DNA of 62,486 bases. It comes from Minisyncoccota bacterium (GTDB lineage: Bacteria; Patescibacteriota; Minisyncoccia; Phycocordibacterales; UBA9973). The translations under genes and the position numbers were made by a program. Location of the stretch: positions 1-62,486 of the forward strand of contig JAGORC010000001.1 of NCBI GenBank assembly GCA_018063015.1, given 5' to 3'. Below, piece by piece: positions 1 to 62,486 of this stretch (within the stretch, counting starts at the first letter, position 1; the number at the start of each line of letters is the position of its first letter). The notes below the pieces were generated by a model. It did no database searches. It worked only from the letters and a program-made list of their open reading frames with translations, and had not been told where the DNA came from.

Positions 1-4
1 TTTT

Positions 5-793
5 TTATTTTAGAGTGATTAATTTTGGCTTAGTGTTGCCAAACCATTTTCTAGCCAGAAGAGACACGTTCTGTGTTATATCTGTTACTAATATTTTCGT
101 GGTTTTATTTTTAGAAAGTTTATTTTCTATCTCTGTGTGATTTCTTAAATACTCTTTTAATTTCTTAGGAATTATTTCATCTTGAGAAATTATTCTCACA
201 CTTTTTGGTAATGATTTTCGTATCTCTTTCTTGAGTATTGGATAGTGAGTACATCCTAGGATAAGCGCGTCCACATTTTTAAATGGTTCTAAATATTTTT
301 CTAAAAACAACTTAGCTAATTTGTATTCCCCTTCTTCTATGATAGGCACAAGCATTGGTGCAGAATTCTGAACAACTTTTGTATTTTTACTTATTTTTCT
401 AATCTCTTTAGGGAATGTTTCAGAAGCTACTGTGCCTCTGGTCGCAATAACTCCAACTTTCTTATACATGCTTCCCTCTTCTGCAGAAGGTATCAGAACG
501 CCTAGGACTTTTTTATTGGGAAAATATTTAGGAAGATATTCTTTTTGAATTCTTCTGAGTGCACGAGCTGAAGCAGTATTGCACGCAAGTATTACCAGGC
601 TACATTTCTCTTTAGTAAAAAGATATTCTATCCCCTGCTTTGTGAATTCATATACTGTCTCATGAGATCTGTTTCCATAAGGCACTCTCTTAGTGTCTCC
701 CAGATAAACATAGTCATATGCTGGCATATGTTTTCTTATGGCCTTTGCGATTATGAGTCCCCCAAGTCCTGAATCAAAAATTCCAATTTTCAT
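5..793 (-). CDS. murI: glutamate racemase
   Basis: 262-aa ORF with IGIFDSGLGGL N-terminus and ACNTAS / GCTHYP motifs typical of MurI. Confidence 0.9.
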   Translation of the reverse strand: MKIGIFDSGLGGLIIAKAIRKHMPAYDYVYLGDTKRVPYGNRSHETVYEFTKQGIEYLFTKEKCSLVILACNTASARALRRIQKEYLPKYFPNKKVLGVLIPSAEEGSMYKKVGVIATRGTVASETFPKEIRKISKNTKVVQNSAPMLVPIIEEGEYKLAKLFLEKYLEPFKNVDALILGCTHYPILKKEIRKSLPKSVRIISQDEIIPKKLKEYLRNHTEIENKLSKNKTTKILVTDITQNVSLLARKWFGNTKPKLITLK

Positions 794-1590
794 TACTTTA
801 TCTTAACATCATTTTCTAATTCTTTATCTAGCCTCTTTGCTTCTGACCAAGATAATTCATAAATCTTCTTCATTGCATCAGCTATCTCACTAGATTCTAT
901 TATAATCCCTAGTTTTTCTCGCCAAGATGCAATCATGACTTTATTATCATATATATTTATCTCTGGAATAAAATCGAACATCTTACGAGGTACCAGTGCT
1001 GATTCTCTCATCTCCTTGTTGTCGAAATTCTTTCTTTCTCTCCCTGTAGGAGAATCAGGTATTATTGCTCGTATTGCGATACCTTTACCAGCGCGACGCT
1101 TATAGTATTCAGGGAAGTATCCAGGAAGTCCCTCATGCATGTTCTCTACGCTAGCATATGCTCTTATTGGTTCAGAAGATGTAAGCGTATCTTCGTAAAC
1201 CCTCTCTATGCCATCTCTCCCCTCATAAAATGAAACCTTTGGTCTATCAGAAATATTGTGAATTGATTTTAATTCAGGAATAATTTTTCTGGCTTCTCTT
1301 ATAAATATTTGATCGTTCTCTATTTTCTTTAGTAGCATTTTCTCTATCTGATCTGGAGACAAAGCGACATATTCCTGTTTTGGTTCTTTACCAGAAACCT
1401 TAACTAATTCCTTAGATTCAAGTGATGCTAAGACGTGATAACCTGTTGGACGATTTATTCCTGCTTTCTTTGATATTTGTGTAACAGTCCCCTTGCCTAA
1501 AGAAAGTAAAGCTAGGTACACAGAAACTTCTTTATCTGAAAAACCAACAAATTCTAAGGTCTTTTTTATATTCAAATTCTCATTTTCCAT
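793..1590 (-). CDS. TrmB-family helix-turn-helix transcriptional regulator
   Basis: 265-aa ORF; N-terminal winged-HTH pattern (LGFSDKEVSVYLALLSLGKGTVTQISKKAGINRPTGYHVL) as in TrmB-type regulators. Overlaps the murI start by 1 nt. Minus-strand TATAAT at 1597-1602 lies 6 nt from the ATG. Confidence 0.7.
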   Translation of the reverse strand: MENENLNIKKTLEFVGFSDKEVSVYLALLSLGKGTVTQISKKAGINRPTGYHVLASLESKELVKVSGKEPKQEYVALSPDQIEKMLLKKIENDQIFIREARKIIPELKSIHNISDRPKVSFYEGRDGIERVYEDTLTSSEPIRAYASVENMHEGLPGYFPEYYKRRAGKGIAIRAIIPDSPTGRERKNFDNKEMRESALVPRKMFDFIPEINIYDNKVMIASWREKLGIIIESSEIADAMKKIYELSWSEAKRLDKELENDVKIK

Positions 1591-1703
1591 AAATCCATTA
1601 TATTTTAACCCCTAAACTTTGTCAATGACTGTCAACAAAATAGACATATAAGTTTTAAAGCTTCTAGAATAAGGATTCTATTGATATTATTTGACCAAAT
1701 AAT

Positions 1704-1732
1704 TTGACATTTTGTATAAATAGATATATCAT
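1704..1732 (+). promoter_or_regulatory. sigma70-type promoter of the Cys-rich protein gene
   Basis: -35 TTGACA 1704-1709, 17-nt spacer, -10 TATCAT 1727-1732; the ATG at 1739 is 6 nt downstream. Confidence 0.55.
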
Positions 1733-1738
1733 TTGTGT

Positions 1739-3418
1739 ATGAAAAAACAATGCAAATCTTGCCAGAAAGACTTTGAAATACGAAAAGAAGATTTAAATTT
1801 TTACAGTCAAGTTAATACTCCTCCTCCCTTAGATTGTCCAGACTGTAGAGTTATGCGAAGGCTGGCTTGGAGAAATGAAAGGACATTTTATAAAAGAGAC
1901 TGTGATCTATGCAAGAAAAGCATGGTGTCGTTGTATTCTCCCACTAGTCCATTTACAGTGTACTGTCATGAATGCTGGTGGAGTGACAAGTGGGATCCAA
2001 GAGATTATGGAATAGACTACAACCCTAATAAGGGATTTCTGGAACAATACAGTGAGTTGCAAAAGAGGGTTCCACGACTTGCTCTAATGATGCTAAATTC
2101 AGTGAGAAGTGAATATACAAACGGCGCATCCGACAATAAAGACTGCTACCTTATTTTCGCTGCAGAATACAATGAGGATTGTATGTATAGTAGATTAATT
2201 CAGCGTTGCAAGAACTGCTTAGACTGCTCAATGATTCATGATTCTGAATTGTGCTATGAATGCGTAGATGTAAGGAAATGCTTCAAATGTTTCTTCTCAC
2301 AAGAATGCCAGGACTCAAGTGATTTAATATTCTGCTACAACATGAGAAACTCCAACAACTGCCTATTCTGTGTTAATGGAAGAAATATCTCTAATTCAAT
2401 TTTAAACCAGAAATACTCAAAGGAGGAATTCGAAAACAAAAAAGGCGAGATATTCTCTAGCTATGAGAGTATAGAACAGGCAAAGAAGGAATTCGAAGAA
2501 CTAAAGAAGAAATCGATAGTTAAGTATGCATCTCAGACTAAGTGCAATAATGTAACAGGAGATTACCTACACAACTGCTATGATGGAGTGCTTCTTTTCG
2601 ACACATCAGACACCAAAAACTGTTCTTATATGGCAGACGTAGAAGACTCCATAGATAGTATGGACTGCAACAATTTTTATTATAAAAATGAACTATGTTA
2701 CAACATGATGGGCATATTACAAAGTAGTAAATGCTCAAACTGCGCATATGTATTCTATTGTAACGAGGTAGAGTACTCTGAAAACTGTCACAACCTAACA
2801 AGCGCCATTGGATGCAACGCTGTTCGTAAAGGTGAATACATGATATTAAACAAAAATTACTCAAAAGAAGAATTCCAGAAGATAAAACAACAAATTAAAG
2901 ACAGTATGGTGAGTGAAGGAATCTATGGCCAATTTTTTCCACCTTCCCTGTCTCCTTTCGGATTTAATGAGACATTAGGTTATGACCATTACCGAATATC
3001 AAAGAACGAAGCAGTAGAAAAAGGCTTTAATTGGCAAAACGAAATGTCAGGTACATATAAAAAAGAAACAATCCCTGAAGATAAAATACCTAGAATCATA
3101 TCAACAGTTAATGAAGATATTCTAAATGAGATTTTCGCATGTAAGGATTGTGGTAAAAATTTTAGACTAACTAAAGGAGAATTGAGTTTCTATAAAAGAA
3201 TGAATCTACCTATCCCGCACAAGGACTTCGAATGTAGGCACAAAGATAGAACAGCAAAGAGAAACCCCCGTAAACTATGGCATAGATCATGTATGTGTGA
3301 AGTAAAAAGCCACACCCATGGAGAAACAAATTGTACTAACGAATTTGAAACCGCCTACTCCCCAGAGCGCGCTGAAAAAGTTTTCTGTGAGACTTGCTAC
3401 CAACAAGAAGTGTATTAA
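1739..3418 (+). CDS. cysteine-rich multi-zinc-ribbon protein, function unknown
   Basis: Long ORF (ATG at 1739 preferred over TTG at 1733). Homologous N- and C-terminal CxxC zinc-ribbon modules (CKSCQKDFEI..FY..PPPLDCPDCR versus CKDCGKNFRL..FY..LPIPHKDFECR) flank two blocks of closely spaced Cys repeats. Confidence 0.75.
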   Translation: MKKQCKSCQKDFEIRKEDLNFYSQVNTPPPLDCPDCRVMRRLAWRNERTFYKRDCDLCKKSMVSLYSPTSPFTVYCHECWWSDKWDPRDYGIDYNPNKGFLEQYSELQKRVPRLALMMLNSVRSEYTNGASDNKDCYLIFAAEYNEDCMYSRLIQRCKNCLDCSMIHDSELCYECVDVRKCFKCFFSQECQDSSDLIFCYNMRNSNNCLFCVNGRNISNSILNQKYSKEEFENKKGEIFSSYESIEQAKKEFEELKKKSIVKYASQTKCNNVTGDYLHNCYDGVLLFDTSDTKNCSYMADVEDSIDSMDCNNFYYKNELCYNMMGILQSSKCSNCAYVFYCNEVEYSENCHNLTSAIGCNAVRKGEYMILNKNYSKEEFQKIKQQIKDSMVSEGIYGQFFPPSLSPFGFNETLGYDHYRISKNEAVEKGFNWQNEMSGTYKKETIPEDKIPRIISTVNEDILNEIFACKDCGKNFRLTKGELSFYKRMNLPIPHKDFECRHKDRTAKRNPRKLWHRSCMCEVKSHTHGETNCTNEFETAYSPERAEKVFCETCYQQEVY

Positions 3419-3456
3419 AAAACTATTTTTTGTTAATATAAGATAAAATCAAAAAC

Positions 3457-3555
3457 ATGGTAAGCACCTACAACATAGTCATGGGCTTATTGTGTATAGC
3501 CCTTGCAATAATTTTATTTGTATACACATACAATAAATATCTAAGGGAGAAGTGA
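3457..3555 (+). CDS. possible 32-aa single-pass membrane peptide
   Basis: ATG-to-TGA ORF MVSTYNIVMGLLCIALAIILFVYTYNKYLREK with one hydrophobic helix. Its stop lies in the stem of the downstream terminator. Too short for homology. Confidence 0.3.
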   Translation: MVSTYNIVMGLLCIALAIILFVYTYNKYLREK

Positions 3556-3582
3556 TTAGTCCTACTAATCACTTCTTTTTTT
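3549..3582. terminator. hairpin terminator shared by convergent gene ends
   Basis: 12-bp perfect stem GAAGTGATTAGT / ACTAATCACTTC with a 3-nt loop, followed by T7 on the plus strand. The stop codons of the 3457 ORF and of cca lie inside the two arms. Confidence 0.6.
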
Positions 3583-5071
3583 GAACACCGTGCTTAGAAT
3601 GTAACTTTTCTATTTCCCCTTCTTCTAGTTCTTCCTTCTTTTCTTTACCCTTCTCTCCTAGATTTTTTAGATCAGTATCATTTAGTTTATCTAATTCTAG
3701 AATTCTGCTTTCAAGATATTCAATGGTGTTCTTATTTGGGTCATCTAATACTTCTTCTAGAAGCGCATGCAACATCCATCCCATTCTAGGACTTGGTTTA
3801 ATATTTAATTCCTTTATCATAAACTCTCCGTCTATCTTTAGTGCTCCAACAGATATTGGATCTCTTAAAGCCTCCTCAATCATGGCAAAGTATTTTCTAA
3901 GTCTATATGGAGCTTCTTTCTTTTTCATCCCTACCCGATCACATTCTCTAATATTCATTAAGGTCCATATATTTTCTTTCCCAACCTTTACTATAATTCT
4001 CCTAACTGCAGATAAGGTTATCTTCTCAGTATCAGAGAAGAACATGTGATTTCTGACAAGGCTCTCGACGAGTTCGATTTCTTTTTTAGTAAATTTCAAT
4101 CTCTCCATTATCTTCTTGGCCATTCTTGCCCCCACAACTTCATGCCCATAGAAAGTATATTTACCCTTCCCTCCTGCCTTAGTTCCATCCCACCTGCGAG
4201 TCCTTGGCTTACCTATATCATGCATCAAAGCAGCTAATCTAATCTCTAAAGACCAGTTCTTGTCTGCTGCATGTTGTAATGCATGCAATAAGTGCTCCCA
4301 TACATCATATATATGTTCCCCTAGCTGTTCACACTTAACCCCTTCTTCGAGTTCTGGAATTATGTATTCAAGAAGACCCAGCTTGTGAAGAAGCATTATG
4401 CCCATACTAGGATTATTAGACATAACTATCTTTGTGAATTCATCTCTGATTCTTTCCGAAGATATGTTTTTCAACAACTCCCTATTCTTAACTATACTTT
4501 CGGTTGTTTCGTGTGAAACAGAGAAGTCTAATTGAACACTAAATCTTATAGCCCTAAGTATCCTAAGAGCATCTTCTGTAAATCTCTCATCGGAGTTACC
4601 GACCGTTCTTATGGTCTTTTTTTCTATGTCCTTTAAGCCATCAAAAAGGTCTATTAGGTGTCCTTTTGAATTTAAAGCCAGTGAATTGACTGTGAAATCA
4701 CGTCTTTTTAGATCGTCCTCGATTTTATCACTAAACTTTACCTCATCAGGATGTCTAAAATCACTATATTTTGCTTCTGTCCTATAAGGGGTCACTTCTA
4801 TTTGCCTTAGTGTTTCTTGTGAAACATCTTCTTGAATAACAAACACCGTTCCAAAGTTATTTTCATATACAGTCTTTTCAAATAGTTTAATTATTTCTTC
4901 AGGATTCGCATTTGTTGTAACATCCCAGTCTTTAGGGTCTCTACCCATTATAATATCCCTTACACATCCACCAACAAGAAAAGCTTCGAATCCTCCCTGT
5001 TCTAACTTAGATGTTACACGCGAAACCTCTTCTGGTATTTTGTGTATTAAATTTTGTATATTAAGAGACAC
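3569..5071 (-). CDS. cca: CCA-adding tRNA nucleotidyltransferase with HD domain
   Basis: 500-aa ORF; GGCVRD nucleotidyltransferase motif, HD motif (LMHDIGKP). GTG start lies 8 nt after the 3' end of tRNA-Gly. Confidence 0.85.
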   Translation of the reverse strand: MSLNIQNLIHKIPEEVSRVTSKLEQGGFEAFLVGGCVRDIIMGRDPKDWDVTTNANPEEIIKLFEKTVYENNFGTVFVIQEDVSQETLRQIEVTPYRTEAKYSDFRHPDEVKFSDKIEDDLKRRDFTVNSLALNSKGHLIDLFDGLKDIEKKTIRTVGNSDERFTEDALRILRAIRFSVQLDFSVSHETTESIVKNRELLKNISSERIRDEFTKIVMSNNPSMGIMLLHKLGLLEYIIPELEEGVKCEQLGEHIYDVWEHLLHALQHAADKNWSLEIRLAALMHDIGKPRTRRWDGTKAGGKGKYTFYGHEVVGARMAKKIMERLKFTKKEIELVESLVRNHMFFSDTEKITLSAVRRIIVKVGKENIWTLMNIRECDRVGMKKKEAPYRLRKYFAMIEEALRDPISVGALKIDGEFMIKELNIKPSPRMGWMLHALLEEVLDDPNKNTIEYLESRILELDKLNDTDLKNLGEKGKEKKEELEEGEIEKLHSKHGVQKKK

Positions 5072-5079
5072 TTTTCTGT

Positions 5080-5153
5080 TGGTGCGGCCAGGGAGAATCG
5101 AACTCCCGTCTCATCCTTGGCAAGGACGTGTTCTACCACTAAACCATGACCGC
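5080..5153 (-). tRNA. tRNA-Gly (GCC), CCA encoded
   Basis: Manual cloverleaf: acceptor GCGGTCA/TGGCCGC, anticodon loop TTGCCAA, T-loop GGTTCGATTCC... equivalent (GAGTTCGATTCTC), 3' ACCA. Confidence 0.9.
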
Positions 5154-5279
5154 TCTTGTTACTTTTAAGACTATAATTATATATTTTTATTGGGTATATT
5201 GCAATTTTATCTCATAATATCCTTTAAAGTAAGGATATTATGATAATTTTTATATATAAGGTATAATTTTAATCACACT

Positions 5280-5351
5280 GCACCCGTGGTGAAATGGATA
5301 TCACAACGGTCTTCGGAACCGTTATTGGGGGTTCGAATCCCTCCGGGTGCA
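5280..5351 (+). tRNA. tRNA-Arg (UCG), no encoded CCA
   Basis: Manual cloverleaf: acceptor GCACCCG/CGGGTGC, anticodon stem ACGGT/ACCGT with loop CTTCGGA, T-arm GGGGGTTCGAATCCCTC. TATAAT at 5262-5267 lies 12 nt upstream. Confidence 0.9.
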
Positions 5352-5573
5352 CAAAAGTTTTCTGTCCTTTACATATAGCTTGTTTTTAAAGGATTTTGTG
5401 GAAAAGTGTGGATAACTATGTTGGTAATGTTTATAAAGGACACATTTTTGATTGTCTTTTAGGGACTCATTTTTGGCAAAATAGCTTGTAAAATAAGGTT
5501 ACTATTGAAAAAGACATTAAAATTTATAGTTTTGTTTCATGTGAAACATGTTTTACATGAAACAAAGTAATTT

Positions 5574-5981
5574 ATGCCTAAAATATTCACTTCTGACAAA
5601 CAAAAGATTGGTAAATTAGGTGAAAACATAGCCGAAAGGTTTCTCATGAAACATGGCTTTAGTATTCTTGAAACAAACTATACTAAGAAGTGGGGTGAAA
5701 TAGATATTGTCGCAGAAAAAGAAGGTAAGTTGTATTTCTGTGAGGTAAAAAGTAAATCAGTAATTTCGATACAAGATGTTACTCATGAAACGAACAATTA
5801 CAGACCGGAAGACAACATGCACCCATGGAAGGCGAAAAGATTCTCTAGGACAATACAAACATATTTATTGGACAGGAACATACCAGAATCCATGGAGTGG
5901 GAAGTCGATCTTATTGTTGTCTTTTTAGATATAAATTTGAAAAAGGCAAAAGTAAAAGTCGTCAAAGATATTATTCTATGA
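5574..5981 (+). CDS. yraN: YraN-family (UPF0102) endonuclease-like protein
   Basis: 135-aa ORF; GENIAERFLMKHGFSILETNY..GEIDIVA..EVK pattern of the YraN family. Confidence 0.8.
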   Translation: MPKIFTSDKQKIGKLGENIAERFLMKHGFSILETNYTKKWGEIDIVAEKEGKLYFCEVKSKSVISIQDVTHETNNYRPEDNMHPWKAKRFSRTIQTYLLDRNIPESMEWEVDLIVVFLDINLKKAKVKVVKDIIL

Positions 5982-6000
5982 TATAATCTCGATTACTTTT

Positions 6001-6071
6001 CGGGCCGTAGTATACCGGTAGTACAAGCGGTTTGGGACCGTTTAGACCGCGTTCGATTCGCGGCGGCCCGA
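6001..6071 (+). tRNA. tRNA-Pro (UGG)
   Basis: Manual cloverleaf: acceptor CGGGCCG/CGGCCCG, anticodon loop TTTGGGA, T-arm CCGCGTTCGATTCGCGG. Extended -10 TGATATAAT at 5979-5987 overlaps the yraN stop. Confidence 0.9.
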
Positions 6072-6118
6072 CAGTTAGGTGTTGATTTTTATGGGTTTTT
6101 TGATATAAATAGAGTATT

Positions 6119-6189
6119 GCGGGATTAGTTTACTGGTAAAACATCAGTTTTCCAAACTGAGGTAAGGAGTTCGATTCTCCTATCCCGCA
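6119..6189 (+). tRNA. tRNA-Gly (UCC)
   Basis: Manual cloverleaf: acceptor GCGGGAT/ATCCCGC, anticodon stem TCAGT/ACTGA with loop TTTCCAA, T-arm AGGAGTTCGATTCTCCT. Confidence 0.9.
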
Positions 6190-6195
6190 CAAATA

Positions 6196-6222
6196 AAAAG
6201 AACCCCCTAAGGGGATTCTTTT
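6196..6222. terminator. bidirectional hairpin terminator
   Basis: A-tract, stem GAACCCC / GGGGATTC (one bulge) with loop CTAA, then a T-tract. Sits between tRNA-Gly (plus) and the M23 peptidase gene (minus). Confidence 0.6.
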
Positions 6223-6242
6223 GTGGATAAACTATTTTAAAT

Positions 6243-7259
6243 TTAGAAAGGATTTCTTGCTCCTATTGTCTCTAGGTGTAAATGAGGGCCAGTAGAACGT
6301 CCAGTTGAGCCAACATAACCTATTGTTTCCCCTTGAGCTACTCTTGCCCCTGGAGTAGTGCCTAATCTAGACATGTGGCCATATAGAGTCTTTACCCCAT
6401 TAGGGTGTTGTATAACGACATAATTACCAAATCCTCCATTCCATCCATTTCTTGCTATAAGTACTGTTCCTTCAGCTGCTGCGTGTATTGGAGTACCTAT
6501 TGGAGCTGCTATATCTACTCCTTTGTGTCCCGGTTTAACCCCACGAGTCTTAATTCCTCCAGGAACAGGGTTCTTGAAGTATCCAGCTACAGAAGGCATA
6601 TTTGAATAACCTCCCTTGCTACCACCAGAAGATCCTTTCGGTTTAGTCTCAGAAGATAGGTTGCCTCCAGGTATCATTAATCTTTCACCTATAGCCAATT
6701 TTGCTCCTTCGTCTATGTCGTTGGCGCTTAATATATCATCAATATCTGCCTTATATTTTACAGCTATTCCTTGTAATGTCTCGCCCTTTGCTACTGTATG
6801 TTCTACACCAGAGAAGGGTAATATTAGCAGTACATCACCTTCTTTTAGCTTGTCTCCTTTCTTTAGTTCATTTGCTGAATAAATAGTATCTGGCGACACA
6901 TCGAACAGCTTAGCCACTGTGTCGACAGTATCTCCCTTGTGAACAACGTAAATACTTGTATCTTCTTCTATAGATTCGAAATCACTTCCTCCAATCCCAA
7001 GTGCTTCTGTTGGACTAGTAGTAGGGAACAGGGCGTTACTTGATACTATAAGGCTAGAATTAGTATCTATACCTTCTTCCTCTTTAGAGGATTTGTCCTC
7101 TTTAATAGACAAAAAGGAGACCTTAGCCTCCAATATGTCCATATTCTGTGAATTTTTAAGGGTTTCTGGGGAAATTTGGTAGTCTGCGCTAGCCTTTTCT
7201 CCTAGAAGAGAACTTATAATACCTGCAGTTGCTTGTACGGGGTAAAAGCCTCCACCCAC
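6243..7259 (-). CDS. LysM-domain M23 family peptidoglycan metalloendopeptidase
   Basis: Two LysM repeats (YVVHKGDTVDTVAKLF.., HTVAKGETLQGIAVKY..). M23 motifs HKGVDIAAPIGTPI and GSTGRSTGPHLHLE. The true N-terminus probably extends to 7310 (see findings). Confidence 0.85.
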   Translation of the reverse strand: MGGGFYPVQATAGIISSLLGEKASADYQISPETLKNSQNMDILEAKVSFLSIKEDKSSKEEEGIDTNSSLIVSSNALFPTTSPTEALGIGGSDFESIEEDTSIYVVHKGDTVDTVAKLFDVSPDTIYSANELKKGDKLKEGDVLLILPFSGVEHTVAKGETLQGIAVKYKADIDDILSANDIDEGAKLAIGERLMIPGGNLSSETKPKGSSGGSKGGYSNMPSVAGYFKNPVPGGIKTRGVKPGHKGVDIAAPIGTPIHAAAEGTVLIARNGWNGGFGNYVVIQHPNGVKTLYGHMSRLGTTPGARVAQGETIGYVGSTGRSTGPHLHLETIGARNPF

Positions 7260-7523
7260 TACGAGTGAAGAAACTAAGAACAGACTGGATATTTTTAATT
7301 TAGGTTTAATAAACTATGTGTTTATCGAGAGAATTTCCTTCGAGCCCTTGTAAAATAAGGCTAAATTTGAGAGGACGACCAAATATTGTTCTTCAAACAA
7401 AGGTTCTCACGATGTTACAATCTTCTCCGAATTCATCAATTTACAATCCAACTTCCTTTCCGTATGTATCCACTAGAGTATCGTAAAAGTGGGGAAAAGT
7501 CAATCCGTGTGTGGAAAAAAACT

Positions 7524-7552
7524 TTGACAAATCTTTATAAATATTATATAAT
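7524..7552 (+). promoter_or_regulatory. canonical sigma70-type promoter
   Basis: -35 TTGACA 7524-7529, 17-nt spacer, -10 TATAAT 7547-7552, upstream of the 7616 gene. A second TATAAT at 7599-7604 lies 11 nt from the ATG. Confidence 0.6.
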
Positions 7553-7615
7553 AATACCAATTTTCAACAAAAAATTAGGTTAAAAAGGTAATAAACCTTA
7601 TAATAATAAAGCTAT

Positions 7616-9382
7616 ATGTCAGACGACGAAAAATCTAAAAAGATAAACAACGATAAGATTGAAGAGCTCTCTTTTGAGATGGTTAGAGGACAGGAGTCTC
7701 CTTCTGTCAAGAAGGAGGAGCTAGCCAATACCTCGAAAAGGGGAGCTAACGCATGGAGTCACGAAAACCAATCTAAGTTAGAAGATCTCGAGAAAAATAT
7801 AGAAACCAGAAAGTCTAAAATTGGAGAATTAGACAGGAACATCCAAGAATTGTCTTCCAAGAAGATAGACAGGATGGGTGCTGTTTCATATTCTGAAAGT
7901 CAAATTAAGGAAAGTATAGGCAGTCTTCTAAGAAATTTAGAAGGGATAAAAAAAATTAATTCACTAGAAGTCCGCGGGAAAGGTGACTTTATGGAAGTTA
8001 TCGGGGATATAGAAGCTGAAGGTAAAATTTTATTTAAAACAATAAAGGCAAAAGGAGTTGTCTCTGTTACATTTGGCAACGAGGGTGGGCGTATAAAGGT
8101 AAAAACTCATAAAGTAACAGGTGACGAGTTTCTCATAAACAAAAAACTAAAACCCATGCTACCTAAGGTTCCTGATCTTTTGAAAGATTATATAGAAAAC
8201 AAAGAGGGTAACTATACGAAAAGAATATTTATAGAAAACGGGGAACTAAAGGCTGAATTCAATACCCCAGAAACCGAAACCGGGGTTTCTGAAAGATTAG
8301 AAAAGCTAGAACTAGAAAAAACCACTGAGGAATCATTACTCAGAGAACTAGAAGCAAGTAGAGCAAGACTACAAGAAGAAAAGGAAAGTATATTAGCCAG
8401 TGAAGATCCACAAGACGGAGAAGATGCTGAGCTCTATAAACCATTCGATTTAAAGAAATCAATGGAAGCACCATTGGCATCTAAAATAGAAAAGAAAATC
8501 TGGGAATGCACAACAGATGATGAATTAGAGAATCTTGTAAACGATATAAAAAATAATAAAGATAAGATCAAGGAAGATTTGAAGGCTACTTGGCCAGATG
8601 TCGAAGCAGTTTTAAAATCTTCCAAGAAGGAACTACTAGATATAGTTGATCTATGGGAAGAATGGACTAAGAACGAAGACAAACCAGAACTTCAAGAGTG
8701 GTCTAAGAAATGTCTTGCGACATTAGGCGAAGCTATGGGGATAGAATCAGAAACTGAAGAGGAACAAGGACCGAAAGAAGCAGAAGAAGAACCTGTTGTA
8801 GCAAACACAAATGAAAACAAAGAAGAAGCACCTCAGGAATCACCTGAAGCAGAAGAAGACGCAAGTACCAAAGAAGAACCCGAGAAGGAATCTACGAAGC
8901 AAGAAGCGGGCATAGAATATATACCGATAGTAAATGAAGGCGAGAAATTTAGAAAAATAATTTTAGAAACAGGTTATCTAAAGAATCAAATAGAAGAAGG
9001 TATGAAATCACTTTTAGAATCTAAATCAATGGTAGCTGACGGAGATGAACTTGTAGAAATAAATTCTGCTGAGGGTTCTTTGGTATTAACAATGAATATT
9101 AGGAAAGAAGAACATCCAAATGGCGAGAAGCAGTGGCACCTTGAAGCAACACTCGAAAAAGAAGAAGAAACTAACGAAGTTAAGTTCACTAAATTTGAAT
9201 ACAAAAAAGACGATAGCCACTACTATAGGCTTGATTTCAAAAATAAATTAACAGAAATCTTAGAGGGAATTTATGAAGATATGGCTAGAAAACACGGCGA
9301 GGATACAAATCTAAAAAACACCAAGACAGAGGTAATAGATAACGGATTAGAAATAATTTTTGAAAAAAATGATAAGAATTAA
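7616..9382 (+). CDS. large, highly charged (Glu/Lys-rich) protein, function unknown
   Basis: 588-aa uninterrupted ORF with no obvious TM or signal peptide. Coiled-coil-like charged stretches, an acidic linker, and N- and C-terminal globular segments that end similarly (IFIENGELKAEF versus VIDNGLEIIFEK). Confidence 0.6.
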   Translation: MSDDEKSKKINNDKIEELSFEMVRGQESPSVKKEELANTSKRGANAWSHENQSKLEDLEKNIETRKSKIGELDRNIQELSSKKIDRMGAVSYSESQIKESIGSLLRNLEGIKKINSLEVRGKGDFMEVIGDIEAEGKILFKTIKAKGVVSVTFGNEGGRIKVKTHKVTGDEFLINKKLKPMLPKVPDLLKDYIENKEGNYTKRIFIENGELKAEFNTPETETGVSERLEKLELEKTTEESLLRELEASRARLQEEKESILASEDPQDGEDAELYKPFDLKKSMEAPLASKIEKKIWECTTDDELENLVNDIKNNKDKIKEDLKATWPDVEAVLKSSKKELLDIVDLWEEWTKNEDKPELQEWSKKCLATLGEAMGIESETEEEQGPKEAEEEPVVANTNENKEEAPQESPEAEEDASTKEEPEKESTKQEAGIEYIPIVNEGEKFRKIILETGYLKNQIEEGMKSLLESKSMVADGDELVEINSAEGSLVLTMNIRKEEHPNGEKQWHLEATLEKEEETNEVKFTKFEYKKDDSHYYRLDFKNKLTEILEGIYEDMARKHGEDTNLKNTKTEVIDNGLEIIFEKNDKN

Positions 9383-12300
9383 TTTTAACAATCCATTCAC
9401 TAAAGGTAAGGCAACTCCTGAAGAGAAGGCTCGTATTTTAGAGTTAAACAATAAAGTCAGAGAAGTAGAAGAAGAGAAGAACCAGAAGGAGCAAGAAATG
9501 TCTCAAGGTTTAACGTCATTATCTGGAGAGGAGAAGTTGGAAAGAATGCGAGAGATAATCGCACTACAAAATGAAAAGAGAGAACACAATAGAGCGAAAA
9601 TAGACCTAGAAAGAGAAATACGGGAAGGACGATCTTCAAAGAAAGAAGAGAAGAAGGTGATAAAGCAAACTCCAGAAGAAAAAATAGCTGAATTCTTAAA
9701 CGAATACAATCTAAAAGATAAAATGGGGGATGATTTTGAAGATCTTTCTATTGGACAGAAGATGTTTGTTGTAGAAAACACCAAGAAAAGAATAGTAGAT
9801 ATCGTAAAAGACGACGCGGAAACTCAATATTCTGTGTACTACAAAAACAAAATGCGTGCAGTTAATACAGAAGCAAAGGGTGTGTATCAGAAAATAGCTA
9901 AGACGATAAAAATTAGCAAAACTAGTATAAAGGAATCTCTAATAAAGGCAATGGAACTAAAGAACTTAGAGAGTGAAGCATTTAATTCTCTAATACACGG
10001 CAAGAAAGGTGAGGAACTATTAAAAGATAACTTAGGGATATTAGTGAGTAGCGCAAAAGAACAAGAAATTACTTATGATAACCAAACAGATAAAACCAGA
10101 ATAAGTTATGAATCTTATCACAGAGATGACGGCCAAGAATACACAGTAGAGGAAAGACAGGTCATTGTTGACTTCAATCGCACAGCTAATGAATTCAGGA
10201 ATCTTCCTTACGAATGGGGACAAGAAAACAAGGTTGGTTTAGGAAAAAACAAGAACAAGAAAATATATGAAGAAACAAAAGCTTCATACGAGCAATCAAA
10301 AATAGAATTACTAAAACTTAAATCAAGCAAAGAAGATCCTAATAAAAAGGGAAGTGCTATGTTGGAAGTTTCTCAGATTGATAGCAGGATCCAGATGGAA
10401 CAACTATTAAACACCCATCCAGAATTTGAGAAAGAAATTCAAACCCTCGAAAGAGAGTCTGGCTGGAGAGAAGATGTTAAGGATTTAAAGAATTTAGCAA
10501 ACAATCTGACAGGCAAAAACATGGCCAACAGATTATTTATGGCTATAGGTTATACAGCTAGAGGTCTATCTAAGGGTGCATTTGCTGCATCAAACCTAGG
10601 TGGCTTAACTTTTGCATCTTCTATGGCTATTGGTGGAACCTTGGGATATTTCAAGGGAAAACTAAAGGGTAAAGAAACATTGGAAGAAAGAAGACGGGGT
10701 GCACGACATGGCAAGAAAGATGAGAGTGATGAAAAAAACAACGTGGTTGATGCAACCAACCTAAGTAAACGCTTAGATAGTTTGCTTGTGTCTTTAGAAA
10801 GCGCGACTACAGAGGAAGAAAGGACTGAAGCGTTAGATAGATTAAAGAGAAGATTAAGTTACTCAAAAGAAAAAATAGAAAATGGCTTAGTAAACTTCGG
10901 CAATTCTCAAGATTCACTAGAAAATAAATTCAATTTTATAAGTAAGCTAAGTAATGCCGCTGTCTTATCTTCAAGTCTAGAGAAATCAGCGAGAAGAGAT
11001 ATTGATCAGAGATTACGAGAGTATCTAAACAAAAGAAAAGATAGTATTAACTCAAAACAAAAAGAATTCATTAGAGAACAAGCTAAGAGAGGGATCCTTG
11101 TTGGTGCTGGGTTCGCAACTATGGGTTATGGAATCAGATGGCTAGGAGAACACACTGGCTGGTGGGGTCCAGATGGAGGAAAACATTTAACTGAAGATAG
11201 TCCAACAGGACCTATCCCAGAGACTAAACCTACAGTCGAACAAGTAGTGCCTCCTGTTCAAACAACACCTCCAGAAGTAGAGGTTGTGGTTGAGCCAGCA
11301 GTCGAGGAGTCACCAGAAGAAGTAGTTAAGGATGGCCACAGTAAGGGAATACACAGATTCGAAAAACCTAAAGTAAAAACAGAGAAGGAGTATGTTCCTG
11401 TTGAAACAGAAAAAGGTTCTGAAGAAAACTTAACTCCTCCAAAAGAAGCAGAGAAGGAAGTAAAAATAGAAGACAAAAATGTAGACCCTACATCTAGGGT
11501 GCAAGGTTCTAAGATAGAGTGGAAAGAGGGAGAAAGCGGAAGCCAAGAAAACATAAAAGACCCTACATCTAAAGTTCAGGGTTCTCAGATAGTCTGGGAC
11601 CAGAAAGAGAGTGGAAGTGTAGAAAATATAAAAGATAGAACACAGGTGGTTCAAGGTTCTAATATAAGAAGAGGCTATATGGAGTCTGGGGAAGATGCGC
11701 CAGTAGCAAAACCTGAGGAGACTCCTGCAGTAGAAGAAAAACCTCATATAGAAGAGGGAGTGAAAGAAGACCCGTCAACTTCTACAACTGAAGAAGATTA
11801 TAGAGAACCAACAACAGAGAACGGAAATAAAATGGGCCCTCCAACTGAAGACGAATATATGGAACCAACAACAGAGCAAGGTTCTCCTGTAGAAGAAAAA
11901 ATAACAGAAAAGACAGAGGGCGCACCTAAAGTCTCAGTAGAAGAATCTCAATCAGAAGAATACAGAGAGCCAACTAGTGAAATAGACTACAAAGAAGGTA
12001 ATATCCCAGAAGAAGAGTACAATGAACCCATCGCAGAAAAGACACCTGAGAATATGCCTGACAACCCTGAGAAAGAAATCAGAAAACCAAACATCGAGAG
12101 TGAGTACGAAGAGCCTGGAGAAAACACTCCTCCAACTTCCGAAAACCCTTACGGATTAAATAATGTGGAGCTACAAGAAGTAAAAACTATTAGTAACGAA
12201 AATCTATCTAAGGTTTTCGGAGAAAAAATGAATATCTGGGAAAATATAAAGAACAACCCAGCATCAAATGAAATAACTTCTGAGGGAATCACTGACGAGA

Positions 12301-12461
12301 AGAAAGCATTTATAAAATACCTAAAGAAACTCAAAGATGTTACAGGGCTAGAGCCTAAAGCAGAAACATTTGTATCTAGAGCAGAAACAAATTCAGAATA
12401 TATAAAGCGTGCCTTAGAATACGCAATAAAACAAAACAAACTAAGTCAGCTAAAGCTCTAA
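9369..12461 (+). CDS. very large membrane-associated repeat protein, function unknown
   Basis: About 1030-aa ORF; ATG at 9369 overlaps the upstream stop by 14 nt (TTG at 9360 also possible). Charged coiled-coil N-terminal part, two Gly-rich hydrophobic segments (..AASNLGGLTFASSMAIGGTLGYF.., ..GILVGAGFATMGYGIRWL..), then a long Pro/Glu-rich repeat region and a C-terminal globular end. Confidence 0.6.
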   Translation: MIRINFNNPFTKGKATPEEKARILELNNKVREVEEEKNQKEQEMSQGLTSLSGEEKLERMREIIALQNEKREHNRAKIDLEREIREGRSSKKEEKKVIKQTPEEKIAEFLNEYNLKDKMGDDFEDLSIGQKMFVVENTKKRIVDIVKDDAETQYSVYYKNKMRAVNTEAKGVYQKIAKTIKISKTSIKESLIKAMELKNLESEAFNSLIHGKKGEELLKDNLGILVSSAKEQEITYDNQTDKTRISYESYHRDDGQEYTVEERQVIVDFNRTANEFRNLPYEWGQENKVGLGKNKNKKIYEETKASYEQSKIELLKLKSSKEDPNKKGSAMLEVSQIDSRIQMEQLLNTHPEFEKEIQTLERESGWREDVKDLKNLANNLTGKNMANRLFMAIGYTARGLSKGAFAASNLGGLTFASSMAIGGTLGYFKGKLKGKETLEERRRGARHGKKDESDEKNNVVDATNLSKRLDSLLVSLESATTEEERTEALDRLKRRLSYSKEKIENGLVNFGNSQDSLENKFNFISKLSNAAVLSSSLEKSARRDIDQRLREYLNKRKDSINSKQKEFIREQAKRGILVGAGFATMGYGIRWLGEHTGWWGPDGGKHLTEDSPTGPIPETKPTVEQVVPPVQTTPPEVEVVVEPAVEESPEEVVKDGHSKGIHRFEKPKVKTEKEYVPVETEKGSEENLTPPKEAEKEVKIEDKNVDPTSRVQGSKIEWKEGESGSQENIKDPTSKVQGSQIVWDQKESGSVENIKDRTQVVQGSNIRRGYMESGEDAPVAKPEETPAVEEKPHIEEGVKEDPSTSTTEEDYREPTTENGNKMGPPTEDEYMEPTTEQGSPVEEKITEKTEGAPKVSVEESQSEEYREPTSEIDYKEGNIPEEEYNEPIAEKTPENMPDNPEKEIRKPNIESEYEEPGENTPPTSENPYGLNNVELQEVKTISNENLSKVFGEKMNIWENIKNNPASNEITSEGITDEKKAFIKYLKKLKDVTGLEPKAETFVSRAETNSEYIKRALEYAIKQNKLSQLKL
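11484..11700 (+). repeat. in-frame 75-nt (25-aa) tandem repeat, about 2.8 copies
   Basis: Units start at 11484, 11559 and 11634. They encode DPTSRVQGSKIEWKEGESGSQENIK / DPTSKVQGSQIVWDQKESGSVENIK / DRTQVVQGSNIRRGYMESGED. Confidence 0.8.
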
Positions 12462-12482
12462 AAATTATGCTATATTCTATGG

Positions 12483-14402
12483 ATGGATCATTTGAAAGAT
12501 CTTAATCCAAAACAGAGAGAAGCGGCACTTCACAAAGAAGGCCCTCTTTTGATTGTAGCGGGAGCAGGAGCAGGAAAAACTAAAACTATAACCCACAGAA
12601 TACTAAATTTAATAAAAGAAGGAGTCTCCCCAAATAATATTTTGGCTGTTACATTTACCAACAAAGCTGCTAAGGAGATGAGAGACCGTATAGTGAAAAG
12701 CATAGAGAATATTACCAAAGGCCAAGACTCTACTCCATTTATTAGCACGTTCCATTCTTTAGGGGTTTATATAATAAAAGAAAATGCTAGAGCCCTGGGA
12801 TTGAATAAATATTTCAGTATTTTAGATGAAGGTGATTCAATAAGTATAATAAAGGAAATTTTAAAACAGAAAAGCATAGACCCTAAACAATACGAACCTA
12901 AAAAAATAAAAAATGTTATAAGCCGGGAAAAAGGTAAATTTACAAATGAAGAAGAATACAAAGCTACCCAGAATAATTTCTTTGGGCAACTAGTAGGGGA
13001 AGTTTGGAAAGAATATGAATCAAGAAAAAACAAAGAAAACTCTCTGGATTTCGATGATCTATTGTTAAAATCAGTAAAACTTCTAAAAGAGAATGAAGAA
13101 GTAAGGAAGTCTTATCAAGATAGATGGAAATATATACATATAGACGAGTATCAGGACACAAACGAAGTGCAATACCTGATGTGTAAGTTATTGACTGGAG
13201 ATACTAGAAACATCTGTGTTGTAGGTGATGCAGATCAAAATATTTATTCATGGAGAGGTGCTAATCTAAAAAATATATTGAACTTCGAAAAAGATTACCC
13301 AAATACAAAAATAGTTCTACTTGAAGAAAACTATAGATCTACAAAAAATATTATAGAGGTAGCAAACCATATAATAAAAAAGAACAAATACAGACCAGAA
13401 AAAAATCTATTCACCAAAAACAAAGATGGGGAGAAGATTGGTCTATATGAAGCGCTCGACGAAGGTGACGAAGCAGATTTTGTAGCAAGCAAAATAATAG
13501 AGTTGAAAGATAGTGGGGAAGAAGAAATAGCAGTTTTGTATAGAGCTAACTTTCAATCACGAGCTCTAGAAGAAGCAATGCTAAGATACAACATCCCTTA
13601 TCAAGTTTTAGGAACAAAGTTCTTTGAAAGAAAAGAAGTAAAGGATACCTTAGCTTACCTGAGAGCATCTATGAATAGAGAGAATTTAGCAGACATAAAA
13701 AGAATAATAAATTTCCCAGCACGTGGCATAGGTAAGGTAACTCTATTGAAAATTTTTAGTAACGATACAGAAGAACTACCAATAAAAATGAAATTGAAGA
13801 TTAATAAATTTTATGAAACTCTTGATGAGATTAGAGAGAAGATAAAAACAACAAAGCCTAGTGAAGTAATAAAATTTATTATAAAAAAATCTGGTATAGA
13901 GCAGGAACTCTTAAACGGCACTGACGAAGATAGGGAAAGATTAGAAAACGTAAAAGAACTTGCTACTCTAGCAATAAAATATGACAATCTAGAAAATGGC
14001 CTTGGGATAGAGAAGCTAATAGAAGATGCTTCGCTGGCCTCAGACCAAGATAGTCTTATGGTAACAGGAGAGGTAAGAGAAAAATCGTTAGGGGTTAAGC
14101 TAATGACAATCCATGCTTCAAAAGGTCTTGAATTTAATTATGTATTTATAACGGGACTTGAAGATGGATTATTCCCTCACGAAAGAGGAGGTGACACCTT
14201 ACCAGAAGATCAGGAAGAAGAAAGAAGGCTCTTCTATGTAGCTCTGACTCGTGCAAAAGAAAAACTATTCTTGAGTTTTGCAAATTTCCGTACAATATTC
14301 GGGTCTAGACAGATAAATACTCCTTCAGAATTCATAACTGATCTTCCTAGAGATTTACTAGACGAAGAAGGAGTAAATAAAATAAAAACAATTTATATAT
14401 AA
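12483..14402 (+). CDS. pcrA: UvrD/PcrA-type ATP-dependent DNA helicase
   Basis: 639-aa ORF; Walker A GAGAGKTKT, DEYQDTN, VGDADQNIYSWRGA, TIHASKGLEF motifs of SF1 UvrD/Rep helicases. Confidence 0.9.
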   Translation: MDHLKDLNPKQREAALHKEGPLLIVAGAGAGKTKTITHRILNLIKEGVSPNNILAVTFTNKAAKEMRDRIVKSIENITKGQDSTPFISTFHSLGVYIIKENARALGLNKYFSILDEGDSISIIKEILKQKSIDPKQYEPKKIKNVISREKGKFTNEEEYKATQNNFFGQLVGEVWKEYESRKNKENSLDFDDLLLKSVKLLKENEEVRKSYQDRWKYIHIDEYQDTNEVQYLMCKLLTGDTRNICVVGDADQNIYSWRGANLKNILNFEKDYPNTKIVLLEENYRSTKNIIEVANHIIKKNKYRPEKNLFTKNKDGEKIGLYEALDEGDEADFVASKIIELKDSGEEEIAVLYRANFQSRALEEAMLRYNIPYQVLGTKFFERKEVKDTLAYLRASMNRENLADIKRIINFPARGIGKVTLLKIFSNDTEELPIKMKLKINKFYETLDEIREKIKTTKPSEVIKFIIKKSGIEQELLNGTDEDRERLENVKELATLAIKYDNLENGLGIEKLIEDASLASDQDSLMVTGEVREKSLGVKLMTIHASKGLEFNYVFITGLEDGLFPHERGGDTLPEDQEEERRLFYVALTRAKEKLFLSFANFRTIFGSRQINTPSEFITDLPRDLLDEEGVNKIKTIYI

Positions 14403-14404
14403 AT

Positions 14405-15181
14405 ATGCAATACCACAAAGCAAAAAAATCCCTGGGCCAAAATTTCCTTAAATCAGATAAGATTCTAGGAGATATAGTAGACGCTGGTGAAATAAATAAA
14501 AAAGATACGGTACTTGAAATAGGTCCAGGGAAGGGAGCTCTTACGGAGAAAATTCTAGAGAAAGCTGGATTAGTGATTGCCATTGAAAAGGATAGAAATT
14601 TATATGAAATACTAAAAGATAAGTTCAAAGAACAAATACAAAATAAAAAACTGGTACTAATAGAAGCCGACATCTTGGATTTAAATCCGAAATTAGTAGG
14701 GCTTAAGTCCAATAAATATAAAATAATTGCAAACATTCCCTACAACATAACCGGAGCAATCTTGAGAAAATTCTTAACAGAAGAAACTCACCCCAATACT
14801 ATGGTCCTAATGCTTCAACATGAAGTAGTGAAGAGGATATTAGCCAGAGATGCCAAAGAGAGCATATTGTCGATCTCAGTAAAGGCATATGGACTACCTA
14901 AGATGGTTATGAAAGTAGGTGCTAGATATTTTTCACCTGCACCCAAGGTTGATTCAGCTGTAATAAGCATAAAAGATATATCTAAAAAAATATTCAAGGA
15001 CAGCAAGGTGGGAGAAAACGATTTTTGGGACTTGATACATAAAGGATTTTCACACAAAAGAAAGAAACTAAGTAATAATTTAAAAAATTATAATAATATT
15101 GATAAAACTGTATTTCTTAGATTTAAAGACAAGAGAGCTGAAGACTTAAGCTTAGATGATTGGCTAAGTCTTCTTAAATAA
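14405..15181 (+). CDS. rsmA: 16S rRNA (adenine1518/1519-N6)-dimethyltransferase
   Basis: 258-aa ORF; KSLGQNFL start and SAM motif LEIGPGKGALT, NIPYNIT motif. Confidence 0.9.
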   Translation: MQYHKAKKSLGQNFLKSDKILGDIVDAGEINKKDTVLEIGPGKGALTEKILEKAGLVIAIEKDRNLYEILKDKFKEQIQNKKLVLIEADILDLNPKLVGLKSNKYKIIANIPYNITGAILRKFLTEETHPNTMVLMLQHEVVKRILARDAKESILSISVKAYGLPKMVMKVGARYFSPAPKVDSAVISIKDISKKIFKDSKVGENDFWDLIHKGFSHKRKKLSNNLKNYNNIDKTVFLRFKDKRAEDLSLDDWLSLLK

Positions 15182-15238
15182 TTTCCTATTATCAACAGCA
15201 TGTCTTGTTGACTTTGATTAAAGTGTTATAATTTAAAC

Positions 15239-16180
15239 GTGCAATTGAATTTAACATCTAATAACAAGCGGATTCTATTCACTATCGCATTTGTAGTGAT
15301 AGTGGTTTTACTTTTCTCACTCAATACTAAATCAACAATCAAGAACCAAGCTGGTCAAAGTACGGGATTGGTCTATGGAGATAAGACTCTAAGTGATGTT
15401 GTAAACACAGATTCTGATCTAGACGGAGTGCTTGATTGGGAAGAAGGACTATGGGGTACCGATGCACTAAAAACAGATTCTGATGGTGACGGCGTACCAG
15501 ATGGAACAGAGATAAGTAAGCTAAAGGGAGTAGAAGCAATAGATGACGGTAGTATACTTGAAGAAGAAGAGAATTTAACAGAGACTGACAAATTCTCAAG
15601 AGAAGTATTCACTACAGTAGCCACACTAAGCCAGTCAGGAACATTAACCCAAGAAACACTGGATGGTTTAGGATCTTCTTTGGCACAACAGATAGAGAAC
15701 CCTACAGTAAGTAAGGTGTTTTTATTTAGTGACATAAAGACGACAGGCAACAATACCGCTGAGTCCGCAAGAATATATTTAAATTCCCTAGACAGCATAT
15801 TCAAACAACAACCTCTATTATATAAGAATGGTTATGATGGAATGGTATATACAATAAATGTAACTTTTTCTGATGTTCTACAGAAATACCTATTAGATCC
15901 AGAGAGCGACAAGGCTTTCTCTGGTCTTGCTCAAATAACAAAAGAAATAGAAAGTACCATTAAATCAATGAAGGGGCTCACAGTTCCTAGTGGCTTATCT
16001 GTTATACATCTAGATATACTAAATAGTTTCCAGAGAATCTTAGAAAATATGACAAACACTAAGCTAGCAATAAAAGATCCTATTGTTGCTATGGGTGGAG
16101 CAAGTAAGTATGAAGAAAATGGTATGGCACTAGAGAGTGCATTAAATAGATTAAAGGTAGCAGTAGGTCAAACTAATTAA
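15239..16180 (+). CDS. membrane-anchored secreted protein with thrombospondin-type-3-like Ca-binding repeats
   Basis: 313-aa ORF (GTG start). N-terminal TM helix (ILFTIAFVVIVVLLF). DxDxDGxxDxxE-type repeats DSDLDGVLDWEE / DSDGDGVPDGTE at about 15410-15512. TATAAT at 15227-15232. Confidence 0.6.
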   Translation: MQLNLTSNNKRILFTIAFVVIVVLLFSLNTKSTIKNQAGQSTGLVYGDKTLSDVVNTDSDLDGVLDWEEGLWGTDALKTDSDGDGVPDGTEISKLKGVEAIDDGSILEEEENLTETDKFSREVFTTVATLSQSGTLTQETLDGLGSSLAQQIENPTVSKVFLFSDIKTTGNNTAESARIYLNSLDSIFKQQPLLYKNGYDGMVYTINVTFSDVLQKYLLDPESDKAFSGLAQITKEIESTIKSMKGLTVPSGLSVIHLDILNSFQRILENMTNTKLAIKDPIVAMGGASKYEENGMALESALNRLKVAVGQTN

Positions 16181-16197
16181 TATTAACTATATCCAAA

Positions 16198-17853
16198 ATG
16201 ATTTTTAAAAACTTATTGAGTCAAAAAATAATATCCTTCTTTCTAATAATTGCAGTTCTCTCTCCTGCTTTCATAATATTCTCTATGCCTAAAGAATCTT
16301 CTGCTATATTCGGAGTTGCTGATGTTGTGTTTGACCCAGCACTATTTCTTAAGGAAGTATGGAAAGTCATAAAAGAAACAATAAGACAGTTCTTAATGGC
16401 TATAGCTAGAAAGCTTCTAGATAAGATAACTCAGTCGACCATCAACTGGATAAATAGCGGCTTTAGGGGGAAACCACTCTTCGTAGAAAACCCCGGGTCG
16501 TTCTTTAAAGATGTAGCGAAGGAACAATTAAAGGGTATCGTTAATCAGCTTGGATACGACCCAGTTAGATTCCCGTTTGGGAAACAATATGCTCTGGGTA
16601 TAATACAACAAGCCAAGGGGCAATTTGAACAAAATGCTCAGTATAGTTTAAGTAAATATTATCAGAGTTCAGCAGAATTAGAATACAGAAGAGAAAACTT
16701 TAATGTAGGTGGATGGAGTGATTTTGCACTTAATACACAATTTCCACAAAATAACTTTATAGGATTCGGTATCATAGCTGATGAAGAACTTGCTACAAGG
16801 GTATCTGGGGAAAATTCTCCAATTCAAAACTTAAAAAATAGTGTACAACAAGGAATGGGATTTTTGTCTCCACAGGCATGTAAGAGTAATCCAAGCTGGG
16901 ATCCTGAAAAAATAGCACAAGGTATCCCTGAAAGCGAACTTCCACCTTACAACCCTCCAGCTGGAAATGGTATGGATGTAAAAGTCTACAATGACGTATG
17001 GAATGCGCAAGTGCGAGTAGCGAAGAATACGTTCCAAGCAAGGTATGGATGTAAGGAAGGTCCAGTTGCTACGACTCCAGGTTCAATCGTTTCAAGCCAG
17101 ATAATGACAGCCCTAGGGTCAAAGCAGAGACAAGGCGAACTCGGTGCAGCACTTGGAAACAGCCTAGCAGCATTGTTTGATGCTTTGTTAAATCACTTCT
17201 TCAATAAAGGCCTTACAGCTCTAACAAGTGCAGTGAGCTCAACTCCAGATCCAAACATTAACGATTTCAGTTACTTCGGCGACACTGGAGGTGGTTATGC
17301 AGGTAATCCTCCTACAAATCCAGAACCGAAAATAACAGTAAATGTTACTCTCATAAATGATAATGGTGGTACAGCTACACAAAACGATGTACAGGCATTC
17401 GTGGATGGTGCCCCAGTACAAGACGGAATAGCCTTAGTTTATGACACAGGAGGACACAATGTTTCTGTTACTACCCCAACAGACTATGTAGTAAGTGTCA
17501 GTGGGGATTGTTCTTCTAGTGGGTTCGTTACATTAAGCATTGGTGATAATAAAACTTGTTACATAACAGTTGATGATGTCATATCTGGAGGTACTGGAAG
17601 ACTGACTGTAAGAAAAATAGTAATAAACGACAATGGTGGAACACTTTTAGCAGATGATGTACAGCTGTTTGTTAATGGAAGTCAGAAACTAAACAATGTT
17701 GAGTATGTTTACGCTACAGGAACATATACTGTAACTGAAACAAATCCAACAGGATACTCAGCTTCTTTCGGAGGAGACTGTGCCTCAGATGGAAGTATAA
17801 CAATCTCTGACAATGATGTGTTGGAATGCACATTAACTAACAACGATCTATAG
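16198..17853 (+). CDS. membrane-anchored secreted protein with two C-terminal beta-sandwich-like repeats
   Basis: 551-aa ORF with an N-terminal TM helix. C-terminal tandem about 83-aa repeats (..INDNGGT..DV..FV.G.......Y..G...V....P.GY......GDC...G...) at 17329-17850. Confidence 0.6.
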   Translation: MIFKNLLSQKIISFFLIIAVLSPAFIIFSMPKESSAIFGVADVVFDPALFLKEVWKVIKETIRQFLMAIARKLLDKITQSTINWINSGFRGKPLFVENPGSFFKDVAKEQLKGIVNQLGYDPVRFPFGKQYALGIIQQAKGQFEQNAQYSLSKYYQSSAELEYRRENFNVGGWSDFALNTQFPQNNFIGFGIIADEELATRVSGENSPIQNLKNSVQQGMGFLSPQACKSNPSWDPEKIAQGIPESELPPYNPPAGNGMDVKVYNDVWNAQVRVAKNTFQARYGCKEGPVATTPGSIVSSQIMTALGSKQRQGELGAALGNSLAALFDALLNHFFNKGLTALTSAVSSTPDPNINDFSYFGDTGGGYAGNPPTNPEPKITVNVTLINDNGGTATQNDVQAFVDGAPVQDGIALVYDTGGHNVSVTTPTDYVVSVSGDCSSSGFVTLSIGDNKTCYITVDDVISGGTGRLTVRKIVINDNGGTLLADDVQLFVNGSQKLNNVEYVYATGTYTVTETNPTGYSASFGGDCASDGSITISDNDVLECTLTNNDL

Positions 17854-17910
17854 TTTATTTCATAATTAGTTGCTATAATTTATAGTAATAATCCTTCTTA
17901 GGATTGATTA

Positions 17911-20328
17911 ATGAAAAGTAGATTTTCTTATATTTTAATATCCGTATTAATGCTAGGATTTCTCCTTGCACCTTTTTCTCCTTTAATAATAGTTGATGGT
18001 GAGAAGATTGCTATAAAAATAGAGTCTAGAAAAGCTTTTGCTGAAACAAGATGGTACTACGAGTTCCAGCCACCTCTCGGTGGTAGCAACGTTATGTCTG
18101 TCGGATATGAAACAGAGACAGAATGTAACGCAGCCTCTCAGGTTACAAGCCAATCAGGTGGAACAATAATTAAAAATTGTTTTTCTTCAGACACAACACC
18201 AACAGCAACCGGTTCAGAATCTGAGAGCAATGGAACTGAGACAGGTCTCAAGGCAATGCTTAGAACATGTGGAATATCTAGAGGCTCATTCATCATAGGG
18301 TGTTTTATACAAATAATGTATTTCCTTTTTGTATCAATACCATCTTGGCTAATGCTTATGACTGCTCAGGTATTTGATACTGCTGCTGCTCTGACATTAA
18401 GTGATCAAGTTTACAGATCTGGGTTTATAAGCACAATTTGGACGATAGTAAGAGACTTCTCTAATGTATTTTTTATATTAATTCTACTTTATGCAGCGTT
18501 CCAAGTAATACTAGGACTCGGGCATGGTGGGGGAAAGAAGATTGTGGCTTCGGTGATACTTATCGCCTTAATGGTAAACTTCAGTTTATTTATTTCAAGG
18601 GTGGTAGTAGACGCTGGTAATGTATTAGGTCTTATTTTCTATAATAAAATATCAACAGACCACGTAAAATATCAACCAGTGAGTGATCCAACGCTAACAG
18701 GTGTAAAAGAGAAGGATTTAGCTGGAGCTCTGGTATCTAGTTTTGCAGTAAATAACTTTTTTAGCGCAGACTTCTTTAATGGATTAAAGAGTGACCCGGA
18801 CAACTGGGAAACTGCCGGATGTACAGGCGGTTGTGTAGGAAGAACAATAAATAATTGGCTTGCTGCGTCACTTATTGTCACATACGGTTTAATCGCATAC
18901 TCATTAGCTTGGATATTCTTAATTGTGGGAATAAGTTTTATTGGAAGACTGGCTACACTAATAATGCTTATGGTGATATCGCCCATAGCATTTGTCACAG
19001 CGACTGTTCCGACATTTAAAGGCATAGACACTATTGGTTTTGATAGTTGGCTGAAGAAACTTTTCCAGACATCATTCGTTGTTGCTGTGTTTATGGCGAT
19101 ACTTTACTTAGTTTCAGAAATATTAAAGGCGGATATATTTGATTCTTACAGTGTTGGACAAGAAGAACTGGGAATAGTGGCTAGGTTGATGCTCATATTC
19201 GTTCCTGCACTTTTGATACTTATCTTTTTGAAGAAAGGAAAGGAATATTCTGTAAAAGCTTCAGGTGAAATAACTGGTGCCCTTATTAGTGGCGCAAAGA
19301 TGCTAGGAGGACTTGCACTTGGTGGAGCAGCCCTTGGTGCTGCAGGTGCTGCCGTCATAGGAAGAAACACTGTTGGCAGTACTATGAACATGATGAAAAC
19401 AAGCCAAACCACAAGAGATGCCCATCTGAAAAATCTTAACTGGAACCCGAAAACTTGGGGTAAGGCACTTCAAGCTGGAATAGTAAACCAAACAGTAAAA
19501 GGTAGAGGAAAGGGTGTAAAAGACGTTCCTACTGGTACTTATGACATTAAAACTAGAAAAGAAATTATGGCAAGCAGAGAAGGTTCTAACTGGTTACGAG
19601 ATCAAATGTTGGGAGGAAATGCAAAGGATAAACAAAACAAAAAAGACAAATCTCACGCTACTCATGCATTAGATGAAGCAGCTGATAAAGTAGAGAAGGG
19701 TAAGAAATACTCAGATCTTGATACGAGTGGACAAAATTCAGCAAAAGAAAAAGCAACAAAATCAGAAATGGCTAAATTCTTATTTAATGGTAAAGATTTA
19801 TCAAAGTTAAGTGCTGGAGAAAATGCAATGATAAATAAAGCCGCAAACAATGATGGAACAATTAATAATGCTATATTTGATAGATACGCACAAAATCTAG
19901 GAAAAGACCCTAATAAATTCCACGATGGAGTACATATGGAAAAGGCCTACTTTAGTAAAGATACTCAGAGTACTGTCGGGCAAGCTGCAGGATGGGCTGG
20001 AAGAGGAGCAGCTTCTGGTACATATGATGTAAGGAACCTAAAGGGTGGAGCACTAACTGCAGCTGGTCTCGCTGCAGCTATGTTTGGACTAGCTCCTATT
20101 ATGGGAGCAGTGTTTGCAGCACATGCTTCAGGAGGATTGCGTTCAGGACTACAGAAGTTAACTGGTGTTGATCACGGAGACAGCAAGAAAGATTTCTTGA
20201 AGGACTTAAAGGCGACACTGGACTCAACATTGAAGAATCTAAAATTCGATATCAAGGTTACAGGGGACGGACATGGTGGAGGTGATGATCATAGCGCTGG
20301 ACATGGTGGAGGAGGAGGACATCATTAA
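17911..20328 (+). CDS. VirB6/TrbL-like polytopic membrane protein with long cytoplasmic tail
   Basis: 805-aa ORF. Signal/TM, Cys-containing ectodomain, multiple hydrophobic spans with TrbL/VirB6-like layout, Lys-rich C-terminal about 300 aa ending in a Gly/His tail. Located in a cluster with VirB4 and PrgI-like genes. TGCTATAAT at 17871-17879. Confidence 0.55.
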   Translation: MKSRFSYILISVLMLGFLLAPFSPLIIVDGEKIAIKIESRKAFAETRWYYEFQPPLGGSNVMSVGYETETECNAASQVTSQSGGTIIKNCFSSDTTPTATGSESESNGTETGLKAMLRTCGISRGSFIIGCFIQIMYFLFVSIPSWLMLMTAQVFDTAAALTLSDQVYRSGFISTIWTIVRDFSNVFFILILLYAAFQVILGLGHGGGKKIVASVILIALMVNFSLFISRVVVDAGNVLGLIFYNKISTDHVKYQPVSDPTLTGVKEKDLAGALVSSFAVNNFFSADFFNGLKSDPDNWETAGCTGGCVGRTINNWLAASLIVTYGLIAYSLAWIFLIVGISFIGRLATLIMLMVISPIAFVTATVPTFKGIDTIGFDSWLKKLFQTSFVVAVFMAILYLVSEILKADIFDSYSVGQEELGIVARLMLIFVPALLILIFLKKGKEYSVKASGEITGALISGAKMLGGLALGGAALGAAGAAVIGRNTVGSTMNMMKTSQTTRDAHLKNLNWNPKTWGKALQAGIVNQTVKGRGKGVKDVPTGTYDIKTRKEIMASREGSNWLRDQMLGGNAKDKQNKKDKSHATHALDEAADKVEKGKKYSDLDTSGQNSAKEKATKSEMAKFLFNGKDLSKLSAGENAMINKAANNDGTINNAIFDRYAQNLGKDPNKFHDGVHMEKAYFSKDTQSTVGQAAGWAGRGAASGTYDVRNLKGGALTAAGLAAAMFGLAPIMGAVFAAHASGGLRSGLQKLTGVDHGDSKKDFLKDLKATLDSTLKNLKFDIKVTGDGHGGGDDHSAGHGGGGGHH

Positions 20329-20343
20329 AATTAATTTAAAATT

Positions 20344-21312
20344 ATGGATCAAGAAGAATTACAAAAAAATATTGGGCTTTACTACTCCAAGCTACCTGAA
20401 GACATACAAAGAAAATTCTCTAGTATGGAATGGTTAAAAACATTAGAGGGTATTAGTAGCAAATATTCTCTAACTGACAAGCAGGTACAAATTTTAGGAA
20501 CAGAAACAACCCTAGCATTATTAGGAGTACTTCACTTAGGAGAATATGGGCAAATACTAGCAAAGGAACTAGAACTAAAGGATGATGTGCTACAAAATGT
20601 ATTAGCAGAAATTAATACTGAAATATTTAGAGAAATAACTCCAAAATTAAACGAGGCCTTTAATAAAAATAACCAACCAGATAAAAAAGAAGGGGAGAAT
20701 GTAATGACCCCAGGGCTAGAGAAGAAGCTAGAAGAACTACCAGGCTATGTAAAGGAAGCAGTAAATAAATCAAACTATGGGGAAGAACTATTCAAGATAG
20801 CTAAGGCTAAGGGACTTTCTATAACAGAGATAGGGGAATTAGAGAAAATAACAACAGATCTAATTGATGGCAAGTTGTCTCCTGAAAAACTTGAATCTAC
20901 AGTAGAGAGCATATTAAGGTTCGATAAGGATAAATCTACCGCCCTAGTATCAGAAATAAACGAAAAAATACTGAAAAACATAAGGAAAAACATGATGTCT
21001 GCAAGCGAGCTAGTGAGTACTCCTGTCCCAAAGTACACCAACCCAGAAAGTAGTGAAGCAATATTTAAAAAGGCGGGGATGGAAATACTCCAGAGTACTC
21101 CTGAGCTGAAAAGCGGAACCATATCGGAATCCAAGCTTGCTGAACCATTTAAAATACCATCTACAAAAACTGAATATTCAATAGCCAACATGTCTAAAAA
21201 TACACAAGCTGACAGTAGTACGCCGACAAAAGTAGAACCTCCTAAGGTAGAAACCCCAAAGGCTCCAGTATCTTACGGCAAGCAAGATCCTTATAGGATG
21301 CCTGTAGAATAA
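20344..21312 (+). CDS. soluble protein with internal duplicated helical module, function unknown
   Basis: 322-aa ORF with no TM. Two related about 55-aa modules (SLTDKQVQILGTETTLALLG..VLAEINTEIFREI versus GLSITEIGELEKITTDLIDG..LVSEINEKILKNI) and a Pro/Thr-rich tail. Confidence 0.55.
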   Translation: MDQEELQKNIGLYYSKLPEDIQRKFSSMEWLKTLEGISSKYSLTDKQVQILGTETTLALLGVLHLGEYGQILAKELELKDDVLQNVLAEINTEIFREITPKLNEAFNKNNQPDKKEGENVMTPGLEKKLEELPGYVKEAVNKSNYGEELFKIAKAKGLSITEIGELEKITTDLIDGKLSPEKLESTVESILRFDKDKSTALVSEINEKILKNIRKNMMSASELVSTPVPKYTNPESSEAIFKKAGMEILQSTPELKSGTISESKLAEPFKIPSTKTEYSIANMSKNTQADSSTPTKVEPPKVETPKAPVSYGKQDPYRMPVE

Positions 21313-21343
21313 ATCACTAGGAACTAAAGAATTTTTGAATTAT

Positions 21344-21362
21344 AATAAGAGTGACTCTTATT
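21344..21362. promoter_or_regulatory. 19-bp perfect palindrome overlapping a -10 box (candidate operator)
   Basis: AATAAGAGT-G-ACTCTTATT at 21344-21362. TATAAT at 21341-21346; the ATG of the PrgI-like gene is at 21374. Confidence 0.4.
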
Positions 21363-21373
21363 AAGAGCTTAGT

Positions 21374-21793
21374 ATGCAATTTAGAGTACCACAATTTTTA
21401 GACATTGAAGATACTATCTTCGGACCGTTTACATTTAAACAGTTCGTTTATCTAGTTGGTGGTGGAGCAATTTGTTTCGTAATTTATAAACTTATTGGGC
21501 TACTTGCTGGCATAATACCAATACTTATAGTTGCAGGATTTGCTTGTGCCCTAGCTTTCTATAGACCAAACAACAAACCGCTGGTTAATATGCTTGAGAA
21601 TGGTTTTAACTACTATACTCAGAGCAAGCTTTATATATGGAAGAGAAGAAAAGCAAAACCTGGACAACAAAAAAAGCTAGAAGAAGAGATAGTGATAGCC
21701 CCAACACCTAAATTAGATAAAGGAAAGCTTAGAGACTTGGCGTGGAGCTTAGATGTACTTGATTTAAAAAAAGAAGAAAACCAAGAAAATTAA
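21374..21793 (+). CDS. PrgI-family (VirB3-like) small membrane protein
   Basis: 139-aa ORF. N-terminus MQFRVPQFLDIEDTIFGPFTFKQFVYL followed by two TM helices, the pattern I recall for PrgI-family T4SS proteins. Immediately upstream of VirB4. Confidence 0.6.
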   Translation: MQFRVPQFLDIEDTIFGPFTFKQFVYLVGGGAICFVIYKLIGLLAGIIPILIVAGFACALAFYRPNNKPLVNMLENGFNYYTQSKLYIWKRRKAKPGQQKKLEEEIVIAPTPKLDKGKLRDLAWSLDVLDLKKEENQEN

Positions 21794-21794
21794 T

Positions 21795-22439
21795 ATGGCA
21801 TTAAGAGCAAGAGCAACTCAAGAGTTTGTACCTATAAAAGAAATACGCGACGGCGTAGTTGTTCTTAAGGACGGGGGGCTACGTGCTGTTGTGCTAGCAA
21901 ATTCTGTTAACCTAACACTTAAATCAGCGGATGAACAAAAGGCAACGATAATACAGTTTCAGAGCTTCCTTAACACTCTGGACTTCTATGTGCAGATATC
22001 TATTGAATCCAGAAGACTAGACATCAGGCCATATCTTCTTCAGTTAGAAAGTAGAATGAAAGTGCAGACAGAACCACTTCTTAAACTGCAAACGAAAGAG
22101 TATCTGGATTTCATTAGAAATTTTACAGAATCAGTAAGCATAATGACTAAGAACTTTTTTATTGTAGTACCTTATACAGAAACTTCTCTCAAACCAACTT
22201 CTGATGGAATCTTTGGAAGCTTCTTCTCTAAGAAGACTTCCAAGGAATTAAAGGCGGCGGAGCAGTTAGACTTCGAAGAAAAGAGAACCCAGCTAGAAGA
22301 GCGTGTATCTGTTATTCAACAAGGACTTGCAAGATGTGGAATCAAATCTGCTCAACTTGGAACAGAAGAAGTCGTGGAAGTATTTTATAAAGTTTTCAAT
22401 CCTGGAGAATCAGAAGGTAAAATAAAAATAGAACAATAA
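21795..22439 (+). CDS. soluble protein resembling the extreme N-terminal module of Gram-positive VirB4/TraE ATPases
   Basis: 214-aa ORF, 1 nt after the PrgI-like stop and 4 nt before virB4. Motif QEFVPIKEIRDGVVVLKDGGLRAVV..NLTLKSADEQ..IIQFQSFLNTLDFYVQI recalled from N-termini of Firmicutes-type VirB4 proteins (from memory, unverified). Confidence 0.4.
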   Translation: MALRARATQEFVPIKEIRDGVVVLKDGGLRAVVLANSVNLTLKSADEQKATIIQFQSFLNTLDFYVQISIESRRLDIRPYLLQLESRMKVQTEPLLKLQTKEYLDFIRNFTESVSIMTKNFFIVVPYTETSLKPTSDGIFGSFFSKKTSKELKAAEQLDFEEKRTQLEERVSVIQQGLARCGIKSAQLGTEEVVEVFYKVFNPGESEGKIKIEQ

Positions 22440-22443
22440 TAAA

Positions 22444-24291
22444 ATGGGATTTTTAGATAATTTATTAGGTAAAAAAAGTGAAACAAAAGAGGGAGCTACC
22501 CAGGCTTCTGTGTTGGCTGTTATGCCTGAAGAGATATATGAATCAGCAACGCTGGAACTCCAAGATATAATAGCCCCTTCCGCGCTAAAAATAGAATCTA
22601 AATCTATAAACCTAGGAGACAAGATAGCTAGAACATTTTTCATAATGTCTTATCCTAGATTTCTTACCGACAACTGGTTCTCACCAATAATAAACCTAGA
22701 CAAGGTGTTTGATATCGCAATATTTATTCACCCGATAGATACCTCTCTGGCATTAAGACAATTCCAGAAAAAAGTAGCGGAAGTGCAAAGCCAGATAAGC
22801 GTAAGAGAGGGGAAGGGTATGGTTAGAGACCCTAAACTAGATACAGCATATCAAGACCTAGAAGCATTGAGAGACAATCTAATGCAAGCACAGGAGAAGA
22901 TGTTTGACGTGGGTGTCTATATAACAATATATGCTGACAACGAATTAGAATTATTTAAAATAGAAAGTGAAATAAAGTCAGTCTTAGAATCAAAACTTAT
23001 CTACATCAAACCTGCCTTATTCCAACAAGATGAAGGATTCAAGAGTGTTATACCAATAGGTAATGATCTCTTATCAGTACATCAAAAACTAAATTCAGAA
23101 CCATTGTCTAGTATCTTCCCATTCGTATCTTTTGACCTTACTTCTGATAAGGGAATACTTTATGGAGTAAACAGACACAACTCAAGTCTAATAATATTTG
23201 ATAGGTTTTCTCTCGAGAACTATAACTCAGTTACATTTGCAAAATCTGGCTCAGGAAAATCGTATGCGACAAAACTAGAAATATTGAGATCGCTTATGTT
23301 TGATGTAGATGTAATAGTTATAGATCCTGAGAGGGAATACGAATACCTAGCTGATACTGTGGGTGGAAGATATTTCAATATTTCACTATCTTCTGACCAC
23401 CACATTAATCCCTTCGATCTACCAATACCAAGAGAAGATGAAACAGCAGAAGATGTTCTTCGTTCGAACATAATCAACCTAGTAGGATTGTTCCGTCTAA
23501 TGTTAGGAGGTCTAACTCCAGAGGAAGATGCCCTTGTCGACAGAGCTATATCAGAAACATATGCAATTAAAGACATAACTCCAGAATCAGATTTTGGAAA
23601 TATAGAACCTCCACTACTTTCTGACTTCGAAATGGTTCTATCAGGTATGGAAGGAAGTGAATCTGTAGTTCAGCGATTAACAAAATATACAAAAGGTTCT
23701 TGGTCTACCTTCATAAACAGGCCATCTAACGTAGACATAAACAAGAAGTTCGTAGTCTTTTCTGTAAGAGATATGGAGGACGAACTTAAGCCTGTAGCTA
23801 TGTATATAGTTACCCACTACATATGGAACGTCATAAGAAAAAATCTAAAGAAGAGAATCCTTGTAGTGGACGAAGCTTGGTGGATGATGAAATCAGAAGA
23901 TACTGCTTCTTTCTTGTACTCAATAGCAAAAAGAGGAAGAAAATACTACCTAGGACTCGCAACAATAACTCAGGATGCAGCTGACTTTATGAAATCCCCA
24001 TATGGAGTTCCTATTGTTACAAACTCGTCTATCCAGCTACTTCTAAAGCAGTCTCCAAGTACAATAGATGTATTACAGAAAACATTTAACCTAACAGATG
24101 AAGAAAAGTATCTATTACTAGAGTCAGGGGTAGGAGAGGGTATATTCTTTGCCGGTACTAAGCACGTAGCCATAAAGGTTATTTCTTCTTATACAGAAGA
24201 TCAAATAATAACTTCAGATCCTTCTCAGATACTCTCAATAAAGAAATCTAAACAAGAACTAGAGGAAGCAGAAGAAGTTGGCAAAGCCTAG
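22444..24291 (+). CDS. virB4: VirB4/TrbE-family type IV secretion ATPase
   Basis: 615-aa ORF; Walker A FAKSGSGKSYATK, Walker B RILVVDEAWWMM, ITQDAADF motif. N-terminal IAPSALKI..INLGDKIARTFFIMSYPRFL pattern typical of VirB4. Confidence 0.85.
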   Translation: MGFLDNLLGKKSETKEGATQASVLAVMPEEIYESATLELQDIIAPSALKIESKSINLGDKIARTFFIMSYPRFLTDNWFSPIINLDKVFDIAIFIHPIDTSLALRQFQKKVAEVQSQISVREGKGMVRDPKLDTAYQDLEALRDNLMQAQEKMFDVGVYITIYADNELELFKIESEIKSVLESKLIYIKPALFQQDEGFKSVIPIGNDLLSVHQKLNSEPLSSIFPFVSFDLTSDKGILYGVNRHNSSLIIFDRFSLENYNSVTFAKSGSGKSYATKLEILRSLMFDVDVIVIDPEREYEYLADTVGGRYFNISLSSDHHINPFDLPIPREDETAEDVLRSNIINLVGLFRLMLGGLTPEEDALVDRAISETYAIKDITPESDFGNIEPPLLSDFEMVLSGMEGSESVVQRLTKYTKGSWSTFINRPSNVDINKKFVVFSVRDMEDELKPVAMYIVTHYIWNVIRKNLKKRILVVDEAWWMMKSEDTASFLYSIAKRGRKYYLGLATITQDAADFMKSPYGVPIVTNSSIQLLLKQSPSTIDVLQKTFNLTDEEKYLLLESGVGEGIFFAGTKHVAIKVISSYTEDQIITSDPSQILSIKKSKQELEEAEEVGKA

Positions 24292-24327
24292 CTTTATTTA
24301 GAGAACGATTTATCTTATAATTAGAGA

Positions 24328-25308
24328 ATGCGACTAAAGGCTTTAATACTTGGTTTTATATCTCTATCTTTTTTCTTAACTGGAGGGATTGTTTTTGCAC
24401 AACAAGAATCAACAAGTATTATAGTTAATACTATACCTATAAATCCTGCACCAGGAGAAGATGTTAGTGTTTACATATCAAGCTACTCAGAGAATCTTGA
24501 TATTGCCACTATGACTTGGTTTGTTGATGGTAAAAGTGTTTTATCTGGTGTAGGAGAAAAGTCTCTTATATTAAAAGCTCCTAATTTTGGACAGGAAACC
24601 AAGGTTGTTATAAAGGTTAAATCTCAAACTGAAGAATCTCAAGTAAGCACGGTTTTAAAGCCTTCTTATATGGTACTCCTATGGGAAGCAACGGATTCTT
24701 ATGTACCCCCTTTCTACAAAGGCAAGGCTTTACCTTCCCCAGACAGTTTTGTTAAGGTTGTGGCTCTGCCAGAGATTACCTCTGGTGGGGTAAAATTAGA
24801 TCCTAAAAATATATCTTATACTTGGCAAAAAGATTTTAACAATATGCCAACTGATTCTGGTTATGGAAAGAACTATTTTATATACAAGAATGATTATTTA
24901 GAAAATTCTAATAATATCGGTGTGACTGCTTATTTAACAGACCAACAATATTCATCGACAGGAAGAATCGACATAAGTATGTACCAGCCATTTATAGACC
25001 TATATCGGAAAGATTTGAAATTAGGTATAGATTGGAACAATGTATTAAACAATAGTCACTTCATAAAAGGTAGTGACATTATAGTTGCATCGCCGTATTT
25101 TATATCACCCAAAGACATAAGAAGGCCAGATTTAATTTTTAATTGGGCTATAAACAACACAACTGTTGACAATACGGGCGTAAATAAAAATATGCTTCCA
25201 TTACAAACAGAAGAAGGAGTATCTGGTTCTGCTAACGTAAAACTAGAAGTAAATAACTTAAATAAAATATTCCAAACAGCAGAGAAGGAAATTAATATAT
25301 CATTTTAA
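24328..25308 (+). CDS. secreted protein, function unknown
   Basis: 326-aa ORF; signal peptide (LKALILGFISLSFFLTGGIVFA) and beta-rich sequence. TATAAT at 24316-24321 lies 6 nt from the ATG. Confidence 0.55.
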   Translation: MRLKALILGFISLSFFLTGGIVFAQQESTSIIVNTIPINPAPGEDVSVYISSYSENLDIATMTWFVDGKSVLSGVGEKSLILKAPNFGQETKVVIKVKSQTEESQVSTVLKPSYMVLLWEATDSYVPPFYKGKALPSPDSFVKVVALPEITSGGVKLDPKNISYTWQKDFNNMPTDSGYGKNYFIYKNDYLENSNNIGVTAYLTDQQYSSTGRIDISMYQPFIDLYRKDLKLGIDWNNVLNNSHFIKGSDIIVASPYFISPKDIRRPDLIFNWAINNTTVDNTGVNKNMLPLQTEEGVSGSANVKLEVNNLNKIFQTAEKEINISF

Positions 25309-25313
25309 TAAAT

Positions 25314-26945
25314 ATGAAAAATATATATAAAAAATTAGTATTTCTAGGATTAGCGCTTATATGTTTTCTATCCATTCATGGTAGTGCTAGCGCTCAGCTA
25401 CTGAACCTTAGTTCAGATAATAGTAATCTACAAGTAGGACAATCTGCTGTAATAACTGCAACATCTGGATCTGGATCTGGTAGTGTATTTTTTAAACAAA
25501 CTCCAGCCACAGGTGGCCGTTTTGACCCGACTATATGTACTACAACAGGTGGAATAATGTCTACCTCATGTAGTGTTAGATTCTACCCCACATCAGCAGG
25601 AACCTACACTATATCTGGTACTCTAACCATTAATGGGACAACAACTCAAAGCCTATCATCAACCAATCCTAGAATCAAAGTTACAGCAAACACAAGCACT
25701 GCTCCTACTCTAATAGGGGATATTGTGGACTCGACACCACCTACTATTTTTCAAGGAGATCAAGTCGAGCTAAAAATAACAGCAAGCCCAATACCTTCAG
25801 GTGGGCCTACTGTGTTTATCAGTAGCCCAACTCTAGGCAATATAGGAACTTGTGTAATAAACACAACAGCTGGAGGAATATGTACTTCTGGTTTTGGTCC
25901 TATCCGACTTAATACTGGAATAGAGGGCGCACATGATATAAACTTCTCAACTACATCTTGGCCTAACTACACAGGAACTGTTTCAGGAACAATAAAAATG
26001 ACAGTTCAAAAGACGATAACTAACCCTCCTGTGCTAGATGTATGTTTTCCCCCAAAAATAAAAACCTCTACTGGTGCATGTGTTGATCCTAGTACGATAG
26101 ATACTGGGTATACATATTTGGCTCCATTATCTGAAGACAAGTCATTTGACCCAGCTCAAGAAAATGCGTTAAGTAAATATATAAACATTATTGTAAAGAT
26201 AGCTATAGGCATAGCTGCCGTTCTAGCTGTAATAATGATTGTAATGGGAGGAATACAGTATATGACAAGCGAACTCATTTCTAGTAAAGAAGAAGGTAAG
26301 AAAAGAATAACAAATGCTATCTTGGGATTGTTAATAGCATTAGGTGCTTATCTAATATTGTTTACAATAAATCCCAACTTGTTGAAATTGGATGTAGCTG
26401 TACCATCAACGGAATTATCATTTACACCAGGTGAGGATGGATTAGGAACAACACCCGAATCCACTTCAACAACATCTAGTGGAAACGTAAGAAGAAAGGT
26501 TAATTTAAAATTAAAGACTGGTGGAACTACAGAGGTAATTGCATGTGAAGCCACAGACAAAGTTCAAGTAAGTGCTTTTGGTACTAGTTTTAGTATACAC
26601 AAAAATTTAGTTCCAAGTCTTAGAAGAATTGATGCTAGGTGGAAACAGTTAAATCCATCATATAAAATTCCACTAACAGTTGCTGACAAAGGAGCAATGG
26701 GGGGTTATGTCTGCAGGAATGCAAGAGGTATGGGTAAGCTTTCTTGGCATGCTTATGGCTTAGCGGTAGACATAAACCCTAGTACGAATCCAGCTGGTAA
26801 TAAATTAATAACGGATATGCCAGCAGCCTTTGTAAAACTTTGGAAAGATGAAGGATGGGGTTGGGGAGGTGGCTGGAGTAGTCAAAAAGATGCAATGCAT
26901 TTTAGTAAAGGTAAAAATGAAGGTGGTGATATGACAGGTGAATAA
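25314..26945 (+). CDS. secreted Ig-like domain / T4SS-pilin-like TM hairpin / M15 peptidase fusion protein
   Basis: 543-aa ORF. Signal peptide; Thr/Ser-rich beta region with Cys pairs; two-helix hairpin IIVKIAIGIAAVLAVIMIVMGGIQYMTS..KKRITNAILGLLIALGAYLILF (nt 26166-26384); C-terminal SWHAYGLAVDI and DAMHF zinc-peptidase M15 motifs (nt 26526-26918). Confidence 0.65.
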   Translation: MKNIYKKLVFLGLALICFLSIHGSASAQLLNLSSDNSNLQVGQSAVITATSGSGSGSVFFKQTPATGGRFDPTICTTTGGIMSTSCSVRFYPTSAGTYTISGTLTINGTTTQSLSSTNPRIKVTANTSTAPTLIGDIVDSTPPTIFQGDQVELKITASPIPSGGPTVFISSPTLGNIGTCVINTTAGGICTSGFGPIRLNTGIEGAHDINFSTTSWPNYTGTVSGTIKMTVQKTITNPPVLDVCFPPKIKTSTGACVDPSTIDTGYTYLAPLSEDKSFDPAQENALSKYINIIVKIAIGIAAVLAVIMIVMGGIQYMTSELISSKEEGKKRITNAILGLLIALGAYLILFTINPNLLKLDVAVPSTELSFTPGEDGLGTTPESTSTTSSGNVRRKVNLKLKTGGTTEVIACEATDKVQVSAFGTSFSIHKNLVPSLRRIDARWKQLNPSYKIPLTVADKGAMGGYVCRNARGMGKLSWHAYGLAVDINPSTNPAGNKLITDMPAAFVKLWKDEGWGWGGGWSSQKDAMHFSKGKNEGGDMTGE

Positions 26946-26950
26946 ATATT

Positions 26951-28318
26951 ATGTCGAAAAGAAATTTTATATTGTTAATAATAGTGTTGGTTATAATAAT
27001 ATTAGCTGTTTTGGCTTTTATGTTTTTCTCTGGAAATAAAGGCGAGACAATATCTGACGAAGGTGGTACCAATTTCTTCGCTAAATTTAATCCATTTGGT
27101 AAAAACAATAATCAAGAAGAGGATACAAATAGTGATGAAGAGGGGACAACAGATACGACACCAACATTGCCGACAGAAGGATTAAGATTAAGAAAGGTAT
27201 CTACGATGCCAGTTGCTGGATATGGAATATTCTCAAAAGAAAGATTCAAGGAATTGCCTATGCCAGAGGACACGACAGGAACTGAATTTGATGAAGAAGA
27301 GGATTCAACACCAATTTTAGACGATAGTAAGACTGTTTTACCTACTAAATCAATAACTCCTCCTTCAACTGAGTTTGCAACAGCACTAAGGTACGTTGCT
27401 AAGGAAACTGGATATGTATATCAAACTTTTGCAGACAAAATAGAGGAAAGACGTTTTTCTTCAACTTATATACCTAAGGTGCATGAAGCATTCTTTGGCA
27501 ACAAAGGGGAGAGTGTTGTCATGCGATATTTGAAATCCGACGACAGAACCATTGATACTTTTTTAGGGACACTGCCTAAGGAAGTTCTAGGAGGGGACAC
27601 TAGTGACACTAATGAATTAAAAGGTTCTTTCTTGCCGGAAAATGTGACAAACATATCTTTGTCTCCTGATTTATTTAATATATTTTATACTCTCAATACA
27701 GGTAACTCATTTATAGGTACGACAGCAGGCATAGTAGGCGACAAGAAGAATCAGATATTTAGTTCTGCTTTTACAGAATGGCTAACTGAGTGGCCTAATC
27801 AGAAGATTATAACCTTAACAACAAAACCATCTTCTGGAATCCCAGGATATATGTATTTTCTAGACAGCACAAAAAAGGTAACTTCAAGAGTGCTCAGTGA
27901 TATAAAGGGACTTACAACTCTAACTAGTCCTACTGGTAAATTCGTACTTTATGGAAACGATGTCCTAGAAATGTCTATCGTAAACGTAACTTCTAAAAAT
28001 ATAACGAATGTTCCAATAAAGGGGTTGCCTGAAAAATGTGTTTGGGGTAAGAATGATTTAGCAATATACTGCCTTGCTCCTGGCTATGTATCTAATGGAA
28101 AATATCCAGACATATGGTATCGAGGTGAGATTTCTTTTTCTGATCAAATATGGAAGTTTGATTCAATCTCAGGAGCAACAGAAATTATTTTAGACCCGCT
28201 AACAGTAGAAGGGGGAGAGGACATAGATGGAATAAGATTAATGCTAGATACAAACGAAAACTACTTATTTTTCATGAATAAGAAAGATTCATATCTCTGG
28301 GAGTTTAAATTAAACTAA
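26951..28318 (+). CDS. membrane-anchored extracytoplasmic protein, function unknown
   Basis: 455-aa ORF; N-terminal TM (FILLIIVLVIIILAVLAFMFF), acidic Thr-rich linker, large beta-rich (propeller-like?) domain. Confidence 0.55.
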   Translation: MSKRNFILLIIVLVIIILAVLAFMFFSGNKGETISDEGGTNFFAKFNPFGKNNNQEEDTNSDEEGTTDTTPTLPTEGLRLRKVSTMPVAGYGIFSKERFKELPMPEDTTGTEFDEEEDSTPILDDSKTVLPTKSITPPSTEFATALRYVAKETGYVYQTFADKIEERRFSSTYIPKVHEAFFGNKGESVVMRYLKSDDRTIDTFLGTLPKEVLGGDTSDTNELKGSFLPENVTNISLSPDLFNIFYTLNTGNSFIGTTAGIVGDKKNQIFSSAFTEWLTEWPNQKIITLTTKPSSGIPGYMYFLDSTKKVTSRVLSDIKGLTTLTSPTGKFVLYGNDVLEMSIVNVTSKNITNVPIKGLPEKCVWGKNDLAIYCLAPGYVSNGKYPDIWYRGEISFSDQIWKFDSISGATEIILDPLTVEGGEDIDGIRLMLDTNENYLFFMNKKDSYLWEFKLN

Positions 28319-28800
28319 ATAGAACCTAAATATTTTATAACTACTCTTCTATTAGGACCAGTTCCTTCTGATTCTGTTTTCAGGTCTTGTTCGTTTGATA
28401 GAAATTCATGTACTATACGTCTTTCAAATGCAGGCATAGGATCAATTTCAACACTTGATTTGAAGTATCTGGCACGCTCTGCCATCATATGTGCAATAGC
28501 GTGTAGATTCTCTATTCTTTTCTTCTGAAATCCATTTATATCTATAATAAACTCTGGGAGATTTTCTCTGTCTTCTTCTTTTGTTTTGTTTTCTACTATT
28601 TTCTTTACTAAATGGTTAAAGGCAAACAAAGCTTCTCCTCCACGGCCCAAGAAGGCATATGAACTAGGTGACTCTACAGCAAACCATAGTGCATTGTCTT
28701 TACCCAAAGAAGTTTCTTCTTGTATTGCAACATTTGAGTCTTCAAGGCCTAGCTTAGACAAGATTTCTCTTATTAAATTTAATATTTCATTACTATTCAT
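28315..28800 (-). CDS. jag: Jag/KhpB-like KH plus R3H RNA-binding protein
   Basis: 161-aa ORF; C-terminal R3H pattern (FERRIVHEFL....EGTGPNRRVVI). Position downstream of yidC. Confidence 0.75.
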   Translation of the reverse strand: MNSNEILNLIREILSKLGLEDSNVAIQEETSLGKDNALWFAVESPSSYAFLGRGGEALFAFNHLVKKIVENKTKEEDRENLPEFIIDINGFQKKRIENLHAIAHMMAERARYFKSSVEIDPMPAFERRIVHEFLSNEQDLKTESEGTGPNRRVVIKYLGSI

Positions 28801-29527
28801 TACTCTTTACTGTGGTTAAGCTTATGTTTTTCTTGTTGGTGTATATTTGCTGACCAATACTGAAGATATTACTTGTAATCCAATAAAGTGCAACTGCTCC
28901 AGAAACACTGTATGCAATAAATGCTACAAGGAAAGGGAAAACATATCTCATTTGAATTTGCATACTCCTAGCAAAGTTCTCCTGGAAAGAATTACCGTCT
29001 CCTTTGTTTTTAGGTGGCTTAGGCATGAAGTAAGCTTGGAAATACTGAGAAATACCAGCTAAAACAGCCAATATTAAACTTTTCTGACCGATATCAAGCA
29101 ACCCTAGAAACTGAGTGTTAACATTTTCTGGTGCGCTAATAAATGAATACAGTAGCCCCTCATCAAAATTTATACCTTTATAGAACACATAGTATAGGGC
29201 GAATATTATCGGTATTTGGATTAAAACAAGTAAGCATCCAGAGAAAGGATTAGTTTTATGTTTCTTATATAGTTCAAAAGTGAGTTTGGCTTGCTCTTCT
29301 TTACTCTTACCACTTTTCTTTATGGCATCCATTTCTGGAGCCAGTAAATTCATTTTAGCCTGATTTTCTATAGACTTCTTGGAAAGTGGAGATAGAAGAA
29401 TCTTAACAAATAAGGTTAATATAACCACCGCAAGACCTAGGTCACCCCCAGGCATTACAGAAACTAAAAAAGCCAGAATGTTTAATAATGGCTTATATAA
29501 AAGAATATTCCATATATTGTGAAGCAT
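28793..29527 (-). CDS. yidC: membrane protein insertase YidC (short form)
   Basis: 244-aa polytopic ORF; conserved synteny rnpA-yidD-yidC-jag; motif PLSKKS..M..L.P....IKKK-like region. Confidence 0.9.
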   Translation of the reverse strand: MLHNIWNILLYKPLLNILAFLVSVMPGGDLGLAVVILTLFVKILLSPLSKKSIENQAKMNLLAPEMDAIKKSGKSKEEQAKLTFELYKKHKTNPFSGCLLVLIQIPIIFALYYVFYKGINFDEGLLYSFISAPENVNTQFLGLLDIGQKSLILAVLAGISQYFQAYFMPKPPKNKGDGNSFQENFARSMQIQMRYVFPFLVAFIAYSVSGAVALYWITSNIFSIGQQIYTNKKNISLTTVKSNE

Positions 29528-29562
29528 TTCATCATTCTATATGAAAACTACTTAAATTACAA

Positions 29563-29772
29563 TTACTTCACCGGATCAATATGATTTTTCTGCCAAGGAT
29601 GACACCTAAGTATTCTAAGAAACCCCATAAAAGAGCCCTTAAAAACACCATATTTAACAATAGCTTGTTTGGTATATTCTGAACAGGTAGGGAAGAATAC
29701 ACAGCTTGGTTTTTTGTAGATACTTATTCTTTTTTGGTAAAACTCGATAGATTTTATAAAAATATTTTTCAT
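29563..29772 (-). CDS. yidD: membrane protein insertion efficiency factor YidD
   Basis: 69-aa ORF with CVFFPTCSEYTKQAI..G..KG......RILRCHPW signature. Confidence 0.9.
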   Translation of the reverse strand: MKNIFIKSIEFYQKRISIYKKPSCVFFPTCSEYTKQAIVKYGVFKGSFMGFLRILRCHPWQKNHIDPVK

Positions 29773-30122
29773 ATCTTGGCTAAAGTGTCCTTTATTTCTT
29801 TATCTAATTGGGGATATATATCAGCTTTTTGGGTGTTTGGCTCTTTTAAAATAGACTTTTTATTAAAAACAAACACCCCGGAAAAACCTTGGGGCAGTAG
29901 GGATATTTTATCTTTTAAAGCATCATATCCTGCTCTGCGTAGCATATTTCTCTTGTGTGCCTTATTAGATACGCTTTTAGGGGCAGAGAACGCCACCTTG
30001 GGTAGTTTAGAGCCTTTGTTTATAAGGTATTTTAGAAAAAAGTTGCTAGAGTAAATAACTCTACCAACCTTAAATATTTCACCAACCTCCTTACGTGAAA
30101 TTCTATTTTTCTTTGGGAGCAT
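29769..30122 (-). CDS. rnpA: ribonuclease P protein component
   Basis: 117-aa basic ORF, KAHKRNMLRR motif. Starts 1 nt after the rpmH stop; overlaps yidD by 4 nt. Confidence 0.85.
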   Translation of the reverse strand: MLPKKNRISRKEVGEIFKVGRVIYSSNFFLKYLINKGSKLPKVAFSAPKSVSNKAHKRNMLRRAGYDALKDKISLLPQGFSGVFVFNKKSILKEPNTQKADIYPQLDKEIKDTLAKI

Positions 30123-30123
30123 T

Positions 30124-30258
30124 TTATGCTGAGATTTTAGCTCGACCCTTTCTTCTTCTTCTTAAAAGGACGTTTTTCCCGTTTGTAGTCTTAGATCTAG
30201 ATAGAAAACCGTGGGCCTTTGCTCTTTTTCTCTTGTTGGGACTGTATGTTTGTGACAT
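30124..30258 (-). CDS. rpmH: 50S ribosomal protein L34
   Basis: Not in the ORF track (44 aa). Manual translation [44 protein letters not shown] matches the L34 consensus. Confidence 0.9.
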
Positions 30259-30264
30259 GTTGCT

Positions 30265-30293
30265 AGTATACCCATACATAATAAAAAAGTCAA
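30265..30293 (-). promoter_or_regulatory. canonical promoter of rpmH (leaderless)
   Basis: Minus strand: -35 TTGACT (30288-30293), 17-nt spacer, -10 TATACT (30265-30270), 6 nt, ATG at 30258. Confidence 0.7.
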
Positions 30294-30319
30294 AAATGAA
30301 AAATGTGTGTTGAAATACT

Positions 30320-30341
30320 TTATCAACAGATTATCAACAGA
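30320..30341 (+). promoter_or_regulatory. two tandem DnaA-box-like 11-mers
   Basis: Exact direct repeat TTATCAACAGA x2 (30320-30330, 30331-30341). TTATCAACA differs by one base from the TTATCCACA consensus. Lies between the divergent rpmH and dnaA promoters. Confidence 0.6.
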
Positions 30342-30396
30342 GTTAGTAAGATTTTACTTATTCACTAAGGAGGGGAGAATAGTATAATATTCCACT

Positions 30397-31737
30397 ATGG
30401 ACACAAAACAACTTTGGAAGGACTGCTTGGTTGAGATAGAGAATGAAATTTCAAAAGCAAACTTCAGTACTTGGTTTAAAAACACCAACATAATCAAGGA
30501 AGAATCTGGAATTATATATGTTGGGGTGCCTAATGAGTTCGTTAGAGATTGGTTAAAGAATAAATACCATAAACTAATCACAAAAACGATAGCTGACGCC
30601 TATGAAAACATGCGCGCCGTAGAGTACATGATAAGTAAAATAGAAAGCCCAAGGGAAGAAATTTCTAAAAACACCCAGGTTGTTGACAAAGAACTCCCTC
30701 TTAAAGACTTATATGTGAACCCAGACGACAATCTAAACTCTAGATATAGATTTGATTCATTTATAGTTGGATCTTTCAATGAGCTGGCTTATGCAGCCTC
30801 TCAAGCGATATTAGAGAACCCAGGAACAAAATATAATCCTTTCTTTGTTTATGGTGGGACAGGATTAGGGAAGACCCACTTACTACAAGCAGTAGGAAAC
30901 TCACTGAAAGAAAAGTATCCTAGTAAGAAAGTTCACTATTTAACCTTAGAGAAATTTGCTACAGACTTTATTAATTCACTACAGAACAATAAAGCTAATT
31001 CTTTTAAAGAAAAATATAGAAAATATGATCTATTAATAATAGACGATATACAATTCATAGGTAAAATGGAGAAAATACAGGAAGAATTATTCCATACCTT
31101 TAATACTTTCTATGAAAACAATAAGCAAATAATATTTTCATCTGACAAGCACCCAAATTATATACCTGAATTAGCTGATAGGCTTAAATCTAGATTTGCT
31201 GCAGGTATGATTGTAGATGTGACAGAACCAGAATATGAATCTAGATTAGCTATATTAAAGGTAAAATTAAAAGAATTGAATGTTAACTTAAACGATGAAG
31301 TGGTTGAGTATATAGCAAGTTCAATTCAGGGTAATATAAGGGAGTTAGAGGGTAGTCTAAACACTATAATATGCCAATATAAGCTTAAAAACAAAGCTCC
31401 TAATTTAATTGAAGTTAAAAATCTATTAAAAAATAACATAAAACCTAAGAAAAATGTTGCAATAAAAGATGTAGTTAAAATAGTTAGTGATTATTACAAC
31501 TTAGAAGAGTCCTCTGTTTATGAAAAAACAAGAAGGAAGGAGATTGTTAAAGCAAGACAGGTGGTAATGTATATCCTAAGAGAAGATTTTAATGTATCCT
31601 ACCCTTTAATAGGCCAAAAATTAGGTGGTAAGGATCACACAACAGTAATACATTCATATTTAAAAATAAAAGATGATTTAAAGAATGATCCGCAATTACT
31701 TCAGGAATTAGAACAGATAAGAATTATGTTTAAATAG
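30397..31737 (+). CDS. dnaA: chromosomal replication initiator DnaA
   Basis: 446-aa ORF; AAA+ Walker A GGTGLGKTHLLQA, DDIQF box, C-terminal DNA-binding domain (HTTVIHS). TATAAT at 30383-30388 lies 8 nt before the ATG. Confidence 0.95.
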   Translation: MDTKQLWKDCLVEIENEISKANFSTWFKNTNIIKEESGIIYVGVPNEFVRDWLKNKYHKLITKTIADAYENMRAVEYMISKIESPREEISKNTQVVDKELPLKDLYVNPDDNLNSRYRFDSFIVGSFNELAYAASQAILENPGTKYNPFFVYGGTGLGKTHLLQAVGNSLKEKYPSKKVHYLTLEKFATDFINSLQNNKANSFKEKYRKYDLLIIDDIQFIGKMEKIQEELFHTFNTFYENNKQIIFSSDKHPNYIPELADRLKSRFAAGMIVDVTEPEYESRLAILKVKLKELNVNLNDEVVEYIASSIQGNIRELEGSLNTIICQYKLKNKAPNLIEVKNLLKNNIKPKKNVAIKDVVKIVSDYYNLEESSVYEKTRRKEIVKARQVVMYILREDFNVSYPLIGQKLGGKDHTTVIHSYLKIKDDLKNDPQLLQELEQIRIMFK

Positions 31738-31967
31738 CTGTTGAAAAGTTAGGGAAAAGTAGAATTAAAGTTAGTAGAAAGTTGTTAATAATTATTATTG
31801 TTTTAGAAGTTTTAAAAGATGGTTGTGTATAAGTAAGTTTTTATTAATAAAATATAAAATAAAAAATTATTAATTAAGTATTATAAATAAATAATAAATT
31901 TGATTTATCCACTTATTAACAGGACTAATAACAGTAATAAATTATATATAGATAAATATAAACATAT
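31738..31967. other. candidate oriC / DNA-unwinding region
   Basis: 230-bp extremely AT-rich dnaA-dnaN spacer. Four AAAGT motifs at exact 11-bp spacing (31745, 31756, 31767, 31778). DnaA box TTATCCACT at 31905-31913, followed by TAA TAA CAG TAA TAA (31926-31940) and an AT tract. Confidence 0.5.
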
Positions 31968-33065
31968 ATGAAATTAGAATGTGATATAGAAAAAATTAAA
32001 AATAGTGTTTCTAAAGTTGAAAGAATAACTGGTAAAAATCTTACCTTACCAGTTTTAAGTTCTATTCTTTTAGTTGCTTCAGGAAAATCATTAAAATTAA
32101 GATCTACAAATTTAAGTTTAGGTGTTGAAATAGAAATACCAGTAAAAATAGAAAAAGAAGGTGTTTTAGCTGTATCAGGAAATATATTATCTAATGTTTT
32201 ATCTAATATATCCGAAAAAGAAAAGATATCTTTAGAAGATAAAGATGGTAATTTATTACTTAAAACAAAAAAGAATCAATTAAGAATAAAAGGGAATACT
32301 TATGAAGATTTTCCAACTATTCCGCAAGTTTCTGGAAATAGCTTTGAAATAGAAGGTAAAAAATTAATAGAAGGAATAAAATCAGTTTATTACAGTGCTG
32401 CTATAGGTGATATAAAACCAGAAATTTCTAGTGTTTTCATGTATGGAGATGGGGAATATTTAGTTTTTGTAGCTACAGATTCTTTTAGATTAGCAGAAAA
32501 GAAAATAAAAATAAAAGGAATTGAAGAATTTAGTGGGATATTAATACCCTTTAAAAATATACCAGAAATCATAAGAGTTCTAGGAGAAACAACAGAAATT
32601 GTAAAAGTAAGTTTTAATAAAAACCAAGTATCGTTTGCTTTTGATGGAGTTTATCTAACTTCAAGAGTTATAGATGGACTCTTCCCAGATTATAGGCAAA
32701 TAATTCCTAAGGAATATAAAACTGAAGTTGTAACATTAAAACAAGATCTTTTAAATGCTTTAAAAATATCAAATATATTTTCTGATAAATTTAATCAAAT
32801 AAATATAAAAGTTTTACCTAAGGATAAGGTTTTTGAAATTTCTTCAGAAAATAATGATATAGGAGATAATAAAACATACTTAGATGGTGCCCTTCAGGGC
32901 GAGGATGTTGAGTTGAGTTTTAATTATAGATACTTTTTGGATTGTTTCCAATCTTTAAACAAAGATAGTGTTTCTATAAAATTTAATCAATCATCTAAAC
33001 CTATGGTTGTTAAAAGTAATCCAGATGAATTGTTTACTTATTTAATAATGCCAATGAATAAATGA
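31968..33065 (+). CDS. dnaN: DNA polymerase III beta sliding clamp
   Basis: 365-aa ORF directly after dnaA. Three-domain length and C-terminal ..MPMNK-type end typical of DnaN. Confidence 0.9.
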   Translation: MKLECDIEKIKNSVSKVERITGKNLTLPVLSSILLVASGKSLKLRSTNLSLGVEIEIPVKIEKEGVLAVSGNILSNVLSNISEKEKISLEDKDGNLLLKTKKNQLRIKGNTYEDFPTIPQVSGNSFEIEGKKLIEGIKSVYYSAAIGDIKPEISSVFMYGDGEYLVFVATDSFRLAEKKIKIKGIEEFSGILIPFKNIPEIIRVLGETTEIVKVSFNKNQVSFAFDGVYLTSRVIDGLFPDYRQIIPKEYKTEVVTLKQDLLNALKISNIFSDKFNQINIKVLPKDKVFEISSENNDIGDNKTYLDGALQGEDVELSFNYRYFLDCFQSLNKDSVSIKFNQSSKPMVVKSNPDELFTYLIMPMNK

Positions 33066-33319
33066 TAGAAATCAAAGATTTACTTCTTAGATTTAATTCA
33101 CTACTCCTTTCTGAGGAAATAAAAGTTTCTTCTTTAATAGAAGCTATAAAAGAGTTAACTAATATAACTATCACAAAAGATGAAGTAAAAATAAAAGGAG
33201 GTACTGTATATTTATCAATAAAGCCTATATATAAAAACGAGATTTTTCTTAAAAAAGAAAAAATAATAGCTAAGATTACAGAGTCATTAGGTAAGAAAGC
33301 ACCTAAAGAAATTTTATAA
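33062..33319 (+). CDS. small protein, possibly DUF721/DciA-like
   Basis: 85-aa ORF overlapping the dnaN stop (ATGA). C-terminal pattern IKGGTVYLSIKPIYKNEIFLKKEKIIAKITESLG resembles the DUF721 core. The assignment is tentative. Confidence 0.3.
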   Translation: MIEIKDLLLRFNSLLLSEEIKVSSLIEAIKELTNITITKDEVKIKGGTVYLSIKPIYKNEIFLKKEKIIAKITESLGKKAPKEIL

Positions 33320-33320
33320 T

Positions 33321-35837
33321 CTATTTACTTACCTTAAAGTAAGAAGTAAATTCACCTCTATTAAAAGCAGAATCATAAGCTATTATTGTAAGCTTATTTT
33401 CTTCTCTTAGATTTTCAAGATCGTTCGGGAAGAAAGAAAATTTAAAAGGACTTCCTGTTGCTCCCAAATAAATATCGTTTACAAAGATTTCTATTTTCTG
33501 GATAGAATATTTACCTTTGTTTGATATCTCTATTTGTATTTTAGTATCAGGAGAATATGTAGTTGTTTCGTTTGGTTCCTTGATTAATATTTCAGGTTTT
33601 GAATCTTCTTTATGAATGTCATCATAAGAAGAAGGCATTTCGTTCCAGGTTGTTATTTTATAGTTATTTTTGTTTTGGGCCCACCAATTCTGTATAGGTG
33701 TTTCCCAGTTTCGGAATTGAGCATTATCAGAAGGATCTTTAGGTGAATCACCTAATATATCATCTCTATCAATCCAATAAAGTATTGAGTGCACATTAGT
33801 TACGACTTTCTCAACACGTGTCTCTATTGGGGTGTGTTCTGTAGCCAGTTTGCCTGAGATTTTATCTATAAAGAAGTTTTCATTTCCCTGCCAGTAACCT
33901 CTTAGTACTGGTTTTACTTGTGTTGGGTCTACATATAAATCAGGTTTTTCAAATTTTTCGTTAGGTATATTCTTAAAGGATTCATTTAAAAATTTATTCC
34001 AAATCGGTCCTGCTACAGAGACACCACCTTTTTTCATTGGTTTATTGTCGTTGTTTCCAGCCCAAACACCTACTACGATAGATGGCGTATATCCAACAGT
34101 CCAAGCATCTTTATTATTGTTTGTTGTTCCTGTTTTTACAGCGACATCTCTGCCAGGTATGTTTAATGAAGAGTTAGCTCCGAAGGTTGGTGTTCTAGCC
34201 ACATTATCAGATAGAATATCAGAAATAGTCAAAGCAGTATTTCTAGGTAAAACTTCTCTTCCGTTAGGGTTTATTTCTTCTAATACATTACCATTTATAT
34301 CTTCAACCTTTAAAACGCCCGTATAAGGCACCCTAACTCCCTCATTAGCAAATACTCCATAAGCAGAAGTAATGTCTAGTAATGAGACCTCTCCGCCTCC
34401 TATAACAAGTGTTAATCCATATCTACTTATATCTTTAAGAGTATTTATGCCCATATTCTCTGCTGTATCTAATGAATCCTTTAATCCTGAAAGATAAAAT
34501 AGTTTTACTGCAGGTATGTTTATTGACTGACCTAATGCATCACGAAGTTTCATGGGCCCCCTCCATTTGCCATCATAGTTTTGAGGCATGTAACAATCTG
34601 ATTGGTTGTGTCCGGGTAGAGCTGTCCCATAAGCGTTACAGGTGCTTTGAAATTCTGTAGGCAAGTCGAACAACACAGTATCAGGAGTAAATCCTTTATT
34701 AAATGCAGTCGCGTATATAAAAGGCTTAAACGACGACCCAGGCTGTCTTAATGCTGTGGCTACGTTGTAATTTCCATCTATTTCTTTATCGAAATAATCC
34801 CTTGATCCAATCATAGATAAAATTTCTCCTGTTTTAGGATTGATTGCCACTAGGGCAGCGTTACTTCCATCCCAATTTTTTTGATTTTCAAGAGCACCTT
34901 CTTTTACTATTTTTTCTCCCTGTTCTTGGAGAGTGTAGTCTAGAGTTGTAGTTACCTTTAGTCCTCCATTTTCAACTAGTTCTGCCCCATATTTGTTTTC
35001 TAGATAATCTTTAATAAAAAATACAAAGTGCGGAGCTTTTATATTAGATGTTTGCTTTGGAACAAATTCAACCAATTCATCTTTAGCCTTTGTATAATCT
35101 TCTTCTGTGATAAATCCAAGTTCCTTCATTCGGAATAATACAAAATTCTTTCTTTCTTCTAGCTTATCTTTGTTTTTTCCATACGGAGATAGATATGTAG
35201 GGGATTGAGGTATTGAGGCCATATAGGCTGCTTCGGCTATTGTCATGTCATAGGCTTTCTTGTTGAAATAAGTTTTTGCAGCCTCCTCTATTCCATAAAC
35301 AGTTCCTCCATAAGGAGCTTCGTTTAAATATAATTCTAATATCTTTTCTTTAGGGAGGGCGTTGTCTATCTTCACCGCTAGAACCCACTCTCTTATTTTT
35401 CTACCTATTGTTTTTTTAGAGTTTAGTAGAGTGTTCTTTACAAGTTGCTGAGTTATAGTTGACCCACCTCCACCAATACCAACGTTAAATACATTAGAAA
35501 GTACTGCTCTTATTGTTGAAGATATTCTTACTCCACTATGGTTATAAAACTCCGCATCCTCTACTGCCACGGTGGCATTTTTTATATGACTACCCATATC
35601 CTCAAAGGCTATGTTTGTCCTTCTGATGTCTTGATGTATGTCGTACAACAACACCTCTCCAGTTCTGTCATAGATTTTAGTAGAATTTACTATTTTTCTG
35701 TCTCCAAAAGAGCTAAAATCTGGAATCTTAAATGAGGCTATAAAAATAGTACTTATTCCCATAACAACTATAATCAATCCAGCTGTGAAAATAAGCAGAT
35801 TATTAAATAACCTTTTTTTCTTTTTTGACCTAAGCAT
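33321..35837 (-). CDS. bifunctional class A penicillin-binding protein (glycosyltransferase/transpeptidase)
   Basis: 838-aa ORF; N-terminal TM; GT51 motif EDAEFYNHSGV; transpeptidase motifs SSFKP, SIN, KTGTT; extra C-terminal beta domain. Confidence 0.9.
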   Translation of the reverse strand: MLRSKKKKRLFNNLLIFTAGLIIVVMGISTIFIASFKIPDFSSFGDRKIVNSTKIYDRTGEVLLYDIHQDIRRTNIAFEDMGSHIKNATVAVEDAEFYNHSGVRISSTIRAVLSNVFNVGIGGGGSTITQQLVKNTLLNSKKTIGRKIREWVLAVKIDNALPKEKILELYLNEAPYGGTVYGIEEAAKTYFNKKAYDMTIAEAAYMASIPQSPTYLSPYGKNKDKLEERKNFVLFRMKELGFITEEDYTKAKDELVEFVPKQTSNIKAPHFVFFIKDYLENKYGAELVENGGLKVTTTLDYTLQEQGEKIVKEGALENQKNWDGSNAALVAINPKTGEILSMIGSRDYFDKEIDGNYNVATALRQPGSSFKPFIYATAFNKGFTPDTVLFDLPTEFQSTCNAYGTALPGHNQSDCYMPQNYDGKWRGPMKLRDALGQSINIPAVKLFYLSGLKDSLDTAENMGINTLKDISRYGLTLVIGGGEVSLLDITSAYGVFANEGVRVPYTGVLKVEDINGNVLEEINPNGREVLPRNTALTISDILSDNVARTPTFGANSSLNIPGRDVAVKTGTTNNNKDAWTVGYTPSIVVGVWAGNNDNKPMKKGGVSVAGPIWNKFLNESFKNIPNEKFEKPDLYVDPTQVKPVLRGYWQGNENFFIDKISGKLATEHTPIETRVEKVVTNVHSILYWIDRDDILGDSPKDPSDNAQFRNWETPIQNWWAQNKNNYKITTWNEMPSSYDDIHKEDSKPEILIKEPNETTTYSPDTKIQIEISNKGKYSIQKIEIFVNDIYLGATGSPFKFSFFPNDLENLREENKLTIIAYDSAFNRGEFTSYFKVSK

Positions 35838-35878
35838 TATTGTTTAATCATAACAAAAAAAATGCTATAATTCGAGCG

Positions 35879-37093
35879 ATGAAAGTTATAACTGATAAAG
35901 ATAAAATTAAGAATTTATTAGAAAGAGGAGTTGAAAATATTCTTGTAAAAGAAGAATTAGAGAAGAAGCTCCTCTCAGGGAAGAGGCTTAGAGTTTATCT
36001 CGGCATAGACCCTACTGGTCCTACGCTACATATGGGCCACGCTATTCCACTTAAAAAGCTTAGAGAATTTCAAGATTTAGGACATGAAGTAATTTTGCTT
36101 ATGGGAGACTTTACTGCTCAGATAGGAGACCCAACAGATAAATTAGCTTTAAGAAAAAAGCTAACTCACAAAGAAGTTTTAAATAACTTAAAAAAATATA
36201 AAAAACAATCCGAAATATTTCTTAAGTGGTCAGGAAGCAATAAGGCACAAATAAAATTTAATTCAAAATGGTTGGCGAAGATGAAATTAGAAAACATATT
36301 AGAATTAGCATCATTAATGACAGTAGATCAAATGATGAAGAGAGACATGTTTGATCGAAGAAGCAAAGAAGGCAAGCCAATTTTTATACATGAGTTTATG
36401 TATCCTTTAATGCAGGGGTATGACAGCGTAGCAATGAAGGTTGACGTTGAGATTGGTGGGAATGATCAAACATTCAATATGCTCACAGGACGTCACCTCA
36501 TGTCTCAAATGATAAACACAAATAAATCAGTTGTAGCTACTAAGCTTCTAGAAGACAATACAGGTAAGAAAATGGGCAAGACAGAAGGCAATATGGTTAG
36601 TTTTGAAGATGGTCCAGTGGACATGTTTGGTAAGGTTATGAGCTGGAATGATTCCCTTATTCTTCCTGGGTTTGAATTGTGTACAGATGTTTCTCTTTCG
36701 GATATTGAATCAACAAAGAATGAATTAGAAAAAGGTAAAAATCCTAAAGAAATTAAACTTAAGCTAGCATTTGAAATTACTAAAGTTTATCACGGAGAAA
36801 AAAAGTCTCTTTTAGCTCAAGAAGATTGGATTTCTAAGTTTGAAAAGAAAGAAGCACCTAAAGAAGTAGAAGAAGTAGAAGGGGAGGGCCAACTTGCTAA
36901 GGTCTTGGTTATTAAAGGCATTGTAACTTCTAATTCAGAAGCTAGAAGACTCTTTGATGGAGGTGCTGTAACAAATATAACCGAAAACAAAAAAGTTAGT
37001 TCCAAAGAAGAAGTTAAGCAAGGTCATATCTATAAAATCGGTAAACATAAGTTTATAAAGATAACAATCAAAATAAGAAAACCCTCCGCCTAA
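35879..37093 (+). CDS. tyrS: tyrosine--tRNA ligase
   Basis: HIGH-type motif (LHMGHAIP), KMSKS-type motif (KMGKT), C-terminal S4 domain. ATG at 35879 preferred over TTG at 35840, because TGCTATAAT at 35863-35871 lies between them. Confidence 0.9.
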   Translation: MKVITDKDKIKNLLERGVENILVKEELEKKLLSGKRLRVYLGIDPTGPTLHMGHAIPLKKLREFQDLGHEVILLMGDFTAQIGDPTDKLALRKKLTHKEVLNNLKKYKKQSEIFLKWSGSNKAQIKFNSKWLAKMKLENILELASLMTVDQMMKRDMFDRRSKEGKPIFIHEFMYPLMQGYDSVAMKVDVEIGGNDQTFNMLTGRHLMSQMINTNKSVVATKLLEDNTGKKMGKTEGNMVSFEDGPVDMFGKVMSWNDSLILPGFELCTDVSLSDIESTKNELEKGKNPKEIKLKLAFEITKVYHGEKKSLLAQEDWISKFEKKEAPKEVEEVEGEGQLAKVLVIKGIVTSNSEARRLFDGGAVTNITENKKVSSKEEVKQGHIYKIGKHKFIKITIKIRKPSA

Positions 37094-37110
37094 GGCGGAG
37101 GGTTTTCTTT
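37078..37110. terminator. rho-independent terminator with the tyrS stop codon in its loop
   Basis: AAAACCCTCCGCC-TAA-GGCGGAGGGTTTT then CTTTT. The loop TAA (37091-37093) is the tyrS stop. Confidence 0.75.
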
Positions 37111-37350
37111 TAGTGGTCTTTATCTGGATCTTCCTCTTCGTAGTCTTCAAAGTCTGTCATATCATCCATTGATTCTAAATCGTCAATATCGGCATCCATC
37201 TTAAAGTCTTCTTCGTTTGTTTCTTCTTCGTACATACTTTAGTTTTTATTTTTTTAAAACGACCTATTAAAAATATATAATAATTTTATTTCCTCCTTTG
37301 TATCAAAATATGAAAACATTGGCAATATAAAATGTGGATAACCCAAACAC

Positions 37351-37830
37351 TTATTTATACTTAACATAAGCCAGCCCAGTTAGGGCGATGGCTATAGCGT
37401 CTAACTCATCATCGGATTTCTTGTTTTTATCTATATTTACAAGCAGTTTTACCATTTTATTTATATCATCCTTGCTTGCACGGCCATAGCTTGTTATAGC
37501 CATTTTTATTTGAGGAGGCGAGGCTTCAAATATATTGAGTCCTGTTTGTTTAGATTCATATATTATTACACCCCTAGCTTCAGCTACATGCATAACAGTT
37601 TTCTGGTTATTTGTTAAGAAGAGTGTCTCTATGGCAAGTACCTCTGGATTATAGGTATTTATTATAGTTTTTATTTTTTGACCTATTAGTTGTAGTCGTT
37701 CTTCAAATTTTATTTTTGCACTAGTTTTAAAACACTCTGAATATATAACATTCTCCTTTTTGCCATGTTCTTTATCTAGTATGGCTATACCGACTCTTTC
37801 AAAACCAGGATCTATTCCTAAAATTCTCAT
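37351..37830 (-). CDS. ruvC: crossover junction endodeoxyribonuclease RuvC
   Basis: MRILGIDPGFERVG start typical of RuvC. ATG at 37830 preferred; alternative ATGs lie at 37845 and 37872. Confidence 0.85.
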   Translation of the reverse strand: MRILGIDPGFERVGIAILDKEHGKKENVIYSECFKTSAKIKFEERLQLIGQKIKTIINTYNPEVLAIETLFLTNNQKTVMHVAEARGVIIYESKQTGLNIFEASPPQIKMAITSYGRASKDDINKMVKLLVNIDKNKKSDDELDAIAIALTGLAYVKYK

Positions 37831-37834
37831 AACT

Positions 37835-38371
37835 TTATTCTGCATTAGTAAATACGTCTTGCACGTCATCACTTTCTTCTAGTGCTTCGACGAGTTTATC
37901 TAATAATTCTAAATCAGTGTCAGACAGTTCTACTTTCATCGTAGGTACCCAAACCAATCCCTCGGTAGAGATTTCTCTTTTGAATGCCCATGTTGTTGAA
38001 CCAATACTACCCAGAGAAGTTCCGTTTACAGATAAAATATGTTTAATCTCTTGAGCTGTCCTGTTTTTACTATCAGTAAGAGTTTCTATAACTAAAGCTA
38101 CTCCTCCAGGTCCATGAGCTTCATAAGTTATTGATTCCATACTTGTTCCGGGCTCACTCGCTTTCTTTATAGCTCGTTCTATGTTGTCAGAGGGCATGTT
38201 CACTTTTTTTGCTTTCTCTATTGCACTACGTAGCCCCGGGGATTCCTTACCACCAGAGAGCTTCGCCTCTACTGCAATAAATCTAACTAACTTAGAAAAT
38301 ATCTTGCTCTTTTTTGCATCAGTAATAGCTTTCTTGTGTTTTATTTGTGCCCACTTATTATGTCCCGCCAT
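37835..38371 (-). CDS. yebC: YebC/PmpR-family protein, shortened
   Basis: [15 protein letters not shown]-terminus and [10 protein letters not shown]-terminus of the YebC family. Only 178 aa versus about 240 typical. Confidence 0.85.
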
Positions 38372-38372
38372 A

Positions 38373-39416
38373 TTATAAAAGTTCTTCTTGTTTATTCTTA
38401 GGGATTTTTATTTCTAGGTGTTCGTACGCTTTCTTGGTTGCTACTCGTCCACGAGGAGTTCGCTCCAACAGTCCTAGTTGGATTAGATATGGTTCGATAA
38501 CTTCTTCTATTGTTGCTTCTTCTTCTGATAATGCTGCTGCCATTGTTTTAAGCCCAACAGGTCCACCTTCAAATTTAGAAATTAAAATCTCTAAGAACTT
38601 TCTATCAGATGAGTTTAATCCTATTTCATCTATTGAAAGCATTTCTAGTGCATCTTCTACTGTTTTTTTGTCTAAACTTTTTTTATTTACTTGAGCGAAG
38701 TCACGAGCCCTTTTTAGAAAATAGTTTGCAGTTCTAGGAGTAAATCTACTTCTCTTTGCTATTTCTTCTAATGCTCCTGAATCTAACTCCATAGACAAGA
38801 CCTTACTTGATCTTTTGACTATTTCTTCTATTTCTTTATTTGAATAGAATTCAAGTCTAAACACTCCTCCAGAGAAGCGTGAGCGCAGTGGGGAAGATAC
38901 CATGGCTACTCTTGTTGTAGCAGCTATTAGAGTAAAAGGTGGTAGATCTAACTGAATTGTCCTAGCAGATGGACCCTTGCCTATTATTATATCCAAGACT
39001 CCAGACTCCATGGCAGGGTAGAGTATTTCTTCTACCATTTTATTAAGTCTGTGGATTTCGTCTATAAATAGAATATCCCCATGAGACAGGTTGGTTAGAA
39101 TAGAAGCTAAGTCACCCACCTTCTCTATGGCAGGACCTGAAGTTATTTTCATTTGTCGTCCAGTTTCCTTAGCTATTAGATGGGCTAGGGTTGTCTTACC
39201 TAGGCCAGGTGGTCCGTGGAATAGTATATGTTCTGGGATATGGCCTCGCTCTTCTGCAGCCTTTAAAAGTATTAAAACGTTGTCTTTTATATGTTTTTGG
39301 CCTATATAGTCATCCCAAGAGCTAGGTCTAAGGGCTTGGTCTAGAAAAGAGTCCCCTAAATTTTGACTCTTATTTTCACTTGATTTTATTGGATTTTTAG
39401 TAATATTACTTGACAT
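38373..39416 (-). CDS. ruvB: Holliday junction branch migration helicase RuvB
   Basis: 347-aa ORF; Walker [27 protein letters not shown] motifs. Confidence 0.95.
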
Positions 39417-39558
39417 TTATTTTCAATTATGCTATACTACTCAAAGGGTTAGATTATCAACATAGTATCCCCAAGGGTATTAACATTATACCATTTACCT
39501 TAAACACCATGATAGTATAATTTACTCACGTTTAGGTTTGTATTGTCAATTTAAGAAG

Positions 39559-39708
39559 GCGCTAATCTCTAAGCAATCAGCCACAGGTTATACAAGTTTG
39601 CTTAGGACACTCTGGTTCTATTATTAGACTACTGGGGTTATCCTATAAGGATTTGTTACTTTCGAGGTTTAATCTTGAAAGGATTGTTTAGAGATTAGTG
39701 CTTTTTTT
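39559..39708 (+). ncRNA. candidate structured small RNA of unknown class
   Basis: 18-bp closing helix 39559-39576 / 39684-39701 with two G-U pairs that are valid only on the plus strand. Internal hairpins (ATCCT-ATA-AGGAT, AATCT-TGAAA-GGATT). T7 tail at 39702-39708. TAGTATAAT -10 at 39513-39521. Confidence 0.4.
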
Positions 39709-40363
39709 ATTTCAGTTTATATTTTTTATAATTTAAACAGAAATTCTTTCCTCCCTTTTTAAAATGCCCATATGTTTCATTGATTATTTTCATTGCTTCC
39801 TTTGTTGTCTTAACACAGAAAACCATTTCATAATCCTCTTTATCTAAATACTTTTTTGCTAAAGGTTCATTTCTGATCCACTTTAGTAAACCCTTCCATT
39901 CTTCACCAAGTAGGATTATTGGTATATCGCAGATATGATGAACTTGCACAAGTTGCCAAGTATAGAAAAGTTCAAGCAGTGTTCCGAGTCCACCGGGTGC
40001 AACCACTACAACATTACTTAACAACATAAATTCATCTAACCTATTAGAAAACCTATTGAATTCTTTTTCATATTCAACATCTTTATTAAATTTTTGTTCC
40101 CAGGGGAGTTTGATTCCAATACCTATTGAATGACTTTTTTTATTCGAAGCTTTTTCACCCTTGGAGTGACCTTCGTTCCCAGCCTGCATTAGTCCAGGGC
40201 CACCTCCAGTTACCACATCAAAACCACTCTTACCCAAGAGCTCGGCTAACGATTTTACCTTTTTATATATCGCATCATCTTTTTTTATTCTAGAACTTCC
40301 AAATATTGTCACTTTAAAATGACCATCTGTATTTAATTTTAGATTTTTATCTTTTGATTTCAT
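39707..40363 (-). CDS. LOG-family / TIGR00730 Rossmann-fold nucleotide-binding protein
   Basis: 218-aa ORF with GGGPGLMQAGNEG and PGGLGTLLELF motifs. The ATG overlaps the pilB stop (TAATG). Confidence 0.8.
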   Translation of the reverse strand: MKSKDKNLKLNTDGHFKVTIFGSSRIKKDDAIYKKVKSLAELLGKSGFDVVTGGGPGLMQAGNEGHSKGEKASNKKSHSIGIGIKLPWEQKFNKDVEYEKEFNRFSNRLDEFMLLSNVVVVAPGGLGTLLELFYTWQLVQVHHICDIPIILLGEEWKGLLKWIRNEPLAKKYLDKEDYEMVFCVKTTKEAMKIINETYGHFKKGGKNFCLNYKKYKLK

Positions 40364-42060
40364 TATTCTTCTAGTAGATCTACTACGCTTTTGACTTCGT
40401 CAATGGAGGTTACGCCATTTAGAATTTTTACAGCACCATCTTGTCGCATAGAAAGTATGCCTTGAGTGCTAGCTATCTTTTTTATTTCTCTTTCGCTTGG
40501 GTTTTCTGGAATTATTTTTTCTATACCCTCATCTGTTTTGATTGCTTCAAATATTCCTATCCTGCCCTTAAATCCAATACCATTACATTTATCACAGCCT
40601 ACTGGTTCATATAGCTTGAATGTTTTATTTTCATCTATCTTGTACTTTGTCAGATCTTTCCCTTCATTTTTCATTACTTGTAATATATTTTTCAGCAAAG
40701 CTGATTCTTCTTCGGTTACAGCTTTTTCTTTTTTACAATCAACACAGAGCTTTCTAACTAACCTCTGTGCTATTGATAAAGATAGGGAAGAAACCAGTAT
40801 TTTAGGGTTTATTTTCAAGTCGATTAATCTAGGTATAACACCTGCTGCGTTGTTGGTGTGTAGTGTTGAGAACACCATATGTCCAGTAAGAGCTGACTGG
40901 ATAGCTATTTCGGCTGTTTCTGCGTCTCTTATTTCTCCAACCATTATTACATCTGGATCTTGTCGTAGAGCACTACGTAATCCTTCGGCGAAACCGTAGC
41001 CCTTCTTGGAATTAGTTTGAGTTTGAGTTATTCCATCTAAGTGGTACTCTACTGGATCTTCTATGGTTATTATATTTATTTCAGTTGAATATATTTTTCT
41101 TAGAAATGCATAAAGAGTGGTTGTCTTTCCTGAGCCTGTTGGACCTGTGACCAATACTAGTCCATTAGGCTTAGCTATTTCTTCTTTTATTATAGAGAAT
41201 AAGTAATCTTCTATACCGATATCTTCTAGATCAACTTGAATAGATTTAGGATCAAGTATTCTCATCACGATTGCTTCCCCATAAGCTCCTGGAATTAAAG
41301 AAGAACGAATACTTATTTCTTCTTCTCCCTCCTGAATACTAAAACGTCCATCCTGAGCTGCTTTGGATGTTATTTTCATTCCTGATAACAATTTAATTCG
41401 AGAATTTATAAGATTATAAATTTCTGTATTTAAAATCATTATGTCTTGTAGTATTCCATCTAATCGGAATCTAAGTTTAGAATGTTCTTTTTCTGGCTCT
41501 ATGTGTATGTCTGATGCTTTTATAGATATTGCGCCAGCTAAGATTATTTCAAGAAGTCTAGAAATCTTGTGTGTTTGCTCCTTACCCATTTCAAGTGATA
41601 TGAGTTTTTCAATATCTTGCATCCTATTTATACTTTTTGCAGTGTCTCGGAGTATCTCTCCTGAGATTTCTAATCCTCCTACCTGACTACTTTCAGCCAT
41701 AGATATTTCTTGGTATCTTTCCCATACTTTCTCAAGAGATGCCATAGATGCCATATAGAACACAGGAACCATACTCTTTCTCTCGGTTCTTTCTTTTAAG
41801 CTAGCAAACAAGTCTTCGCTAGGGGATCTAACAGCTATGAAAATATTCTTTCCAGAAAGTTTAAAAGGAGCTACATTTAATTCCTTTGCATCTTTTTCAT
41901 CAATAATTCTCAAAGCTTCATTATCTACGCCGAGCCTTGATAAATTTATATAAGGTATTTTGTATTTTGATTCAGCTAACATCTCTACTAATTGCTCCTC
42001 CTCTTCTTTGCGGATGTCTTCTAGCTGTTTGTTTTGTGCTTCTTCGTCAAAAATTGCCAT
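40363..42060 (-). CDS. pilB: PilB/GspE-family type IV pilus / type II secretion ATPase
   Basis: 565-aa ORF; Walker A GPTGSGKTTT, Walker B/Asp box VIMVGEIRD, His box, tetracysteine CVDC..CDKC motif. Confidence 0.85.
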   Translation of the reverse strand: MAIFDEEAQNKQLEDIRKEEEEQLVEMLAESKYKIPYINLSRLGVDNEALRIIDEKDAKELNVAPFKLSGKNIFIAVRSPSEDLFASLKERTERKSMVPVFYMASMASLEKVWERYQEISMAESSQVGGLEISGEILRDTAKSINRMQDIEKLISLEMGKEQTHKISRLLEIILAGAISIKASDIHIEPEKEHSKLRFRLDGILQDIMILNTEIYNLINSRIKLLSGMKITSKAAQDGRFSIQEGEEEISIRSSLIPGAYGEAIVMRILDPKSIQVDLEDIGIEDYLFSIIKEEIAKPNGLVLVTGPTGSGKTTTLYAFLRKIYSTEINIITIEDPVEYHLDGITQTQTNSKKGYGFAEGLRSALRQDPDVIMVGEIRDAETAEIAIQSALTGHMVFSTLHTNNAAGVIPRLIDLKINPKILVSSLSLSIAQRLVRKLCVDCKKEKAVTEEESALLKNILQVMKNEGKDLTKYKIDENKTFKLYEPVGCDKCNGIGFKGRIGIFEAIKTDEGIEKIIPENPSEREIKKIASTQGILSMRQDGAVKILNGVTSIDEVKSVVDLLEE

Positions 42061-42138
42061 TGCATATAGAGTATAGCATTTTTAACTTAAAAATTAAGGT
42101 TTTATTTATCTTTGTGTTAATATGGTTTCATAAATAAA

Positions 42139-42585
42139 ATGAACAAAATTTCTAGAAAAGAGGAGGATATGACAGGAATCGCTCAAGAACTTTTAGCCAA
42201 TATATCCAAAATAAATAGTAAAATGGCTTGTGTCGTAGGTCTTTACGGAGATCTAGGTGCCGGTAAAACAACCTTAACCAAGGCGGTGGGTAAGATCCTC
42301 GGCATAAAAAGAAAACTTAGTAGCCCTACATTTGTAATAATTAAAAGATATAAAATAAACAACAAGAAACACAAAAACCTTTTTCACTTAGATGCTTATA
42401 GACTAAAGAACGAAAAAGAATTAATTAATTTAGGATGGGAGGTAATTATTTCAAATCCAGAAAACCTAATTTTTATTGAATGGCCAGAAAATGTAGTTAA
42501 AGCAATGCCCAAGAGTCACCATAAAGTCCACATAAAACACACAAAAACAGGATACAGGAATTTAAAAGTAACGCTATCTAAATAG
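42139..42585 (+). CDS. tsaE: tRNA t6A37 biosynthesis ATPase TsaE
   Basis: 148-aa ORF; LYGDLGAGKTTLTKAV, SPTFVI, HLDAYRL motifs. Confidence 0.85.
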   Translation: MNKISRKEEDMTGIAQELLANISKINSKMACVVGLYGDLGAGKTTLTKAVGKILGIKRKLSSPTFVIIKRYKINNKKHKNLFHLDAYRLKNEKELINLGWEVIISNPENLIFIEWPENVVKAMPKSHHKVHIKHTKTGYRNLKVTLSK

Positions 42586-42602
42586 TGCTATAATCAGATT
42601 AA

Positions 42603-44996
42603 ATGGCAGACAAAAAAAGCACAAAAACCCTAGTATTGCTTGATTCTCACGCAATAATTCACCGAGCGTATCATGCGCTTCCTGATTTTTCTTCTTCTAA
42701 GGGTGAACCAACGGGAGCTCTTTATGGCCTAGCAAATATGCTCATGAAGATTATTGCAGATTTGAAGCCTGATTATATAGTTGCCTGTTATGACCTTCCA
42801 GAGAAAACATTTCGTCATGTTGCCTATGATGGGTATAAAGCAAAGAGAGCTAAGACCGACGATGCTCTAATACAGCAATTAGATAAATCTAGAAAGATAT
42901 TTGAAGCATTTAATATACCTATTTATGATGCTCCAGGGTTTGAAGCGGATGATGTTTTAGGAACAATTGTTGCTCAATTCAAAAACGACAAAGCAGTAAA
43001 GATAATAATAGCTTCTGGAGATATGGATACAATGCAACTCGTAGATAAAGACAAAGTACAGATTTATACTCTAAAGAAAGGTATCAATGACACAATTCTA
43101 TATAACGAAGAAAAGGTTATAGAGCGTTTCGGCTTTAAACCAGAATATATGCCTGACTATAAAGGAATGAGAGGAGACCCGTCAGACAATATTATAGGAA
43201 TAAAAGGAATCGGCGAGAAAACTGCAACTAACCTTATATTAAATTTTGGAACCATAGAAGAAATTTATAAAAAGATTAAGAAAGATCCAACCGCCTTAGA
43301 AAGTATAGGGATAAAAGGAAAAACCGCAGAACTAATAAAAAACAATGAAGAAGAAGCTTTATTTTCTAAAACATTGGCTAAGATACGAGGAGATGCTCCA
43401 ATAAATTTTAAATTACCAGAAAAAACATTCTGGGAAGAAGCAGATCTTAAGAAGATAGAAGAGTTATTTTCTATCTTCGAATTTCGAAGTCTGATTCCTA
43501 GAGTTAAGAGCTTCTTTAGTAAGAACGGATCTCAGTCTGAGACGAATACACTTACTTCCGCGTCTATGTTCGACACTGTAAAAGAAGAAGTAGAAGAGAA
43601 GGAACTACTTCAAGCATCTATTGCTCTATGGTTACTGAATTCTGATATACCTAACCCAAATTTAGAAGACATGCTTTTTTTCACCAAAACAAAAACCTTC
43701 AAAGATGCAAAAGAAGTTATATTTAATCAACTTTCAGAAAAAAACTTACTAAAAATATACGAAGAAATAGAATATCCGATTATAGATATAGTCCTAGGGG
43801 CTGGAGAGTACGGAATACTTATCGACCAAGATTATTTCTCTAAGCTGTCATTAGAATACCACACAGAGCTAGACAAGCTTACTAAGAATATATATAAAAT
43901 GGCAGGAACTGAATTCAATATAAATTCACCTAAACAACTTTCTCAAATTTTGTTTGAAAAATTAGGAATAAAATCAAGTAAAAAGAAAAATGCCAGTGGA
44001 TCCTTCTCTACTAAGATATCAATCTTAGAAGAATTAGAAGAAGAGAATGAAATAATAAAAGAAATAATGGCTTACAGAGAATTACAGAAACTTCTTTCTA
44101 CTTATGTTGATGTAATACCTAAGATGGTAAGCAATGATGGACGTCTTCATGCGAAGTTTATTCAACACGGTGCTTCAACAGGAAGATTCTCTTCTTCAGA
44201 TCCCAATCTTCAAAATTTACCAATAAAGACAGAACTAGGACGTAGAATACGTGACGGCTTTATTGCAGGGAAAGGGCAGAAGCTGTGCGCCTTTGACTAC
44301 TCTCAGATCGAGTTACGCATAGCGGCGCTTCTTTCAAAAGATAAAAAGATGACTGATATATTCAAAGACAGAAAAGACATTCATGCAGGAGTAGCATCAT
44401 TTGTATTTGGAGTTCCTATTGATGAAGTGACTTCTGAAATGAGAAGGAAGGCGAAGGTTATAAACTTCGGTATTATTTATGGAATGGGAGTAACAGCCCT
44501 TCGTAAAAATCTAGGAGGTACACGTGAAGAAGCTCAGAAATTTTATGACAATTACTTCAAGCAGTTTGAAGGAGTTAGAAATTATTTAGATAGTATTAAA
44601 GATTTCGCTAATAAAAATTCCTATACAGAGACATTATTCGGAAGAAAGAGATATTTCCCAAATATTAAATCTAGGATTCCTTTTATAAAAAATATGGCAG
44701 AACGAACAGCTACCAATGCCCCGATTCAAGGAACAGCAGCAGACGTAATAAAGCTAGCTATTAGATATGCCGATGAAGACTTGAAGAAAAATGGTTTAAA
44801 AGATAGAGTGCACTTAGTCCTACAGGTTCATGATGAACTTGTTTATGAAATAGAGGAAAGCGTTCTAAAAGAAGCAGAACAAATAATAAAAGATGCCATG
44901 GAAGGAGTTCTAGAACGTTCATTCCTAAGACTTAAAACAGATATTCCACTATTGGTTCATTTTGGTTCAGGTAATAATCTAGGGGAAGTAAAATAG
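42603..44996 (+). CDS. polA: DNA polymerase I
   Basis: 797-aa ORF; 5' nuclease domain (LLDSHAIIHRAYHA, GIKGIGEKTA); polymerase motifs DYSQIELRI, RRKAKVINFGIIYG, QVHDELV. TGCTATAAT at 42586-42594 lies 8 nt from the ATG. Confidence 0.95.
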   Translation: MADKKSTKTLVLLDSHAIIHRAYHALPDFSSSKGEPTGALYGLANMLMKIIADLKPDYIVACYDLPEKTFRHVAYDGYKAKRAKTDDALIQQLDKSRKIFEAFNIPIYDAPGFEADDVLGTIVAQFKNDKAVKIIIASGDMDTMQLVDKDKVQIYTLKKGINDTILYNEEKVIERFGFKPEYMPDYKGMRGDPSDNIIGIKGIGEKTATNLILNFGTIEEIYKKIKKDPTALESIGIKGKTAELIKNNEEEALFSKTLAKIRGDAPINFKLPEKTFWEEADLKKIEELFSIFEFRSLIPRVKSFFSKNGSQSETNTLTSASMFDTVKEEVEEKELLQASIALWLLNSDIPNPNLEDMLFFTKTKTFKDAKEVIFNQLSEKNLLKIYEEIEYPIIDIVLGAGEYGILIDQDYFSKLSLEYHTELDKLTKNIYKMAGTEFNINSPKQLSQILFEKLGIKSSKKKNASGSFSTKISILEELEEENEIIKEIMAYRELQKLLSTYVDVIPKMVSNDGRLHAKFIQHGASTGRFSSSDPNLQNLPIKTELGRRIRDGFIAGKGQKLCAFDYSQIELRIAALLSKDKKMTDIFKDRKDIHAGVASFVFGVPIDEVTSEMRRKAKVINFGIIYGMGVTALRKNLGGTREEAQKFYDNYFKQFEGVRNYLDSIKDFANKNSYTETLFGRKRYFPNIKSRIPFIKNMAERTATNAPIQGTAADVIKLAIRYADEDLKKNGLKDRVHLVLQVHDELVYEIEESVLKEAEQIIKDAMEGVLERSFLRLKTDIPLLVHFGSGNNLGEVK

Positions 44997-45020
44997 GTTT
45001 TTTGATGTTATAATTGATAT

Positions 45021-45512
45021 ATGAACGGCAAATACAAAGAAGGAAAAGAAGACCACCCACTTCATCATAAATTCAAGGTGCATCATGTACTAGCTCAGTC
45101 TTATTCTGTAGCATTCTTTATGTTTTTAATAGGAGTTTTACTTGATTTAATATTTCCTATTAAGATCTTCCATGATTCCTATATGACGCCAATAGGGTTA
45201 AGTGTGCTGTTTTTTGCATCTATAATTATCTTCTGGGCTCAGAGAACATCTAGGGATTTAAGAAAGATAGATGAAATAACAAAGGAATCCTTTTGTCGCG
45301 GACCCTACTGCTATTCTAGAACCCCTACTCATTGGGGATTGTTCCTTCTCTTACTTGGTTTCGGTATTGTAGCCAATGCTTCATTTGTTATTCTTACAAC
45401 TATAATATCTTCTTTAATATCCAAAATAGTTTTTCTAAAGAGGGAAGAGAGGATACTTGTAGATAAATACGGAGCTCCTTACCTAGAATATCAAAAGTCT
45501 GTAAAGTTCTAA
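45021..45512 (+). CDS. ICMT/PEMT-like membrane methyltransferase family protein
   Basis: 163-aa polytopic ORF; GPY.YSR.P.H.G and REE..L...YG..Y..Y pattern of isoprenylcysteine carboxyl methyltransferase-like proteins. Confidence 0.65.
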   Translation: MNGKYKEGKEDHPLHHKFKVHHVLAQSYSVAFFMFLIGVLLDLIFPIKIFHDSYMTPIGLSVLFFASIIIFWAQRTSRDLRKIDEITKESFCRGPYCYSRTPTHWGLFLLLLGFGIVANASFVILTTIISSLISKIVFLKREERILVDKYGAPYLEYQKSVKF

Positions 45513-45513
45513 T

Positions 45514-46161
45514 ATGATATATCTTTTTTCTGGTGACGATTCAAAAAATAAAATAAAGGCTTATGAGAACTTCATAGAATCAATATCAAAAGATGTTGAA
45601 ATTTTCTATGTAAGTAAAAATGATTTTGATCCCATGCAGATAGAAAGTTTTTATTCGGGAAGTGGTTTGTTTTTTAAGAAATGCGCAGTTGTATTTTCAA
45701 ATGTTTTAGAGTTAGAAAGTATAAGAGATTTTGTATCAGAGAAGCTTTCTAGCTTCAGTGAAGCTAGAAATGATTTCGTATTTCTAGAGTCGAAGCTAAC
45801 CAAAAGCGTATTAGATGAATTCAAAAAAGCACGAGCCGAGTTAAATATATTTGAATTATCTAAAGACAAGAAGGAGAAGTTTAATAACTTTCTCTTGGCG
45901 GAAGCTTTCTCTGAAAGAGATAAGTTAAACCTCTGGATTTATTTTAGACAAGCAATGGAGGTTGGGGTTGGTATGGAGGAGCTGACTGGAGTACTTCTCT
46001 GGAAGGTGAAAGATATGATTCTAAAGAAGAATTTTAGGAAGTTTAAAGAGGAAGAATTGAAAGAATTCGGCATGAAAATAACCACAATCTTACCAGAAGC
46101 CAGAAAGAAAGGCATAGATGATGAAGCAGCTTTTGAGAAGTTTTTACTTGAAGCTTTGTAA
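45514..46161 (+). CDS. possible short DNA polymerase III delta subunit (HolA-like)
   Basis: 215-aa ORF; N-terminal IYLFSGDDSKNKIKAYENF resembles the HolA start. Much shorter than typical delta; weak call. Confidence 0.35.
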   Translation: MIYLFSGDDSKNKIKAYENFIESISKDVEIFYVSKNDFDPMQIESFYSGSGLFFKKCAVVFSNVLELESIRDFVSEKLSSFSEARNDFVFLESKLTKSVLDEFKKARAELNIFELSKDKKEKFNNFLLAEAFSERDKLNLWIYFRQAMEVGVGMEELTGVLLWKVKDMILKKNFRKFKEEELKEFGMKITTILPEARKKGIDDEAAFEKFLLEAL

Positions 46162-46185
46162 AAATCTGCTATTATCAAACAACAT

Positions 46186-46261
46186 GCGCCCATAGCTCAG
46201 CTGGTAGAGCAGATCCCTTTTAAGGATAAGGTCGAAGGTTCGATCCCTTCTGGGCGCACCA
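46186..46261 (+). tRNA. tRNA-Lys (UUU), CCA encoded
   Basis: Manual cloverleaf: acceptor GCGCCCA/TGGGCGC, D-arm GCTCAGCTGGTAGAGC, anticodon loop CTTTTAA, T-arm GAAGGTTCGATCCCTTC, 3' ACCA. TGCTATTAT -10 at 46167-46175. Confidence 0.9.
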
Positions 46262-46298
46262 TAATCAAAAAACTCCCATATGGGAGTTTTTTGATTAT
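46261..46298. terminator. bidirectional terminator
   Basis: 18-bp perfect inverted repeat ATAATCAAAAAACTCCCA-TA-TGGGAGTTTTTTGATTAT. It fills the whole gap between tRNA-Lys and the minus-strand 46299 gene. Confidence 0.75.
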
Positions 46299-46844
46299 CT
46301 ATCCTTGTTTCTTTAGCCAATCTATCATTTTCTGATAAGTAGTAGGACCAGTTTGTCCATCAGCTGTGAGGCCGGTATCCTTTTGGAAATCTATGATATC
46401 AGTCTTGGTTGTTTTACCATAATCATTATCTACCTTCTTTGTTGTTCCATTATAAAGATTTAAGAAATTTTGTATCGTACCTACACGAGTTCCTCTAGAC
46501 TTTTCTTTCATATATACATTGTCATTTATTAATTCCTGTAGTTCATTTATGAGAGTCTGGTTTTTATAGGATGTGGTAGGTTCATTCGTTGGGGTAGGTG
46601 TTGTTTCCTCTACTTTCTCTGGTTCTGTCTCCTCAACCTGTTTATATAGTGCGAGTTCATTCTTCAAATCCTCCACTTCTTCTTCGAGTGCTCTGTTCTG
46701 ATTTTCTAATGCTTCTTGGCGTTCTCTACTTGCATGAGCTGATCCAGACTCTATGCTAATGAATGCCCAATAAATCCCTAATCCTATTATTGCTAAGGTT
46801 ATGATTGAAAAAATGAAAAATTTGAATTTATCCATAGTCTTCAT
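46299..46844 (-). CDS. membrane-anchored protein with C-terminal peptidoglycan-binding (PG_binding_1-like) domain
   Basis: 181-aa ORF; TM helix, coiled-coil, then ..GTRVGTIQNFLN....DYGKTTKTDIIDFQKDTGLTADGQTGPTTYQKM. Confidence 0.65.
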   Translation of the reverse strand: MKTMDKFKFFIFSIITLAIIGLGIYWAFISIESGSAHASRERQEALENQNRALEEEVEDLKNELALYKQVEETEPEKVEETTPTPTNEPTTSYKNQTLINELQELINDNVYMKEKSRGTRVGTIQNFLNLYNGTTKKVDNDYGKTTKTDIIDFQKDTGLTADGQTGPTTYQKMIDWLKKQG

Positions 46845-46882
46845 ATTATAGCATTGAATAATATAAATGTTATAATAATATT

Positions 46883-47023
46883 ATGAAATTAAACAAAACA
46901 CTCATTTACTTTCTGGTGTTTACCGCTGTAAGTTCATTTCTAGCTTATAAAATAGTAGTTAAGGCATATGATGGAACATTCGACTATTCCTCATATGAGG
47001 CTAAGATAATAAACTCTAAGTAA
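46883..47023 (+). CDS. possible 46-aa single-pass membrane protein
   Basis: MKLNKTLIYFLVFTAVSSFLAYKIVVKAYDGTFDYSSYEAKIINSK. TGTTATAAT at 46868-46876 lies 6 nt before the ATG, matching the local leaderless pattern. Confidence 0.35.
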   Translation: MKLNKTLIYFLVFTAVSSFLAYKIVVKAYDGTFDYSSYEAKIINSK

Positions 47024-47199
47024 TAATAGTTTTCCACAGGTGGGTTTACATACCTTGATTAAGGCTGTATAATACATTCAGTTCTTATTAAAGTTCTTTT
47101 TCACAAATTGCCTCTATTTGAGGCCCCAAGCATGTTTGTCATGCATACAACGTTACGCACAGTAACCCAACATAGTCTACCTTTGTAGACGCAACCCAC

Positions 47200-47233
47200 G
47201 GGACCCTAGCTTCACAGCAGGGTCCTTTTTTTT
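47200..47233 (+). terminator. rho-independent terminator
   Basis: Stem GGGACCCT / AGGGTCC(T) with an 11-nt loop, followed by T8 (47226-47233). Confidence 0.7.
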
Positions 47234-47259
47234 GACAACTAATCCATAGGGTATACAAT
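47232..47259 (+). promoter_or_regulatory. sigma70-type promoter upstream of uvrB leader or small RNA
   Basis: -35 TTGACA 47232-47237, 16-nt spacer, -10 TACAAT 47254-47259. Confidence 0.5.
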
Positions 47260-47394
47260 ATAAATATAAAATTCCTTTTTTAAAAATATTATTGGAGAAC
47301 CTGTGTGCAGTTGTACAGTCTCGTGGGACCAATATCCTTCTTAAAAGGCCTTGTTGAATTACGAGGCCTTTTATCTTATATTTACTAAGCCTGT

Positions 47395-49491
47395 ATGAAA
47401 GACATCTTTAAACTCAAAAGCCATTTTAAGCCAGACGGTGATCAACCCAAGGCTATTTCAGAGTTGATGAATGGTTTAAATAAAGGAATGAGAAAGCAAA
47501 CTCTTCTGGGGGCCACAGGTACAGGTAAGACCTTTACCATAGCTAATGTAATAAAAGAGCACAACAAACCCACCTTAGTTATTGCTCACAACAAGACTCT
47601 CGCTGCACAGCTTGCTCAGGAGTTCAGGGAATTCTTCCCAGAATCAGCAGTTCACTACTTCGTATCCTATTATGACTACTATCAACCAGAAGCTTACATG
47701 CCTACGTCTGATACATATATAGAGAAAGATGCACAAATAAACAAGGAGATAGACAGGCTCCGCCACGCTACGACTCAAGCTCTCTTAACCCGGAATGACG
47801 TGATAATCGTTGCCTCCGTTTCTTGTATCTACGGATTAGGATCTCCAGAAGAATATGCAAAAGTTAATTTAAAAATAAGTACAGGCGATAAGTGGGAAAG
47901 AAACACACTTATGAAGAGACTGATTGAAATACATTTCGACAGAACAAATGCAGATTTAAATCCTGGAACTTTTCGTTCTATTGGTTCAAGAGTTGAGATT
48001 ATGCCAATATCTGAAAACTTCATGTATCAGTTAGAAATTTCAGGAGGTAAGATTTCTAAGATTCTAAGAGTAGATCCAGTATCTGCTTCAGTTCTAAAAG
48101 AAGAAAAAGATATTTTTATTTTCCCTGCAAAGCATTTCATAACAGAAGAAAACAAAGAAAAGAAAGCACTTGTCGCAATAAAGAAAGAACTAGAAGCTCA
48201 GCTTAAAAAGTTCAAGAAAGAAGGTAAACTGCTAGAAGCAGAAAGATTAAAGAGAAGAACCAATTACGACCTAGCAATGATAAAAGAAGTTGGATACTGC
48301 TCAGGCATTGAAAATTATTCAAGGCATTTATCAGGCAAAATTGAGGGGGAACCTCCAGAGACGTTACTTTCGTACTTTCCTCATGATAAAAATGGTAACC
48401 CAGAATTTCTCACAATAATAGATGAATCACACGTAACCCTACCTCAGCTTAACGGAATGTTTGCAGGCGACGCTTCAAGGAAGAAAACCCTTGTAGAATA
48501 TGGATTTAGACTTCCTTCAGCTAAGGACAACAGACCGCTTAAATATCCTGAATTTGAAGAACGAATAGGGCAAGTTATATATACTAGTGCTACTCCAGGT
48601 GATACAGAAAAAAGAGAAAGTGCTCAAATCGTAGAGCAGATTATTCGTCCTACAGGTCTTCTAGATCCAGAGACTATCGTACGAGGGGTAAGTGTTAGCG
48701 GAGATTACAAGGGACAGATTTATGACTTTATACAAGAAGCAGAGAAAACTGTTAAAAGTGGTTTTAGAGTCCTAGCTACAACATTAACCAAGAAGATGGC
48801 GGAAGAGCTAACCCTATATCTAAAAGACAAGAAAATAAAAGCAGAATACTTACACAGTGATATCAAAACAATAGAAAGAATAAAAATATTAACAGAATTC
48901 AGAAGAGGGAAGTTTGATATTTTAGTTGGAGTTAACTTGCTTAGAGAAGGGTTAGACCTACCAGAAGTAGCCCTTATCGGGATACTCGATGCTGACAAGG
49001 AAGGCTTCCTCCGATCAGAAACTTCACTTATCCAGACAATAGGTCGTGCAGCCAGAAATTCAGTTGGCAAGGTGGTTCTATATGCAGACAATATGACCGG
49101 ATCACTTGATCGGGCACTTGGTGAGACAGAGAGAAGAAGAAACATTCAGATAGCTTATAACAAGAAGCATGGTATAACTCCAAAAACAATTTTGAAAAAC
49201 ATAAAAGATATTACAGAAGAAATGGAAAGCGTTCATGGCAAAGCAGTAAATGCAGAACTTAAATTAGACATAGAGCTTTTCAAGAAGACTCTATTAAAAG
49301 AAAAGAAAAAAGCCCAGAAACCACTAAACCTGTCTGATCAAGAACACGAGAATTTAATTTATGAAAAAATAATAAAACTAAAAGAGCGTGAGATGAATAA
49401 AGCTGTGAAAGAGCTAGATTTCGAAACTGCCGCAATCCTTCGCGATGAGATAGTGGTTCTAAAAGAAAAAATAGAAAAAGAGTCAAAGTAG
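47395..49491 (+). CDS. uvrB: excinuclease ABC subunit B
   Basis: 698-aa ORF; GATGTGKTFT Walker A, helicase motifs, C-terminal UVR domain (FETAAILRDEI). Confidence 0.95.
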   Translation: MKDIFKLKSHFKPDGDQPKAISELMNGLNKGMRKQTLLGATGTGKTFTIANVIKEHNKPTLVIAHNKTLAAQLAQEFREFFPESAVHYFVSYYDYYQPEAYMPTSDTYIEKDAQINKEIDRLRHATTQALLTRNDVIIVASVSCIYGLGSPEEYAKVNLKISTGDKWERNTLMKRLIEIHFDRTNADLNPGTFRSIGSRVEIMPISENFMYQLEISGGKISKILRVDPVSASVLKEEKDIFIFPAKHFITEENKEKKALVAIKKELEAQLKKFKKEGKLLEAERLKRRTNYDLAMIKEVGYCSGIENYSRHLSGKIEGEPPETLLSYFPHDKNGNPEFLTIIDESHVTLPQLNGMFAGDASRKKTLVEYGFRLPSAKDNRPLKYPEFEERIGQVIYTSATPGDTEKRESAQIVEQIIRPTGLLDPETIVRGVSVSGDYKGQIYDFIQEAEKTVKSGFRVLATTLTKKMAEELTLYLKDKKIKAEYLHSDIKTIERIKILTEFRRGKFDILVGVNLLREGLDLPEVALIGILDADKEGFLRSETSLIQTIGRAARNSVGKVVLYADNMTGSLDRALGETERRRNIQIAYNKKHGITPKTILKNIKDITEEMESVHGKAVNAELKLDIELFKKTLLKEKKKAQKPLNLSDQEHENLIYEKIIKLKEREMNKAVKELDFETAAILRDEIVVLKEKIEKESK

Positions 49492-49593
49492 AAGTTTTAG
49501 TCTCTATCTGATATACTTTCGGTAATCAAATACTGATACACACCCCCTATGGACGATTCGGGGTGCAGTTTTAGTTAATATGGCAAAAATCAA

Positions 49594-52185
49594 ATGAAAA
49601 AAATGCAAAACATAGATAAAATAACGATAAAAGGAGCTCGAACACATAATCTCAGAAATGTGAGTGTAGAGATGCCACGCAATAAAATGGTGGTTATTAC
49701 AGGCGTTTCAGGTTCTGGTAAGTCGTCTCTCGCCTTCGATACAATATTTGCTGAAGGGCAGAGAAGGTATGTAGAGAGTCTTTCTTCTTATGCTCGTCAA
49801 TTCCTAAACCAAATGCCTAAGCCAGACATCGATGAGATAACAGGACTTTCACCGGCAATATCTATTGACCAGAAGTCTCGGTCTAACAACCCTCGCTCAA
49901 CAGTAGCCACAATTACTGAAATATACGACTATCTACGAGTTATGTATGCTCGTATCGGACACCCGCATTGCCCAGTATGTGGAGAGGAAATAAAGAAACT
50001 TTCTCATGAAGAAATAATTAATTTTATTTTAGAGAAAATAAATTTTTATAACAAAAAGAATTCCAAGAGTAGATCTGTAATGGGGGTTGAATGGAATGAG
50101 ACTGAAATAAGTATATTGTCTCCCGTTGTTCGTGGAAGGAAGGGAGAATACTACCAGCTTCTTTATGATTTACTTAACAAAGGGTTCTCTGAGGTCAGGC
50201 TTGATGGAGAAATGAAGAAATTGAGAGAGAAAATAATTCTCTCGAAAAACAAAGCACACAACATAGATGTTTTAGTTGATCAATTCCTTCTTCATGAATT
50301 CGTAAGTGAAAAAGATAATTCTCGCACAAGACTTGCTGAGGCAGTAGAGAGAGCTCTTCTTGAATCTGACAATTTAGTTGTCATCAGGATAGCAGATGAA
50401 GAGTTTATTATGTCAGCCAAGTTTGCTTGCAAGAATGATGGGTTCTCATTTCCAGAGGTTGAGCCTAGGTTGTTTTCTTTCAATTCTCCATACGGAGCAT
50501 GTCCTACTTGTAATGGCTTAGGGACTAAGTATTTCGGTGGGGACGAGTTGTGTGATGATTGTAAAGGGGCAAGGCTCAGGAACGAAGCGCTAAATGTTTT
50601 CTTAACTACTGGCAAGACCAAGGTAAACATACTCTCTCTTGCAGAACTTTCTATAAAAGATGCTCACGATTTTTTCAAAAGCTTGAAACTTTCTGAAAAA
50701 GAAAAAGAGATTTCTCTTCCAGTTGTAAAAGAAATAGAAGATAGACTTGAGTTTATGCTAGATGTTGGGCTCGACTATCTTCAGCTTTCTCGTAAGGCAA
50801 ATACTCTTTCAGGAGGGGAAGCACAGAGAATACGCTTAGCTTCTCAGCTCGGTTCACGATTAGTGGGCGCACTGTATGTACTTGATGAGCCGACTATTGG
50901 ACTTCATCAAAGAGACAACGATAGATTAATAAAGACCCTTTTAAATCTACGTGACCTAGGAAACACCATCTTAGTAGTAGAGCATGATGAGGATACAATC
51001 TATGCATCTGACTATATCGTTGATATTGGTCCTAAGGCAGGAGTACATGGAGGTAAGATAATAGTTGCTGATTGGCTAGAAGATCTTCTAACTGCCAAGA
51101 AGAATATAAGTGGTTCACGAACTCTTGCTTATTTGCGTGAAGAAATAAAAATAGAAGTACCAGAGAAGCGTAGAATTGCTAAGGGACATTTAAGGATCGC
51201 TGGAGGAAAAGTTTTCAATATTAAAAACTTAAATGTTGAAATCCCATTAGGAGTAATGACTTCTATTACTGGCGTGTCAGGTTCAGGCAAGAGTTCTTTC
51301 ATGTATGAAATTCTTCACAAGAATCTACAGGCTAGATACGAGAGGGCATTTAGAACTGCAAAGATATATAATGCAACTTCTTTTACAGGCACAGAGTACT
51401 TAACACGTGCGATTCTAATAGATCAGTCCCCAATAGGACGTACTCCTAGATCAAACATAGCTACATATACCGGAACATTTACCCATATTCGTGATTTGTT
51501 CGCGACCACCGAGGAAGCGAGGTTGCGTGGGTGGAAAGCAAACAGATTTTCTTTCAATGTGAAAGGCGGAAGATGCGAGGCTTGTGAAGGTAACGGTGAG
51601 ATAGCGGTTGAGATGCATTTCTTGCCGACTGTGTATGTTACTTGTGATGTGTGTCTTGGTAAGAGATTTGATAAAGAAACCCTTACAGTAAAATATAAGA
51701 AAAAAAATATTTATGAAGTTTTGAAGATGACAGTTGAAGAAGGCCTTACTTTCTTCAAAGATATTCCTGCTATTTCTGACAGATTAGAAACTCTTATGGA
51801 TGTGGGGCTTGGATATCTTGAGCTTGGTCAATCAGCTACAACTCTATCAGGAGGGGAAGCACAGAGAGTGAAGATTTCTTCAGAGCTCTATCGGCCTCAT
51901 CTAGAGAAAACCATCTATCTTCTAGATGAACCAACAGTAGGACTTCATTATGATGATGTGGCAAAGTTGCTTGAAGTATTAAACAAACTTGTTTCAAAAG
52001 GGAATACAGTAGTTCTAATAGAGCACAATCTAGATATCGTTAAGTCATCAGACTATGTAATAGACTTCGGACCAGAAGGGGGGATTAATGGAGGTAACCT
52101 AGTAGCTAAAGGTACTCCAGAAGAAGTTGCAAACAATGCTAAAAGTCATACAGGAAAATATCTTAAAAAAGTATTAAAAAAATAA
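49594..52185 (+). CDS. uvrA: excinuclease ABC subunit A
   Basis: 863-aa ORF; two ABC modules ([10 protein letters not shown] twice, LSGGEAQR twice) and zinc-finger Cys clusters. Confidence 0.95.
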
Positions 52186-52186
52186 G

Positions 52187-53467
52187 ATGTTGCAACAGCA
52201 ATTAAAAAAAATCAAACTTCCAGATACACCAGGAGTTTATTTATTTAAAAAAGGCAAAAATACGATATATATTGGTAAAGCTACATCTGTCAGAGATAGA
52301 GTAAGGAGCTATTTCGGCAAGGATCTGATAGGCACCCGAGGACCACTTCTAGTGGATATGGTTTTTCAGGCTGACAATATCGATTTTATAAAAACTGATA
52401 GCGTCTTAGAGGCTCTAATCTTAGAAGCTGAATTAATAAAGAAATACCAACCGAAATACAATACAAAAGAAAAATCCGACAAGAGTTTCAATTTTGTCTG
52501 CATAACAAAAGAAGATCTACCTAAGGTGTTGATATTAAGAGGGAAGGATCTAAAGAGAGAAAATTTTTCTTATGTATTTGGTCCATTTACTAACGGCTCT
52601 CAGCTGAAGGAGGCGATGAAAATAATTCGCCCAATCTTCCCATTTATCGACAACCAATCTTCCAAGAAAGACAATAATGCTTTTTATATTCAGCTCGGTC
52701 TAACTCCGGATTTAAGTGAAGAGAATATAAAATTAGAATACAAGAAAAACATTAATAATCTCAAACTTTTCTTTCAAGGGAAAAAGAAAAGAATTATTTC
52801 GAATCTAAAGAAAGACATGATGTCTTTCGCAAAAAAGAAGGAATTTGAAAAGGCAAACGAAATAAAGAAAAGAATTTTCGCACTTACTCACATAAATGAT
52901 GTTGCGCTAATAAAGGGAGAAAACATCAGAAATTTATTTTTCTCAGGTCCTAGGGTCGCCTTCGGCTCAACCAGACCATTCGAAAAACAAAATTCTGATG
53001 TTTTCAGAGTTGAAGCTTATGATATTGCTCATATGTCAGGAAAGAATATGGTTGGAGTTATGGTAGTCGTAGACCTGCCTGCCGGCGGGCAGGGGATGGG
53101 TGAAGCAAACAAAAGCGAGTATAAAAAATTCAAAATAAAAACCCAAACAGGAAGCAATGATACAGGCGCGCTAGAAGAAGTTCTTCTTAGGAGGTTTCGA
53201 CATACTGAGTGGGGGTTACCTGACTTAGTAGTAGTAGATGGTAGTACTGCTCAGATAAATGTTGCTAAAAAGACGTTACTCTTCTATAAATACAAAATAC
53301 CAGTAGTTTCTATTGTCAAAGATGATAAACACAAGGCAAAAGCAATAATGGGGGATGAGATTATAATTAAAGAAAACAAGAAAGCAATTCTTCTAGCTAA
53401 CAATGAGGCGCACAGATTTGCAATAAAATATCACAAAGACATGAGGAGTAAGAATTTTTTGAAATAA
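52187..53467 (+). CDS. uvrC: excinuclease ABC subunit C, short form lacking the C-terminal HhH region
   Basis: 426-aa ORF; GIY-YIG (GVYLFKKGKNTIYIGKA), UVR domain (FEKANEIKKRIFAL), RNase H-like endonuclease domain (EAYDIAHMSG). Confidence 0.85.
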   Translation: MLQQQLKKIKLPDTPGVYLFKKGKNTIYIGKATSVRDRVRSYFGKDLIGTRGPLLVDMVFQADNIDFIKTDSVLEALILEAELIKKYQPKYNTKEKSDKSFNFVCITKEDLPKVLILRGKDLKRENFSYVFGPFTNGSQLKEAMKIIRPIFPFIDNQSSKKDNNAFYIQLGLTPDLSEENIKLEYKKNINNLKLFFQGKKKRIISNLKKDMMSFAKKKEFEKANEIKKRIFALTHINDVALIKGENIRNLFFSGPRVAFGSTRPFEKQNSDVFRVEAYDIAHMSGKNMVGVMVVVDLPAGGQGMGEANKSEYKKFKIKTQTGSNDTGALEEVLLRRFRHTEWGLPDLVVVDGSTAQINVAKKTLLFYKYKIPVVSIVKDDKHKAKAIMGDEIIIKENKKAILLANNEAHRFAIKYHKDMRSKNFLK

Positions 53468-53471
53468 AAAT

Positions 53472-53945
53472 ATGAAACAAGAAAATATTTTAATAATAGA
53501 CAACATAAGAAGCGCAGAGAATGTGGGGGCAATATTTCGCACGGCTGATGCAGTAGGTATTAATAAAATATATCTAGTAGGACTTACCCCAGCACCACTT
53601 GATAGGTTCAGGAGAAAAAGATCTGATATTGCTAAATCCGCTCTCGGAGCAGAGGAGTTTGTTGCCTGGGAACAGAAGAAGCTAATTTGTCCATTAATTA
53701 CTAAACTCAAGAGAGATGGGTTTCAGATAATAGCCATTGAGCAAGATTCTAAGTCTATAGATTATAAAAAGGTGAAACTAAAGTCTAAAAACGCTTTTAT
53801 TCTCGGTCGTGAAGTTGAAGGTATTTCCAAAAAGACATTAGATATGTGTGATGTTGTTGCTGAAATTAAAATGTTAGGGGAGAAAGAATCTCTAAACGTT
53901 TCTGTTGCTACAGGAGTAGCACTTTTTAGAATTCTTAATATTTAA
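53472..53945 (+). CDS. SpoU/TrmH-family RNA 2'-O-methyltransferase
   Basis: 157-aa ORF; NIRSAENVGAIFRTADAVG, ILGREVEGIS, SLNVSVA motifs. Confidence 0.8.
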   Translation: MKQENILIIDNIRSAENVGAIFRTADAVGINKIYLVGLTPAPLDRFRRKRSDIAKSALGAEEFVAWEQKKLICPLITKLKRDGFQIIAIEQDSKSIDYKKVKLKSKNAFILGREVEGISKKTLDMCDVVAEIKMLGEKESLNVSVATGVALFRILNI

Positions 53946-54320
53946 TTAATCGCTGAAATTTATTTCAAAGCTATACATTCCCATTCCGCACAATCCTTTA
54001 AATTTTTCCCCATTTTTAAAAGTTCCAATATCTATTTCTGTCTCTCCTGTTTGAGGTAAAATTTTCTGAAACCCAATAGAAGGTATTACAAGCGAAGCAG
54101 AGCAGTCGTATACGCCATTTGTTTTTACTATTACCTTAGAAGGGATTCCTGCTTTTGCTTCTGTTACTTGAGGATAGTACCCACCCCCAGCTTCAATTTT
54201 TATATATTGGACATTGTTTCTTATTTCAACGCTTTGAACTCCGTCCGTATCTTTACTGAATATAATACCAAGAGCAACTATAAGACCTATAGAAATGATT
54301 ATTAAAGATTTTTTATTCAT
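53946..54320 (-). CDS. membrane-anchored small beta protein, possibly cupredoxin-like metal-binding
   Basis: 124-aa ORF; N-terminal TM, beta-rich domain with Cys..Cys-Gly-Met-Gly-Met near the C-terminus. Last gene of the copper operon. The family call is tentative. Confidence 0.35.
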   Translation of the reverse strand: MNKKSLIIISIGLIVALGIIFSKDTDGVQSVEIRNNVQYIKIEAGGGYYPQVTEAKAGIPSKVIVKTNGVYDCSASLVIPSIGFQKILPQTGETEIDIGTFKNGEKFKGLCGMGMYSFEINFSD

Positions 54321-54338
54321 AAAATTATTATAACAAAG

Positions 54339-55346
54339 TTAGATATTAAATAACGGGTCAATAATACCGAGACCTGCTAGTCCTGAAAGCACTGCAAATA
54401 TTCCAAGACCTATTACTACCACCCCGGCAGATTTTAAGAATAATTCTTTGTTTTTTCCATGAGCAAGTTTTGCTGAACCAAAGGACAATAATGCAAGCAT
54501 TGGTAGTGTTCCTAAGGCAAAGGTCAGCATTATTATGGATCCAGAAGTGAATGATCCACTAGAGAGCGCCACTACCTGCATTGATTGGGTAAACCCACAA
54601 GGCAAGAAAAATGTTCCAAAACCGACGATGACAGGAGTTAAGTTTTTATGCTCTATGTTTTTGAAAAACTTGAATAGAGTATCTCTAAAAGTAATTTTAT
54701 TTTTTTTAAATACACCCACTAGGTTCAATCCAAGAATAAGCATAACAAATGATGCAACAAGTCCTAGTATTGTTGTTATAGTGAAGTTTATACCAATTAC
54801 ATTTCCTATTAACCCTAAAAATCCACCAAGTATCGCGAATCCTATAATTCTTCCAGCATGGAATAGTACGAAGGTTTTAGTATCGCTTGTATTATCTTCA
54901 GATATCTTTGCTGAAAGAGATAACACTAACCCACCTACAATAGCCAAACAAGAAGAAACCGAAGCAATAAGCCCAATAATAAAGCTAGTTAATGGTGTAG
55001 TCTTACTACCAATGCCAAAATCTAAAATCCCTGATTTCTGTAATAAGAAGAAAAGTACTAAAAATAAGAGTCCGATAGGAATAGCTTTCCAGATAGTATC
55101 ATCTTGGTTACCTTGTTCGATATTTTTTTCTGGTGTTAAAGTATATCCATTTTGTTTTACTTTTTCTGTTAAGAGATTAGCCACTTCTTCCTTATTTAAA
55201 GTAGAATCAGTAGTTATTTCTACAGTTTCTTTTTTTAAATCTACTTTTACAGCTTTTACAAGGTCTTGTTCACTCAAAACATCCTCAATCAAAATTTTAC
55301 ATGATGCACAGTGAGTTCCTTTTACGTGAAATATATAATTTTTCAT
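54339..55346 (-). CDS. HMA-domain fused polytopic membrane protein
   Basis: 335-aa ORF; N-terminal heavy-metal-associated domain (GTHCASCK) followed by about six TM helices. The membrane-domain family cannot be assigned by eye. Confidence 0.7.
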   Translation of the reverse strand: MKNYIFHVKGTHCASCKILIEDVLSEQDLVKAVKVDLKKETVEITTDSTLNKEEVANLLTEKVKQNGYTLTPEKNIEQGNQDDTIWKAIPIGLLFLVLFFLLQKSGILDFGIGSKTTPLTSFIIGLIASVSSCLAIVGGLVLSLSAKISEDNTSDTKTFVLFHAGRIIGFAILGGFLGLIGNVIGINFTITTILGLVASFVMLILGLNLVGVFKKNKITFRDTLFKFFKNIEHKNLTPVIVGFGTFFLPCGFTQSMQVVALSSGSFTSGSIIMLTFALGTLPMLALLSFGSAKLAHGKNKELFLKSAGVVVIGLGIFAVLSGLAGLGIIDPLFNI

Positions 55347-55349
55347 AGT

Positions 55350-57647
55350 TTATATTTTTTTACTTTTAATTCTAAGAGAATTTCCAACAACCGAAACCGA
55401 AGACATTGCCATAGCAAATCCAGCAAATACAGGGTTCAATAACCAGCCAAATAGGGGATAAAATGCTCCTCCCGCAAGCGGAATACCAACAACATTATAG
55501 AAGAATGCCCAGAAAAGATTTTGCTTTATTCCTTTCATTGTTAGTTTTGATAATTTTATAGCTTTTACTAATTTTGAGATATCTCCATGAAGTAAGGTTA
55601 TACCAGCAGATTCTATGGCAACATCTGTTCCCGTAGCCATTGCTACACCAACGTCAGCAGCAGCAAGTGCTGGAGCATCATTTACTCCATCTCCTGCCAT
55701 TGCTACAACCCTTCCTTCTTTTTGAAGACTTACTACTTTTTCAAGTTTATCTTGAGGCATTATATGAGCAATTACCTCATCAATACCAACTAGAGAAGCA
55801 ATATATTTTGCAGTTTTCTCACTGTCACCAGTTGCTAGGATCACTTTTATTCCCATTTTATGTAAGTCCTCAATGGCTTTTTTTGATTCTTTTTTTATTT
55901 CATCAGAAACCATAACGAACCCAAGAACCATCTCTTTGCTGGCTAATATTACTGGAGTTTTTCCTTCTTCTGTAAATTTCTCTAAATCTTTTATATCAAA
56001 ACTAAGACCTAAATCTTTAACCAGTTTTGTGTTTCCTGCAAAGTATTCCTTTTCTGAAATTATGCCTTTTATCCCTTTACCAGAAATATTCTCAAAACTT
56101 GAAACATCTTTTAGCTCTATTTCCTTTTCCTTTATATAATTTCTTATTGAATGAGATATAGGATGCTCTGATTTTTTTTCAAGTGTACCTAAAATAGATA
56201 AGAATTCTGTATCTGAGATATCAGAAATATTTTTTATATCAGTTAGTGTGGGTTTACCAATAGTTATTGTTCCTGTTTTGTCTACCAATATGGTATCCAC
56301 CTTATATAATTTCTCTAGCACCCCAGCATCTTTTACTAAGATGCCTTCTCTCGCTCCTTTTCCTACCCCAACAATAATAGCAGTAGGAGTGGCGAGTCCC
56401 AGAGCACAAGGACATGCAATAACAAGAATTCCAACAAAAGAAGTAAGTCCATAAGAGAGTGCTTGGGCGAAACCCAACGTAGCTGTTCCCAAAAACAACC
56501 ATGACCCCAAGGCAAGGAAGCTGAGTCCGATTACTATGGGAACAAATACAGCAGAAATTTTATCAGCCAAAGCTTGGATAGGAGCACGAGAGCTCTGCGC
56601 ATTTTCCACCATTTTTATTATTTGAGCAAGCATGGTTTCTTCGCCTACCTTAGTTGCCTTAAAGGTGAAAGCACCAGTTGTGTTTATAGTCCCTGACACA
56701 ACCAAATCATTTATTTTTTTTGAGACAGGCATAGGTTCGCCTGTTATCATTGATTCATCTACATATGACGAGCCATCTACAATAATTCCATCAACTGGTA
56801 TTCTTGTCCCAGGTTTTACCACTACTAAATCGTTATGAATTACATCATTTATTGATATTTCAGTTTCCTTGCCATCTCTTATAACTGAAGCAGTTTTTGC
56901 TTGTAATGTTAGAAGTTTTTCTATAGCATCGCCTGTTTTTATTTTGGCTTTAGCTTCTAAATATTTACCTAAAGTTATAAAAGCAATAACTACAATTGCT
57001 ATATCATAGTAACTAGCCTCTACATTTATATAAGGACTGAGTGATTGTTCAAAAGCAGATAGTATAAAGCTGTATAAAAATGCGACAGTAGTACCAATAC
57101 CAATCAAAGTATCCATATTTGCCTTTCCATATCGCAGAAATCTTAAGAATCCAAGCAGATACGGTTTGCCCACAACGAACAGAGTGTAGGTTGCAAAAAT
57201 TGGTAAAAGATGATGAAAAAGCTCATCTATAACAGTACTCATAGGATTTACTTTTCCAAATTCTGCTAAAATTTCCCAACCCATTACAAAAATACTGAAC
57301 ACTGCTAAGGGAATGACAGTTAAAACTTTTTTTTGCATCTCCTTAATTTCAGTGAGTTTCTCTCTTTTGGACTGATTTATTCCTAAGTGTTCTTTATGTT
57401 GATCTTCTGTCATTCTCATATCTTTTGCTGTTTCAGGAATAACTAGGGAATACCCCAGCTTTTCTATTTTTGAAGATAGATTATTGGGATTTGTTTTCGT
57501 ACTTTCATAAGAAATCTTTGCAGTTTCTGTAGCATAGTTTACCTCAGCAGAAGTTACACCTTCTGTTTTCTTGAAAGTTCTTTCAATTATGCCTGCACAA
57601 GAAGCGCAATGCATTCCTTTTATTCTGAGATTTTCTGTATGATTCAT
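55350..57647 (-). CDS. copA: copper-translocating P1B-type ATPase
   Basis: 765-aa ORF; HMA GMHCASC, CPC motif (IACPCALGLATP), DKTGTIT, GDGVNDAP. Confidence 0.95.
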   Translation of the reverse strand: MNHTENLRIKGMHCASCAGIIERTFKKTEGVTSAEVNYATETAKISYESTKTNPNNLSSKIEKLGYSLVIPETAKDMRMTEDQHKEHLGINQSKREKLTEIKEMQKKVLTVIPLAVFSIFVMGWEILAEFGKVNPMSTVIDELFHHLLPIFATYTLFVVGKPYLLGFLRFLRYGKANMDTLIGIGTTVAFLYSFILSAFEQSLSPYINVEASYYDIAIVVIAFITLGKYLEAKAKIKTGDAIEKLLTLQAKTASVIRDGKETEISINDVIHNDLVVVKPGTRIPVDGIIVDGSSYVDESMITGEPMPVSKKINDLVVSGTINTTGAFTFKATKVGEETMLAQIIKMVENAQSSRAPIQALADKISAVFVPIVIGLSFLALGSWLFLGTATLGFAQALSYGLTSFVGILVIACPCALGLATPTAIIVGVGKGAREGILVKDAGVLEKLYKVDTILVDKTGTITIGKPTLTDIKNISDISDTEFLSILGTLEKKSEHPISHSIRNYIKEKEIELKDVSSFENISGKGIKGIISEKEYFAGNTKLVKDLGLSFDIKDLEKFTEEGKTPVILASKEMVLGFVMVSDEIKKESKKAIEDLHKMGIKVILATGDSEKTAKYIASLVGIDEVIAHIMPQDKLEKVVSLQKEGRVVAMAGDGVNDAPALAAADVGVAMATGTDVAIESAGITLLHGDISKLVKAIKLSKLTMKGIKQNLFWAFFYNVVGIPLAGGAFYPLFGWLLNPVFAGFAMAMSSVSVVGNSLRIKSKKI

Positions 57648-57651
57648 AGAA

Positions 57652-57915
57652 TTACTTCCTCTTTAATTGATAAACTTTTAAAATTTCTTTTGTAGCTTTT
57701 TCTGTTTGACCTTGCTTTATTTGGTTTACCACACAGTGCCCGAGATGCCCTTCAAGTAAAACATCTTCTATATTTGATAGTCCTTGTTTTACTGCAGAAG
57801 TTTGGGTAATTACATCTACACAATAAGTTCCATTTTCAACCATAGTCTGCAACCCTCTTACTTGTCCTTCAATAATTTTTAATCTACGAATTATTTTCTC
57901 TTTACTTGTTTTCAT
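57652..57915 (-). CDS. csoR: CsoR/RcnR-family metal-sensing repressor
   Basis: 87 aa from the ATG at 57915 (the track starts at TTG 57921). RLKIIEGQVRGL, Cys in YCVDV plus H..C in HLGHC (C-H-C copper ligand pattern). Confidence 0.85.
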   Translation of the reverse strand: MKTSKEKIIRRLKIIEGQVRGLQTMVENGTYCVDVITQTSAVKQGLSNIEDVLLEGHLGHCVVNQIKQGQTEKATKEILKVYQLKRK

Positions 57916-57921
57916 GCTCAA

Positions 57922-57950
57922 AGCATATACCCCCCTGGGGGTATAGTCAA
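57922..57950 (-). promoter_or_regulatory. csoR-copA promoter with CsoR-type operator in the spacer
   Basis: Minus strand: -35 TTGACT (57945-57950), 17-nt spacer, -10 TATGCT (57922-57927), 6 nt, ATG at 57915. Palindrome TATACCCCC-CT-GGGGGTATA (57926-57945) fills the spacer. Confidence 0.75.
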
Positions 57951-57963
57951 GAAAGAGTGTGGA

Positions 57964-58863
57964 TTACTTCTGGCAGATAGGGCAGAAGACTGTTGCTCGG
58001 GTGTTAATCAATATTTTCTTTAGTGGATTATTGCAGGTTAGACAGTTTTCCCCGGATTTACCATAAACCTTGTGAACCCTTGCGTAGTTTCCACGTGATT
58101 CATCTAGAAGTCTATACGTAGCCACTGATGATCCACCTGCTTTTATGGCTTTATTCATAATGGATATTATGTTTTTATGGAGTTTTCTGACTTCTACTTC
58201 TTTTAAACTAGAAGCACGTCTTGTGGGTCTTATATTAGATTCAAATAGGCTTTCGTCTGTATAAATATTGCCTACTCCTGTTACTATATCCTGATTCATT
58301 AAAACTGTTTTTATTTTCCTATTTACTCCCTTGAGTGATTCTATAAAATACTTTTCTGTGAAATCTTTCTCCAACGGCTCCTTCCCTAGATTATGGAAAT
58401 GATTTTCTTTTTCAAATTCCTCTAAACTTTTATAATAGAGTACATAACCAAACATCCTTATGTCGTTGTAGTAGAGTGTTCCTTTATTTAATTCAAATAT
58501 TATATGAGTGTGCTTGTTGGGGAGACTAGTCTCTGAGGCTTCTATTGGATGCCCGCCTGTTATATTTTTGTTTCCTGTTTTAGGTTTATATACAAACTGC
58601 CCAGTCATCTTTAAATGAGCTAGAATAATTTTATTATTAGTTAACTTAAATATTAAATTCTTAGCTCTTCGTTCTACAGATAGAAATTTCTCTCCTGTTA
58701 AGCCTTGTATGAAATCTCTCTGCTTCTTCTTGGAGGCAGTGCGAATAGTGCCTTTATCTGAGACAAGTTTCGGCTTTGTAACTATAACCCCTAGTATCTT
58801 TTGTCCTAGGATAGATTTCTCTAGTCCTAGTCTTAAATTTTCTACTTCTGGTAATTCAGGCAT
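57964..58863 (-). CDS. mutM: formamidopyrimidine-DNA glycosylase (Fpg/Nei family)
   Basis: 299-aa ORF; MPELPEVE N-terminus, H2TH region, C-terminal zinc finger C..C....C..C. Confidence 0.9.
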   Translation of the reverse strand: MPELPEVENLRLGLEKSILGQKILGVIVTKPKLVSDKGTIRTASKKKQRDFIQGLTGEKFLSVERRAKNLIFKLTNNKIILAHLKMTGQFVYKPKTGNKNITGGHPIEASETSLPNKHTHIIFELNKGTLYYNDIRMFGYVLYYKSLEEFEKENHFHNLGKEPLEKDFTEKYFIESLKGVNRKIKTVLMNQDIVTGVGNIYTDESLFESNIRPTRRASSLKEVEVRKLHKNIISIMNKAIKAGGSSVATYRLLDESRGNYARVHKVYGKSGENCLTCNNPLKKILINTRATVFCPICQK

Positions 58864-58872
58864 TTTATTTTT

Positions 58873-59454
58873 TTACCTGCCTTTGGCATGGCCTCCTAGT
58901 ATTTTCAGAGCTTCACGAACTTTTGTATTTGTATCTGTATCAGGGGAGACCCTCTTAAGAGCTTCTCGTGCCTCACCTTGTGAGTAGCCGAGCGATTTCA
59001 AAGCTTCCAATGCATCAAGTTCTTCTTGGAGTGTTCCACCTTCATCGGTCATTTCTAGCTTATCTCGTAGCTCTAAGACAATCTTTTCTGCTGTCTTTTT
59101 ACCTATGCCAGAAATTTTAGTTAAATAGGTGACATCACCTGTGGAGATTGCTCTAGCTAAGGTGTCCACTGTTGCTACGCTTAAGATGACCAATGCAGAC
59201 CTAGGACCAATACCTGACACACTTATAAGCATTTCAAATAGAGCTAACTCCTTGTAGTCAAGAAATCCAAAGAGCTCCATAGCATCTTCTCGCACATGAG
59301 TGTATATCCACAAGAAAACATTGTCTCCCTCCTTCTTGGATATTAAGAAATTTTCAGGGGAGACGTTGATTTTATACCCAACACCCGAAGAAGTCTCGAG
59401 TATTAGGAATTTGTCGGTTTTTAGGATTATTTCGCCTTTTAAGCTTCCAATCAT
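58873..59454 (-). CDS. ruvA: Holliday junction DNA helicase subunit RuvA
   Basis: 193-aa ORF; MIGSLKGEI start, HhH motifs (VSGIGPRSA, ISGIGKKTAEKI). Confidence 0.9.
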   Translation of the reverse strand: MIGSLKGEIILKTDKFLILETSSGVGYKINVSPENFLISKKEGDNVFLWIYTHVREDAMELFGFLDYKELALFEMLISVSGIGPRSALVILSVATVDTLARAISTGDVTYLTKISGIGKKTAEKIVLELRDKLEMTDEGGTLQEELDALEALKSLGYSQGEAREALKRVSPDTDTNTKVREALKILGGHAKGR

Positions 59455-59490
59455 GCTTTTATCTTATCAAATATAGCTCGCTTAACCCTA

Positions 59491-59519
59491 TTGACTTTTC
59501 GTCTAAAAAGGTATATAAT
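59491..59519 (+). promoter_or_regulatory. canonical sigma70-type promoter
   Basis: -35 TTGACT 59491-59496, 17-nt spacer, -10 TATAAT 59514-59519. Confidence 0.6.
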
Positions 59520-59553
59520 ATAAAGGTTAAAGTTCTTTAAAAGTGAGTTTTAG

Positions 59554-59895
59554 GTGGGCTTTGTTCGATTAATTAAGTTTCTGACACTCGGATACTTTAT
59601 TGATCGAATAAATTCATCACTTAAAGCCAATATTATGAAAGTTTCAAACTTCTTTTCGGTTGTCGCTGATGTTTTATCAGCGACCTTCATCGCAATTGTA
59701 GTTTTACTACTGTTACTAACTCCTTTTTTGCAAAAGGAAGAATTTAACATATTCCTTGTGGGGGTACTTATTTCGCTGGTTTTAATACCAGTTACAATAA
59801 AGCTGCTTTTAAAGCAGAAACTCTCAAACTGGCAGTTAGTAACGATAGTATTAACACTACTCTGGTTGTCTCAACAGATAACCGACTCTCTTTAA
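59554..59895 (+). CDS. small polytopic membrane protein, function unknown
   Basis: 113-aa ORF from GTG (an alternative ATG at 59635 gives 86 aa); two or three hydrophobic helices. Confidence 0.45.
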   Translation: MGFVRLIKFLTLGYFIDRINSSLKANIMKVSNFFSVVADVLSATFIAIVVLLLLLTPFLQKEEFNIFLVGVLISLVLIPVTIKLLLKQKLSNWQLVTIVLTLLWLSQQITDSL

Positions 59896-60188
59896 TCCTA
59901 AATCCAGATTTATGAATTACTTGAAAGATTCTGACCCAGATGAAATCCAAGAATTACTTAATACCCGCTTATTAAAGGATATTAAGAAAATTCAAAAAGA
60001 AGAAAAAAGGAAAAACAAACCATTGATTAAGCTCTTAAGAGAAATCAGAGAGATCTGGATCTTTATGGTTCGTGGTCATTTACCCCAAAGGTAAGAGGTT
60101 TGTTTTTCAAAATCCAATGTCCTGGCCACAAGCCGGGACATTCTTCGTTATATTTGCGTTTTTAGTGAATTTCTGGTATCTTAATTTT

Positions 60189-60440
60189 ATGCCAATAACA
60201 AGATCAGCCAAAAAAGCAATAAGAGTTTCTTCCCGAAAAAAGGGTTATAATGACCGCCACAAGAAGGCAATGAAGGAAGTTATAAAGAAACTAGCAAAAC
60301 TCGCAAAGACTGACAAGAAAGAAGCTGAAAAGATTCTATCTTCTGCATATCAAATCATAGACAAAGCAGCAAAAAGAGGAGTCATAAAGAAGAACAACGC
60401 TTCTCGAAAAAAGTCTCGATTATCAAAACTAGTAAAGTAA
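60189..60440 (+). CDS. rpsT: 30S ribosomal protein S20
   Basis: Internal ATG of the 60072 ORF. MPITRSAKKAIRVSSRKKGYNDRHKKAMK.. matches S20, so the upstream 39 codons of the track ORF are probably not translated. Confidence 0.85.
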   Translation: MPITRSAKKAIRVSSRKKGYNDRHKKAMKEVIKKLAKLAKTDKKEAEKILSSAYQIIDKAAKRGVIKKNNASRKKSRLSKLVK

Positions 60441-60441
60441 T

Positions 60442-60705
60442 ATGAGTCATCTATTAGAATTCTATGGAACAGAGTGCCCACACTGTGTTCGTATGCACGA
60501 GCTCGTAGAGAAGCTTGAGAAGGAGGATGGAGTGAAGGTAGATAGATTCGAAATTTGGCATAACGATGAGAATGCAAAGAAGATGCAAGAAATAGACAAA
60601 GGTCTATGTGGGGGAGTTCCATTTTTCTATAACACTGAAACTAAGAAATTTATCTGCGGTGAAGCAGACTACAAAGAACTAAAAAATTGGGCGAAAGGAG
60701 AATAA
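60442..60705 (+). CDS. small thioredoxin/glutaredoxin-fold protein
   Basis: 87-aa ORF with a CPHC redox motif near the N-terminus and GGVPFF later. Confidence 0.75.
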   Translation: MSHLLEFYGTECPHCVRMHELVEKLEKEDGVKVDRFEIWHNDENAKKMQEIDKGLCGGVPFFYNTETKKFICGEADYKELKNWAKGE

Positions 60706-60714
60706 ATTTATATA

Positions 60715-60762
60715 TCACACAAAACAAAAAGCCTCATCTGAGAGGCTTTTTGTTTTGTGTGA
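60715..60762. terminator. long bidirectional terminator hairpin
   Basis: 21-bp perfect stem TCACACAAAACAAAAAGCCTC / GAGGCTTTTTGTTTTGTGTGA with a 6-nt loop. The right arm overlaps the 3' end of tRNA-Arg by 3 nt. Confidence 0.8.
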
Positions 60763-60831
60763 TCCCGGCAGGAATCGAACCTGCATCATAACTTCCGCAA
60801 AGTTACGTCCTATCCATTGAACGACGGGACC
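60760..60831 (-). tRNA. tRNA-Arg (GCG)
   Basis: Manual cloverleaf: acceptor GGTCCCG/CGGGATC (one G-U), D-arm GTTC/GGAC, anticodon stem TAACT/AGTTA with loop TTGCGGA, T-arm GCAGGTTCGATTCCTGC; no encoded CCA. Confidence 0.85.
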
Positions 60832-60879
60832 GTTCTATACCTGAACAGATTAGCAGTTTTTACTTAAAAATCAAAGTTA

Positions 60880-61344
60880 TTAGAATCCTAAACGATCCAT
60901 CACCTTAACAGAGGAGTGTTCTGTCATTGGTTCTTCTTGGATACCTCTTTCTAGCATTGCGTAGTGTATTGCTTCACCGAGTTCCTCATTTACAGGGATA
61001 GCTATTATAGGCATGAAGAACCTTTCGCTTCTTATAAGAAGCATTGGATGCCCGTCTGTATTTATGAAGAATGATTTTATACTATCATATGGATATAGTC
61101 TGTTTTGAATTCTTAGCCCTTTTTCTCCAAGTTCATAGTAGATTGTGTCTGGTTTTTTCTTGGCATAGAAACCTAGAAGTATGCCTCCTAGTATTAGTAG
61201 CCCAGCAAAAAAGTAATTCTTATATATTATAGAAGCGATAGAGCCTGCAATGACAATAACTCCGAGTGCCCAGAACCAATCTGAACCTCTTTCCTTGTCT
61301 TCGTATTCGAGTGCTGACCATTCAATTTTATTAGATTCTTCCAC
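60880..61344 (-). CDS. two-TM membrane protein with C-terminal soluble domain, function unknown
   Basis: 154-aa ORF with a hydrophobic hairpin (WFWALGVIVIAGSIASIIY / FFAGLLILGGILLGFY). Confidence 0.5.
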   Translation of the reverse strand: MEESNKIEWSALEYEDKERGSDWFWALGVIVIAGSIASIIYKNYFFAGLLILGGILLGFYAKKKPDTIYYELGEKGLRIQNRLYPYDSIKSFFINTDGHPMLLIRSERFFMPIIAIPVNEELGEAIHYAMLERGIQEEPMTEHSSVKVMDRLGF

Positions 61345-61377
61345 GACTTAATTATACTAAAAAGTTATCGCTTGTGT

Positions 61378-62064
61378 CTATGCTTTTGTATCCTTAGAAT
61401 AAGGCTTTCTAAATACTTGAAGAGTATTTGGATCACCCAAAACCCACTCTAGCCCAAAATCTTCTGGTTTATAAATTTTATTTTTATACATAAATTTCAT
61501 ATTAGAAAAAACTTCCATAAAATATCCACCTTCCGGTAGAACTTTTGATATTTCCGTCATTAATTCAAATCTGTATTCATCATTGTCTGGCTTTTTCGGC
61601 TCTATTATCCCTCTAGATACTCCACCTATAACTATATTAGCTTTATTACCTAAATTATTTTCCTTTTTTAGAAATTCAACCATATCGTCTTTTACGAAGC
61701 TTATTCGTTCATCTACCTTTTTGGTCTCTACGTTGTACTTATCAACTCCTATATACTCCTTGGGAGTAAGAAGTCCCAACTCTTTTATTTCTTCTAAGTA
61801 ATACGGAAAAAGAATTTTAGGATCCATGTTTTCTTTATTATTTAAATTTTCTAATTTTTTTTCGAACAGGTCCTGAAACATTACTCCAATTGTGCTACCT
61901 TTCCCCCCACAACCCAAGTCTATAAGTGGATGTTTAGAAAAAGATTCCTGAACCTCCTTGAATAGTTTCTTGTCTTTTTTATATAAAAATAGTAATCCAT
62001 TCTCAAAGTATTGAGTATCGTGAGCATCTCTTTCATAACGATTGCTAATTGGTCCAGTCTCCAT
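61378..62064 (-). CDS. possible class I SAM-dependent methyltransferase
   Basis: 228-aa ORF; motif I-like LIDLGCGG, later YIGVD and VLPEGGYF. Weak family call. Confidence 0.45.
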   Translation of the reverse strand: METGPISNRYERDAHDTQYFENGLLFLYKKDKKLFKEVQESFSKHPLIDLGCGGKGSTIGVMFQDLFEKKLENLNNKENMDPKILFPYYLEEIKELGLLTPKEYIGVDKYNVETKKVDERISFVKDDMVEFLKKENNLGNKANIVIGGVSRGIIEPKKPDNDEYRFELMTEISKVLPEGGYFMEVFSNMKFMYKNKIYKPEDFGLEWVLGDPNTLQVFRKPYSKDTKA

Positions 62065-62217
62065 ATTGTTGCTTGGATTGATTTAATAATAAAACACTAT
62101 ATGACCTAATCATATCATCTTACTTTTAGATATTAAACTTAATCTGCGGTATTCATTGTACAAAATTCGAACCTTTTTTGAAAGCAATCCTGATGAAGAA
62201 ATCTGAAACAATGCGGA

Positions 62218-62340
62218 CGAAGTTTTGCGGAAACAATTTTCTGGGGAAAGGATTCCGCAAAACTTCGGCTGATTCTTTTTTTCTCAATTCGGATGTCGCA
62301 AGCGGAGGAGGAGGGGTCTGGGGAGGAATCCTCCGCTTGC
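62218..62340. repeat. two long related hairpins in a locally GC-richer spacer
   Basis: H1: 15-bp stem 62218-62232 / 62254-62268. H2: 12-bp stem 62298-62309 / 62329-62340. Both stems contain GCGGA..TCCGC, and both loops contain TCTGGGGA (plus strand). Confidence 0.6.
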
Positions 62341-62398
62341 TCCTCTTTTTGTTTTGGCGAAATTCGGGCGGGCAAAATAAAACTACTTAAAAATTCAT

Positions 62399-62486
62399 TT
62401 ACAAAATTGTATCTTCAACAATCTGCCCGTCGCGTACAAAAATCAACCTCTGTGCCATTCTTGCAAATTCCTCTTCATGCGTAACC
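62399..62486 (-). CDS. C-terminal end of an ABC transporter ATP-binding protein (partial, continues beyond the window)
   Basis: Manual translation ..VTHEEEFARMAQRLIFVRDGQIVEDTIL-stop, the typical ABC ATPase H-loop to C-terminus pattern. Confidence 0.6.
   Translation of the reverse strand, partial: VTHEEEFARMAQRLIFVRDGQIVEDTIL

Follow-up and report, generated by a model that had tools for sequence, protein, structure and literature searches.

The locus analyzed here raises the question of how translation starts are selected in a genome in which many genes carry a promoter -10 box only 6–9 nt in front of the start codon. The window, by which we mean the whole stretch of DNA that was analyzed, comprises 62,486 nt. 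Its host is a member of Candidatus Nomurabacteria (Paceibacteria/Parcubacteria, Patescibacteria; candidate phyla radiation), an uncultivated bacterium with an ultra-small, AT-rich genome. Membership in the Parcubacteria is indicated by the closest dnaA loci (76–88% identity), which are found mostly in Candidatus Nomurabacteria, Paceibacterota or Parcubacteria records. Genome-wide counts were obtained from the MAG of 618 kb in 38 contigs, using naive gene calls (ORFs of at least 70 aa; start = first ATG).

-10 boxes and start codons in the window

A sequence-only reading of this DNA had listed 14 pairs of a -10 box and a start codon, and all 14 were recovered in place. The two elements are separated by 6 nt in ten pairs, by 7 nt in one, by 8 nt in two and by 9 nt in one; the 6-nt gap sets the A of the ATG at the expected +1. 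Start codons were checked in two ways: against NCBIfam profile coordinates and for in-frame stops lying upstream. Ten of the 14 listed starts have no upstream in-frame alternative because an in-frame stop lies 3–24 nt upstream, and the N-termini of the checked genes map at or near profile position 1.

Divergent gene pairs illustrate the arrangement. The gene of a TrmB-like HTH regulator of 265 aa (1588..1602, minus strand) displays TATAAT, 6 nt and ATG, with an in-frame stop 24 nt upstream and no alternative start; its divergent partner, encoding a 559-aa Cys-rich protein (1727..1741, plus strand), displays TTGACA-17-TATCAT, 6 nt and ATG. The rpmH gene (bL34, 44 aa; 30256..30270, minus strand) follows TTGACT-17-TATACT by 6 nt, and residues 1–44 of its product align with profile positions 1–44 of 44. 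On the other side, dnaA (30383..30399, plus strand) combines tagTATAAT with an 8-nt gap before the ATG, with DnaA residue 7 falling on profile position 1. The tyrS gene (35866..35881, plus strand) has tgcTATAAT 7 nt before the ATG (score 11.9; TyrS residue 7 on profile position 4). Opposite to it lies the gene of an 838-aa protein (35835..35852, minus strand) with tgtTATGAT and 9 nt before the ATG (score 5.5), a pair that was absent from the first list.

Further cases share this design. The gene of the PcrA/UvrD helicase (12471..12485, plus strand) has an extended -10 element, tgcTATATT, 6 nt before the ATG; the intergenic gap before it measures 21 nt in all, and residue 4 falls on profile position 2. 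The gene of a 313-aa membrane protein that heads a T4SS-like cluster (15227..15241, plus strand) starts with GTG, 6 nt after TTGACT-17-tgtTATAAT, and has no upstream alternative start. A gap of 6 nt before ATG is likewise seen for a 326-aa secreted protein (24316..24330, plus strand; TATAAT, PWM score 9.1) and the YidC insertase (29525..29539, minus strand; TAGAAT, start checked by profile coordinates). The same spacing applies to a 163-aa membrane protein (45009..45023, plus strand; tgtTATAAT, intergenic gap 24 nt) and a putative 46-aa ORF (46871..46885, plus strand; tgtTATAAT). The gene of a 565-aa protein (42058..42075, minus strand) has tgcTATACT and 9 nt before the ATG, and polA (42589..42605, plus strand) has tgcTATAAT and 8 nt in an intergenic gap of 17 nt (score 11.9); residue 8 of the PolA 5'-exonuclease lies on position 2 of the NCBIfam profile. 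A CsoR/RicR-type repressor gene (57913..57950, minus strand; start checked by profile coordinates) shows TTGACT-17-TATGCT, 6 nt and ATG, and the palindrome TATACCCCCAGGGGGGTATA lies within its promoter spacer. Two additional pairs missing from the first list are those of a 124-aa ORF (54318..54332, minus strand; tgtTATAAT, 6 nt, ATG; score 10.6) and of a 154-aa ORF (61342..61356, minus strand; tagTATAAT, 6 nt), the latter being the second case with a GTG start.

The gene at 17911 (17874..17913, plus strand) is a counter-example, with tgcTATAAT 31 nt before the ATG. Its leader holds a hairpin (17890–17905) that includes AGGA. Together with the gene at 21374, it is a clear leadered case in the window.

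The tRNA genes are similarly compact. For three of them, boxes had been claimed at 10–13 nt from the mature 5' end, and we measured 12 nt for tRNA-Arg(tcg) (TATAAT, 5262..5267, plus strand), 13 nt for tRNA-Pro(tgg) (TATAAT, 5982..5987, plus strand) and 10 nt for tRNA-Lys(ttt) (tgcTATTAT, 46170..46175, plus strand). Genome-wide, a strong -10 box is located 10–17 nt from 9 of 34 tRNAs. An ARAGORN call of tRNA-Pyl(cta) at C8:10395-10472 is probably false, because a 423-aa ORF encloses it and its D arm is poor.

Genome-wide spacing, promoter character and operon position

Statistics for the window alone are underpowered, which made a genome-wide test necessary: TAWAAT-N6-ATG is weakly enriched in the window (7 matches vs 3.65 expected; 9 of 100 shuffles reach 7), and five of the seven matches are real gene starts. 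Across the 642 ORFs of the genome, a strong -10 box occurs at gaps of 6, 7, 8 and 9 nt from the first ATG in 84, 35, 20 and 16 cases, respectively, over a background of 3–12 per position at other gaps. The peak at 6–9 nt predicted by the sequence-only reading is thus present, with a mode of 6 nt, and stands about tenfold above neighbouring positions of the same sequences. It also appears when no gene calls are used, as ATG follows TATAAT 49 times at offset 6 vs ~12 times at other offsets. In about one quarter of all genes, then, a normal -10 box precedes the start codon by 6–9 nt, a distance that implies leader-free mRNAs. AT-richness does not account for the peak, because the same script yielded none in low-GC relatives of other lineages, G139 (31% GC) and G052 (37% GC).

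The boxes keep promoter-like company. The extended TGn element, which was not used for selection, is found in 75 of 155 boxes (48% vs ~6% expected), and TTG, likewise not used for selection, is over-represented at -35 across a 17-nt spacer; both features had been noted in the window and hold genome-wide. The consensus of the box is TGnTATAAT. The 6-nt mode equals the canonical distance from -10 to +1, and position -1 is T or C in 64%, which with A at +1 fits the pyrimidine-purine start preference. A sigma-70 factor with region 3 is encoded.

The frequency of the box varies with operon position. With the -10 threshold set at 5% false positives, the box precedes 39% of genes in divergent orientation, 53% and 41% of those at gaps of 11–40 and 41–100 nt, respectively, and only 15% of those no more than 10 nt from the upstream stop. 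Tight coupling is common: of 457 gene pairs on the same strand, 231 have a stop-to-start distance of -8 to +10 nt. Thirty-four boxes fall within the 3'-terminal part of the preceding gene. Of 638 ORFs, 264 are neither of the leaderless type nor tightly coupled; when alternative starts were allowed for these genes, only 10 gained a strong box, vs 3 in the control. The statement that first genes are leaderless is consequently too general: some 35–50% of non-coupled genes qualify, and others, such as those at 17911 and 21374, are leadered. Judged by these sequence features, the start-adjacent boxes behave as sigma-70 promoters, and transcription is predicted to start accordingly close to the start codon.

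Shine-Dalgarno sites, the 16S rRNA tail and conservation in the lineage

SD-independent initiation, as had been proposed, is borne out by the lack of SD enrichment, of a duplex-energy gain and of CCUCC in the 16S rRNA of relatives. No GGAGG-like motif occurs within 15 nt of any of the seven operon-internal starts singled out earlier in the window, and the two SD-like exceptions, AGGA before 17911 and AGGTGA before 26951, are as described. Genome-wide, SD cores are not enriched before starts (8% of -20..-3 stretches; control stretch, 11%), and pairing with the canonical anti-SD is not energetically favoured there. The sequence upstream of all starts is A-rich and G-poor, with G depleted to 9–11% vs a background of 18%. 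K-mers enriched before non-leaderless starts are generic AT-rich words and stop codons, with no positioned motif.

The 16S rRNA 3' tail had been named as a further check. Because the 16S gene is missing from the MAG, loss of the anti-SD is deduced from relatives: in 10 out of 10 relatives within its genus and order, the 16S 3' end is devoid of CCUCC (CCTCC in the gene), the terminal sequence being GGAWTAATTCAATTTGAA or similar instead of GGATCACCTCCTT. CCTCC is kept in 28 of 30 other Patescibacteria sampled. A replacement pairing with the new 16S tail GGAUUAAUUCAAUUUGAA was rejected, as energies were -3.07 vs -3.06 and -3.07 for the controls. The ribosomal protein uL1 is also absent, with no match to TIGR01169 in 21/21 genomes, this one included; the profile matched in 14/14 control genomes, ten of which scored above the curated cut-off. 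A short, 378-aa homologue of S1 is encoded. IF3 disfavours leaderless mRNAs in E. coli, and loss of this factor as an adaptation was considered; it is ruled out by infC, which is kept in 21/21 genomes.

The arrangement at dnaA is conserved: 62 out of 80 related species have tagTATAAT 6–10 nt before the dnaA ATG, while the spacer between box and ATG is hypervariable and the flanks also diverge; in the genus set, counted by eye on upstream sequences, the box is present in 19 of 23 loci. Some of the closest dnaA loci sit in records labelled otherwise than Parcubacteria, e.g. Saccharibacteria or Burkholderiales.

All eight sampled genomes of the order exhibit the gap-6 peak. Among genomes that keep CCUCC, G139, G052 and G155 are without it. 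A strict link between anti-SD loss and leaderless promoters is only partly upheld, since G056, G062, G091 and G106 keep CCUCC and combine SD enrichment with a peak that is weaker or equal; in G056 and G062 the gap-6 peaks are sharp.

Initiation model, alternatives and known systems

Directly seen are the motif with its exact spacing and promoter-like neighbours, its link to operon position and its conservation, as well as the absence of SD sites and the anti-SD loss in relatives; from these we infer where transcription starts and how ribosomes load. It is likely that sigma-70 promoters set against start codons yield leaderless mRNAs in this organism, internal genes are reached by reinitiation or by loading on unstructured RNA, and the SD/anti-SD system has been lost. 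An ordinary sigma-70 promoter, often TGnTATAAT and with or without a TTGACA-like -35, would head many transcription units, and RNA polymerase would start at the A of the start codon or 1–3 nt before it. Gaps of 8–9 nt may accordingly correspond to leaders of 1–3 nt rather than none. Ribosomes would recognise the 5'-terminal AUG, sometimes GUG, without pairing between mRNA and rRNA. Most operon-internal genes start no more than 10 nt past the preceding stop codon, or overlap it, in an A-rich, G-poor context; ribosomes would probably reach them through termination-reinitiation or load on RNA that is unstructured. The SD/anti-SD interaction would have disappeared from the lineage, leaving mRNAs without SD and, in relatives, a 16S tail without CCUCC.

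The TATAAT-like element could instead be a translation signal on leadered mRNAs, i.e. a non-SD site of the Bacteroidota type, rich in A/U, at which the ribosome or S1 binds, and both the A-rich, G-poor region before all starts and the 378-aa S1 homologue would suit such a role. We regard this as very improbable: TGn and a -35 TTG accompany the element at promoter spacing, its consensus is exactly that of the sigma-70 -10, the same element precedes tRNA genes, and it is scarce at operon-internal starts (15% vs 39–53%), whereas non-SD ribosome-binding sites precede internal genes too (PMC6028130). Still less credence can be given to a by-product of AT-rich intergenic DNA (35% GC) and start choice, with hexamers falling near ATGs by chance. 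The weak enrichment in the window alone, matched or exceeded in 9 of 100 shuffles, would agree with it, but it is already contradicted by the roughly tenfold genome-wide peak, by the low-GC genomes G139 and G052 without a peak and by a dnaA box that is kept in 62/80 species while flanks and spacer diverge.

The promoters might also be real but minor or conditional, with the genes expressed mainly from read-through or upstream transcripts and leaderless mRNAs making up a small share. Upstream transcripts must indeed read into genes at gaps of 11–40 nt, because there is no room for a terminator, and the 34 boxes inside the 3' end of an upstream gene point the same way. We nonetheless hold this to be unlikely, given that the divergent first genes rpmH/dnaA, 1590/1739 and 35837/35879 have no other upstream promoter space and that the dnaA box and its distance are strongly conserved.

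Leaderless initiation from start-adjacent sigma-70 promoters resembles what is known from the GeneMarkS-2 group C (Mycobacterium, Streptomyces, Corynebacterium, Deinococcus-Thermus), where leaderless transcription is frequent and a Pribnow box lies 6–8 nt from the start of operon-first genes in ~25–50% of operons (Lomsadze et al. 2018, PMC6028130). As in that group, the box (here at 6–9 nt, consensus TGnTATAAT) is tied to operon position (39–53% vs 15% at coupled genes). In group C, however, the remaining genes are SD-led and the 16S anti-SD is kept, whereas here SD sites do not exceed background, relatives' 16S lacks CCUCC and the host genome is AT-rich and ultra-small. Bacteroidota (GeneMarkS-2 group B) share with this organism rare SD sites and A-rich sequence before starts, but the group B motif is found before all genes, internal ones included, and cannot be a promoter (PMC6028130). 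Moreover, Bacteroidota keep the anti-SD, which relatives of this organism have lost, and the motif seen here is a sigma-70 -10 whose occurrence varies with operon position.

Mammalian mitochondria and haloarchaea have leaderless mRNAs with little or no SD use, and the mitochondrial small-subunit rRNA is devoid of an anti-SD. By analogy, mRNAs would here begin at a 5'-terminal AUG; unlike those systems, the present one has a bacterial RNA polymerase and promoter, tightly packed polycistronic operons and a retained IF3.

Loss of the anti-SD in a Parcubacteria subgroup that also lacks uL1 is already published (Tsurumaki, Saito, Tomita, Kanai 2022, RNA 28:1041, PMC9297842), and our result was largely foreseeable because this loss was known. 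The present genome belongs to the same lineage, judged by the records of its closest dnaA loci; CCUCCU is missing in 10/10 relatives' 16S and uL1 in 21/21 genomes. That study reports the loss on the rRNA side, does not contain the word "leaderless" and leaves the initiation mode open; the promoter-by-start architecture is the complementary observation on the mRNA side. A literature search yielded nothing linking leaderless mRNAs with Parcubacteria, Patescibacteria or the CPR, a transcription-start study of TM7x (PMID 35975994) lying outside its scope. Leaderless initiation is a well-known mechanism, for which the lineage is new as far as the literature was found.

Because the CCUCC-keeping Patescibacteria G056 and G062 have leaderless promoters, leaderless initiation would be older in the phylum than anti-SD loss. 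It is conceivable, though we stop just short of calling it probable, that the whole Nomurabacteria-containing order is fully SD-free in a mitochondria-like manner. Operon heads would then be translated only as 5'-AUG leaderless mRNAs and downstream cistrons only by reinitiation or loading on A-rich unstructured RNA, with leaderless use predating the anti-SD loss and making it tolerable.

How start codons are predicted in these uncultivated and very abundant bacteria hinges on the model of initiation that is assumed; gene finders built on SD sites will put starts in the wrong place here, and leaderless-aware prediction is advisable. Promoters abutting start codons, combined with tightly packed cistrons, are our proposed answer to how starts are selected without an anti-SD. 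If 5'-end mapping proves it true, the organism would provide a natural bacterial example of complete SD-independence, and the lineage would be useful for studying the loss of the SD system and for comparison with mitochondrial and archaeal leaderless translation.

Spacing between −10 boxes and start codons

All 14 pairs of −10 box and start codon from which the sequence-only reading had proposed leaderless transcription units were recovered in the window at their listed coordinates, with gaps between box and start codon of 6 nt (n = 10), 7 nt (n = 1), 8 nt (n = 2) and 9 nt (n = 1). Their start codons are hard to move: at 10 of the 14, an in-frame stop lies 3–24 nt upstream, and the interval contains no other start codon. 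By NCBIfam profile coordinates, the N-termini of the listed genes fall at the profile start (rpmH, residues 1–44 on 1–44 of 44; the others, given as residue/profile position: DnaA 7/1, PcrA 4/2, TyrS 7/4, PolA 5′-exonuclease 8/2, TrmB-like 7/6 and CsoR/RicR-like 3/6). Three further pairs lie on the minus strand, namely tgtTATAAT-6-ATG at 54320, TATGAT-9-ATG at 35837 and tagTATAAT-6-GTG at 61344. At 46835–46856 (minus strand), the annotatable first ATG at 46844 abuts tgcTATAAT with a gap of 0, and another in-frame ATG, located 9 nt further downstream, would fit the leaderless spacing; the true start may be 46835 rather than 46844.

The window alone is underpowered for an enrichment test: TAWAAT-N6-ATG occurs 7 times versus 3.65 expected, a count reached in 9 of 100 shuffles, and widening the gap to 12 nt gives 3 occurrences (3.62 expected). 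The window is one contig (C28) of a metagenome-assembled genome (MAG) of 618,675 bp in 38 contigs, with ∼35% GC and a completeness estimate of 97.8%. Because the nearest public dnaA loci (76–88% identity) are mostly labelled Candidatus Nomurabacteria, Paceibacterota or Parcubacteria, we assign it, as an ultra-small member, to the candidate phyla radiation (CPR; Patescibacteria). Naive gene calling from the first ATG, with a minimum length of 70 aa and no overlaps, yielded 650 ORFs, of which 642 could be scored; a strong −10 box was defined as TAnnnT with at least 5/6 matches to TATAAT. The genome-wide distance peak at 6–9 nt, on which the claim of leaderless units had been made to depend, is present: strong boxes number 84, 35, 20 and 16 at gaps of 6, 7, 8 and 9 nt, versus 3–12 at each of the remaining positions between 0 and 44. 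A count free of gene calls places an ATG at offset 6 after 49 of 817 TATAAT sites, with ∼12 at other offsets. These whole-genome counts settle that the spacing is more than chance.

Promoter character of the boxes

We aligned 155 strong cases on the −10 box and inspected features that had not been used in their selection. The extended −10 positions carry T in 68% and G in 54%, TGn is found in 75 boxes (48%; ∼6% expected from base composition), and the −35 region, across a 17-nt spacer, is enriched in T, T and G; 48 cases match TTGACA at 4/6 positions or more, versus 27 in an offset control. Region 3 of sigma factors reads TGn, and the genome encodes a group-1-like sigma factor with region 3. 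T or C precedes the start in 64% of cases, and A is the base at the start itself, in line with the known pyrimidine-purine preference of transcription starts.

A start-proximal box is unlikely to be a translation signal rather than a promoter. Such a signal would not bring along −35 and TGn elements, nor would it precede tRNAs: the three tRNAs cited for the same compaction do have boxes, at 12, 13 and 10 nt ahead of the mature 5′ end, and genome-wide a strong box stands 10–17 nt upstream of 9 of 34 tRNAs. It should also be found at internal genes, whereas a position weight matrix (5% false-positive threshold), which marks 177 of 638 ORFs (28%), is positive for just 15% of genes lying 10 nt or less from an upstream stop, versus 39% of divergent genes and 53% and 41% of same-strand genes at 11–40 and 41–100 nt from the upstream gene. 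These observations argue for promoters, with transcription starts predicted from sequence to give leaderless mRNAs.

The dnaA box recurs among relatives. TATAAT or TATACT stands 6–9 nt before the dnaA ATG in 19 of 23 genus-level loci (counted by us in the printed upstream sequences), and 62 of 80 species-level relatives have a strong box at 6–10 nt, 35 of them at the commonest distance of 8 nt. Almost all boxes read tagTATAAT, and the 6–9-nt spacer differs in nearly every species; the phylogenetic footprint covers the box and its distance, not the spacer sequence. In the window, rpmH and dnaA diverge from 138 bp (30259–30396), with a leaderless-type promoter at each and a G-rich tract, AAGGAGGGGAG, upstream of the dnaA −10 box and beyond the predicted transcript; the region is probably close to the replication origin. 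At 57926–57945 (minus strand), the palindrome TATACCCCCAGGGGGGTATA fills the −35/−10 spacer of a leaderless-type gene for a CsoR/RicR-type repressor, with a 765-aa gene following it; the palindrome has the look of an operator for this repressor placed on its own promoter, which would imply autoregulation.

Lack of Shine-Dalgarno sites and probable SD-independent initiation

A GGAGG-like motif is missing from the 15 nt around each of the listed operon-internal starts, and the two exceptions noted elsewhere, AGGA before 17911 and AGGTGA before 26951, are as described. Genome-wide, G is depleted at −12 to −1 before starts (9–11% versus a background of 18%), GGAG, GAGG or AGGA cores occur in 8% of −20 to −3 stretches versus 11% of a control stretch, and predicted canonical anti-SD pairing is weaker before starts (−3.68 kcal/mol) than inside genes (−4.33 and −4.93 kcal/mol). 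We found no 16S gene in the 38 contigs of the MAG; in 10 16S genes from the same genus (genomes G002, G006, G007, G013, G017) and order (G021, G026, G028, G029, G156), the 3′ end reads ...CGTGGAWTAATTCAATTTGAA or a variant in place of GGATCACCTCCTT, which points to anti-SD loss in the lineage. CCTCC is kept in 28 of 30 other Patescibacteria; within the class, one genome (G054) also has no such motif and another (G139) keeps it. The relatives' tails (loci L001–L009, L056) hold a small palindrome, TTCAATTTGAA in most, TTCCGAAGGAA in G028 and TTCCAATTTGGAA in G156, which hints at a mini-hairpin with compensating changes, to which we give no weight. Replacement pairing of mRNAs with the new tail was not supported. 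The absence of SD enrichment, the depletion of G and the relatives' 16S ends together support SD-independent initiation, as originally proposed. None of the 21 genus- and order-level genomes has uL1; IF3 is present, as is a short S1 homologue of 378 aa, and bS21 gave sub-threshold matches only.

Only 29 ORFs in the whole genome bear SD sites, and 8 of these lie on contig C27 (4,941 bp), which is outside the window and carries a series of small genes on one strand; the 8 have textbook sites such as AAAGGAGGAA 7–9 nt before ATG. One C27 protein matches phrog_98, and the contig resembles a phage-like fragment of SD-using origin, which would be either mis-binned or foreign DNA in a lineage without anti-SD. 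An ARAGORN call of tRNA-Pyl(cta) on another contig (C8:10395–10472) lies within a 423-aa ORF, has a weak D arm and is probably a false positive; TAG is the stop codon of 106 of 638 ORFs.

Among same-strand neighbours, 231 of 457 overlap or start within 10 nt of the upstream stop, with distance peaks at +1 to +4, −1, −4 and −8, which would fit termination-reinitiation. Of the 638 ORFs, 264 fall in neither the leaderless nor the tightly coupled class; where there is sufficient room upstream, roughly half of them carry a strong promoter-like site at 10–150 nt. The statement that first genes are leaderless holds for roughly 35–50% of them and fails as a general rule. Two plus-strand genes of a T4SS-like cluster are leadered: TATAAT lies 31 nt upstream of 17911, in whose leader (17874–17910 region) aatcct-tctt-aggatt forms a predicted hairpin (17890–17905), and 27 nt upstream of 21374, where the 21341–21373 region holds aagag-tga-ctctt (21347–21359). 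These hairpins may be regulatory or stabilising 5′ structures.

Distribution in the phylum and relation to known systems

With the same script, the peak appears in each of the eight genomes sampled from the order (9–24% of ORFs, 3- to 9-fold over background), and SD enrichment is absent in all eight. Among genomes that keep CCUCC, three (G139, G052, G155) have no peak, two (G056, G062) have sharp gap-6 peaks and two (G091, G106) weaker ones, the last four with SD enrichment (20–41% versus 8–15%). Since these four show peaks, leaderless promoters are wider in the phylum than anti-SD loss, and they may have come before it.

A Parcubacteria subgroup without the anti-SD motif, overlapping the uL1-lacking group, has been described in work that does not discuss leaderless mRNAs (Tsurumaki et al. 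2022, PMC9297842), and full-text literature searches returned no paper that connects leaderless mRNAs with Parcubacteria, Patescibacteria or CPR. In group C of GeneMarkS-2, the class of bacterial genomes with frequent leaderless transcription (mainly Actinobacteria and Deinococcus-Thermus), a Pribnow box lies 6–8 nt from first-gene starts (PMC6028130). The leaderless share of first genes here resembles the 25–50% reported for that group, but its remaining genes use SD sites (PMC6028130).

Collectively, the finding is real and the original reading is supported, with the quantitative correction on first genes: judged from its predicted transcription starts, this bacterial genome abounds in leaderless genes. 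What is notable is that it retains no SD/anti-SD system, a part already published for this group (PMC9297842).

Follow-up and report, generated by a model that had tools for sequence, protein, structure and literature searches.

A chromosomal, relaxase-less type IV secretion locus of the Patescibacteria type next to dnaA

[quoted passage not shown] The locus is the Patescibacteria T4SS published in 2023–2025, and the present work is a rediscovery that adds a few details. Quinonero-Coronel et al. 2025 (PMC12102498) described a monophyletic Patescibacteria VirB4 clade inside MPF_FATA, mostly lacking a relaxase, with TrsD, PrgI, VirB6 and VirB2-like genes close to virB4 and, in Paceibacteria, with virB4 near dnaA, dnaN, rnpA, ksgA and rpmH. 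Using Tn-seq, Wang et al. 2023 (PMC10633639) found the T4SS to be essential in S. epibionticum (Saccharibacteria). The DNA studied here, by contrast, stems from a Paceibacteria/Nomurabacteria MAG and not from a Saccharibacterium. Patescibacteria T4SSs are also covered in a review (PMC12857230), and one paper (PMC11665869) calls their role 'completely unknown' even for Saccharibacteria.

An earlier note on this DNA had seen the novelty of the locus in its composition and accessory set. The accessory set is indeed lineage-specific; a relaxase-less, dnaA-proximal T4SS with pilins, however, was already on record (PMC12102498, PMC10633639). Our additions are small, namely the fusion of the pilin hairpin to wall hydrolases, and that the core genes follow the same order as in clostridial CD1110-type conjugation modules, that five accessory proteins are lineage-specific, and that no VirB8-like component was found in profile, PDB and orthologue-domain comparisons of the locus proteins.

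Results

Gene layout and putative promoters

The locus consists of ten ORFs on the + strand (g1–g10), as the earlier note had it, which are tightly packed with gaps of, in order, 17, 57, 15, 61, 1, 4, 36, 5 and 5 nt. The TATAAT boxes it had listed at 15227, 17874, 21341 and 24316 are all present on the + strand as well. The hexamer occurs 93 times in the whole window, equal to the shuffle expectation of 91 ± 10. The four larger gaps between genes, which add up to 211 nt, nevertheless contain one box each, and two boxes (15227 and 24316) sit exactly 6 nt ahead of a start codon. The −10-like box at 15227–15232, preceded by TGT to give an extended −10 and placed before the GTG of g1, is a probable leaderless promoter of the unit g1–g2, and that at 24316–24321, before the ATG of g8, probably plays the same role for g8–g9–g10. 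The boxes at 17874–17879 (31 nt before g3) and 21341–21346 (27 nt before g5) are probable promoters of the units g3–g4 and g5–g6–g7, respectively.

A VirB4 motor in two pieces and its PrgI partner

The VirB4 ATPase body, comprising the middle and P-loop domains, is encoded by g7 (22444–24291, 615 aa). It reaches 373 bits with the NCBIfam model conju_CD1110, above the 325-bit cut-off, over model positions 182–734, and matches Pfam P-loop_TraG (7e-24) in addition to AAA_10 and DUF87. Its sequence contains GSGKS as Walker A and VVDEAWWMM as a Walker B-like motif, and identity to Paceibacteria genomes is 76–91%. The preceding g6 (21795–22439, 214 aa) is evidently the separately encoded, TrsD-like N-terminal domain of VirB4; it matches NCBIfam TrsD at 1.4e-6, far under the 200-bit cut-off, and aligns with positions 2–165 of the CD1110 VirB4 model. 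The division of VirB4 into two proteins follows from BLASTP against a full-length, 797-aa clostridial VirB4, in which residues 6–211 of g6 correspond to residues 25–202 (E 1e-11) and residues 37–572 of g7 to residues 213–758 (4e-87). There are 78 orthologues of g6, with a median identity of 72%. The earlier note counted ten genes and assigned nine, omitting 21795–22439.

Upstream of g6, g5 (21374–21793, 139 aa) encodes a PrgI/VirB3-like two-TM protein that matches Pfam PrgI over the gathering score (2.8e-8) and TcpE at 3e-4; it has 75 orthologues with a median identity of 56%.

An extended VirB6-like membrane protein

The polytopic membrane protein encoded by g3 (17911–20328, 805 aa) starts with a signal/TM segment and a small domain on the outside, followed by a conserved TM core of ~6 helices (residues 125–450), a long, hydrophilic C-terminal region and a conserved GGGHH tail. 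Its AF2 model has a pLDDT of 79, with the core above 90. The best Foldseek matches in the PDB are chains of the R388 TrwJ/VirB5-TrwI/VirB6 stalk (probabilities 1.00/0.99), with low TM-scores of 0.24/0.35. Among 43 orthologues, the NCBIfam models Mbov_0396, MMCAP2_0566 and CD3337 are matched by 6, 7 and 2, respectively; these sub-threshold matches are weak but recurrent, and the models describe polytopic proteins from conjugative elements of monoderms. No Pfam model matched g3, and hhalign with one clostridial VirB6 gave no significant result. The TM segments contain residues that are invariant in the orthologue comparison. The predicted fold, together with the weak HMM matches, supports a VirB6-like assignment.

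A pilin hairpin fused to wall hydrolases

The product of g9 (25314–26945, 543 aa) appears to combine the VirB2 and VirB1 roles. It contains, in order, a signal peptide, a Ser/Thr-rich outside region that is probably Ig-like, a VirB2-like pilin hairpin (TMs at ~292–312 and 333–353 joined by a basic cytoplasmic loop), and an outside M15 (LAS) peptidoglycan peptidase. Pfam T4SS_pilin (1.5e-6, residues 286–348) and Peptidase_M15_4 (1.9e-15, residues 473–531) locate the two functional parts; the TrbC/VirB2 model matches at 5.5e-3, and also in five orthologues, and NCBIfam Mbov_0395 (pilin-like) at 4e-6. Across relatives, the hairpin is fused in a systematic way to wall hydrolases of interchangeable kinds, a small addition to the published picture: T4SS_pilin is found in 61 of the 72 orthologues, their C-terminal domain is NlpC/P60, VanY, YkuD, Amidase_5, M15_4 or SLT, and 394 homologues carry the same fusion types.

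The earlier note had proposed four T4SS parts from the sequence alone, namely a VirB4 ATPase (22444–24291), a PrgI/VirB3-like protein (21374–21793), a VirB6/TrbL-like protein (17911–20328), and a pilin-like hairpin plus cell-wall hydrolase (25314–26945), and had asked for HMM and structure searches. All four calls stood up to HMM or structure comparison.

Lineage-specific accessory proteins

The remaining five proteins are lineage-specific, four being envelope or secreted proteins (g1, g2, g8 and g10) and one cytoplasmic (g4); g1, g4, g8 and g10 fall into no assigned family. The earlier note had drawn the same division, with TM-anchored or signal-peptide products for the genes at 15239, 16198, 24328 and 26951 and a soluble one for that at 20344. 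First, g1 (15239–16180, 313 aa) encodes a bitopic envelope protein in which an N-terminal TM is followed by two Ca-binding repeats of the bacterial thrombospondin type 3 (DxDxDG; TSP3_bac is found in seven orthologues) and then a helical domain. The gene contains an internal DNA repeat (D2); comparison with the PDB gave no relative, and 36 orthologues share a median identity of 31%. Second, the surface protein g2 (16198–17853, 551 aa) has a signal/TM segment, a conserved helical N-domain of ~330 aa that is weakly linked to DUF4141/TraI-like proteins, and at its C-terminus a pair of beta-sandwiches of the CnaB/prealbumin type. Pfam SpaA_2 matches at 2.5e-5, Foldseek relates the protein to pilus adhesins and surface proteins from Gram-positive bacteria, and AF2 modelled the C-terminal domains at pLDDT >90 and the N-domain at 40–70. 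Among 23 orthologues, DUF4141 is found in two and T2SS-T3SS_pil_N in four, and the C-terminal part differs in length and domain type. Third, g4 (20344–21312, 322 aa) encodes a soluble, probably cytoplasmic protein with two internal repeats of ~90 aa and an invariant C-terminal D-P-Y motif; it was not detected in about one quarter of the related loci. Fourth, g8 (24328–25308, 326 aa) encodes a secreted and, to judge by its sequence, apparently beta-rich protein with a signal peptide and the conserved motif YVPPFYKGKALP (72 orthologues, median identity 35%). Last, the bitopic envelope protein g10 (26951–28318, 455 aa) consists of an N-terminal TM, an acidic linker and an outside domain that resembles a beta-propeller (TolB/PD40-like) and in which Cys363/Cys374 are conserved; its profile matches TolB in the PDB (7mx5, E 0.009), PD40 is found in two orthologues, and the median identity among 67 orthologues is 44%.

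Genomic setting

The data support a chromosomal, vertically inherited locus that is not an ICE. It lies between uvrD and ksgA on one side and jag, yidC, yidD, rnpA, rpmH, dnaA and dnaN on the other, with the dnaA start 2.1 kb downstream, in agreement with the core-gene setting about 2 kb from dnaA noted earlier. The synteny comparison that the earlier note had called for covered 80 related Paceibacteria/Nomurabacteria loci, out of 593 matching GTDB species stretches, and the order uvrD-ksgA-[locus]-jag-yidC-rnpA-dnaA-dnaN recurs in nearly all of them. Median identity among the relatives is 85% for VirB4, higher than that of DnaA (81%), g6 (72%) and PrgI (56%), and only 28–44% for the envelope proteins.

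It is very improbable that the locus is the transfer module of an ICE whose relaxase, coupling protein and integrase lie just beyond the window or on another contig, even though g7 is a member of the CD1110 family, known from conjugative elements, and the core genes are ordered as in a clostridial conjugation module. This reading is largely refuted by the conserved oriC-side placement between ksgA and jag-yidC-rnpA-dnaA, a window-typical GC content, no att-like flanking direct repeats, and no mobility genes in the window; VirB4 divergence furthermore tracks that of DnaA. Pfam scans of the 40 further ORFs, which make up the rest of the window, agree with the earlier note that the 62 kb hold no relaxase, VirD4/T4CP, integrase or VirB8/9/10, and integrase, relaxase and T4CP are thereby absent over 15 kb upstream and 34 kb downstream. 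Of 3,035 Patescibacteria genomes, only 103 had a relaxase (PMC12102498). The earlier note's statement 'no VirD4' is limited to the 62-kb contig, as most Patescibacteria genomes have VirD4-like genes, generally at a distance from virB4 (PMC12102498), a fact that also counts for an ICE. Nevertheless, the setting, GC content, missing repeats and mobility genes, and shared gene order bear out the earlier view of a domesticated system rather than a conjugative element.

Discussion

Relation to known systems

The closest relatives are in the Patescibacteria T4SS clade (PMC12102498; prototype S. epibionticum SEML1_0006-0019, PMC10633639). Like the present locus, these lie on the chromosome, have neither a relaxase nor a clustered coupling protein, and contain VirB4, a TrsD-like protein, PrgI/VirB3, a VirB6-like protein, a VirB2-like pilin, and a peptidoglycan hydrolase downstream of virB4; the Paceibacteria placement near dnaA, dnaN, rnpA, ksgA and rpmH is exactly the present context. 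Unlike the prototype, which has an array of six pilins, there is one pilin-like gene here, with its hairpin fused to a hydrolase and an outside N-domain, and g1, g2, g4, g8 and g10 are without named counterparts.

Outside Patescibacteria, the locus resembles the MPF_FATA CD1110/CTn2 type, exemplified by Clostridium botulinum plasmid pCDC3875, in its single-membrane architecture without VirB7/9/10, in the order VirB6-PrgI-VirB4-wall hydrolase, and in its VirB4, which reaches the CD1110 cut-off (32% identity over 552 aligned residues). However, pCDC3875 has VirD4 (CD1115 family) and MOBP relaxase typing, neither of which is in the window, its VirB4 is one 797-aa protein rather than 214 + 615 aa, and its 957-aa hydrolase is, by annotation only, an SLT protein in which no pilin domain is annotated. 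Its accessory proteins have no detectable similarity to those of the locus. In the Mycoplasma ICE, the Mbov_0395 (pilin-like), Mbov_0396 (TM) and Mbov_0397 (VirB4) families give the best or only NCBIfam matches of g9 (4e-6), g3 (1.5e-4) and g6/g7 (1e-9/5e-80), all under the curated cut-offs. The pilin-like hairpin is therefore also present in a wall-less monoderm MPF_FATA system, which, being without a wall, has no wall hydrolases. These ICEs are mobile and carry a DDE transposase as well as TraG/VirD4. A separate small homologue of the VirB4 N-terminus directly ahead of the VirB4 ATPase is also seen in TrsD-TrsE of the Staphylococcus conjugative plasmids pGO1/pSK41; pGO1, unlike the present locus, is a conjugative plasmid with relaxase and coupling protein. 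The TrsD-like arrangement is described in PMC12102498. Similarity to the R388/Agrobacterium VirB type (MPF_T) is confined to the VirB6-like fold of g3, with R388 stalk chains as best PDB neighbours, and the VirB2-like hairpin of g9; the host of the present locus is single-membrane, and the locus lacks an outer-membrane core (VirB7/9/10), VirB11, and a confident VirB5 or VirB8.

Proposed mechanism and function

We propose that VirB4 hexamers would dock onto PrgI and VirB6 and power the building of a conduit across the envelope, perhaps including a short pilus-like structure that the g9 hairpin either makes up or anchors. The g9 hydrolase would open the cell wall locally, as VirB1 does, and g2, with its adhesin-type stalk domains, may together with g1, g8 and g10 supply wall-spanning, host-contacting parts. 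The locus most likely does not conjugate DNA, because no relaxase or coupling protein lies beside it and it is fixed next to oriC in many species. More likely, it would move proteins or other molecules between episymbiont and host cell, as proposed for the homologous T4SS that is essential for epibiotic growth of Southlakia epibionticum (PMC10633639). The functional analogy comes from another class, Saccharimonadia.

DNA transfer or uptake is conceivable, because a coupling protein may sit elsewhere in the genome. The system could be a ComB- or Ced-like import machine for DNA, nucleotides or other host macromolecules that the organism is unable to make, a reading we consider unlikely. Patescibacteria are without nucleotide synthesis, and ComB-type uptake needs no coupling protein. 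In S. epibionticum, comEC competence is dispensable and the T4SS essential, from which an uptake role was proposed (PMC11665869, PMC12857230). In addition, g7 matches CedB, an importer of DNA in archaea, weakly and partially (1.9e-8, far under the cut-off). This match, however, is limited to the conserved ATPase core; partners specific to ComB or Ced could not be recognised, no experimental precedent is known from monoderm bacteria, and the sequence carries no indication of transport direction.

Still less probable, in our view, is a device mainly for adhesion or cell-wall remodelling, in which VirB4 assembles a surface fibre or positions hydrolases and adhesins (g2 and g9) at host contact with no substrate translocated. 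The fusion of the hairpin to wall hydrolases in most orthologues, the adhesin-type CnaB domains and variable C-termini of g2, and the fast evolution of the envelope parts, as expected of host-contact surfaces, would fit such a device. Yet the locus has kept a VirB6-like channel protein whose TM segments contain invariant residues, and the ATPase is so extremely conserved as to suggest a motor for translocation. Adhesion is, moreover, already provided by type IV pili (PMC10633639), and the sole PF00437-family ATPase in the window is a 565-aa protein of the PilB/GspE type (40363–42060).

A split VirB4 motor and its membrane partners

The locus of ten plus-strand genes is a real feature, and the earlier note read it correctly as a relaxase-less, minimal type IV secretion system (T4SS)-like locus. 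The interpretation is not new, since the system has already been described (Wang 2023, PMC10633639; Quinonero-Coronel 2025, PMC12102498) and the locus is known as a kind. Its interest lies in the accessory set and in a pilin-like protein that swaps hydrolases. All ten ORFs, here g1 to g10, are present as claimed (starts 15239, 16198, 17911, 20344, 21374, 21795, 22444, 24328 and 25314, with g10 at 26951–28318), and the gaps between them measure 1–61 nt.

The assignment of g7 (22444–24291) as a VirB4 ATPase holds. Its product scores 373 bits (cut-off 325) against NCBIfam conju_CD1110, a VirB4-like conjugal transfer ATPase, matches Pfam P-loop_TraG (7e-24), AAA_10 and DUF87, and carries both Walker motifs, GSGKS (A) and VVDEAWW (B), as read in its sequence. 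Two genes upstream of this VirB4 body, g5 (21374–21793) is a PrgI/VirB3 protein as proposed, with a Pfam PrgI score of 34.6 bits, above the 27-bit gathering score. The intervening g6 (21795–22439), which had been left unassigned, matches NCBIfam TrsD and also aligns with VirB4 models over their first ~165 positions. When aligned to a 797-aa clostridial VirB4, g6 covers residues 25–202 (E 1e-11) and g7 residues 213–758 (E 4e-87). Because the two cover successive parts of the clostridial protein, VirB4 is present here as two separate pieces.

For comparison, one genome per GTDB species was scanned, which returned 593 stretches with VirB4 relatives, and the best 80 were examined. In 78 of these 80 loci, g6 and g7 are likewise separate ORFs. 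The best 80 of the 593 have a VirB4 76–91% identical to that of the window and are labelled Nomurabacteria, Paceibacterota or Parcubacteria; the window is one entire 62,486-nt contig, and its own MAG is labelled Candidatus Paceibacterota/Pacebacteria. The best plasmid homologues of g7, all from Firmicutes or Actinobacteria, are just 27–35% identical. Together with the 76–91% identity to Paceibacteria/Nomurabacteria MAGs, this indirectly favours a place for g7 in the monophyletic Patescibacteria clade of VirB4 nested in MPF_FATA. A phage origin of the locus was considered and rejected: PHROGs gave M15 endolysin-type matches and a terminase-labelled P-loop family for VirB4, and nothing further.

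A further candidate core component is g3 (17911–20328), with about 6–8 transmembrane (TM) helices. A Pfam scan gave no match for it, TrbL included, and hhalign against one clostridial CD1112-family VirB6 gave no significant match (E 0.058). Residues 1–500 were modelled with AlphaFold2 from 91 sequences; the model has a pLDDT of 79, rising above 90 in the TM core. Its closest neighbours in the PDB, two chains of the R388 TrwJ/VirB5–TrwI/VirB6 stalk, have Foldseek probabilities of 1.00 and 0.99; stalk chains also occupy ranks 4 and 7, and the remaining hits have probabilities of at most 0.15. TM-scores against the stalk chains are low (0.24–0.35). Sub-threshold NCBIfam matches were obtained for 15 of 43 g3 orthologues, to MMCAP2_0566 (7), Mbov_0396 (6) and CD3337/EF1877 (2), all of them families of membrane proteins from monoderm conjugative elements. 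The stalk neighbours and these family matches argue, with moderate confidence, for keeping the VirB6-like reading as the best one for g3.

Although g3 is the least conserved protein overall (28%), its TM core contains invariant W177, N223, F224, S225, D234, N237 and R346, and its C-terminus is a conserved Gly/His tail, GGGHH. Its start differs between public annotations (17911 vs 17950), so that 805-aa and 792-aa versions both occur in the contig's protein collection.

A pilin-like hairpin fused to interchangeable hydrolases

The call of a pilin-like hairpin plus cell-wall hydrolase for g9 (25314–26945) was borne out. The 543-aa protein consists, in order, of a signal peptide, an outside region of ~260 aa, a pilin-like hairpin and an outside Peptidase_M15_4 domain (Pfam, 1.9e-15). 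Residues 286–348 score 28.6 bits against T4SS_pilin (cut-off 26.6) and form a hairpin with a basic cytoplasmic loop. VirB2/TrbC-type conjugative pilins are small propilins that have a signal peptide, a basic loop between two hydrophobic helices, and the capacity to polymerise; in g9 the hairpin sits between a 259-aa N-terminal extension and a 183-aa hydrolase.

The arrangement recurs among relatives. The T4SS_pilin hairpin was found in 61 of 72 orthologues at the g9 position, with median extensions of 142 aa on the N-terminal and 183 aa on the C-terminal side. Where the C-terminal domain can be recognised, it is a peptidoglycan-active enzyme, and the classes differ: NlpC/P60 (13), VanY (9), YkuD (5), Amidase_5 (5), M15_4 (4) and SLT (3). 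The class varies between M15, VanY, NlpC/P60, YkuD and SLT even across genomes with a VirB4 at least 87% identical to the window's, and the same fusion types are present among 394 database homologues. Such fusions go unmentioned in PMC12102498; the systematic pairing of pilin and hydrolase, as judged from sequence, is a small addition to the published system.

A bold and improbable reading would make g9 the subunit, or the base, of a surface fibre that displays swappable peptidoglycan-cleaving enzymes and Ig-like modules at its exposed ends; g9 would then differ both from an ordinary pilin and from a VirB1 equivalent with a housekeeping role. On this reading, the swapping of hydrolase classes could be an adjustment to hosts that differ in their cell-wall chemistry. 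If true, the T4SS of Paceibacteria would breach the host wall and open an exchange conduit, a mode of action that is not known from any T4SS.

Some related loci have two pilin-hairpin genes (L001, 12871–14619 and 16024–17871; L066, 12777–14228 and 14248–15675; L077, 13882–15306 and 15358–16146), and one L077 protein holds two hairpins. These doubled hairpins recall the pilin arrays reported for Saccharimonadia and Microgenomatia. Outside the locus, the minus strand of the window encodes two further wall-active or wall-binding proteins, a LysM-LysM-Peptidase_M23 protein (6243–7259) and a small PG_binding_1 protein (46299–46844).

Envelope and accessory proteins

Of the remaining five products, four belong to the envelope or are secreted and one is cytoplasmic. 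The bitopic g1 product (start 15239) combines two bacterial thrombospondin-type-3 calcium-binding repeats with a helical domain; the product of g8 (24328) is secreted and, judged from its sequence, apparently beta-rich; and that of g10 (26951–28318), also bitopic, shows a weak TolB/PD40 beta-propeller signal. The N-domain of g2 (16198) is helical, conserved and ~330 aa long, and AlphaFold2 predicts it at low confidence (pLDDT 40–70). It is followed by two well-predicted CnaB/prealbumin-type beta-sandwiches resembling those of Gram-positive pilus adhesins and surface proteins. Foldseek matches of g2 are confined to these C-terminal domains. Its orthologues range from 527 to 1094 aa, and their C-terminal domain type is highly variable. 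Two of 23 g2 orthologues weakly match DUF4141, which corresponds to the gene in the TraI position of Bacteroides conjugative transposons, adjoining traJ and traG. The link of DUF4141 to the g2 N-domain is weak, and as its sole support it makes a VirB5-like tip protein a lead only for g2.

The product of g4 (20344–21312) had been called soluble; we agree, and find two internal repeats in it. It ends in D315-P316-Y317, invariant in 38 of 38 orthologues despite an overall identity of ~32%. This D-P-Y end, or the GGGHH tail of g3, could be a docking or recognition motif.

Against PDB sequences, profiles of g1, g2, g3, g4 and g8 gave nothing significant, and that of g10 only the weak TolB match. 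A VirB8 equivalent was sought among these proteins in particular. No Pfam or NCBIfam match to VirB8, PrgL or TcpC was found in any locus product or in 120 orthologues of g1, g4, g8 and g10, for which Pfam returned TSP3_bac, PG_binding_1 and PD40 only, and the g1, g8 and g10 profiles retrieved no VirB8-type (NTF2-fold) PDB entry. Local hhalign of the accessory-protein alignments against every protein of the pCDC3875 transfer region gave probabilities below 3% throughout. The accessory set, four envelope proteins that are lineage-specific and a cytoplasmic one whose C-terminal motif is invariant, is now defined as targets for structure prediction and genetics.

Chromosomal setting and conservation

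The locus is flanked upstream by uvrD/pcrA and ksgA, and downstream by jag, yidC, yidD, rnpA and rpmH, all five on the opposite strand, then by dnaA and dnaN. The order uvrD–ksgA–g1...g10–jag–yidC–rnpA–dnaA–dnaN is kept in nearly all of the best 80 loci. Conservation was expressed as the median identity to the window protein across these 80. VirB4 (g7) stands at 85% and DnaA (30397–31737) at 81%, followed by g6 (72%), DnaN (66%), YidC (65%), PrgI (g5, 56%), g10 (44%), g2 (38%), g8 (35%), g4 (32%), g1 (31%) and g3 (28%). The split-VirB4 ATPase module of Paceibacteria is more conserved than DnaA. By these values the motor is extremely constrained and the envelope parts are fast-evolving. The constant order and the identity pattern together indicate an old, vertically inherited core feature; fast divergence and domain swapping make the envelope parts candidates for the host interface.

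One rival reading, an integrative and conjugative element (ICE), is essentially excluded. Gene order is conserved among relatives, GC in the locus (0.35–0.385) is the same as in the remainder of the window, and no repeats bracket the locus, the only ones found being short, of low identity and not flanking. The closest tRNAs are about 9 kb away on the upstream side and about 18 kb away on the downstream side. As the earlier note had claimed, the 62-kb window contains no relaxase family (among 50 scanned ORFs), no coupling protein (VirD4/TcpA) and no integrase. The outer-membrane core families VirB7/9/10 were not detected in the window either.

Elsewhere the window encodes proteins of repair, replication and translation, together with a PilB-type pilus ATPase. 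The latter, a 565-aa T2SSE-family protein with an MshEN N-domain (40363–42060, minus strand; PilB/GspE type), is most likely the ATPase that assembles type IV pili, not a T4SS VirB11 equivalent. The stretch 28315–33065 is a canonical origin-region set comprising jag, yidC, yidD (29563–29772), rnpA and rpmH (30124–30279) on the minus strand, then dnaA and dnaN. Here GC falls to 0.275–0.295 (30–34 kb), and tandem DnaA-box-like 9-mers (TTATCAACA) lie at 30320 and 30331, with another two at 31824 and 31905; over the whole window, DnaA boxes show no enrichment. Two adjacent plus-strand ORFs (7616–9382 and 9360–12461) encode highly charged, Glu/Lys/Pro-rich low-complexity proteins of 588 and 1033 aa with no Pfam family, and the DNA of 7616–12461 has a very strong AT skew (0.34–0.37). 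Neither gave a tblastn match in the 80 related loci, most of which do not reach past uvrD.

Relation to known systems and possible function

The VirB4-family ATPase and a VirB3-like membrane partner near virB4 place the locus in the T4SS superfamily. With the monoderm MPF_FATA type it shares a cell-wall hydrolase in the cluster and the absence of a VirB7/9/10 core; that type's VirB8-like bitopic NTF2-fold protein (PrgL/TraM/TcpC type) was not found by any of the sequence methods. Of the marks of a conjugative element, the window has neither relaxase nor coupling protein, nor an integrase, att repeats, tRNA insertion or patchy distribution. The colinear core order VirB6–PrgI–VirB4–hydrolase is that of the clostridial CD1110-type conjugation module, which also has VirD4, whereas the window has none. 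The best NCBIfam matches of the locus pilin, TM protein and VirB4 are Mbov_0395, 0396 and 0397 of a Mycoplasma ICE; thus, the pilin-like hairpin is not foreign to MPF_FATA systems.

The closest counterpart is the published Patescibacteria T4SS. VirB4 was reported in 2,417 of 3,035 Patescibacteria genomes, where its sequences make up one monophyletic clade within MPF_FATA (PMC12102498). Its commonest partner is TrsD; PrgI/VirB3, VirB6 and VirB2-like pilins are encoded in the vicinity of virB4, and VirB8 mostly escaped detection. Just 103 of the 3,035 genomes have relaxases, and VirD4-like genes, common as they are, stand far from virB4 (PMC12102498). In Paceibacteria, virB4 is close to dnaA, dnaN, rnpA, ksgA and rpmH (PMC12102498). 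Our locus shares with this clade the TrsD-like protein, a VirB2-like pilin near virB4, the lack of a nearby relaxase and the Paceibacteria placement near dnaA/ksgA/rnpA. A 2025 review gives the same picture (PMC12857230). In the Saccharibacterium Southlakia epibionticum, a T4SS cluster similar to Gram-positive conjugative systems, with pilins and without recognisable coupling or relaxase proteins, was essential for growth on the host by Tn-seq (PMC10633639). The Patescibacteria T4SS belongs to the small number of machines that episymbiotic life is known to require, in a group that makes up a very large, mostly uncultured share of bacterial diversity. The window leaves this picture unchanged and is a further instance of the published system.

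A working model can be drawn from the identified parts, which are a split VirB4 motor, its PrgI/VirB3 partner, a VirB6-like polytopic protein and a hairpin with an outside hydrolase, in a locus fixed beside the origin region. VirB4 hexamers, docked on PrgI and VirB6, would drive the assembly of a conduit across the envelope, which might carry a short fibre; the hydrolase would open the wall, and g2, g1, g8 and g10 would be wall-spanning or host-contact parts. The system would then serve exchange with the host cell, rather than conjugation. A 2024 perspective called the role 'completely unknown' and offered effector delivery or the uptake of nucleotides or DNA as ideas (PMC11665869); we found no later functional paper on the Patescibacteria T4SS in the literature. 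Import of DNA or nutrients is a less probable rival reading. A role in adhesion or wall remodelling, to which the adhesin-like domains of g2 and the hydrolase of g9 are relevant, is less likely still.

Promoter-like boxes and gene starts

The TATAAT boxes claimed at 15227, 17874, 21341 and 24316 were all found on the plus strand. TATAAT is not over-represented in the whole window (93 observed vs 91 ± 10 in shuffles). The locus has four larger intergenic gaps (211 nt summed) with one box apiece, and two of these boxes lie exactly 6 nt upstream of the start codon. A consensus sigma-70 and terminator scan of the locus did not rise above shuffles. The position of the boxes is what leads us to put them forward as putative promoters of four proposed transcription units.

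The pattern extends beyond the locus: TATAAT, often as TGnTATAAT, stands 6–8 nt before the start in many apparent operon-first genes across the window. Examples, as box and start, are 15227 and 15239, 24316 and 24328, and 45009 and 45021 on the plus strand, and 1597–1602 and 1590, 54327–54332 and 54320, and 61351–61356 and 61344 on the minus strand; at 8 nt, they are 42589 and 42603, and 30383 and 30397. A Shine-Dalgarno (SD) motif is absent from the 20 nt upstream of the start in all 50 genes examined. The short box-to-start distances and the lack of SD motifs suggest that leaderless mRNAs and SD-independent initiation are widespread in this organism.

Follow-up and report, generated by a model that had tools for sequence, protein, structure and literature searches.

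In a window of 62,486 nucleotides, the whole stretch of DNA analyzed here, we found a gene that joins a VirB2-like two-helix hairpin and a predicted wall-cutting enzyme in a single polypeptide, and whose enzymatic head is exchanged between near-identical strains. The gene lies in a monoderm-type T4SS locus (VirB6-like, PrgI, TrsD, VirB4) adjoining dnaA. The source bacterium is a Paceibacteria-type member of the Patescibacteria, which are ultra-small, host-dependent cells. As the best explanation, favored with modest confidence, we propose that the product is a VirB2-like subunit of the patescibacterial monoderm-type T4SS that carries a wall-cutting enzyme in cis, its outer parts probably facing the partner cell. 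Its core is likely, namely that a VirB2-like subunit is joined to an extracytoplasmic peptidoglycan enzyme that is an integral part of the T4SS. For action of the enzyme on the wall of the partner, alone or in addition to that of its own cell, the odds are a little below even.

The four-part architecture that the earlier note had read from the 543-residue product was recovered in full by ORF calling, hydropathy, Pfam and AlphaFold2 (AF2), in the order signal peptide, tandem Ig-like region, VirB2-like hairpin, linker and M15 peptidase head (Table 1). The note was also right about the nucleotide positions of the hairpin (26166-26384) and of the M15 signatures. T4SS_pilin and Peptidase_M15_4 are the Pfam domains that exceeded their curated cut-offs. 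The signal peptide, read directly from the sequence, the two transmembrane helices with a Lys/Arg-rich segment between them (SSKEEGKKRITN) and the presence of cysteine pairs only in the outer parts suggest an N-out/C-out topology, consistent with the predicted placement of both large parts outside the membrane. The fusion is not an artefact, because independent contigs carry the gene in intact form. The product is identical to P0001 (NCBI name 'MAG: M15 family metallopeptidase [Candidatus Pacebacteria bacterium]'), this identical protein is present on two contigs, relatives at 83% and 79% keep the same reading frame on 3 and 8-10 independent contigs, respectively, and the in-frame linker is conserved in the relative P0002. 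The earlier note had asked for the same architecture in related genomes, and it is present in 71 of 77 species-representative genomes (~92% with a C-terminal head), the other six having a head-less version. With a continuous ORF on contigs from different samples and these fused orthologues, a frameshift or assembly join of adjacent genes, the other explanation that had been raised, is excluded for practical purposes.

Table 1. Features of the fusion gene and its T4SS locus, in window coordinates.
Feature	Position	Strand	Basis or remark
VirB6-like polytopic membrane protein, hypervariable segments	17911..20328	+	weak NCBIfam Mbov_0396 ICE TM match
PrgI/VirB3-like protein	21374..21793	+	Pfam PrgI 34.6 bits (cut-off 27)
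TrsD/TraC-like piece	21795-22439	+	NCBIfam TrsD E=1.4e-6
VirB4 ATPase	22444-24291	+	NCBIfam CD1110-family VirB4 373 bits (cut-off 325)
Secreted 326-aa conserved protein, no family match in Pfam/NCBIfam	24328..25308	+	immediately upstream of fusion
Fusion gene	25314..26945	+	ORF call; ATG start; 543 aa product
Signal peptide, aa 1-27, MKNIYKKLVFLGLALICFLSIHGSASA followed by Q	25314..25394	+	hydropathy peak aa 3-27; AxA-type end (SASA, then Q)
Ig-like beta-sandwich 1 (Ig1), aa 28-138, hypervariable	25395..25727	+	AF2 pLDDT ~90; Foldseek
Ig-like beta-sandwich 2 (Ig2), aa ~150-232	25761..26009	+	AF2 pLDDT 65-75
Cys-bounded loop C244...C256 and Y-x-x-L-A-P-L motif (aa 268-272), before hairpin	26043..26129	+	
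VirB2-like two-helix transmembrane hairpin, aa 285-352	26166..26369	+	PF18895, AF2; short Lys/Arg-rich loop
T-I-N-P-N-L-L motif, aa 351-357	26364..26384	+	end of conserved pilin module, left edge of exchangeable cassette
Flexible Thr/Ser/Gly-rich linker, aa 358-381	26385..26456	+	AF2 pLDDT <50 at aa 368-379
M15 (LAS) zinc peptidase head, aa 382-543	26457..26942	+	Peptidase_M15_4; AF2 pLDDT >90
Predicted Zn/catalytic residues	H479 26748-26750; D486 26769-26771; D526 26889-26891; H529 26898-26900	+	
Membrane-anchored 455-aa conserved protein	26951..28318	+	immediately downstream of fusion

Hydropathy placed the two hydrophobic stretches of the hairpin at ~aa 289-311 and 331-357, and AF2 modeled its helices at 285-318 and 322-352 with pLDDT of 86-95. 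The Pfam family T4SS_pilin (PF18895) matched aa 286-348 with 28.6 bits (cut-off 26.6), and TrbC/VirB2 (PF04956; 17.3 bits, cut-off 27.9) and an Mbov_0395 pilin-like profile (26.3 bits on the hairpin) scored below their cut-offs. Among 100 independent family representatives, PF18895 was detected at E<=1e-3 in 89 and TrbC in 11 (best 5.5e-6); 19,081 representative clusters match the hairpin at the same E-value. The pilin similarity put forward by the earlier note therefore stands as a PF18895 match over threshold, but it did not extend to solved structures. A hairpin profile (A5) recovered no solved VirB2/TraA pilin from PDB sequences, and a Foldseek search of the PDB with the hairpin-plus-head model returned nothing below E=0.18, the hairpins it matched being of generic membrane type (E>=1); so simple a fold does not discriminate pilins from other hairpins. 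The one Pfam match just over threshold, the weak TrbC matches and the genomic context suggest a pilin. The layout is that of a pilin, with two hydrophobic helices and a short basic loop after a signal peptide, and the locus contains VirB3, VirB4 and VirB6. The size is not: small mature pilins have ~70-130 residues and are essentially the hairpin, whereas here ~257 residues precede and ~186 follow the hairpin module. PF18895 proteins have been credited with the 'potential to elaborate conjugative pili' in a 2025 review (PMC12857230).

The hairpin has a median identity of 67%, compared with 46-51% for the adjacent genes (80 species), and we propose that it is the constant, structurally constrained part of the protein. 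Membership in the T4SS is supported by this excess conservation and by the same Pfam family making up the essential pilin array of Southlakia epibionticum. Residues N, P, L and L of the TINPNLL motif are invariant in alignment A5, and stand-alone family members stop a few residues past TINPxLL. HMM searches revealed no second hairpin gene within the 62-kb window or in five related loci, and a second hairpin ORF was found in just one of 80 species loci.

The Thr/Ser/Gly-rich beta region between signal peptide and hairpin (aa 28 to ~262) has the cysteine pairs previously described (75/86, 180/190 and 244/256), and AF2 folded it into two beta-sandwiches, with pLDDT ~90 for the first. Foldseek matched the region to Ig-like domains that stand in tandem in surface adhesins (66 PDB matches at E<=1e-3); for Ig1 these were intimin, AgI/II adhesins and PrgB Ig-like domains, with E-values from 7.6e-6 to 1e-4. 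PrgB is itself a T4SS adhesin. Identity among four close relatives is just 55-73% in Ig1, and 84-91% among close relatives in Ig2; against strain L001, Ig1 has 68-73% nucleotide identity between flanks that are 96-100% identical. The Y, L and P of the Y-x-x-L-A-P-L motif are invariant in alignment A3, and the motif was seen again in A5 and A6. No homologues of the Ig region were found besides P0002-P0004.

The C-terminal head fits the M15 peptidase with an intact zinc triad that had been read from its signatures SWHAYGLAVDI (aa 477-487) and DAMHF (aa 526-530). Peptidase_M15_4 matched aa 473-531 with 57.6 bits (cut-off 25), the H-x6-D...H and D-x2-H patterns are present, and the AF2 model has a LAS fold. 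H479, D486, D526 and H529 are 98-100% conserved among 91 homologues and align with the matching residues of Ply500 2vo9 (S-N-H...V-D and D-Y-P-H), which we take to be zinc ligands. Consistently, phmmer found the Ply500 L-Ala-D-Glu peptidase 2vo9 (2.4e-5) and LysB4 6akv (8.2e-5), and Foldseek against BFVD found phage M15C proteins (E=1.1e-9, rmsd 2.2 Å over 126 columns, 32% identity); PDB matches of the head by Foldseek were weak (VanXYc, E=0.18). The head is thus a predicted peptidoglycan peptidase whose nearest solved relatives are L-Ala-D-Glu endopeptidases, bond specificity being unreadable at ~30% identity. Like VirB1, the enzyme is encoded in the T4SS operon, membrane-anchored and, in the predicted topology, catalytic on the outside; M15_4 is its sole enzyme domain, with no VirB1-type catalytic homology (SLT, CHAP, NlpC/P60).

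The T4SS context claimed for the gene was borne out by PrgI, VirB4, TrsD and VirB6-like genes in the same locus. The fusion is located between the VirB4 and 326-residue genes on one side and the 455-residue gene on the other in the window and in five fully inspected loci. The same placement holds across the species-representative loci, in counts of 78/78 (326-residue homologue upstream), 69/69 (455-residue homologue downstream) and 79/80; 80 genomes were used for slot and synteny and 77 for head class. Neither flanking gene gave a family match, and no other hydrolase besides the fusion head was found in the locus. The VirB6-like gene is 27-81% identical to that of L001 over 18039-20039, with surrounding flanks at 96-100%. 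The tight gene spacing suggests an operon; a promoter and terminator scan of 14000-30500 gave no signals over shuffled expectation.

Comparison of relatives showed that the head is an exchangeable cassette. In strain L001, between flanks of 96-100% identity, the head is of VanY/LdcB type and the switch occurs exactly after TINPNLL, where nucleotide identity drops from ~90% to ~42%. Similarly, the parts of P0006 and P0020 that precede the head are 98% identical, and the heads are M15_4 and SLT_2, respectively. That near-identical strains differ by such an exchange is the most informative feature of the gene; the earlier note, which had only the window, could not see it. More than eight head classes were distinguished (NlpC/P60, VanY, YkuD, SLT_2, lysozyme-like, Amidase_2, M15_4 and further types without assignment), and same-slot proteins of other species bear NlpC/P60, SLT_2, SLT_3-like or CHAP domains. 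All recognizable enzyme domains after the hairpin are peptidoglycan-active; the VanY/LdcB-like carboxypeptidase and YkuD sister heads are not obvious hole-makers, and the drilling envisaged in the earlier note is best read as a hypothesis. Head class c2 has no Pfam or PDB sequence match, and its invariant H/D/HxH residues would be compatible with a LAS-like enzyme. Class c4 is perhaps lysozyme-like, its matches to C-type lysozyme (E=0.005) and SLT_3 (E=0.012) both lying below threshold. Two claims of the earlier note need revision in this light. The fusion, described as an unusual solution, is the form that this T4SS gene normally takes in genomes of Paceibacteria/Nomurabacteria type. The M15 head is a minority class (3/77) among more than eight interchangeable ones, and lytic transglycosylases and NlpC/P60 enzymes, the 'canonical' types, are also found in the slot.

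Head class does not follow phylogeny: the nearest neighbor is of the same class in 6 of 75 cases, compared with 7.4 +/- 3.0 after shuffling. Recent long-range cassette transfer was not detected, as in none of 244 same-class species pairs did the similarity of the head exceed that of the backbone by 20 points or more. The gene resembles polymorphic toxins in its conserved N-terminal part, demarcation motif and unrelated C-terminal domains in close relatives, and a toxin-immunity cassette was considered and ruled out. No head-linked immunity gene and no intervening ORF were found; the next gene starts 5 nt past the stop, is conserved in all 69 loci, does not co-vary with the head and is 98% identical in L001 across the M15_4/VanY swap.

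These observations can be combined into a mechanistic proposal. After Sec export and signal-peptide cleavage, the hairpin would hold the protein in the membrane with the Lys/Arg loop in the cytoplasm and the large parts outside. The conserved hairpin would dock or oligomerize at the VirB6/VirB3/VirB4 machine, the M15 head, on its ~25-residue flexible linker, would cut stem peptides of the peptidoglycan at the site where the machine has to pass a wall, and the tandem Ig-like N-terminus would jut outward as an adhesin or spacer. Head and Ig1 are replaced quickly between lineages and even strains. Selection on the outer parts therefore comes most probably from a variable target outside the cell, namely from the partner (host) with its wall or surface, and not from the own wall alone. 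The L001 swap, the P0006/P0020 pair, the phylogeny-free head class and the adhesin-like N-terminal fold all speak for such external selection. Counting against the proposal, the fold of a two-helix hairpin is generic, the linker is too short for a partner wall barring extended structure or very tight contact, no immunity-like gene lies beside the head, unlike in known interbacterial wall-targeting effectors, six of 77 species lack the head, and phage or predator pressure on exposed surfaces could also drive quick turnover. A bolder version, which we regard as speculative and rather unlikely, has the hairpin polymerize or cap the channel, so that each filament subunit would show an Ig module and an active enzyme and form a 'drilling' pilus at the host wall, with head class and Ig1 matching wall chemistry and setting host range. 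If true, such a catalytic pilus would amount to a polymorphic effector system within a machine subunit, without need of an immunity gene.

The hydrolases of Gram-positive T4SSs act on the donor's own wall. Because of this, and because no further hydrolase is encoded in the locus, the parsimonious prior is that the enzyme serves its own cell: the protein would be a VirB1 analogue like PrgK, TraG (pIP501), TcpG and CwlT, with the hairpin a mere anchor and the enzyme opening its own peptidoglycan for channel assembly. The diversity of heads would then arise because any wall-cutting activity suffices. We consider this possible, if somewhat improbable. It agrees with a monoderm locus of MPF-FATA type (PMC12102498), with an enzyme tethered close to its own membrane, with the classical VirB1-type SLT and NlpC/P60 domains of sister-species slot proteins and with the absent immunity gene. 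Yet the own wall is the same between strains whose flanks are 96-100% identical, and their head and Ig1 differ; a head class that is random with respect to phylogeny is hard to obtain by neutral replacement; VanY/LdcB-like and YkuD heads trim or re-link stem peptides and do not open the mesh; and a hypervariable adhesin-like N-terminus would be superfluous for such an enzyme.

The other readings concern the hairpin itself. Classical T4SS pilins are processed, TrbC by C-terminal trimming and VirB2 by N-terminal processing and cyclization. With this precedent, the product might be a pro-pilin that loses its Ig region and its enzyme by cleavage at Y-x-x-LAPL and TINPxLL, which would leave a small VirB2-like pilin and set free a soluble hydrolase in the wall. 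Both motifs are strongly conserved and exactly border the pilin core, and the stand-alone members end where such a pilin would; however, no TraF-like processing peptidase was seen in the locus, and conservation of the motifs may be merely structural, as part of the hairpin module. We think such processing improbable, and it could occur under the best explanation as well as under the self-directed role. Still less credible is a housekeeping wall enzyme on a generic two-helix anchor that happens to lie beside T4SS genes, its pilin match being a false positive, a reading to which we give very little weight. A PF18895 score only 2 bits over threshold, a TrbC score below it, generic membrane hairpins as the only yield of the fold search and solved pilins unmatched by sequence would all fit it, but it is opposed by invariant synteny with the T4SS operon in 80 species, by the recurrence of PF18895 and TrbC matches among family representatives, by hairpin conservation far above what an anchor needs and by the use of the same family as an essential pilin array in S. 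epibionticum.

We thus favor the VirB2-like subunit with an enzyme in cis, which bears on two questions: how T4SSs pass through peptidoglycan in monoderms, notably through the partner's wall, and which task the essential T4SS performs in Patescibacteria. Neither the fusion nor the head exchange was described in the literature that we searched, subscription-only papers and InterPro architecture tables lying outside the search. A survey reported that most VirB2-bearing genomes lack VirB1 (Quinonero-Coronel et al. 2025, PMC12102498), and a hydrolase located inside the pilin gene in this clade explains that pattern. Head turnover faster than speciation, together with a hypervariable adhesin-like domain, points to an interface with the outside, most plausibly with the host. 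The proposal predicts that head class follows the wall chemotype of the host, that the head is found at the contact site and that head exchange alters host range; head exchange is thus a testable lead on wall crossing by host-dependent Patescibacteria. The gene family is also a natural library of compact secreted peptidoglycan enzymes, with thousands of clusters and more than eight classes, at least one of them without a Pfam or PDB match.

The closest known relatives are the VirB2-like pilins of Patescibacteria. They belong to the same PF18895 family, have a signal peptide followed by a two-helix hairpin and are encoded in a relaxase-less, dnaA-proximal, monoderm-type locus with VirB4, TrsD, PrgI and VirB6. 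They are, however, enzyme-free proteins of ~100-185 residues in arrays of 2-11 divergent paralogues (~25% identity), whereas the protein studied here is single-copy in its locus, with a hairpin at ~67% identity, big variable outer domains and a fused enzyme. The pilin array SEML1_0014-0019, essential in S. epibionticum (Wang et al. 2023, PMC10633639), is accompanied by separate, essential hydrolases downstream of virB4, SEML1_0006 and SEML1_0007 (lysozyme/peptidase and M15-fold); SEML1_0007, directly downstream of virB4, ends in a Hedgehog/DD-peptidase (M15-fold) domain (PMC10633639 supplement). The Gram-positive hydrolases PrgK (pCF10), TraG (pIP501), TcpG (pCW3) and CwlT (ICEBs1) are likewise encoded in T4SS operons and have modular extracytoplasmic wall-degrading domains, and they share an N-terminal membrane anchor with SEML1_0006/0007 and the present protein. 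Their anchor is a single TM helix or lipobox and not a VirB2-family hairpin, and they have two or three catalytic heads, in contrast to the one head here, whose enzyme class, one of more than eight, changes from one close relative to another. No homology links the M15_4 head of the window to VirB1, TrsG or CD419.

Outside T4SSs, polymorphic toxin and effector systems include CdiA-CT, Rhs, LXG and specialized T6SS effectors, among them the wall-targeting Tae, Tge and YkuD-fold Tlde1. With these the fusion shares a conserved N-terminal delivery part, a sharp motif (here TINPxLL), unrelated C-terminal enzymes and exchange between near-identical strains, and its head classes overlap antibacterial wall effectors (NlpC/P60-type, muramidase, YkuD). 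It differs from them in lacking an immunity gene, in having an integral machine subunit and not a passenger as its conserved part, and in that no recent cassette transfer was detected among 244 same-class species pairs. Enzymatic flagellins (the flagellinolysin family) combine a conserved polymerizing core with a hypervariable region on the surface, which in some cases has enzymatic activity, so that the filament itself is catalytic. They are the model for the bolder version above, from an unrelated protein family and machine; polymerization of the present hairpin protein would be hypothetical. Phage M15C endolysins (Ply500 2vo9, LysB4 6akv, the T5-type endolysin 8q2g) and large phage proteins whose C-terminal domain is of M15C type are the best matches of the head. 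The fusion is nevertheless chromosomal and outside a prophage, is built on a membrane hairpin and not on a tail protein, and is only ~30% identical to the phage enzymes; what it has in common with virion-associated hydrolases is the design, a structural subunit of a wall-crossing machine that carries a modular C-terminal lysin.

The ORF at 25314..26945 (+) and its 543-aa product are as the earlier note described them. Hydropathy analysis revealed a signal-like N-terminal segment and strongly hydrophobic stretches at residues ~289–311 and ~331–357, and the cysteines, which are paired, are confined to the predicted outer parts. Both the hairpin and the C-terminal domain following it (hereafter the head) scored above the curated Pfam cut-offs (see table). 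The hairpin stretch was also matched by TrbC/VirB2 (17.3 bits) and by the NCBIfam Mbov_0395 pilin-like family (26.3 bits), both under cut-off. The protein is identical to the NCBI entry 'MAG: M15 family metallopeptidase [Candidatus Pacebacteria bacterium]', which comes from the window's own contig. All functional statements on the fusion are based on sequence, predicted structure and comparative genomics.

The gene belongs to a tightly packed plus-strand cluster, and beyond the downstream 455-aa gene lie the convergent jag/yidC/yidD/rnpA genes, followed by dnaA and dnaN. A dnaA-proximal, relaxase-less, monoderm-type T4SS has been reported for Patescibacteria (PMC12102498), and the cluster is of this type. 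The corresponding T4SS of Southlakia epibionticum is essential for epibiotic growth (PMC10633639). A search of the 62-kb window with the hairpin HMM found no second pilin-like ORF. A gap of 4 nt separates the TrsD/TraC-like ORF from the VirB4 ATPase ORF downstream; this split recurs in all related loci inspected and is thus a conserved arrangement rather than a frameshift. Outside the cluster, the window encodes a LysM and Peptidase_M23 protein and a class A PBP (transglycosylase/transpeptidase) with homologues in related loci, indicating that the organism makes and remodels its own peptidoglycan. The region 7616–12461, which holds two large ORFs, shows unusually strong skew (GC skew ~+0.2, AT skew ~+0.34–0.37).

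Features of the locus (nucleotide positions) and of the 543-aa product (aa positions)
Feature	Position	Strand	Remarks
LysM + Peptidase_M23 protein	6243–7259	-	~8 kb upstream of T4SS cluster
Large ORF	7616–9382	+	588 aa; no Pfam match
Large ORF	9360–12461	+	1033 aa; no Pfam match
VirB6-like protein	17911–20328	+	
PrgI/VirB3-like	21374–21793	+	
TrsD/TraC-like piece	21795–22439	+	separate 214-aa ORF, N-terminal VirB4-like region
VirB4, CD1110 family	22444–24291	+	373 bits
326-aa secreted protein	24328–25308	+	directly upstream of the fusion gene
455-aa protein	26951–28318	+	directly downstream; N-terminal TM helix, membrane-anchored
Class A PBP	33321–35837		
T4SS_pilin (PF18895)	aa 286–348		Pfam, 28.6 bits (cut-off 26.6)
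Hairpin helices	aa 285–318, 322–352		AlphaFold2 model; both long
Linker	aa 368–379		AlphaFold2 model; disordered
Peptidase_M15_4	aa 473–531		Pfam, 57.6 bits (cut-off 25)
C-terminal domain			AlphaFold2 model of aa 262–543; compact, pLDDT >90

The AlphaFold2 model of residues 262–543, built from an 80-sequence alignment, reached a mean pLDDT of 85.8. In the model of residues 28–285 (pLDDT 76), two beta-sandwiches are formed, the first at a pLDDT of ~90. This part resembles the tandem Ig-like domains of surface adhesins, with 66 Foldseek matches at E ≤ 1e-3, among them intimin (7.6e-6), AgI/II-family adhesins and the Ig-like domains of PrgB (1e-4), the T4SS adhesin of pCF10. The closest relatives of the M15 head by sequence are phage L-Ala-D-Glu endopeptidases (Ply500, 2vo9, 2.4e-5; LysB4, 6akv, 8.2e-5), and by fold phage M15C proteins in BFVD (E = 1.1e-9, rmsd 2.2 Å, 32% identity). 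The zinc-peptidase signatures recognized in the earlier note are intact: H479, D486, D526 and H529 are 98–100% conserved in 91 M15_4 homologues, and in the alignment to Ply500, H479/D486 fall on its H-x6-D and D526/H529 on its D-x2-H residues. The hairpin-plus-head model matched nothing in the PDB significantly and the hairpin profile recovered no solved pilin, so the label 'VirB2-like' rests on Pfam and context, not on structure.

An assembly or frameshift artefact was ruled out, as close relatives carry the gene intact on independent contigs of other samples. The fusion had been regarded as an unusual solution; instead, the same design of hairpin and wall enzyme proved widespread among relatives. 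The hairpin was present in all of the best 120 database matches, where it was followed by M15_4, VanY, YkuD, NlpC/P60, SLT_2 or Amidase_2 heads or by two further large head classes without a Pfam call. One of these showed weak lysozyme-like matches. The other (P0022, P0027, P0035, P0037, P0042, P0049, P0050 and others) spans ~150 aa, with invariant H96, H102, D110, E142 and H145-W-H147 and conserved Cys residues in its class alignment; it has no sequence match in Pfam or PDB and, judging from the invariant residues, may represent a LAS-like family of peptidoglycan peptidases not described before. An exhaustive search returned 19,081 hairpin-bearing representative clusters at E ≤ 1e-3. In an independent sample of 100 clusters, T4SS_pilin matched 89 and TrbC also matched 11 (best 5.5e-6), and all enzymatic Pfam domains were peptidoglycan-active. 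Some polypeptides carry 2 to 17 hairpin copies (P0320, with 17 copies in 1775 aa; P0332, P0291, P0242, P0270, P0336, P0241, P0297); these may be poly-pilin polyproteins, or pilin arrays fused by gene callers in alternative-genetic-code lineages.

The genomic setting was equally constant. Gene order was identical in five fully inspected loci, the slot being filled by an M15_4, VanY, NlpC/P60, YkuD or SLT_2 head. The comparison was then extended, with scan motifs specific to the close subfamily, to 80 species-representative genomes; these are MAGs of the Paceibacteria/Nomurabacteria type, and each contributed a single locus. A homologue of the 326-aa protein was encoded upstream of the hairpin gene in 78/78 loci and one of the 455-aa protein downstream in 69/69, and VirB4 lay ≤4 kb away in 79/80. 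Neither neighbour has a Pfam or NCBIfam match; both are likely core parts of the T4SS. The 77 complete genes carried NlpC/P60 (14), lysozyme-like (11), H/D/HWH (10), VanY (10), YkuD (6), SLT_2 (4), M15_4 (3) or Amidase_2 (1) heads, or small head classes without identification (12). The remaining six lack a head and terminate just past TINPxLL, the motif closing the hairpin; they are followed directly by the 455-aa homologue, indicating that they are true stand-alone versions. A second hairpin ORF was seen at a single species locus (L018, 6302–7036), downstream of the 455-aa homologue; it encodes 245 aa with a ~90-aa tail.

The head is exchanged as a cassette. Compared with L001, the contig of a near-identical strain from another sample, the flanking genes are 96–100% identical at the nucleotide level (protein identity: VirB4 100%, PrgI 99%, 455-aa protein 98%), whereas the final ~550 nt of the fusion gene fall to random-level identity (~42%). 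The exchange begins directly after the TINPNLL codons and ends at the stop codon. The replacement in L001 is a VanY-class head, whose class profile matches VanY and LdcB/YodJ carboxypeptidases (2e-13); from these head assignments, the two strains probably attack different bonds. Among four close relatives, identity is 55–73% in Ig1, 84–91% in Ig2, 96–100% in the hairpin, and either ~94% or ~20% in the head. Across species, the hairpin core retains a median identity of 67%, against 46–51% for the neighbouring genes. The swap is recurrent: unrelated heads occurred in 8 of 16 protein pairs with at least 70% identity over the N-terminal region and hairpin combined. P0006 and P0020, for instance, share 98% identity up to the head, yet the former ends in M15_4 and the latter in SLT_2. 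Head class also differs between loci with 455-aa proteins 96%, 90% and 89% identical, and at the species level it carried no phylogenetic signal: the class was shared with the nearest backbone neighbour at 6 of 75 loci, against 7.4 ± 3.0 after shuffling. Between the window and L001, nucleotide identity also drops to 27–81% within the VirB6-like gene (18039–20039) and to 70–79% in the 551-aa gene (16439–17039), indicating that several exposed parts of the locus, beyond the pilin-enzyme gene, are strain-level hotspots.

Which wall is cut can be answered only tentatively. We favour action at the cell–cell interface, on a partner's wall, although we place it just short of an even chance. Supporting this reading, heads are exchanged and Ig1 is hypervariable in otherwise identical strain backgrounds, head class is randomised relative to phylogeny, and the N-terminus is adhesin-like. 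The VanY/LdcB-like and YkuD heads, moreover, are of types that modify the wall instead of piercing it, and they resemble known antibacterial wall effectors. A purely self-directed enzyme that cuts the producer's own wall is somewhat doubtful by our estimate; it has a precedent in the Gram-positive T4SS hydrolases, and it is supported by the shortness of the tether and by a locus that contains neither an immunity gene nor another hydrolase. Processing as a pro-pilin, in which both outer parts would be cleaved off at the conserved LAPL motif preceding the hairpin and at TINPxLL, is unlikely but would fit either wall.

Taken together, the constant element is most likely a VirB2-family hairpin protein of the T4SS core gene set, and the variable elements, an adhesin-like Ig module and a peptidoglycan-active head, are most likely extracellular. 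All components are already known, namely Patescibacteria T4SS pilins, T4SS-associated wall hydrolases and M15 lysins. Their covalent fusion as the standard gene form in a large clade appears undescribed, as does polymorphic-toxin-like head exchange after a fixed motif without an immunity gene; a full-text literature search found no mention of either, and public domain-architecture listings may show the combination without comment. With the finding, the question of how the essential T4SSs of Patescibacteria cope with cell walls and hosts can be put to concrete experimental tests.

In the simplest reading, the VirB2-like subunit of the Paceibacteria-type clade has absorbed the VirB1-type role of cutting the wall. 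In S. epibionticum, by contrast, the equivalent wall activities are encoded by genes of their own immediately downstream of virB4, and the PF18895 pilins are small separate proteins (PMC10633639). SEML1_0007, with a C-terminal Hedgehog/DD-peptidase-fold domain, and SEML1_0006, with lysozyme-like and cysteine-peptidase domains, are both essential there (PMC10633639). The Paceibacteria gene can thus be viewed as a 'Rosetta stone', joining in one polypeptide two parts that S. epibionticum keeps separate and that are needed in the same machine.
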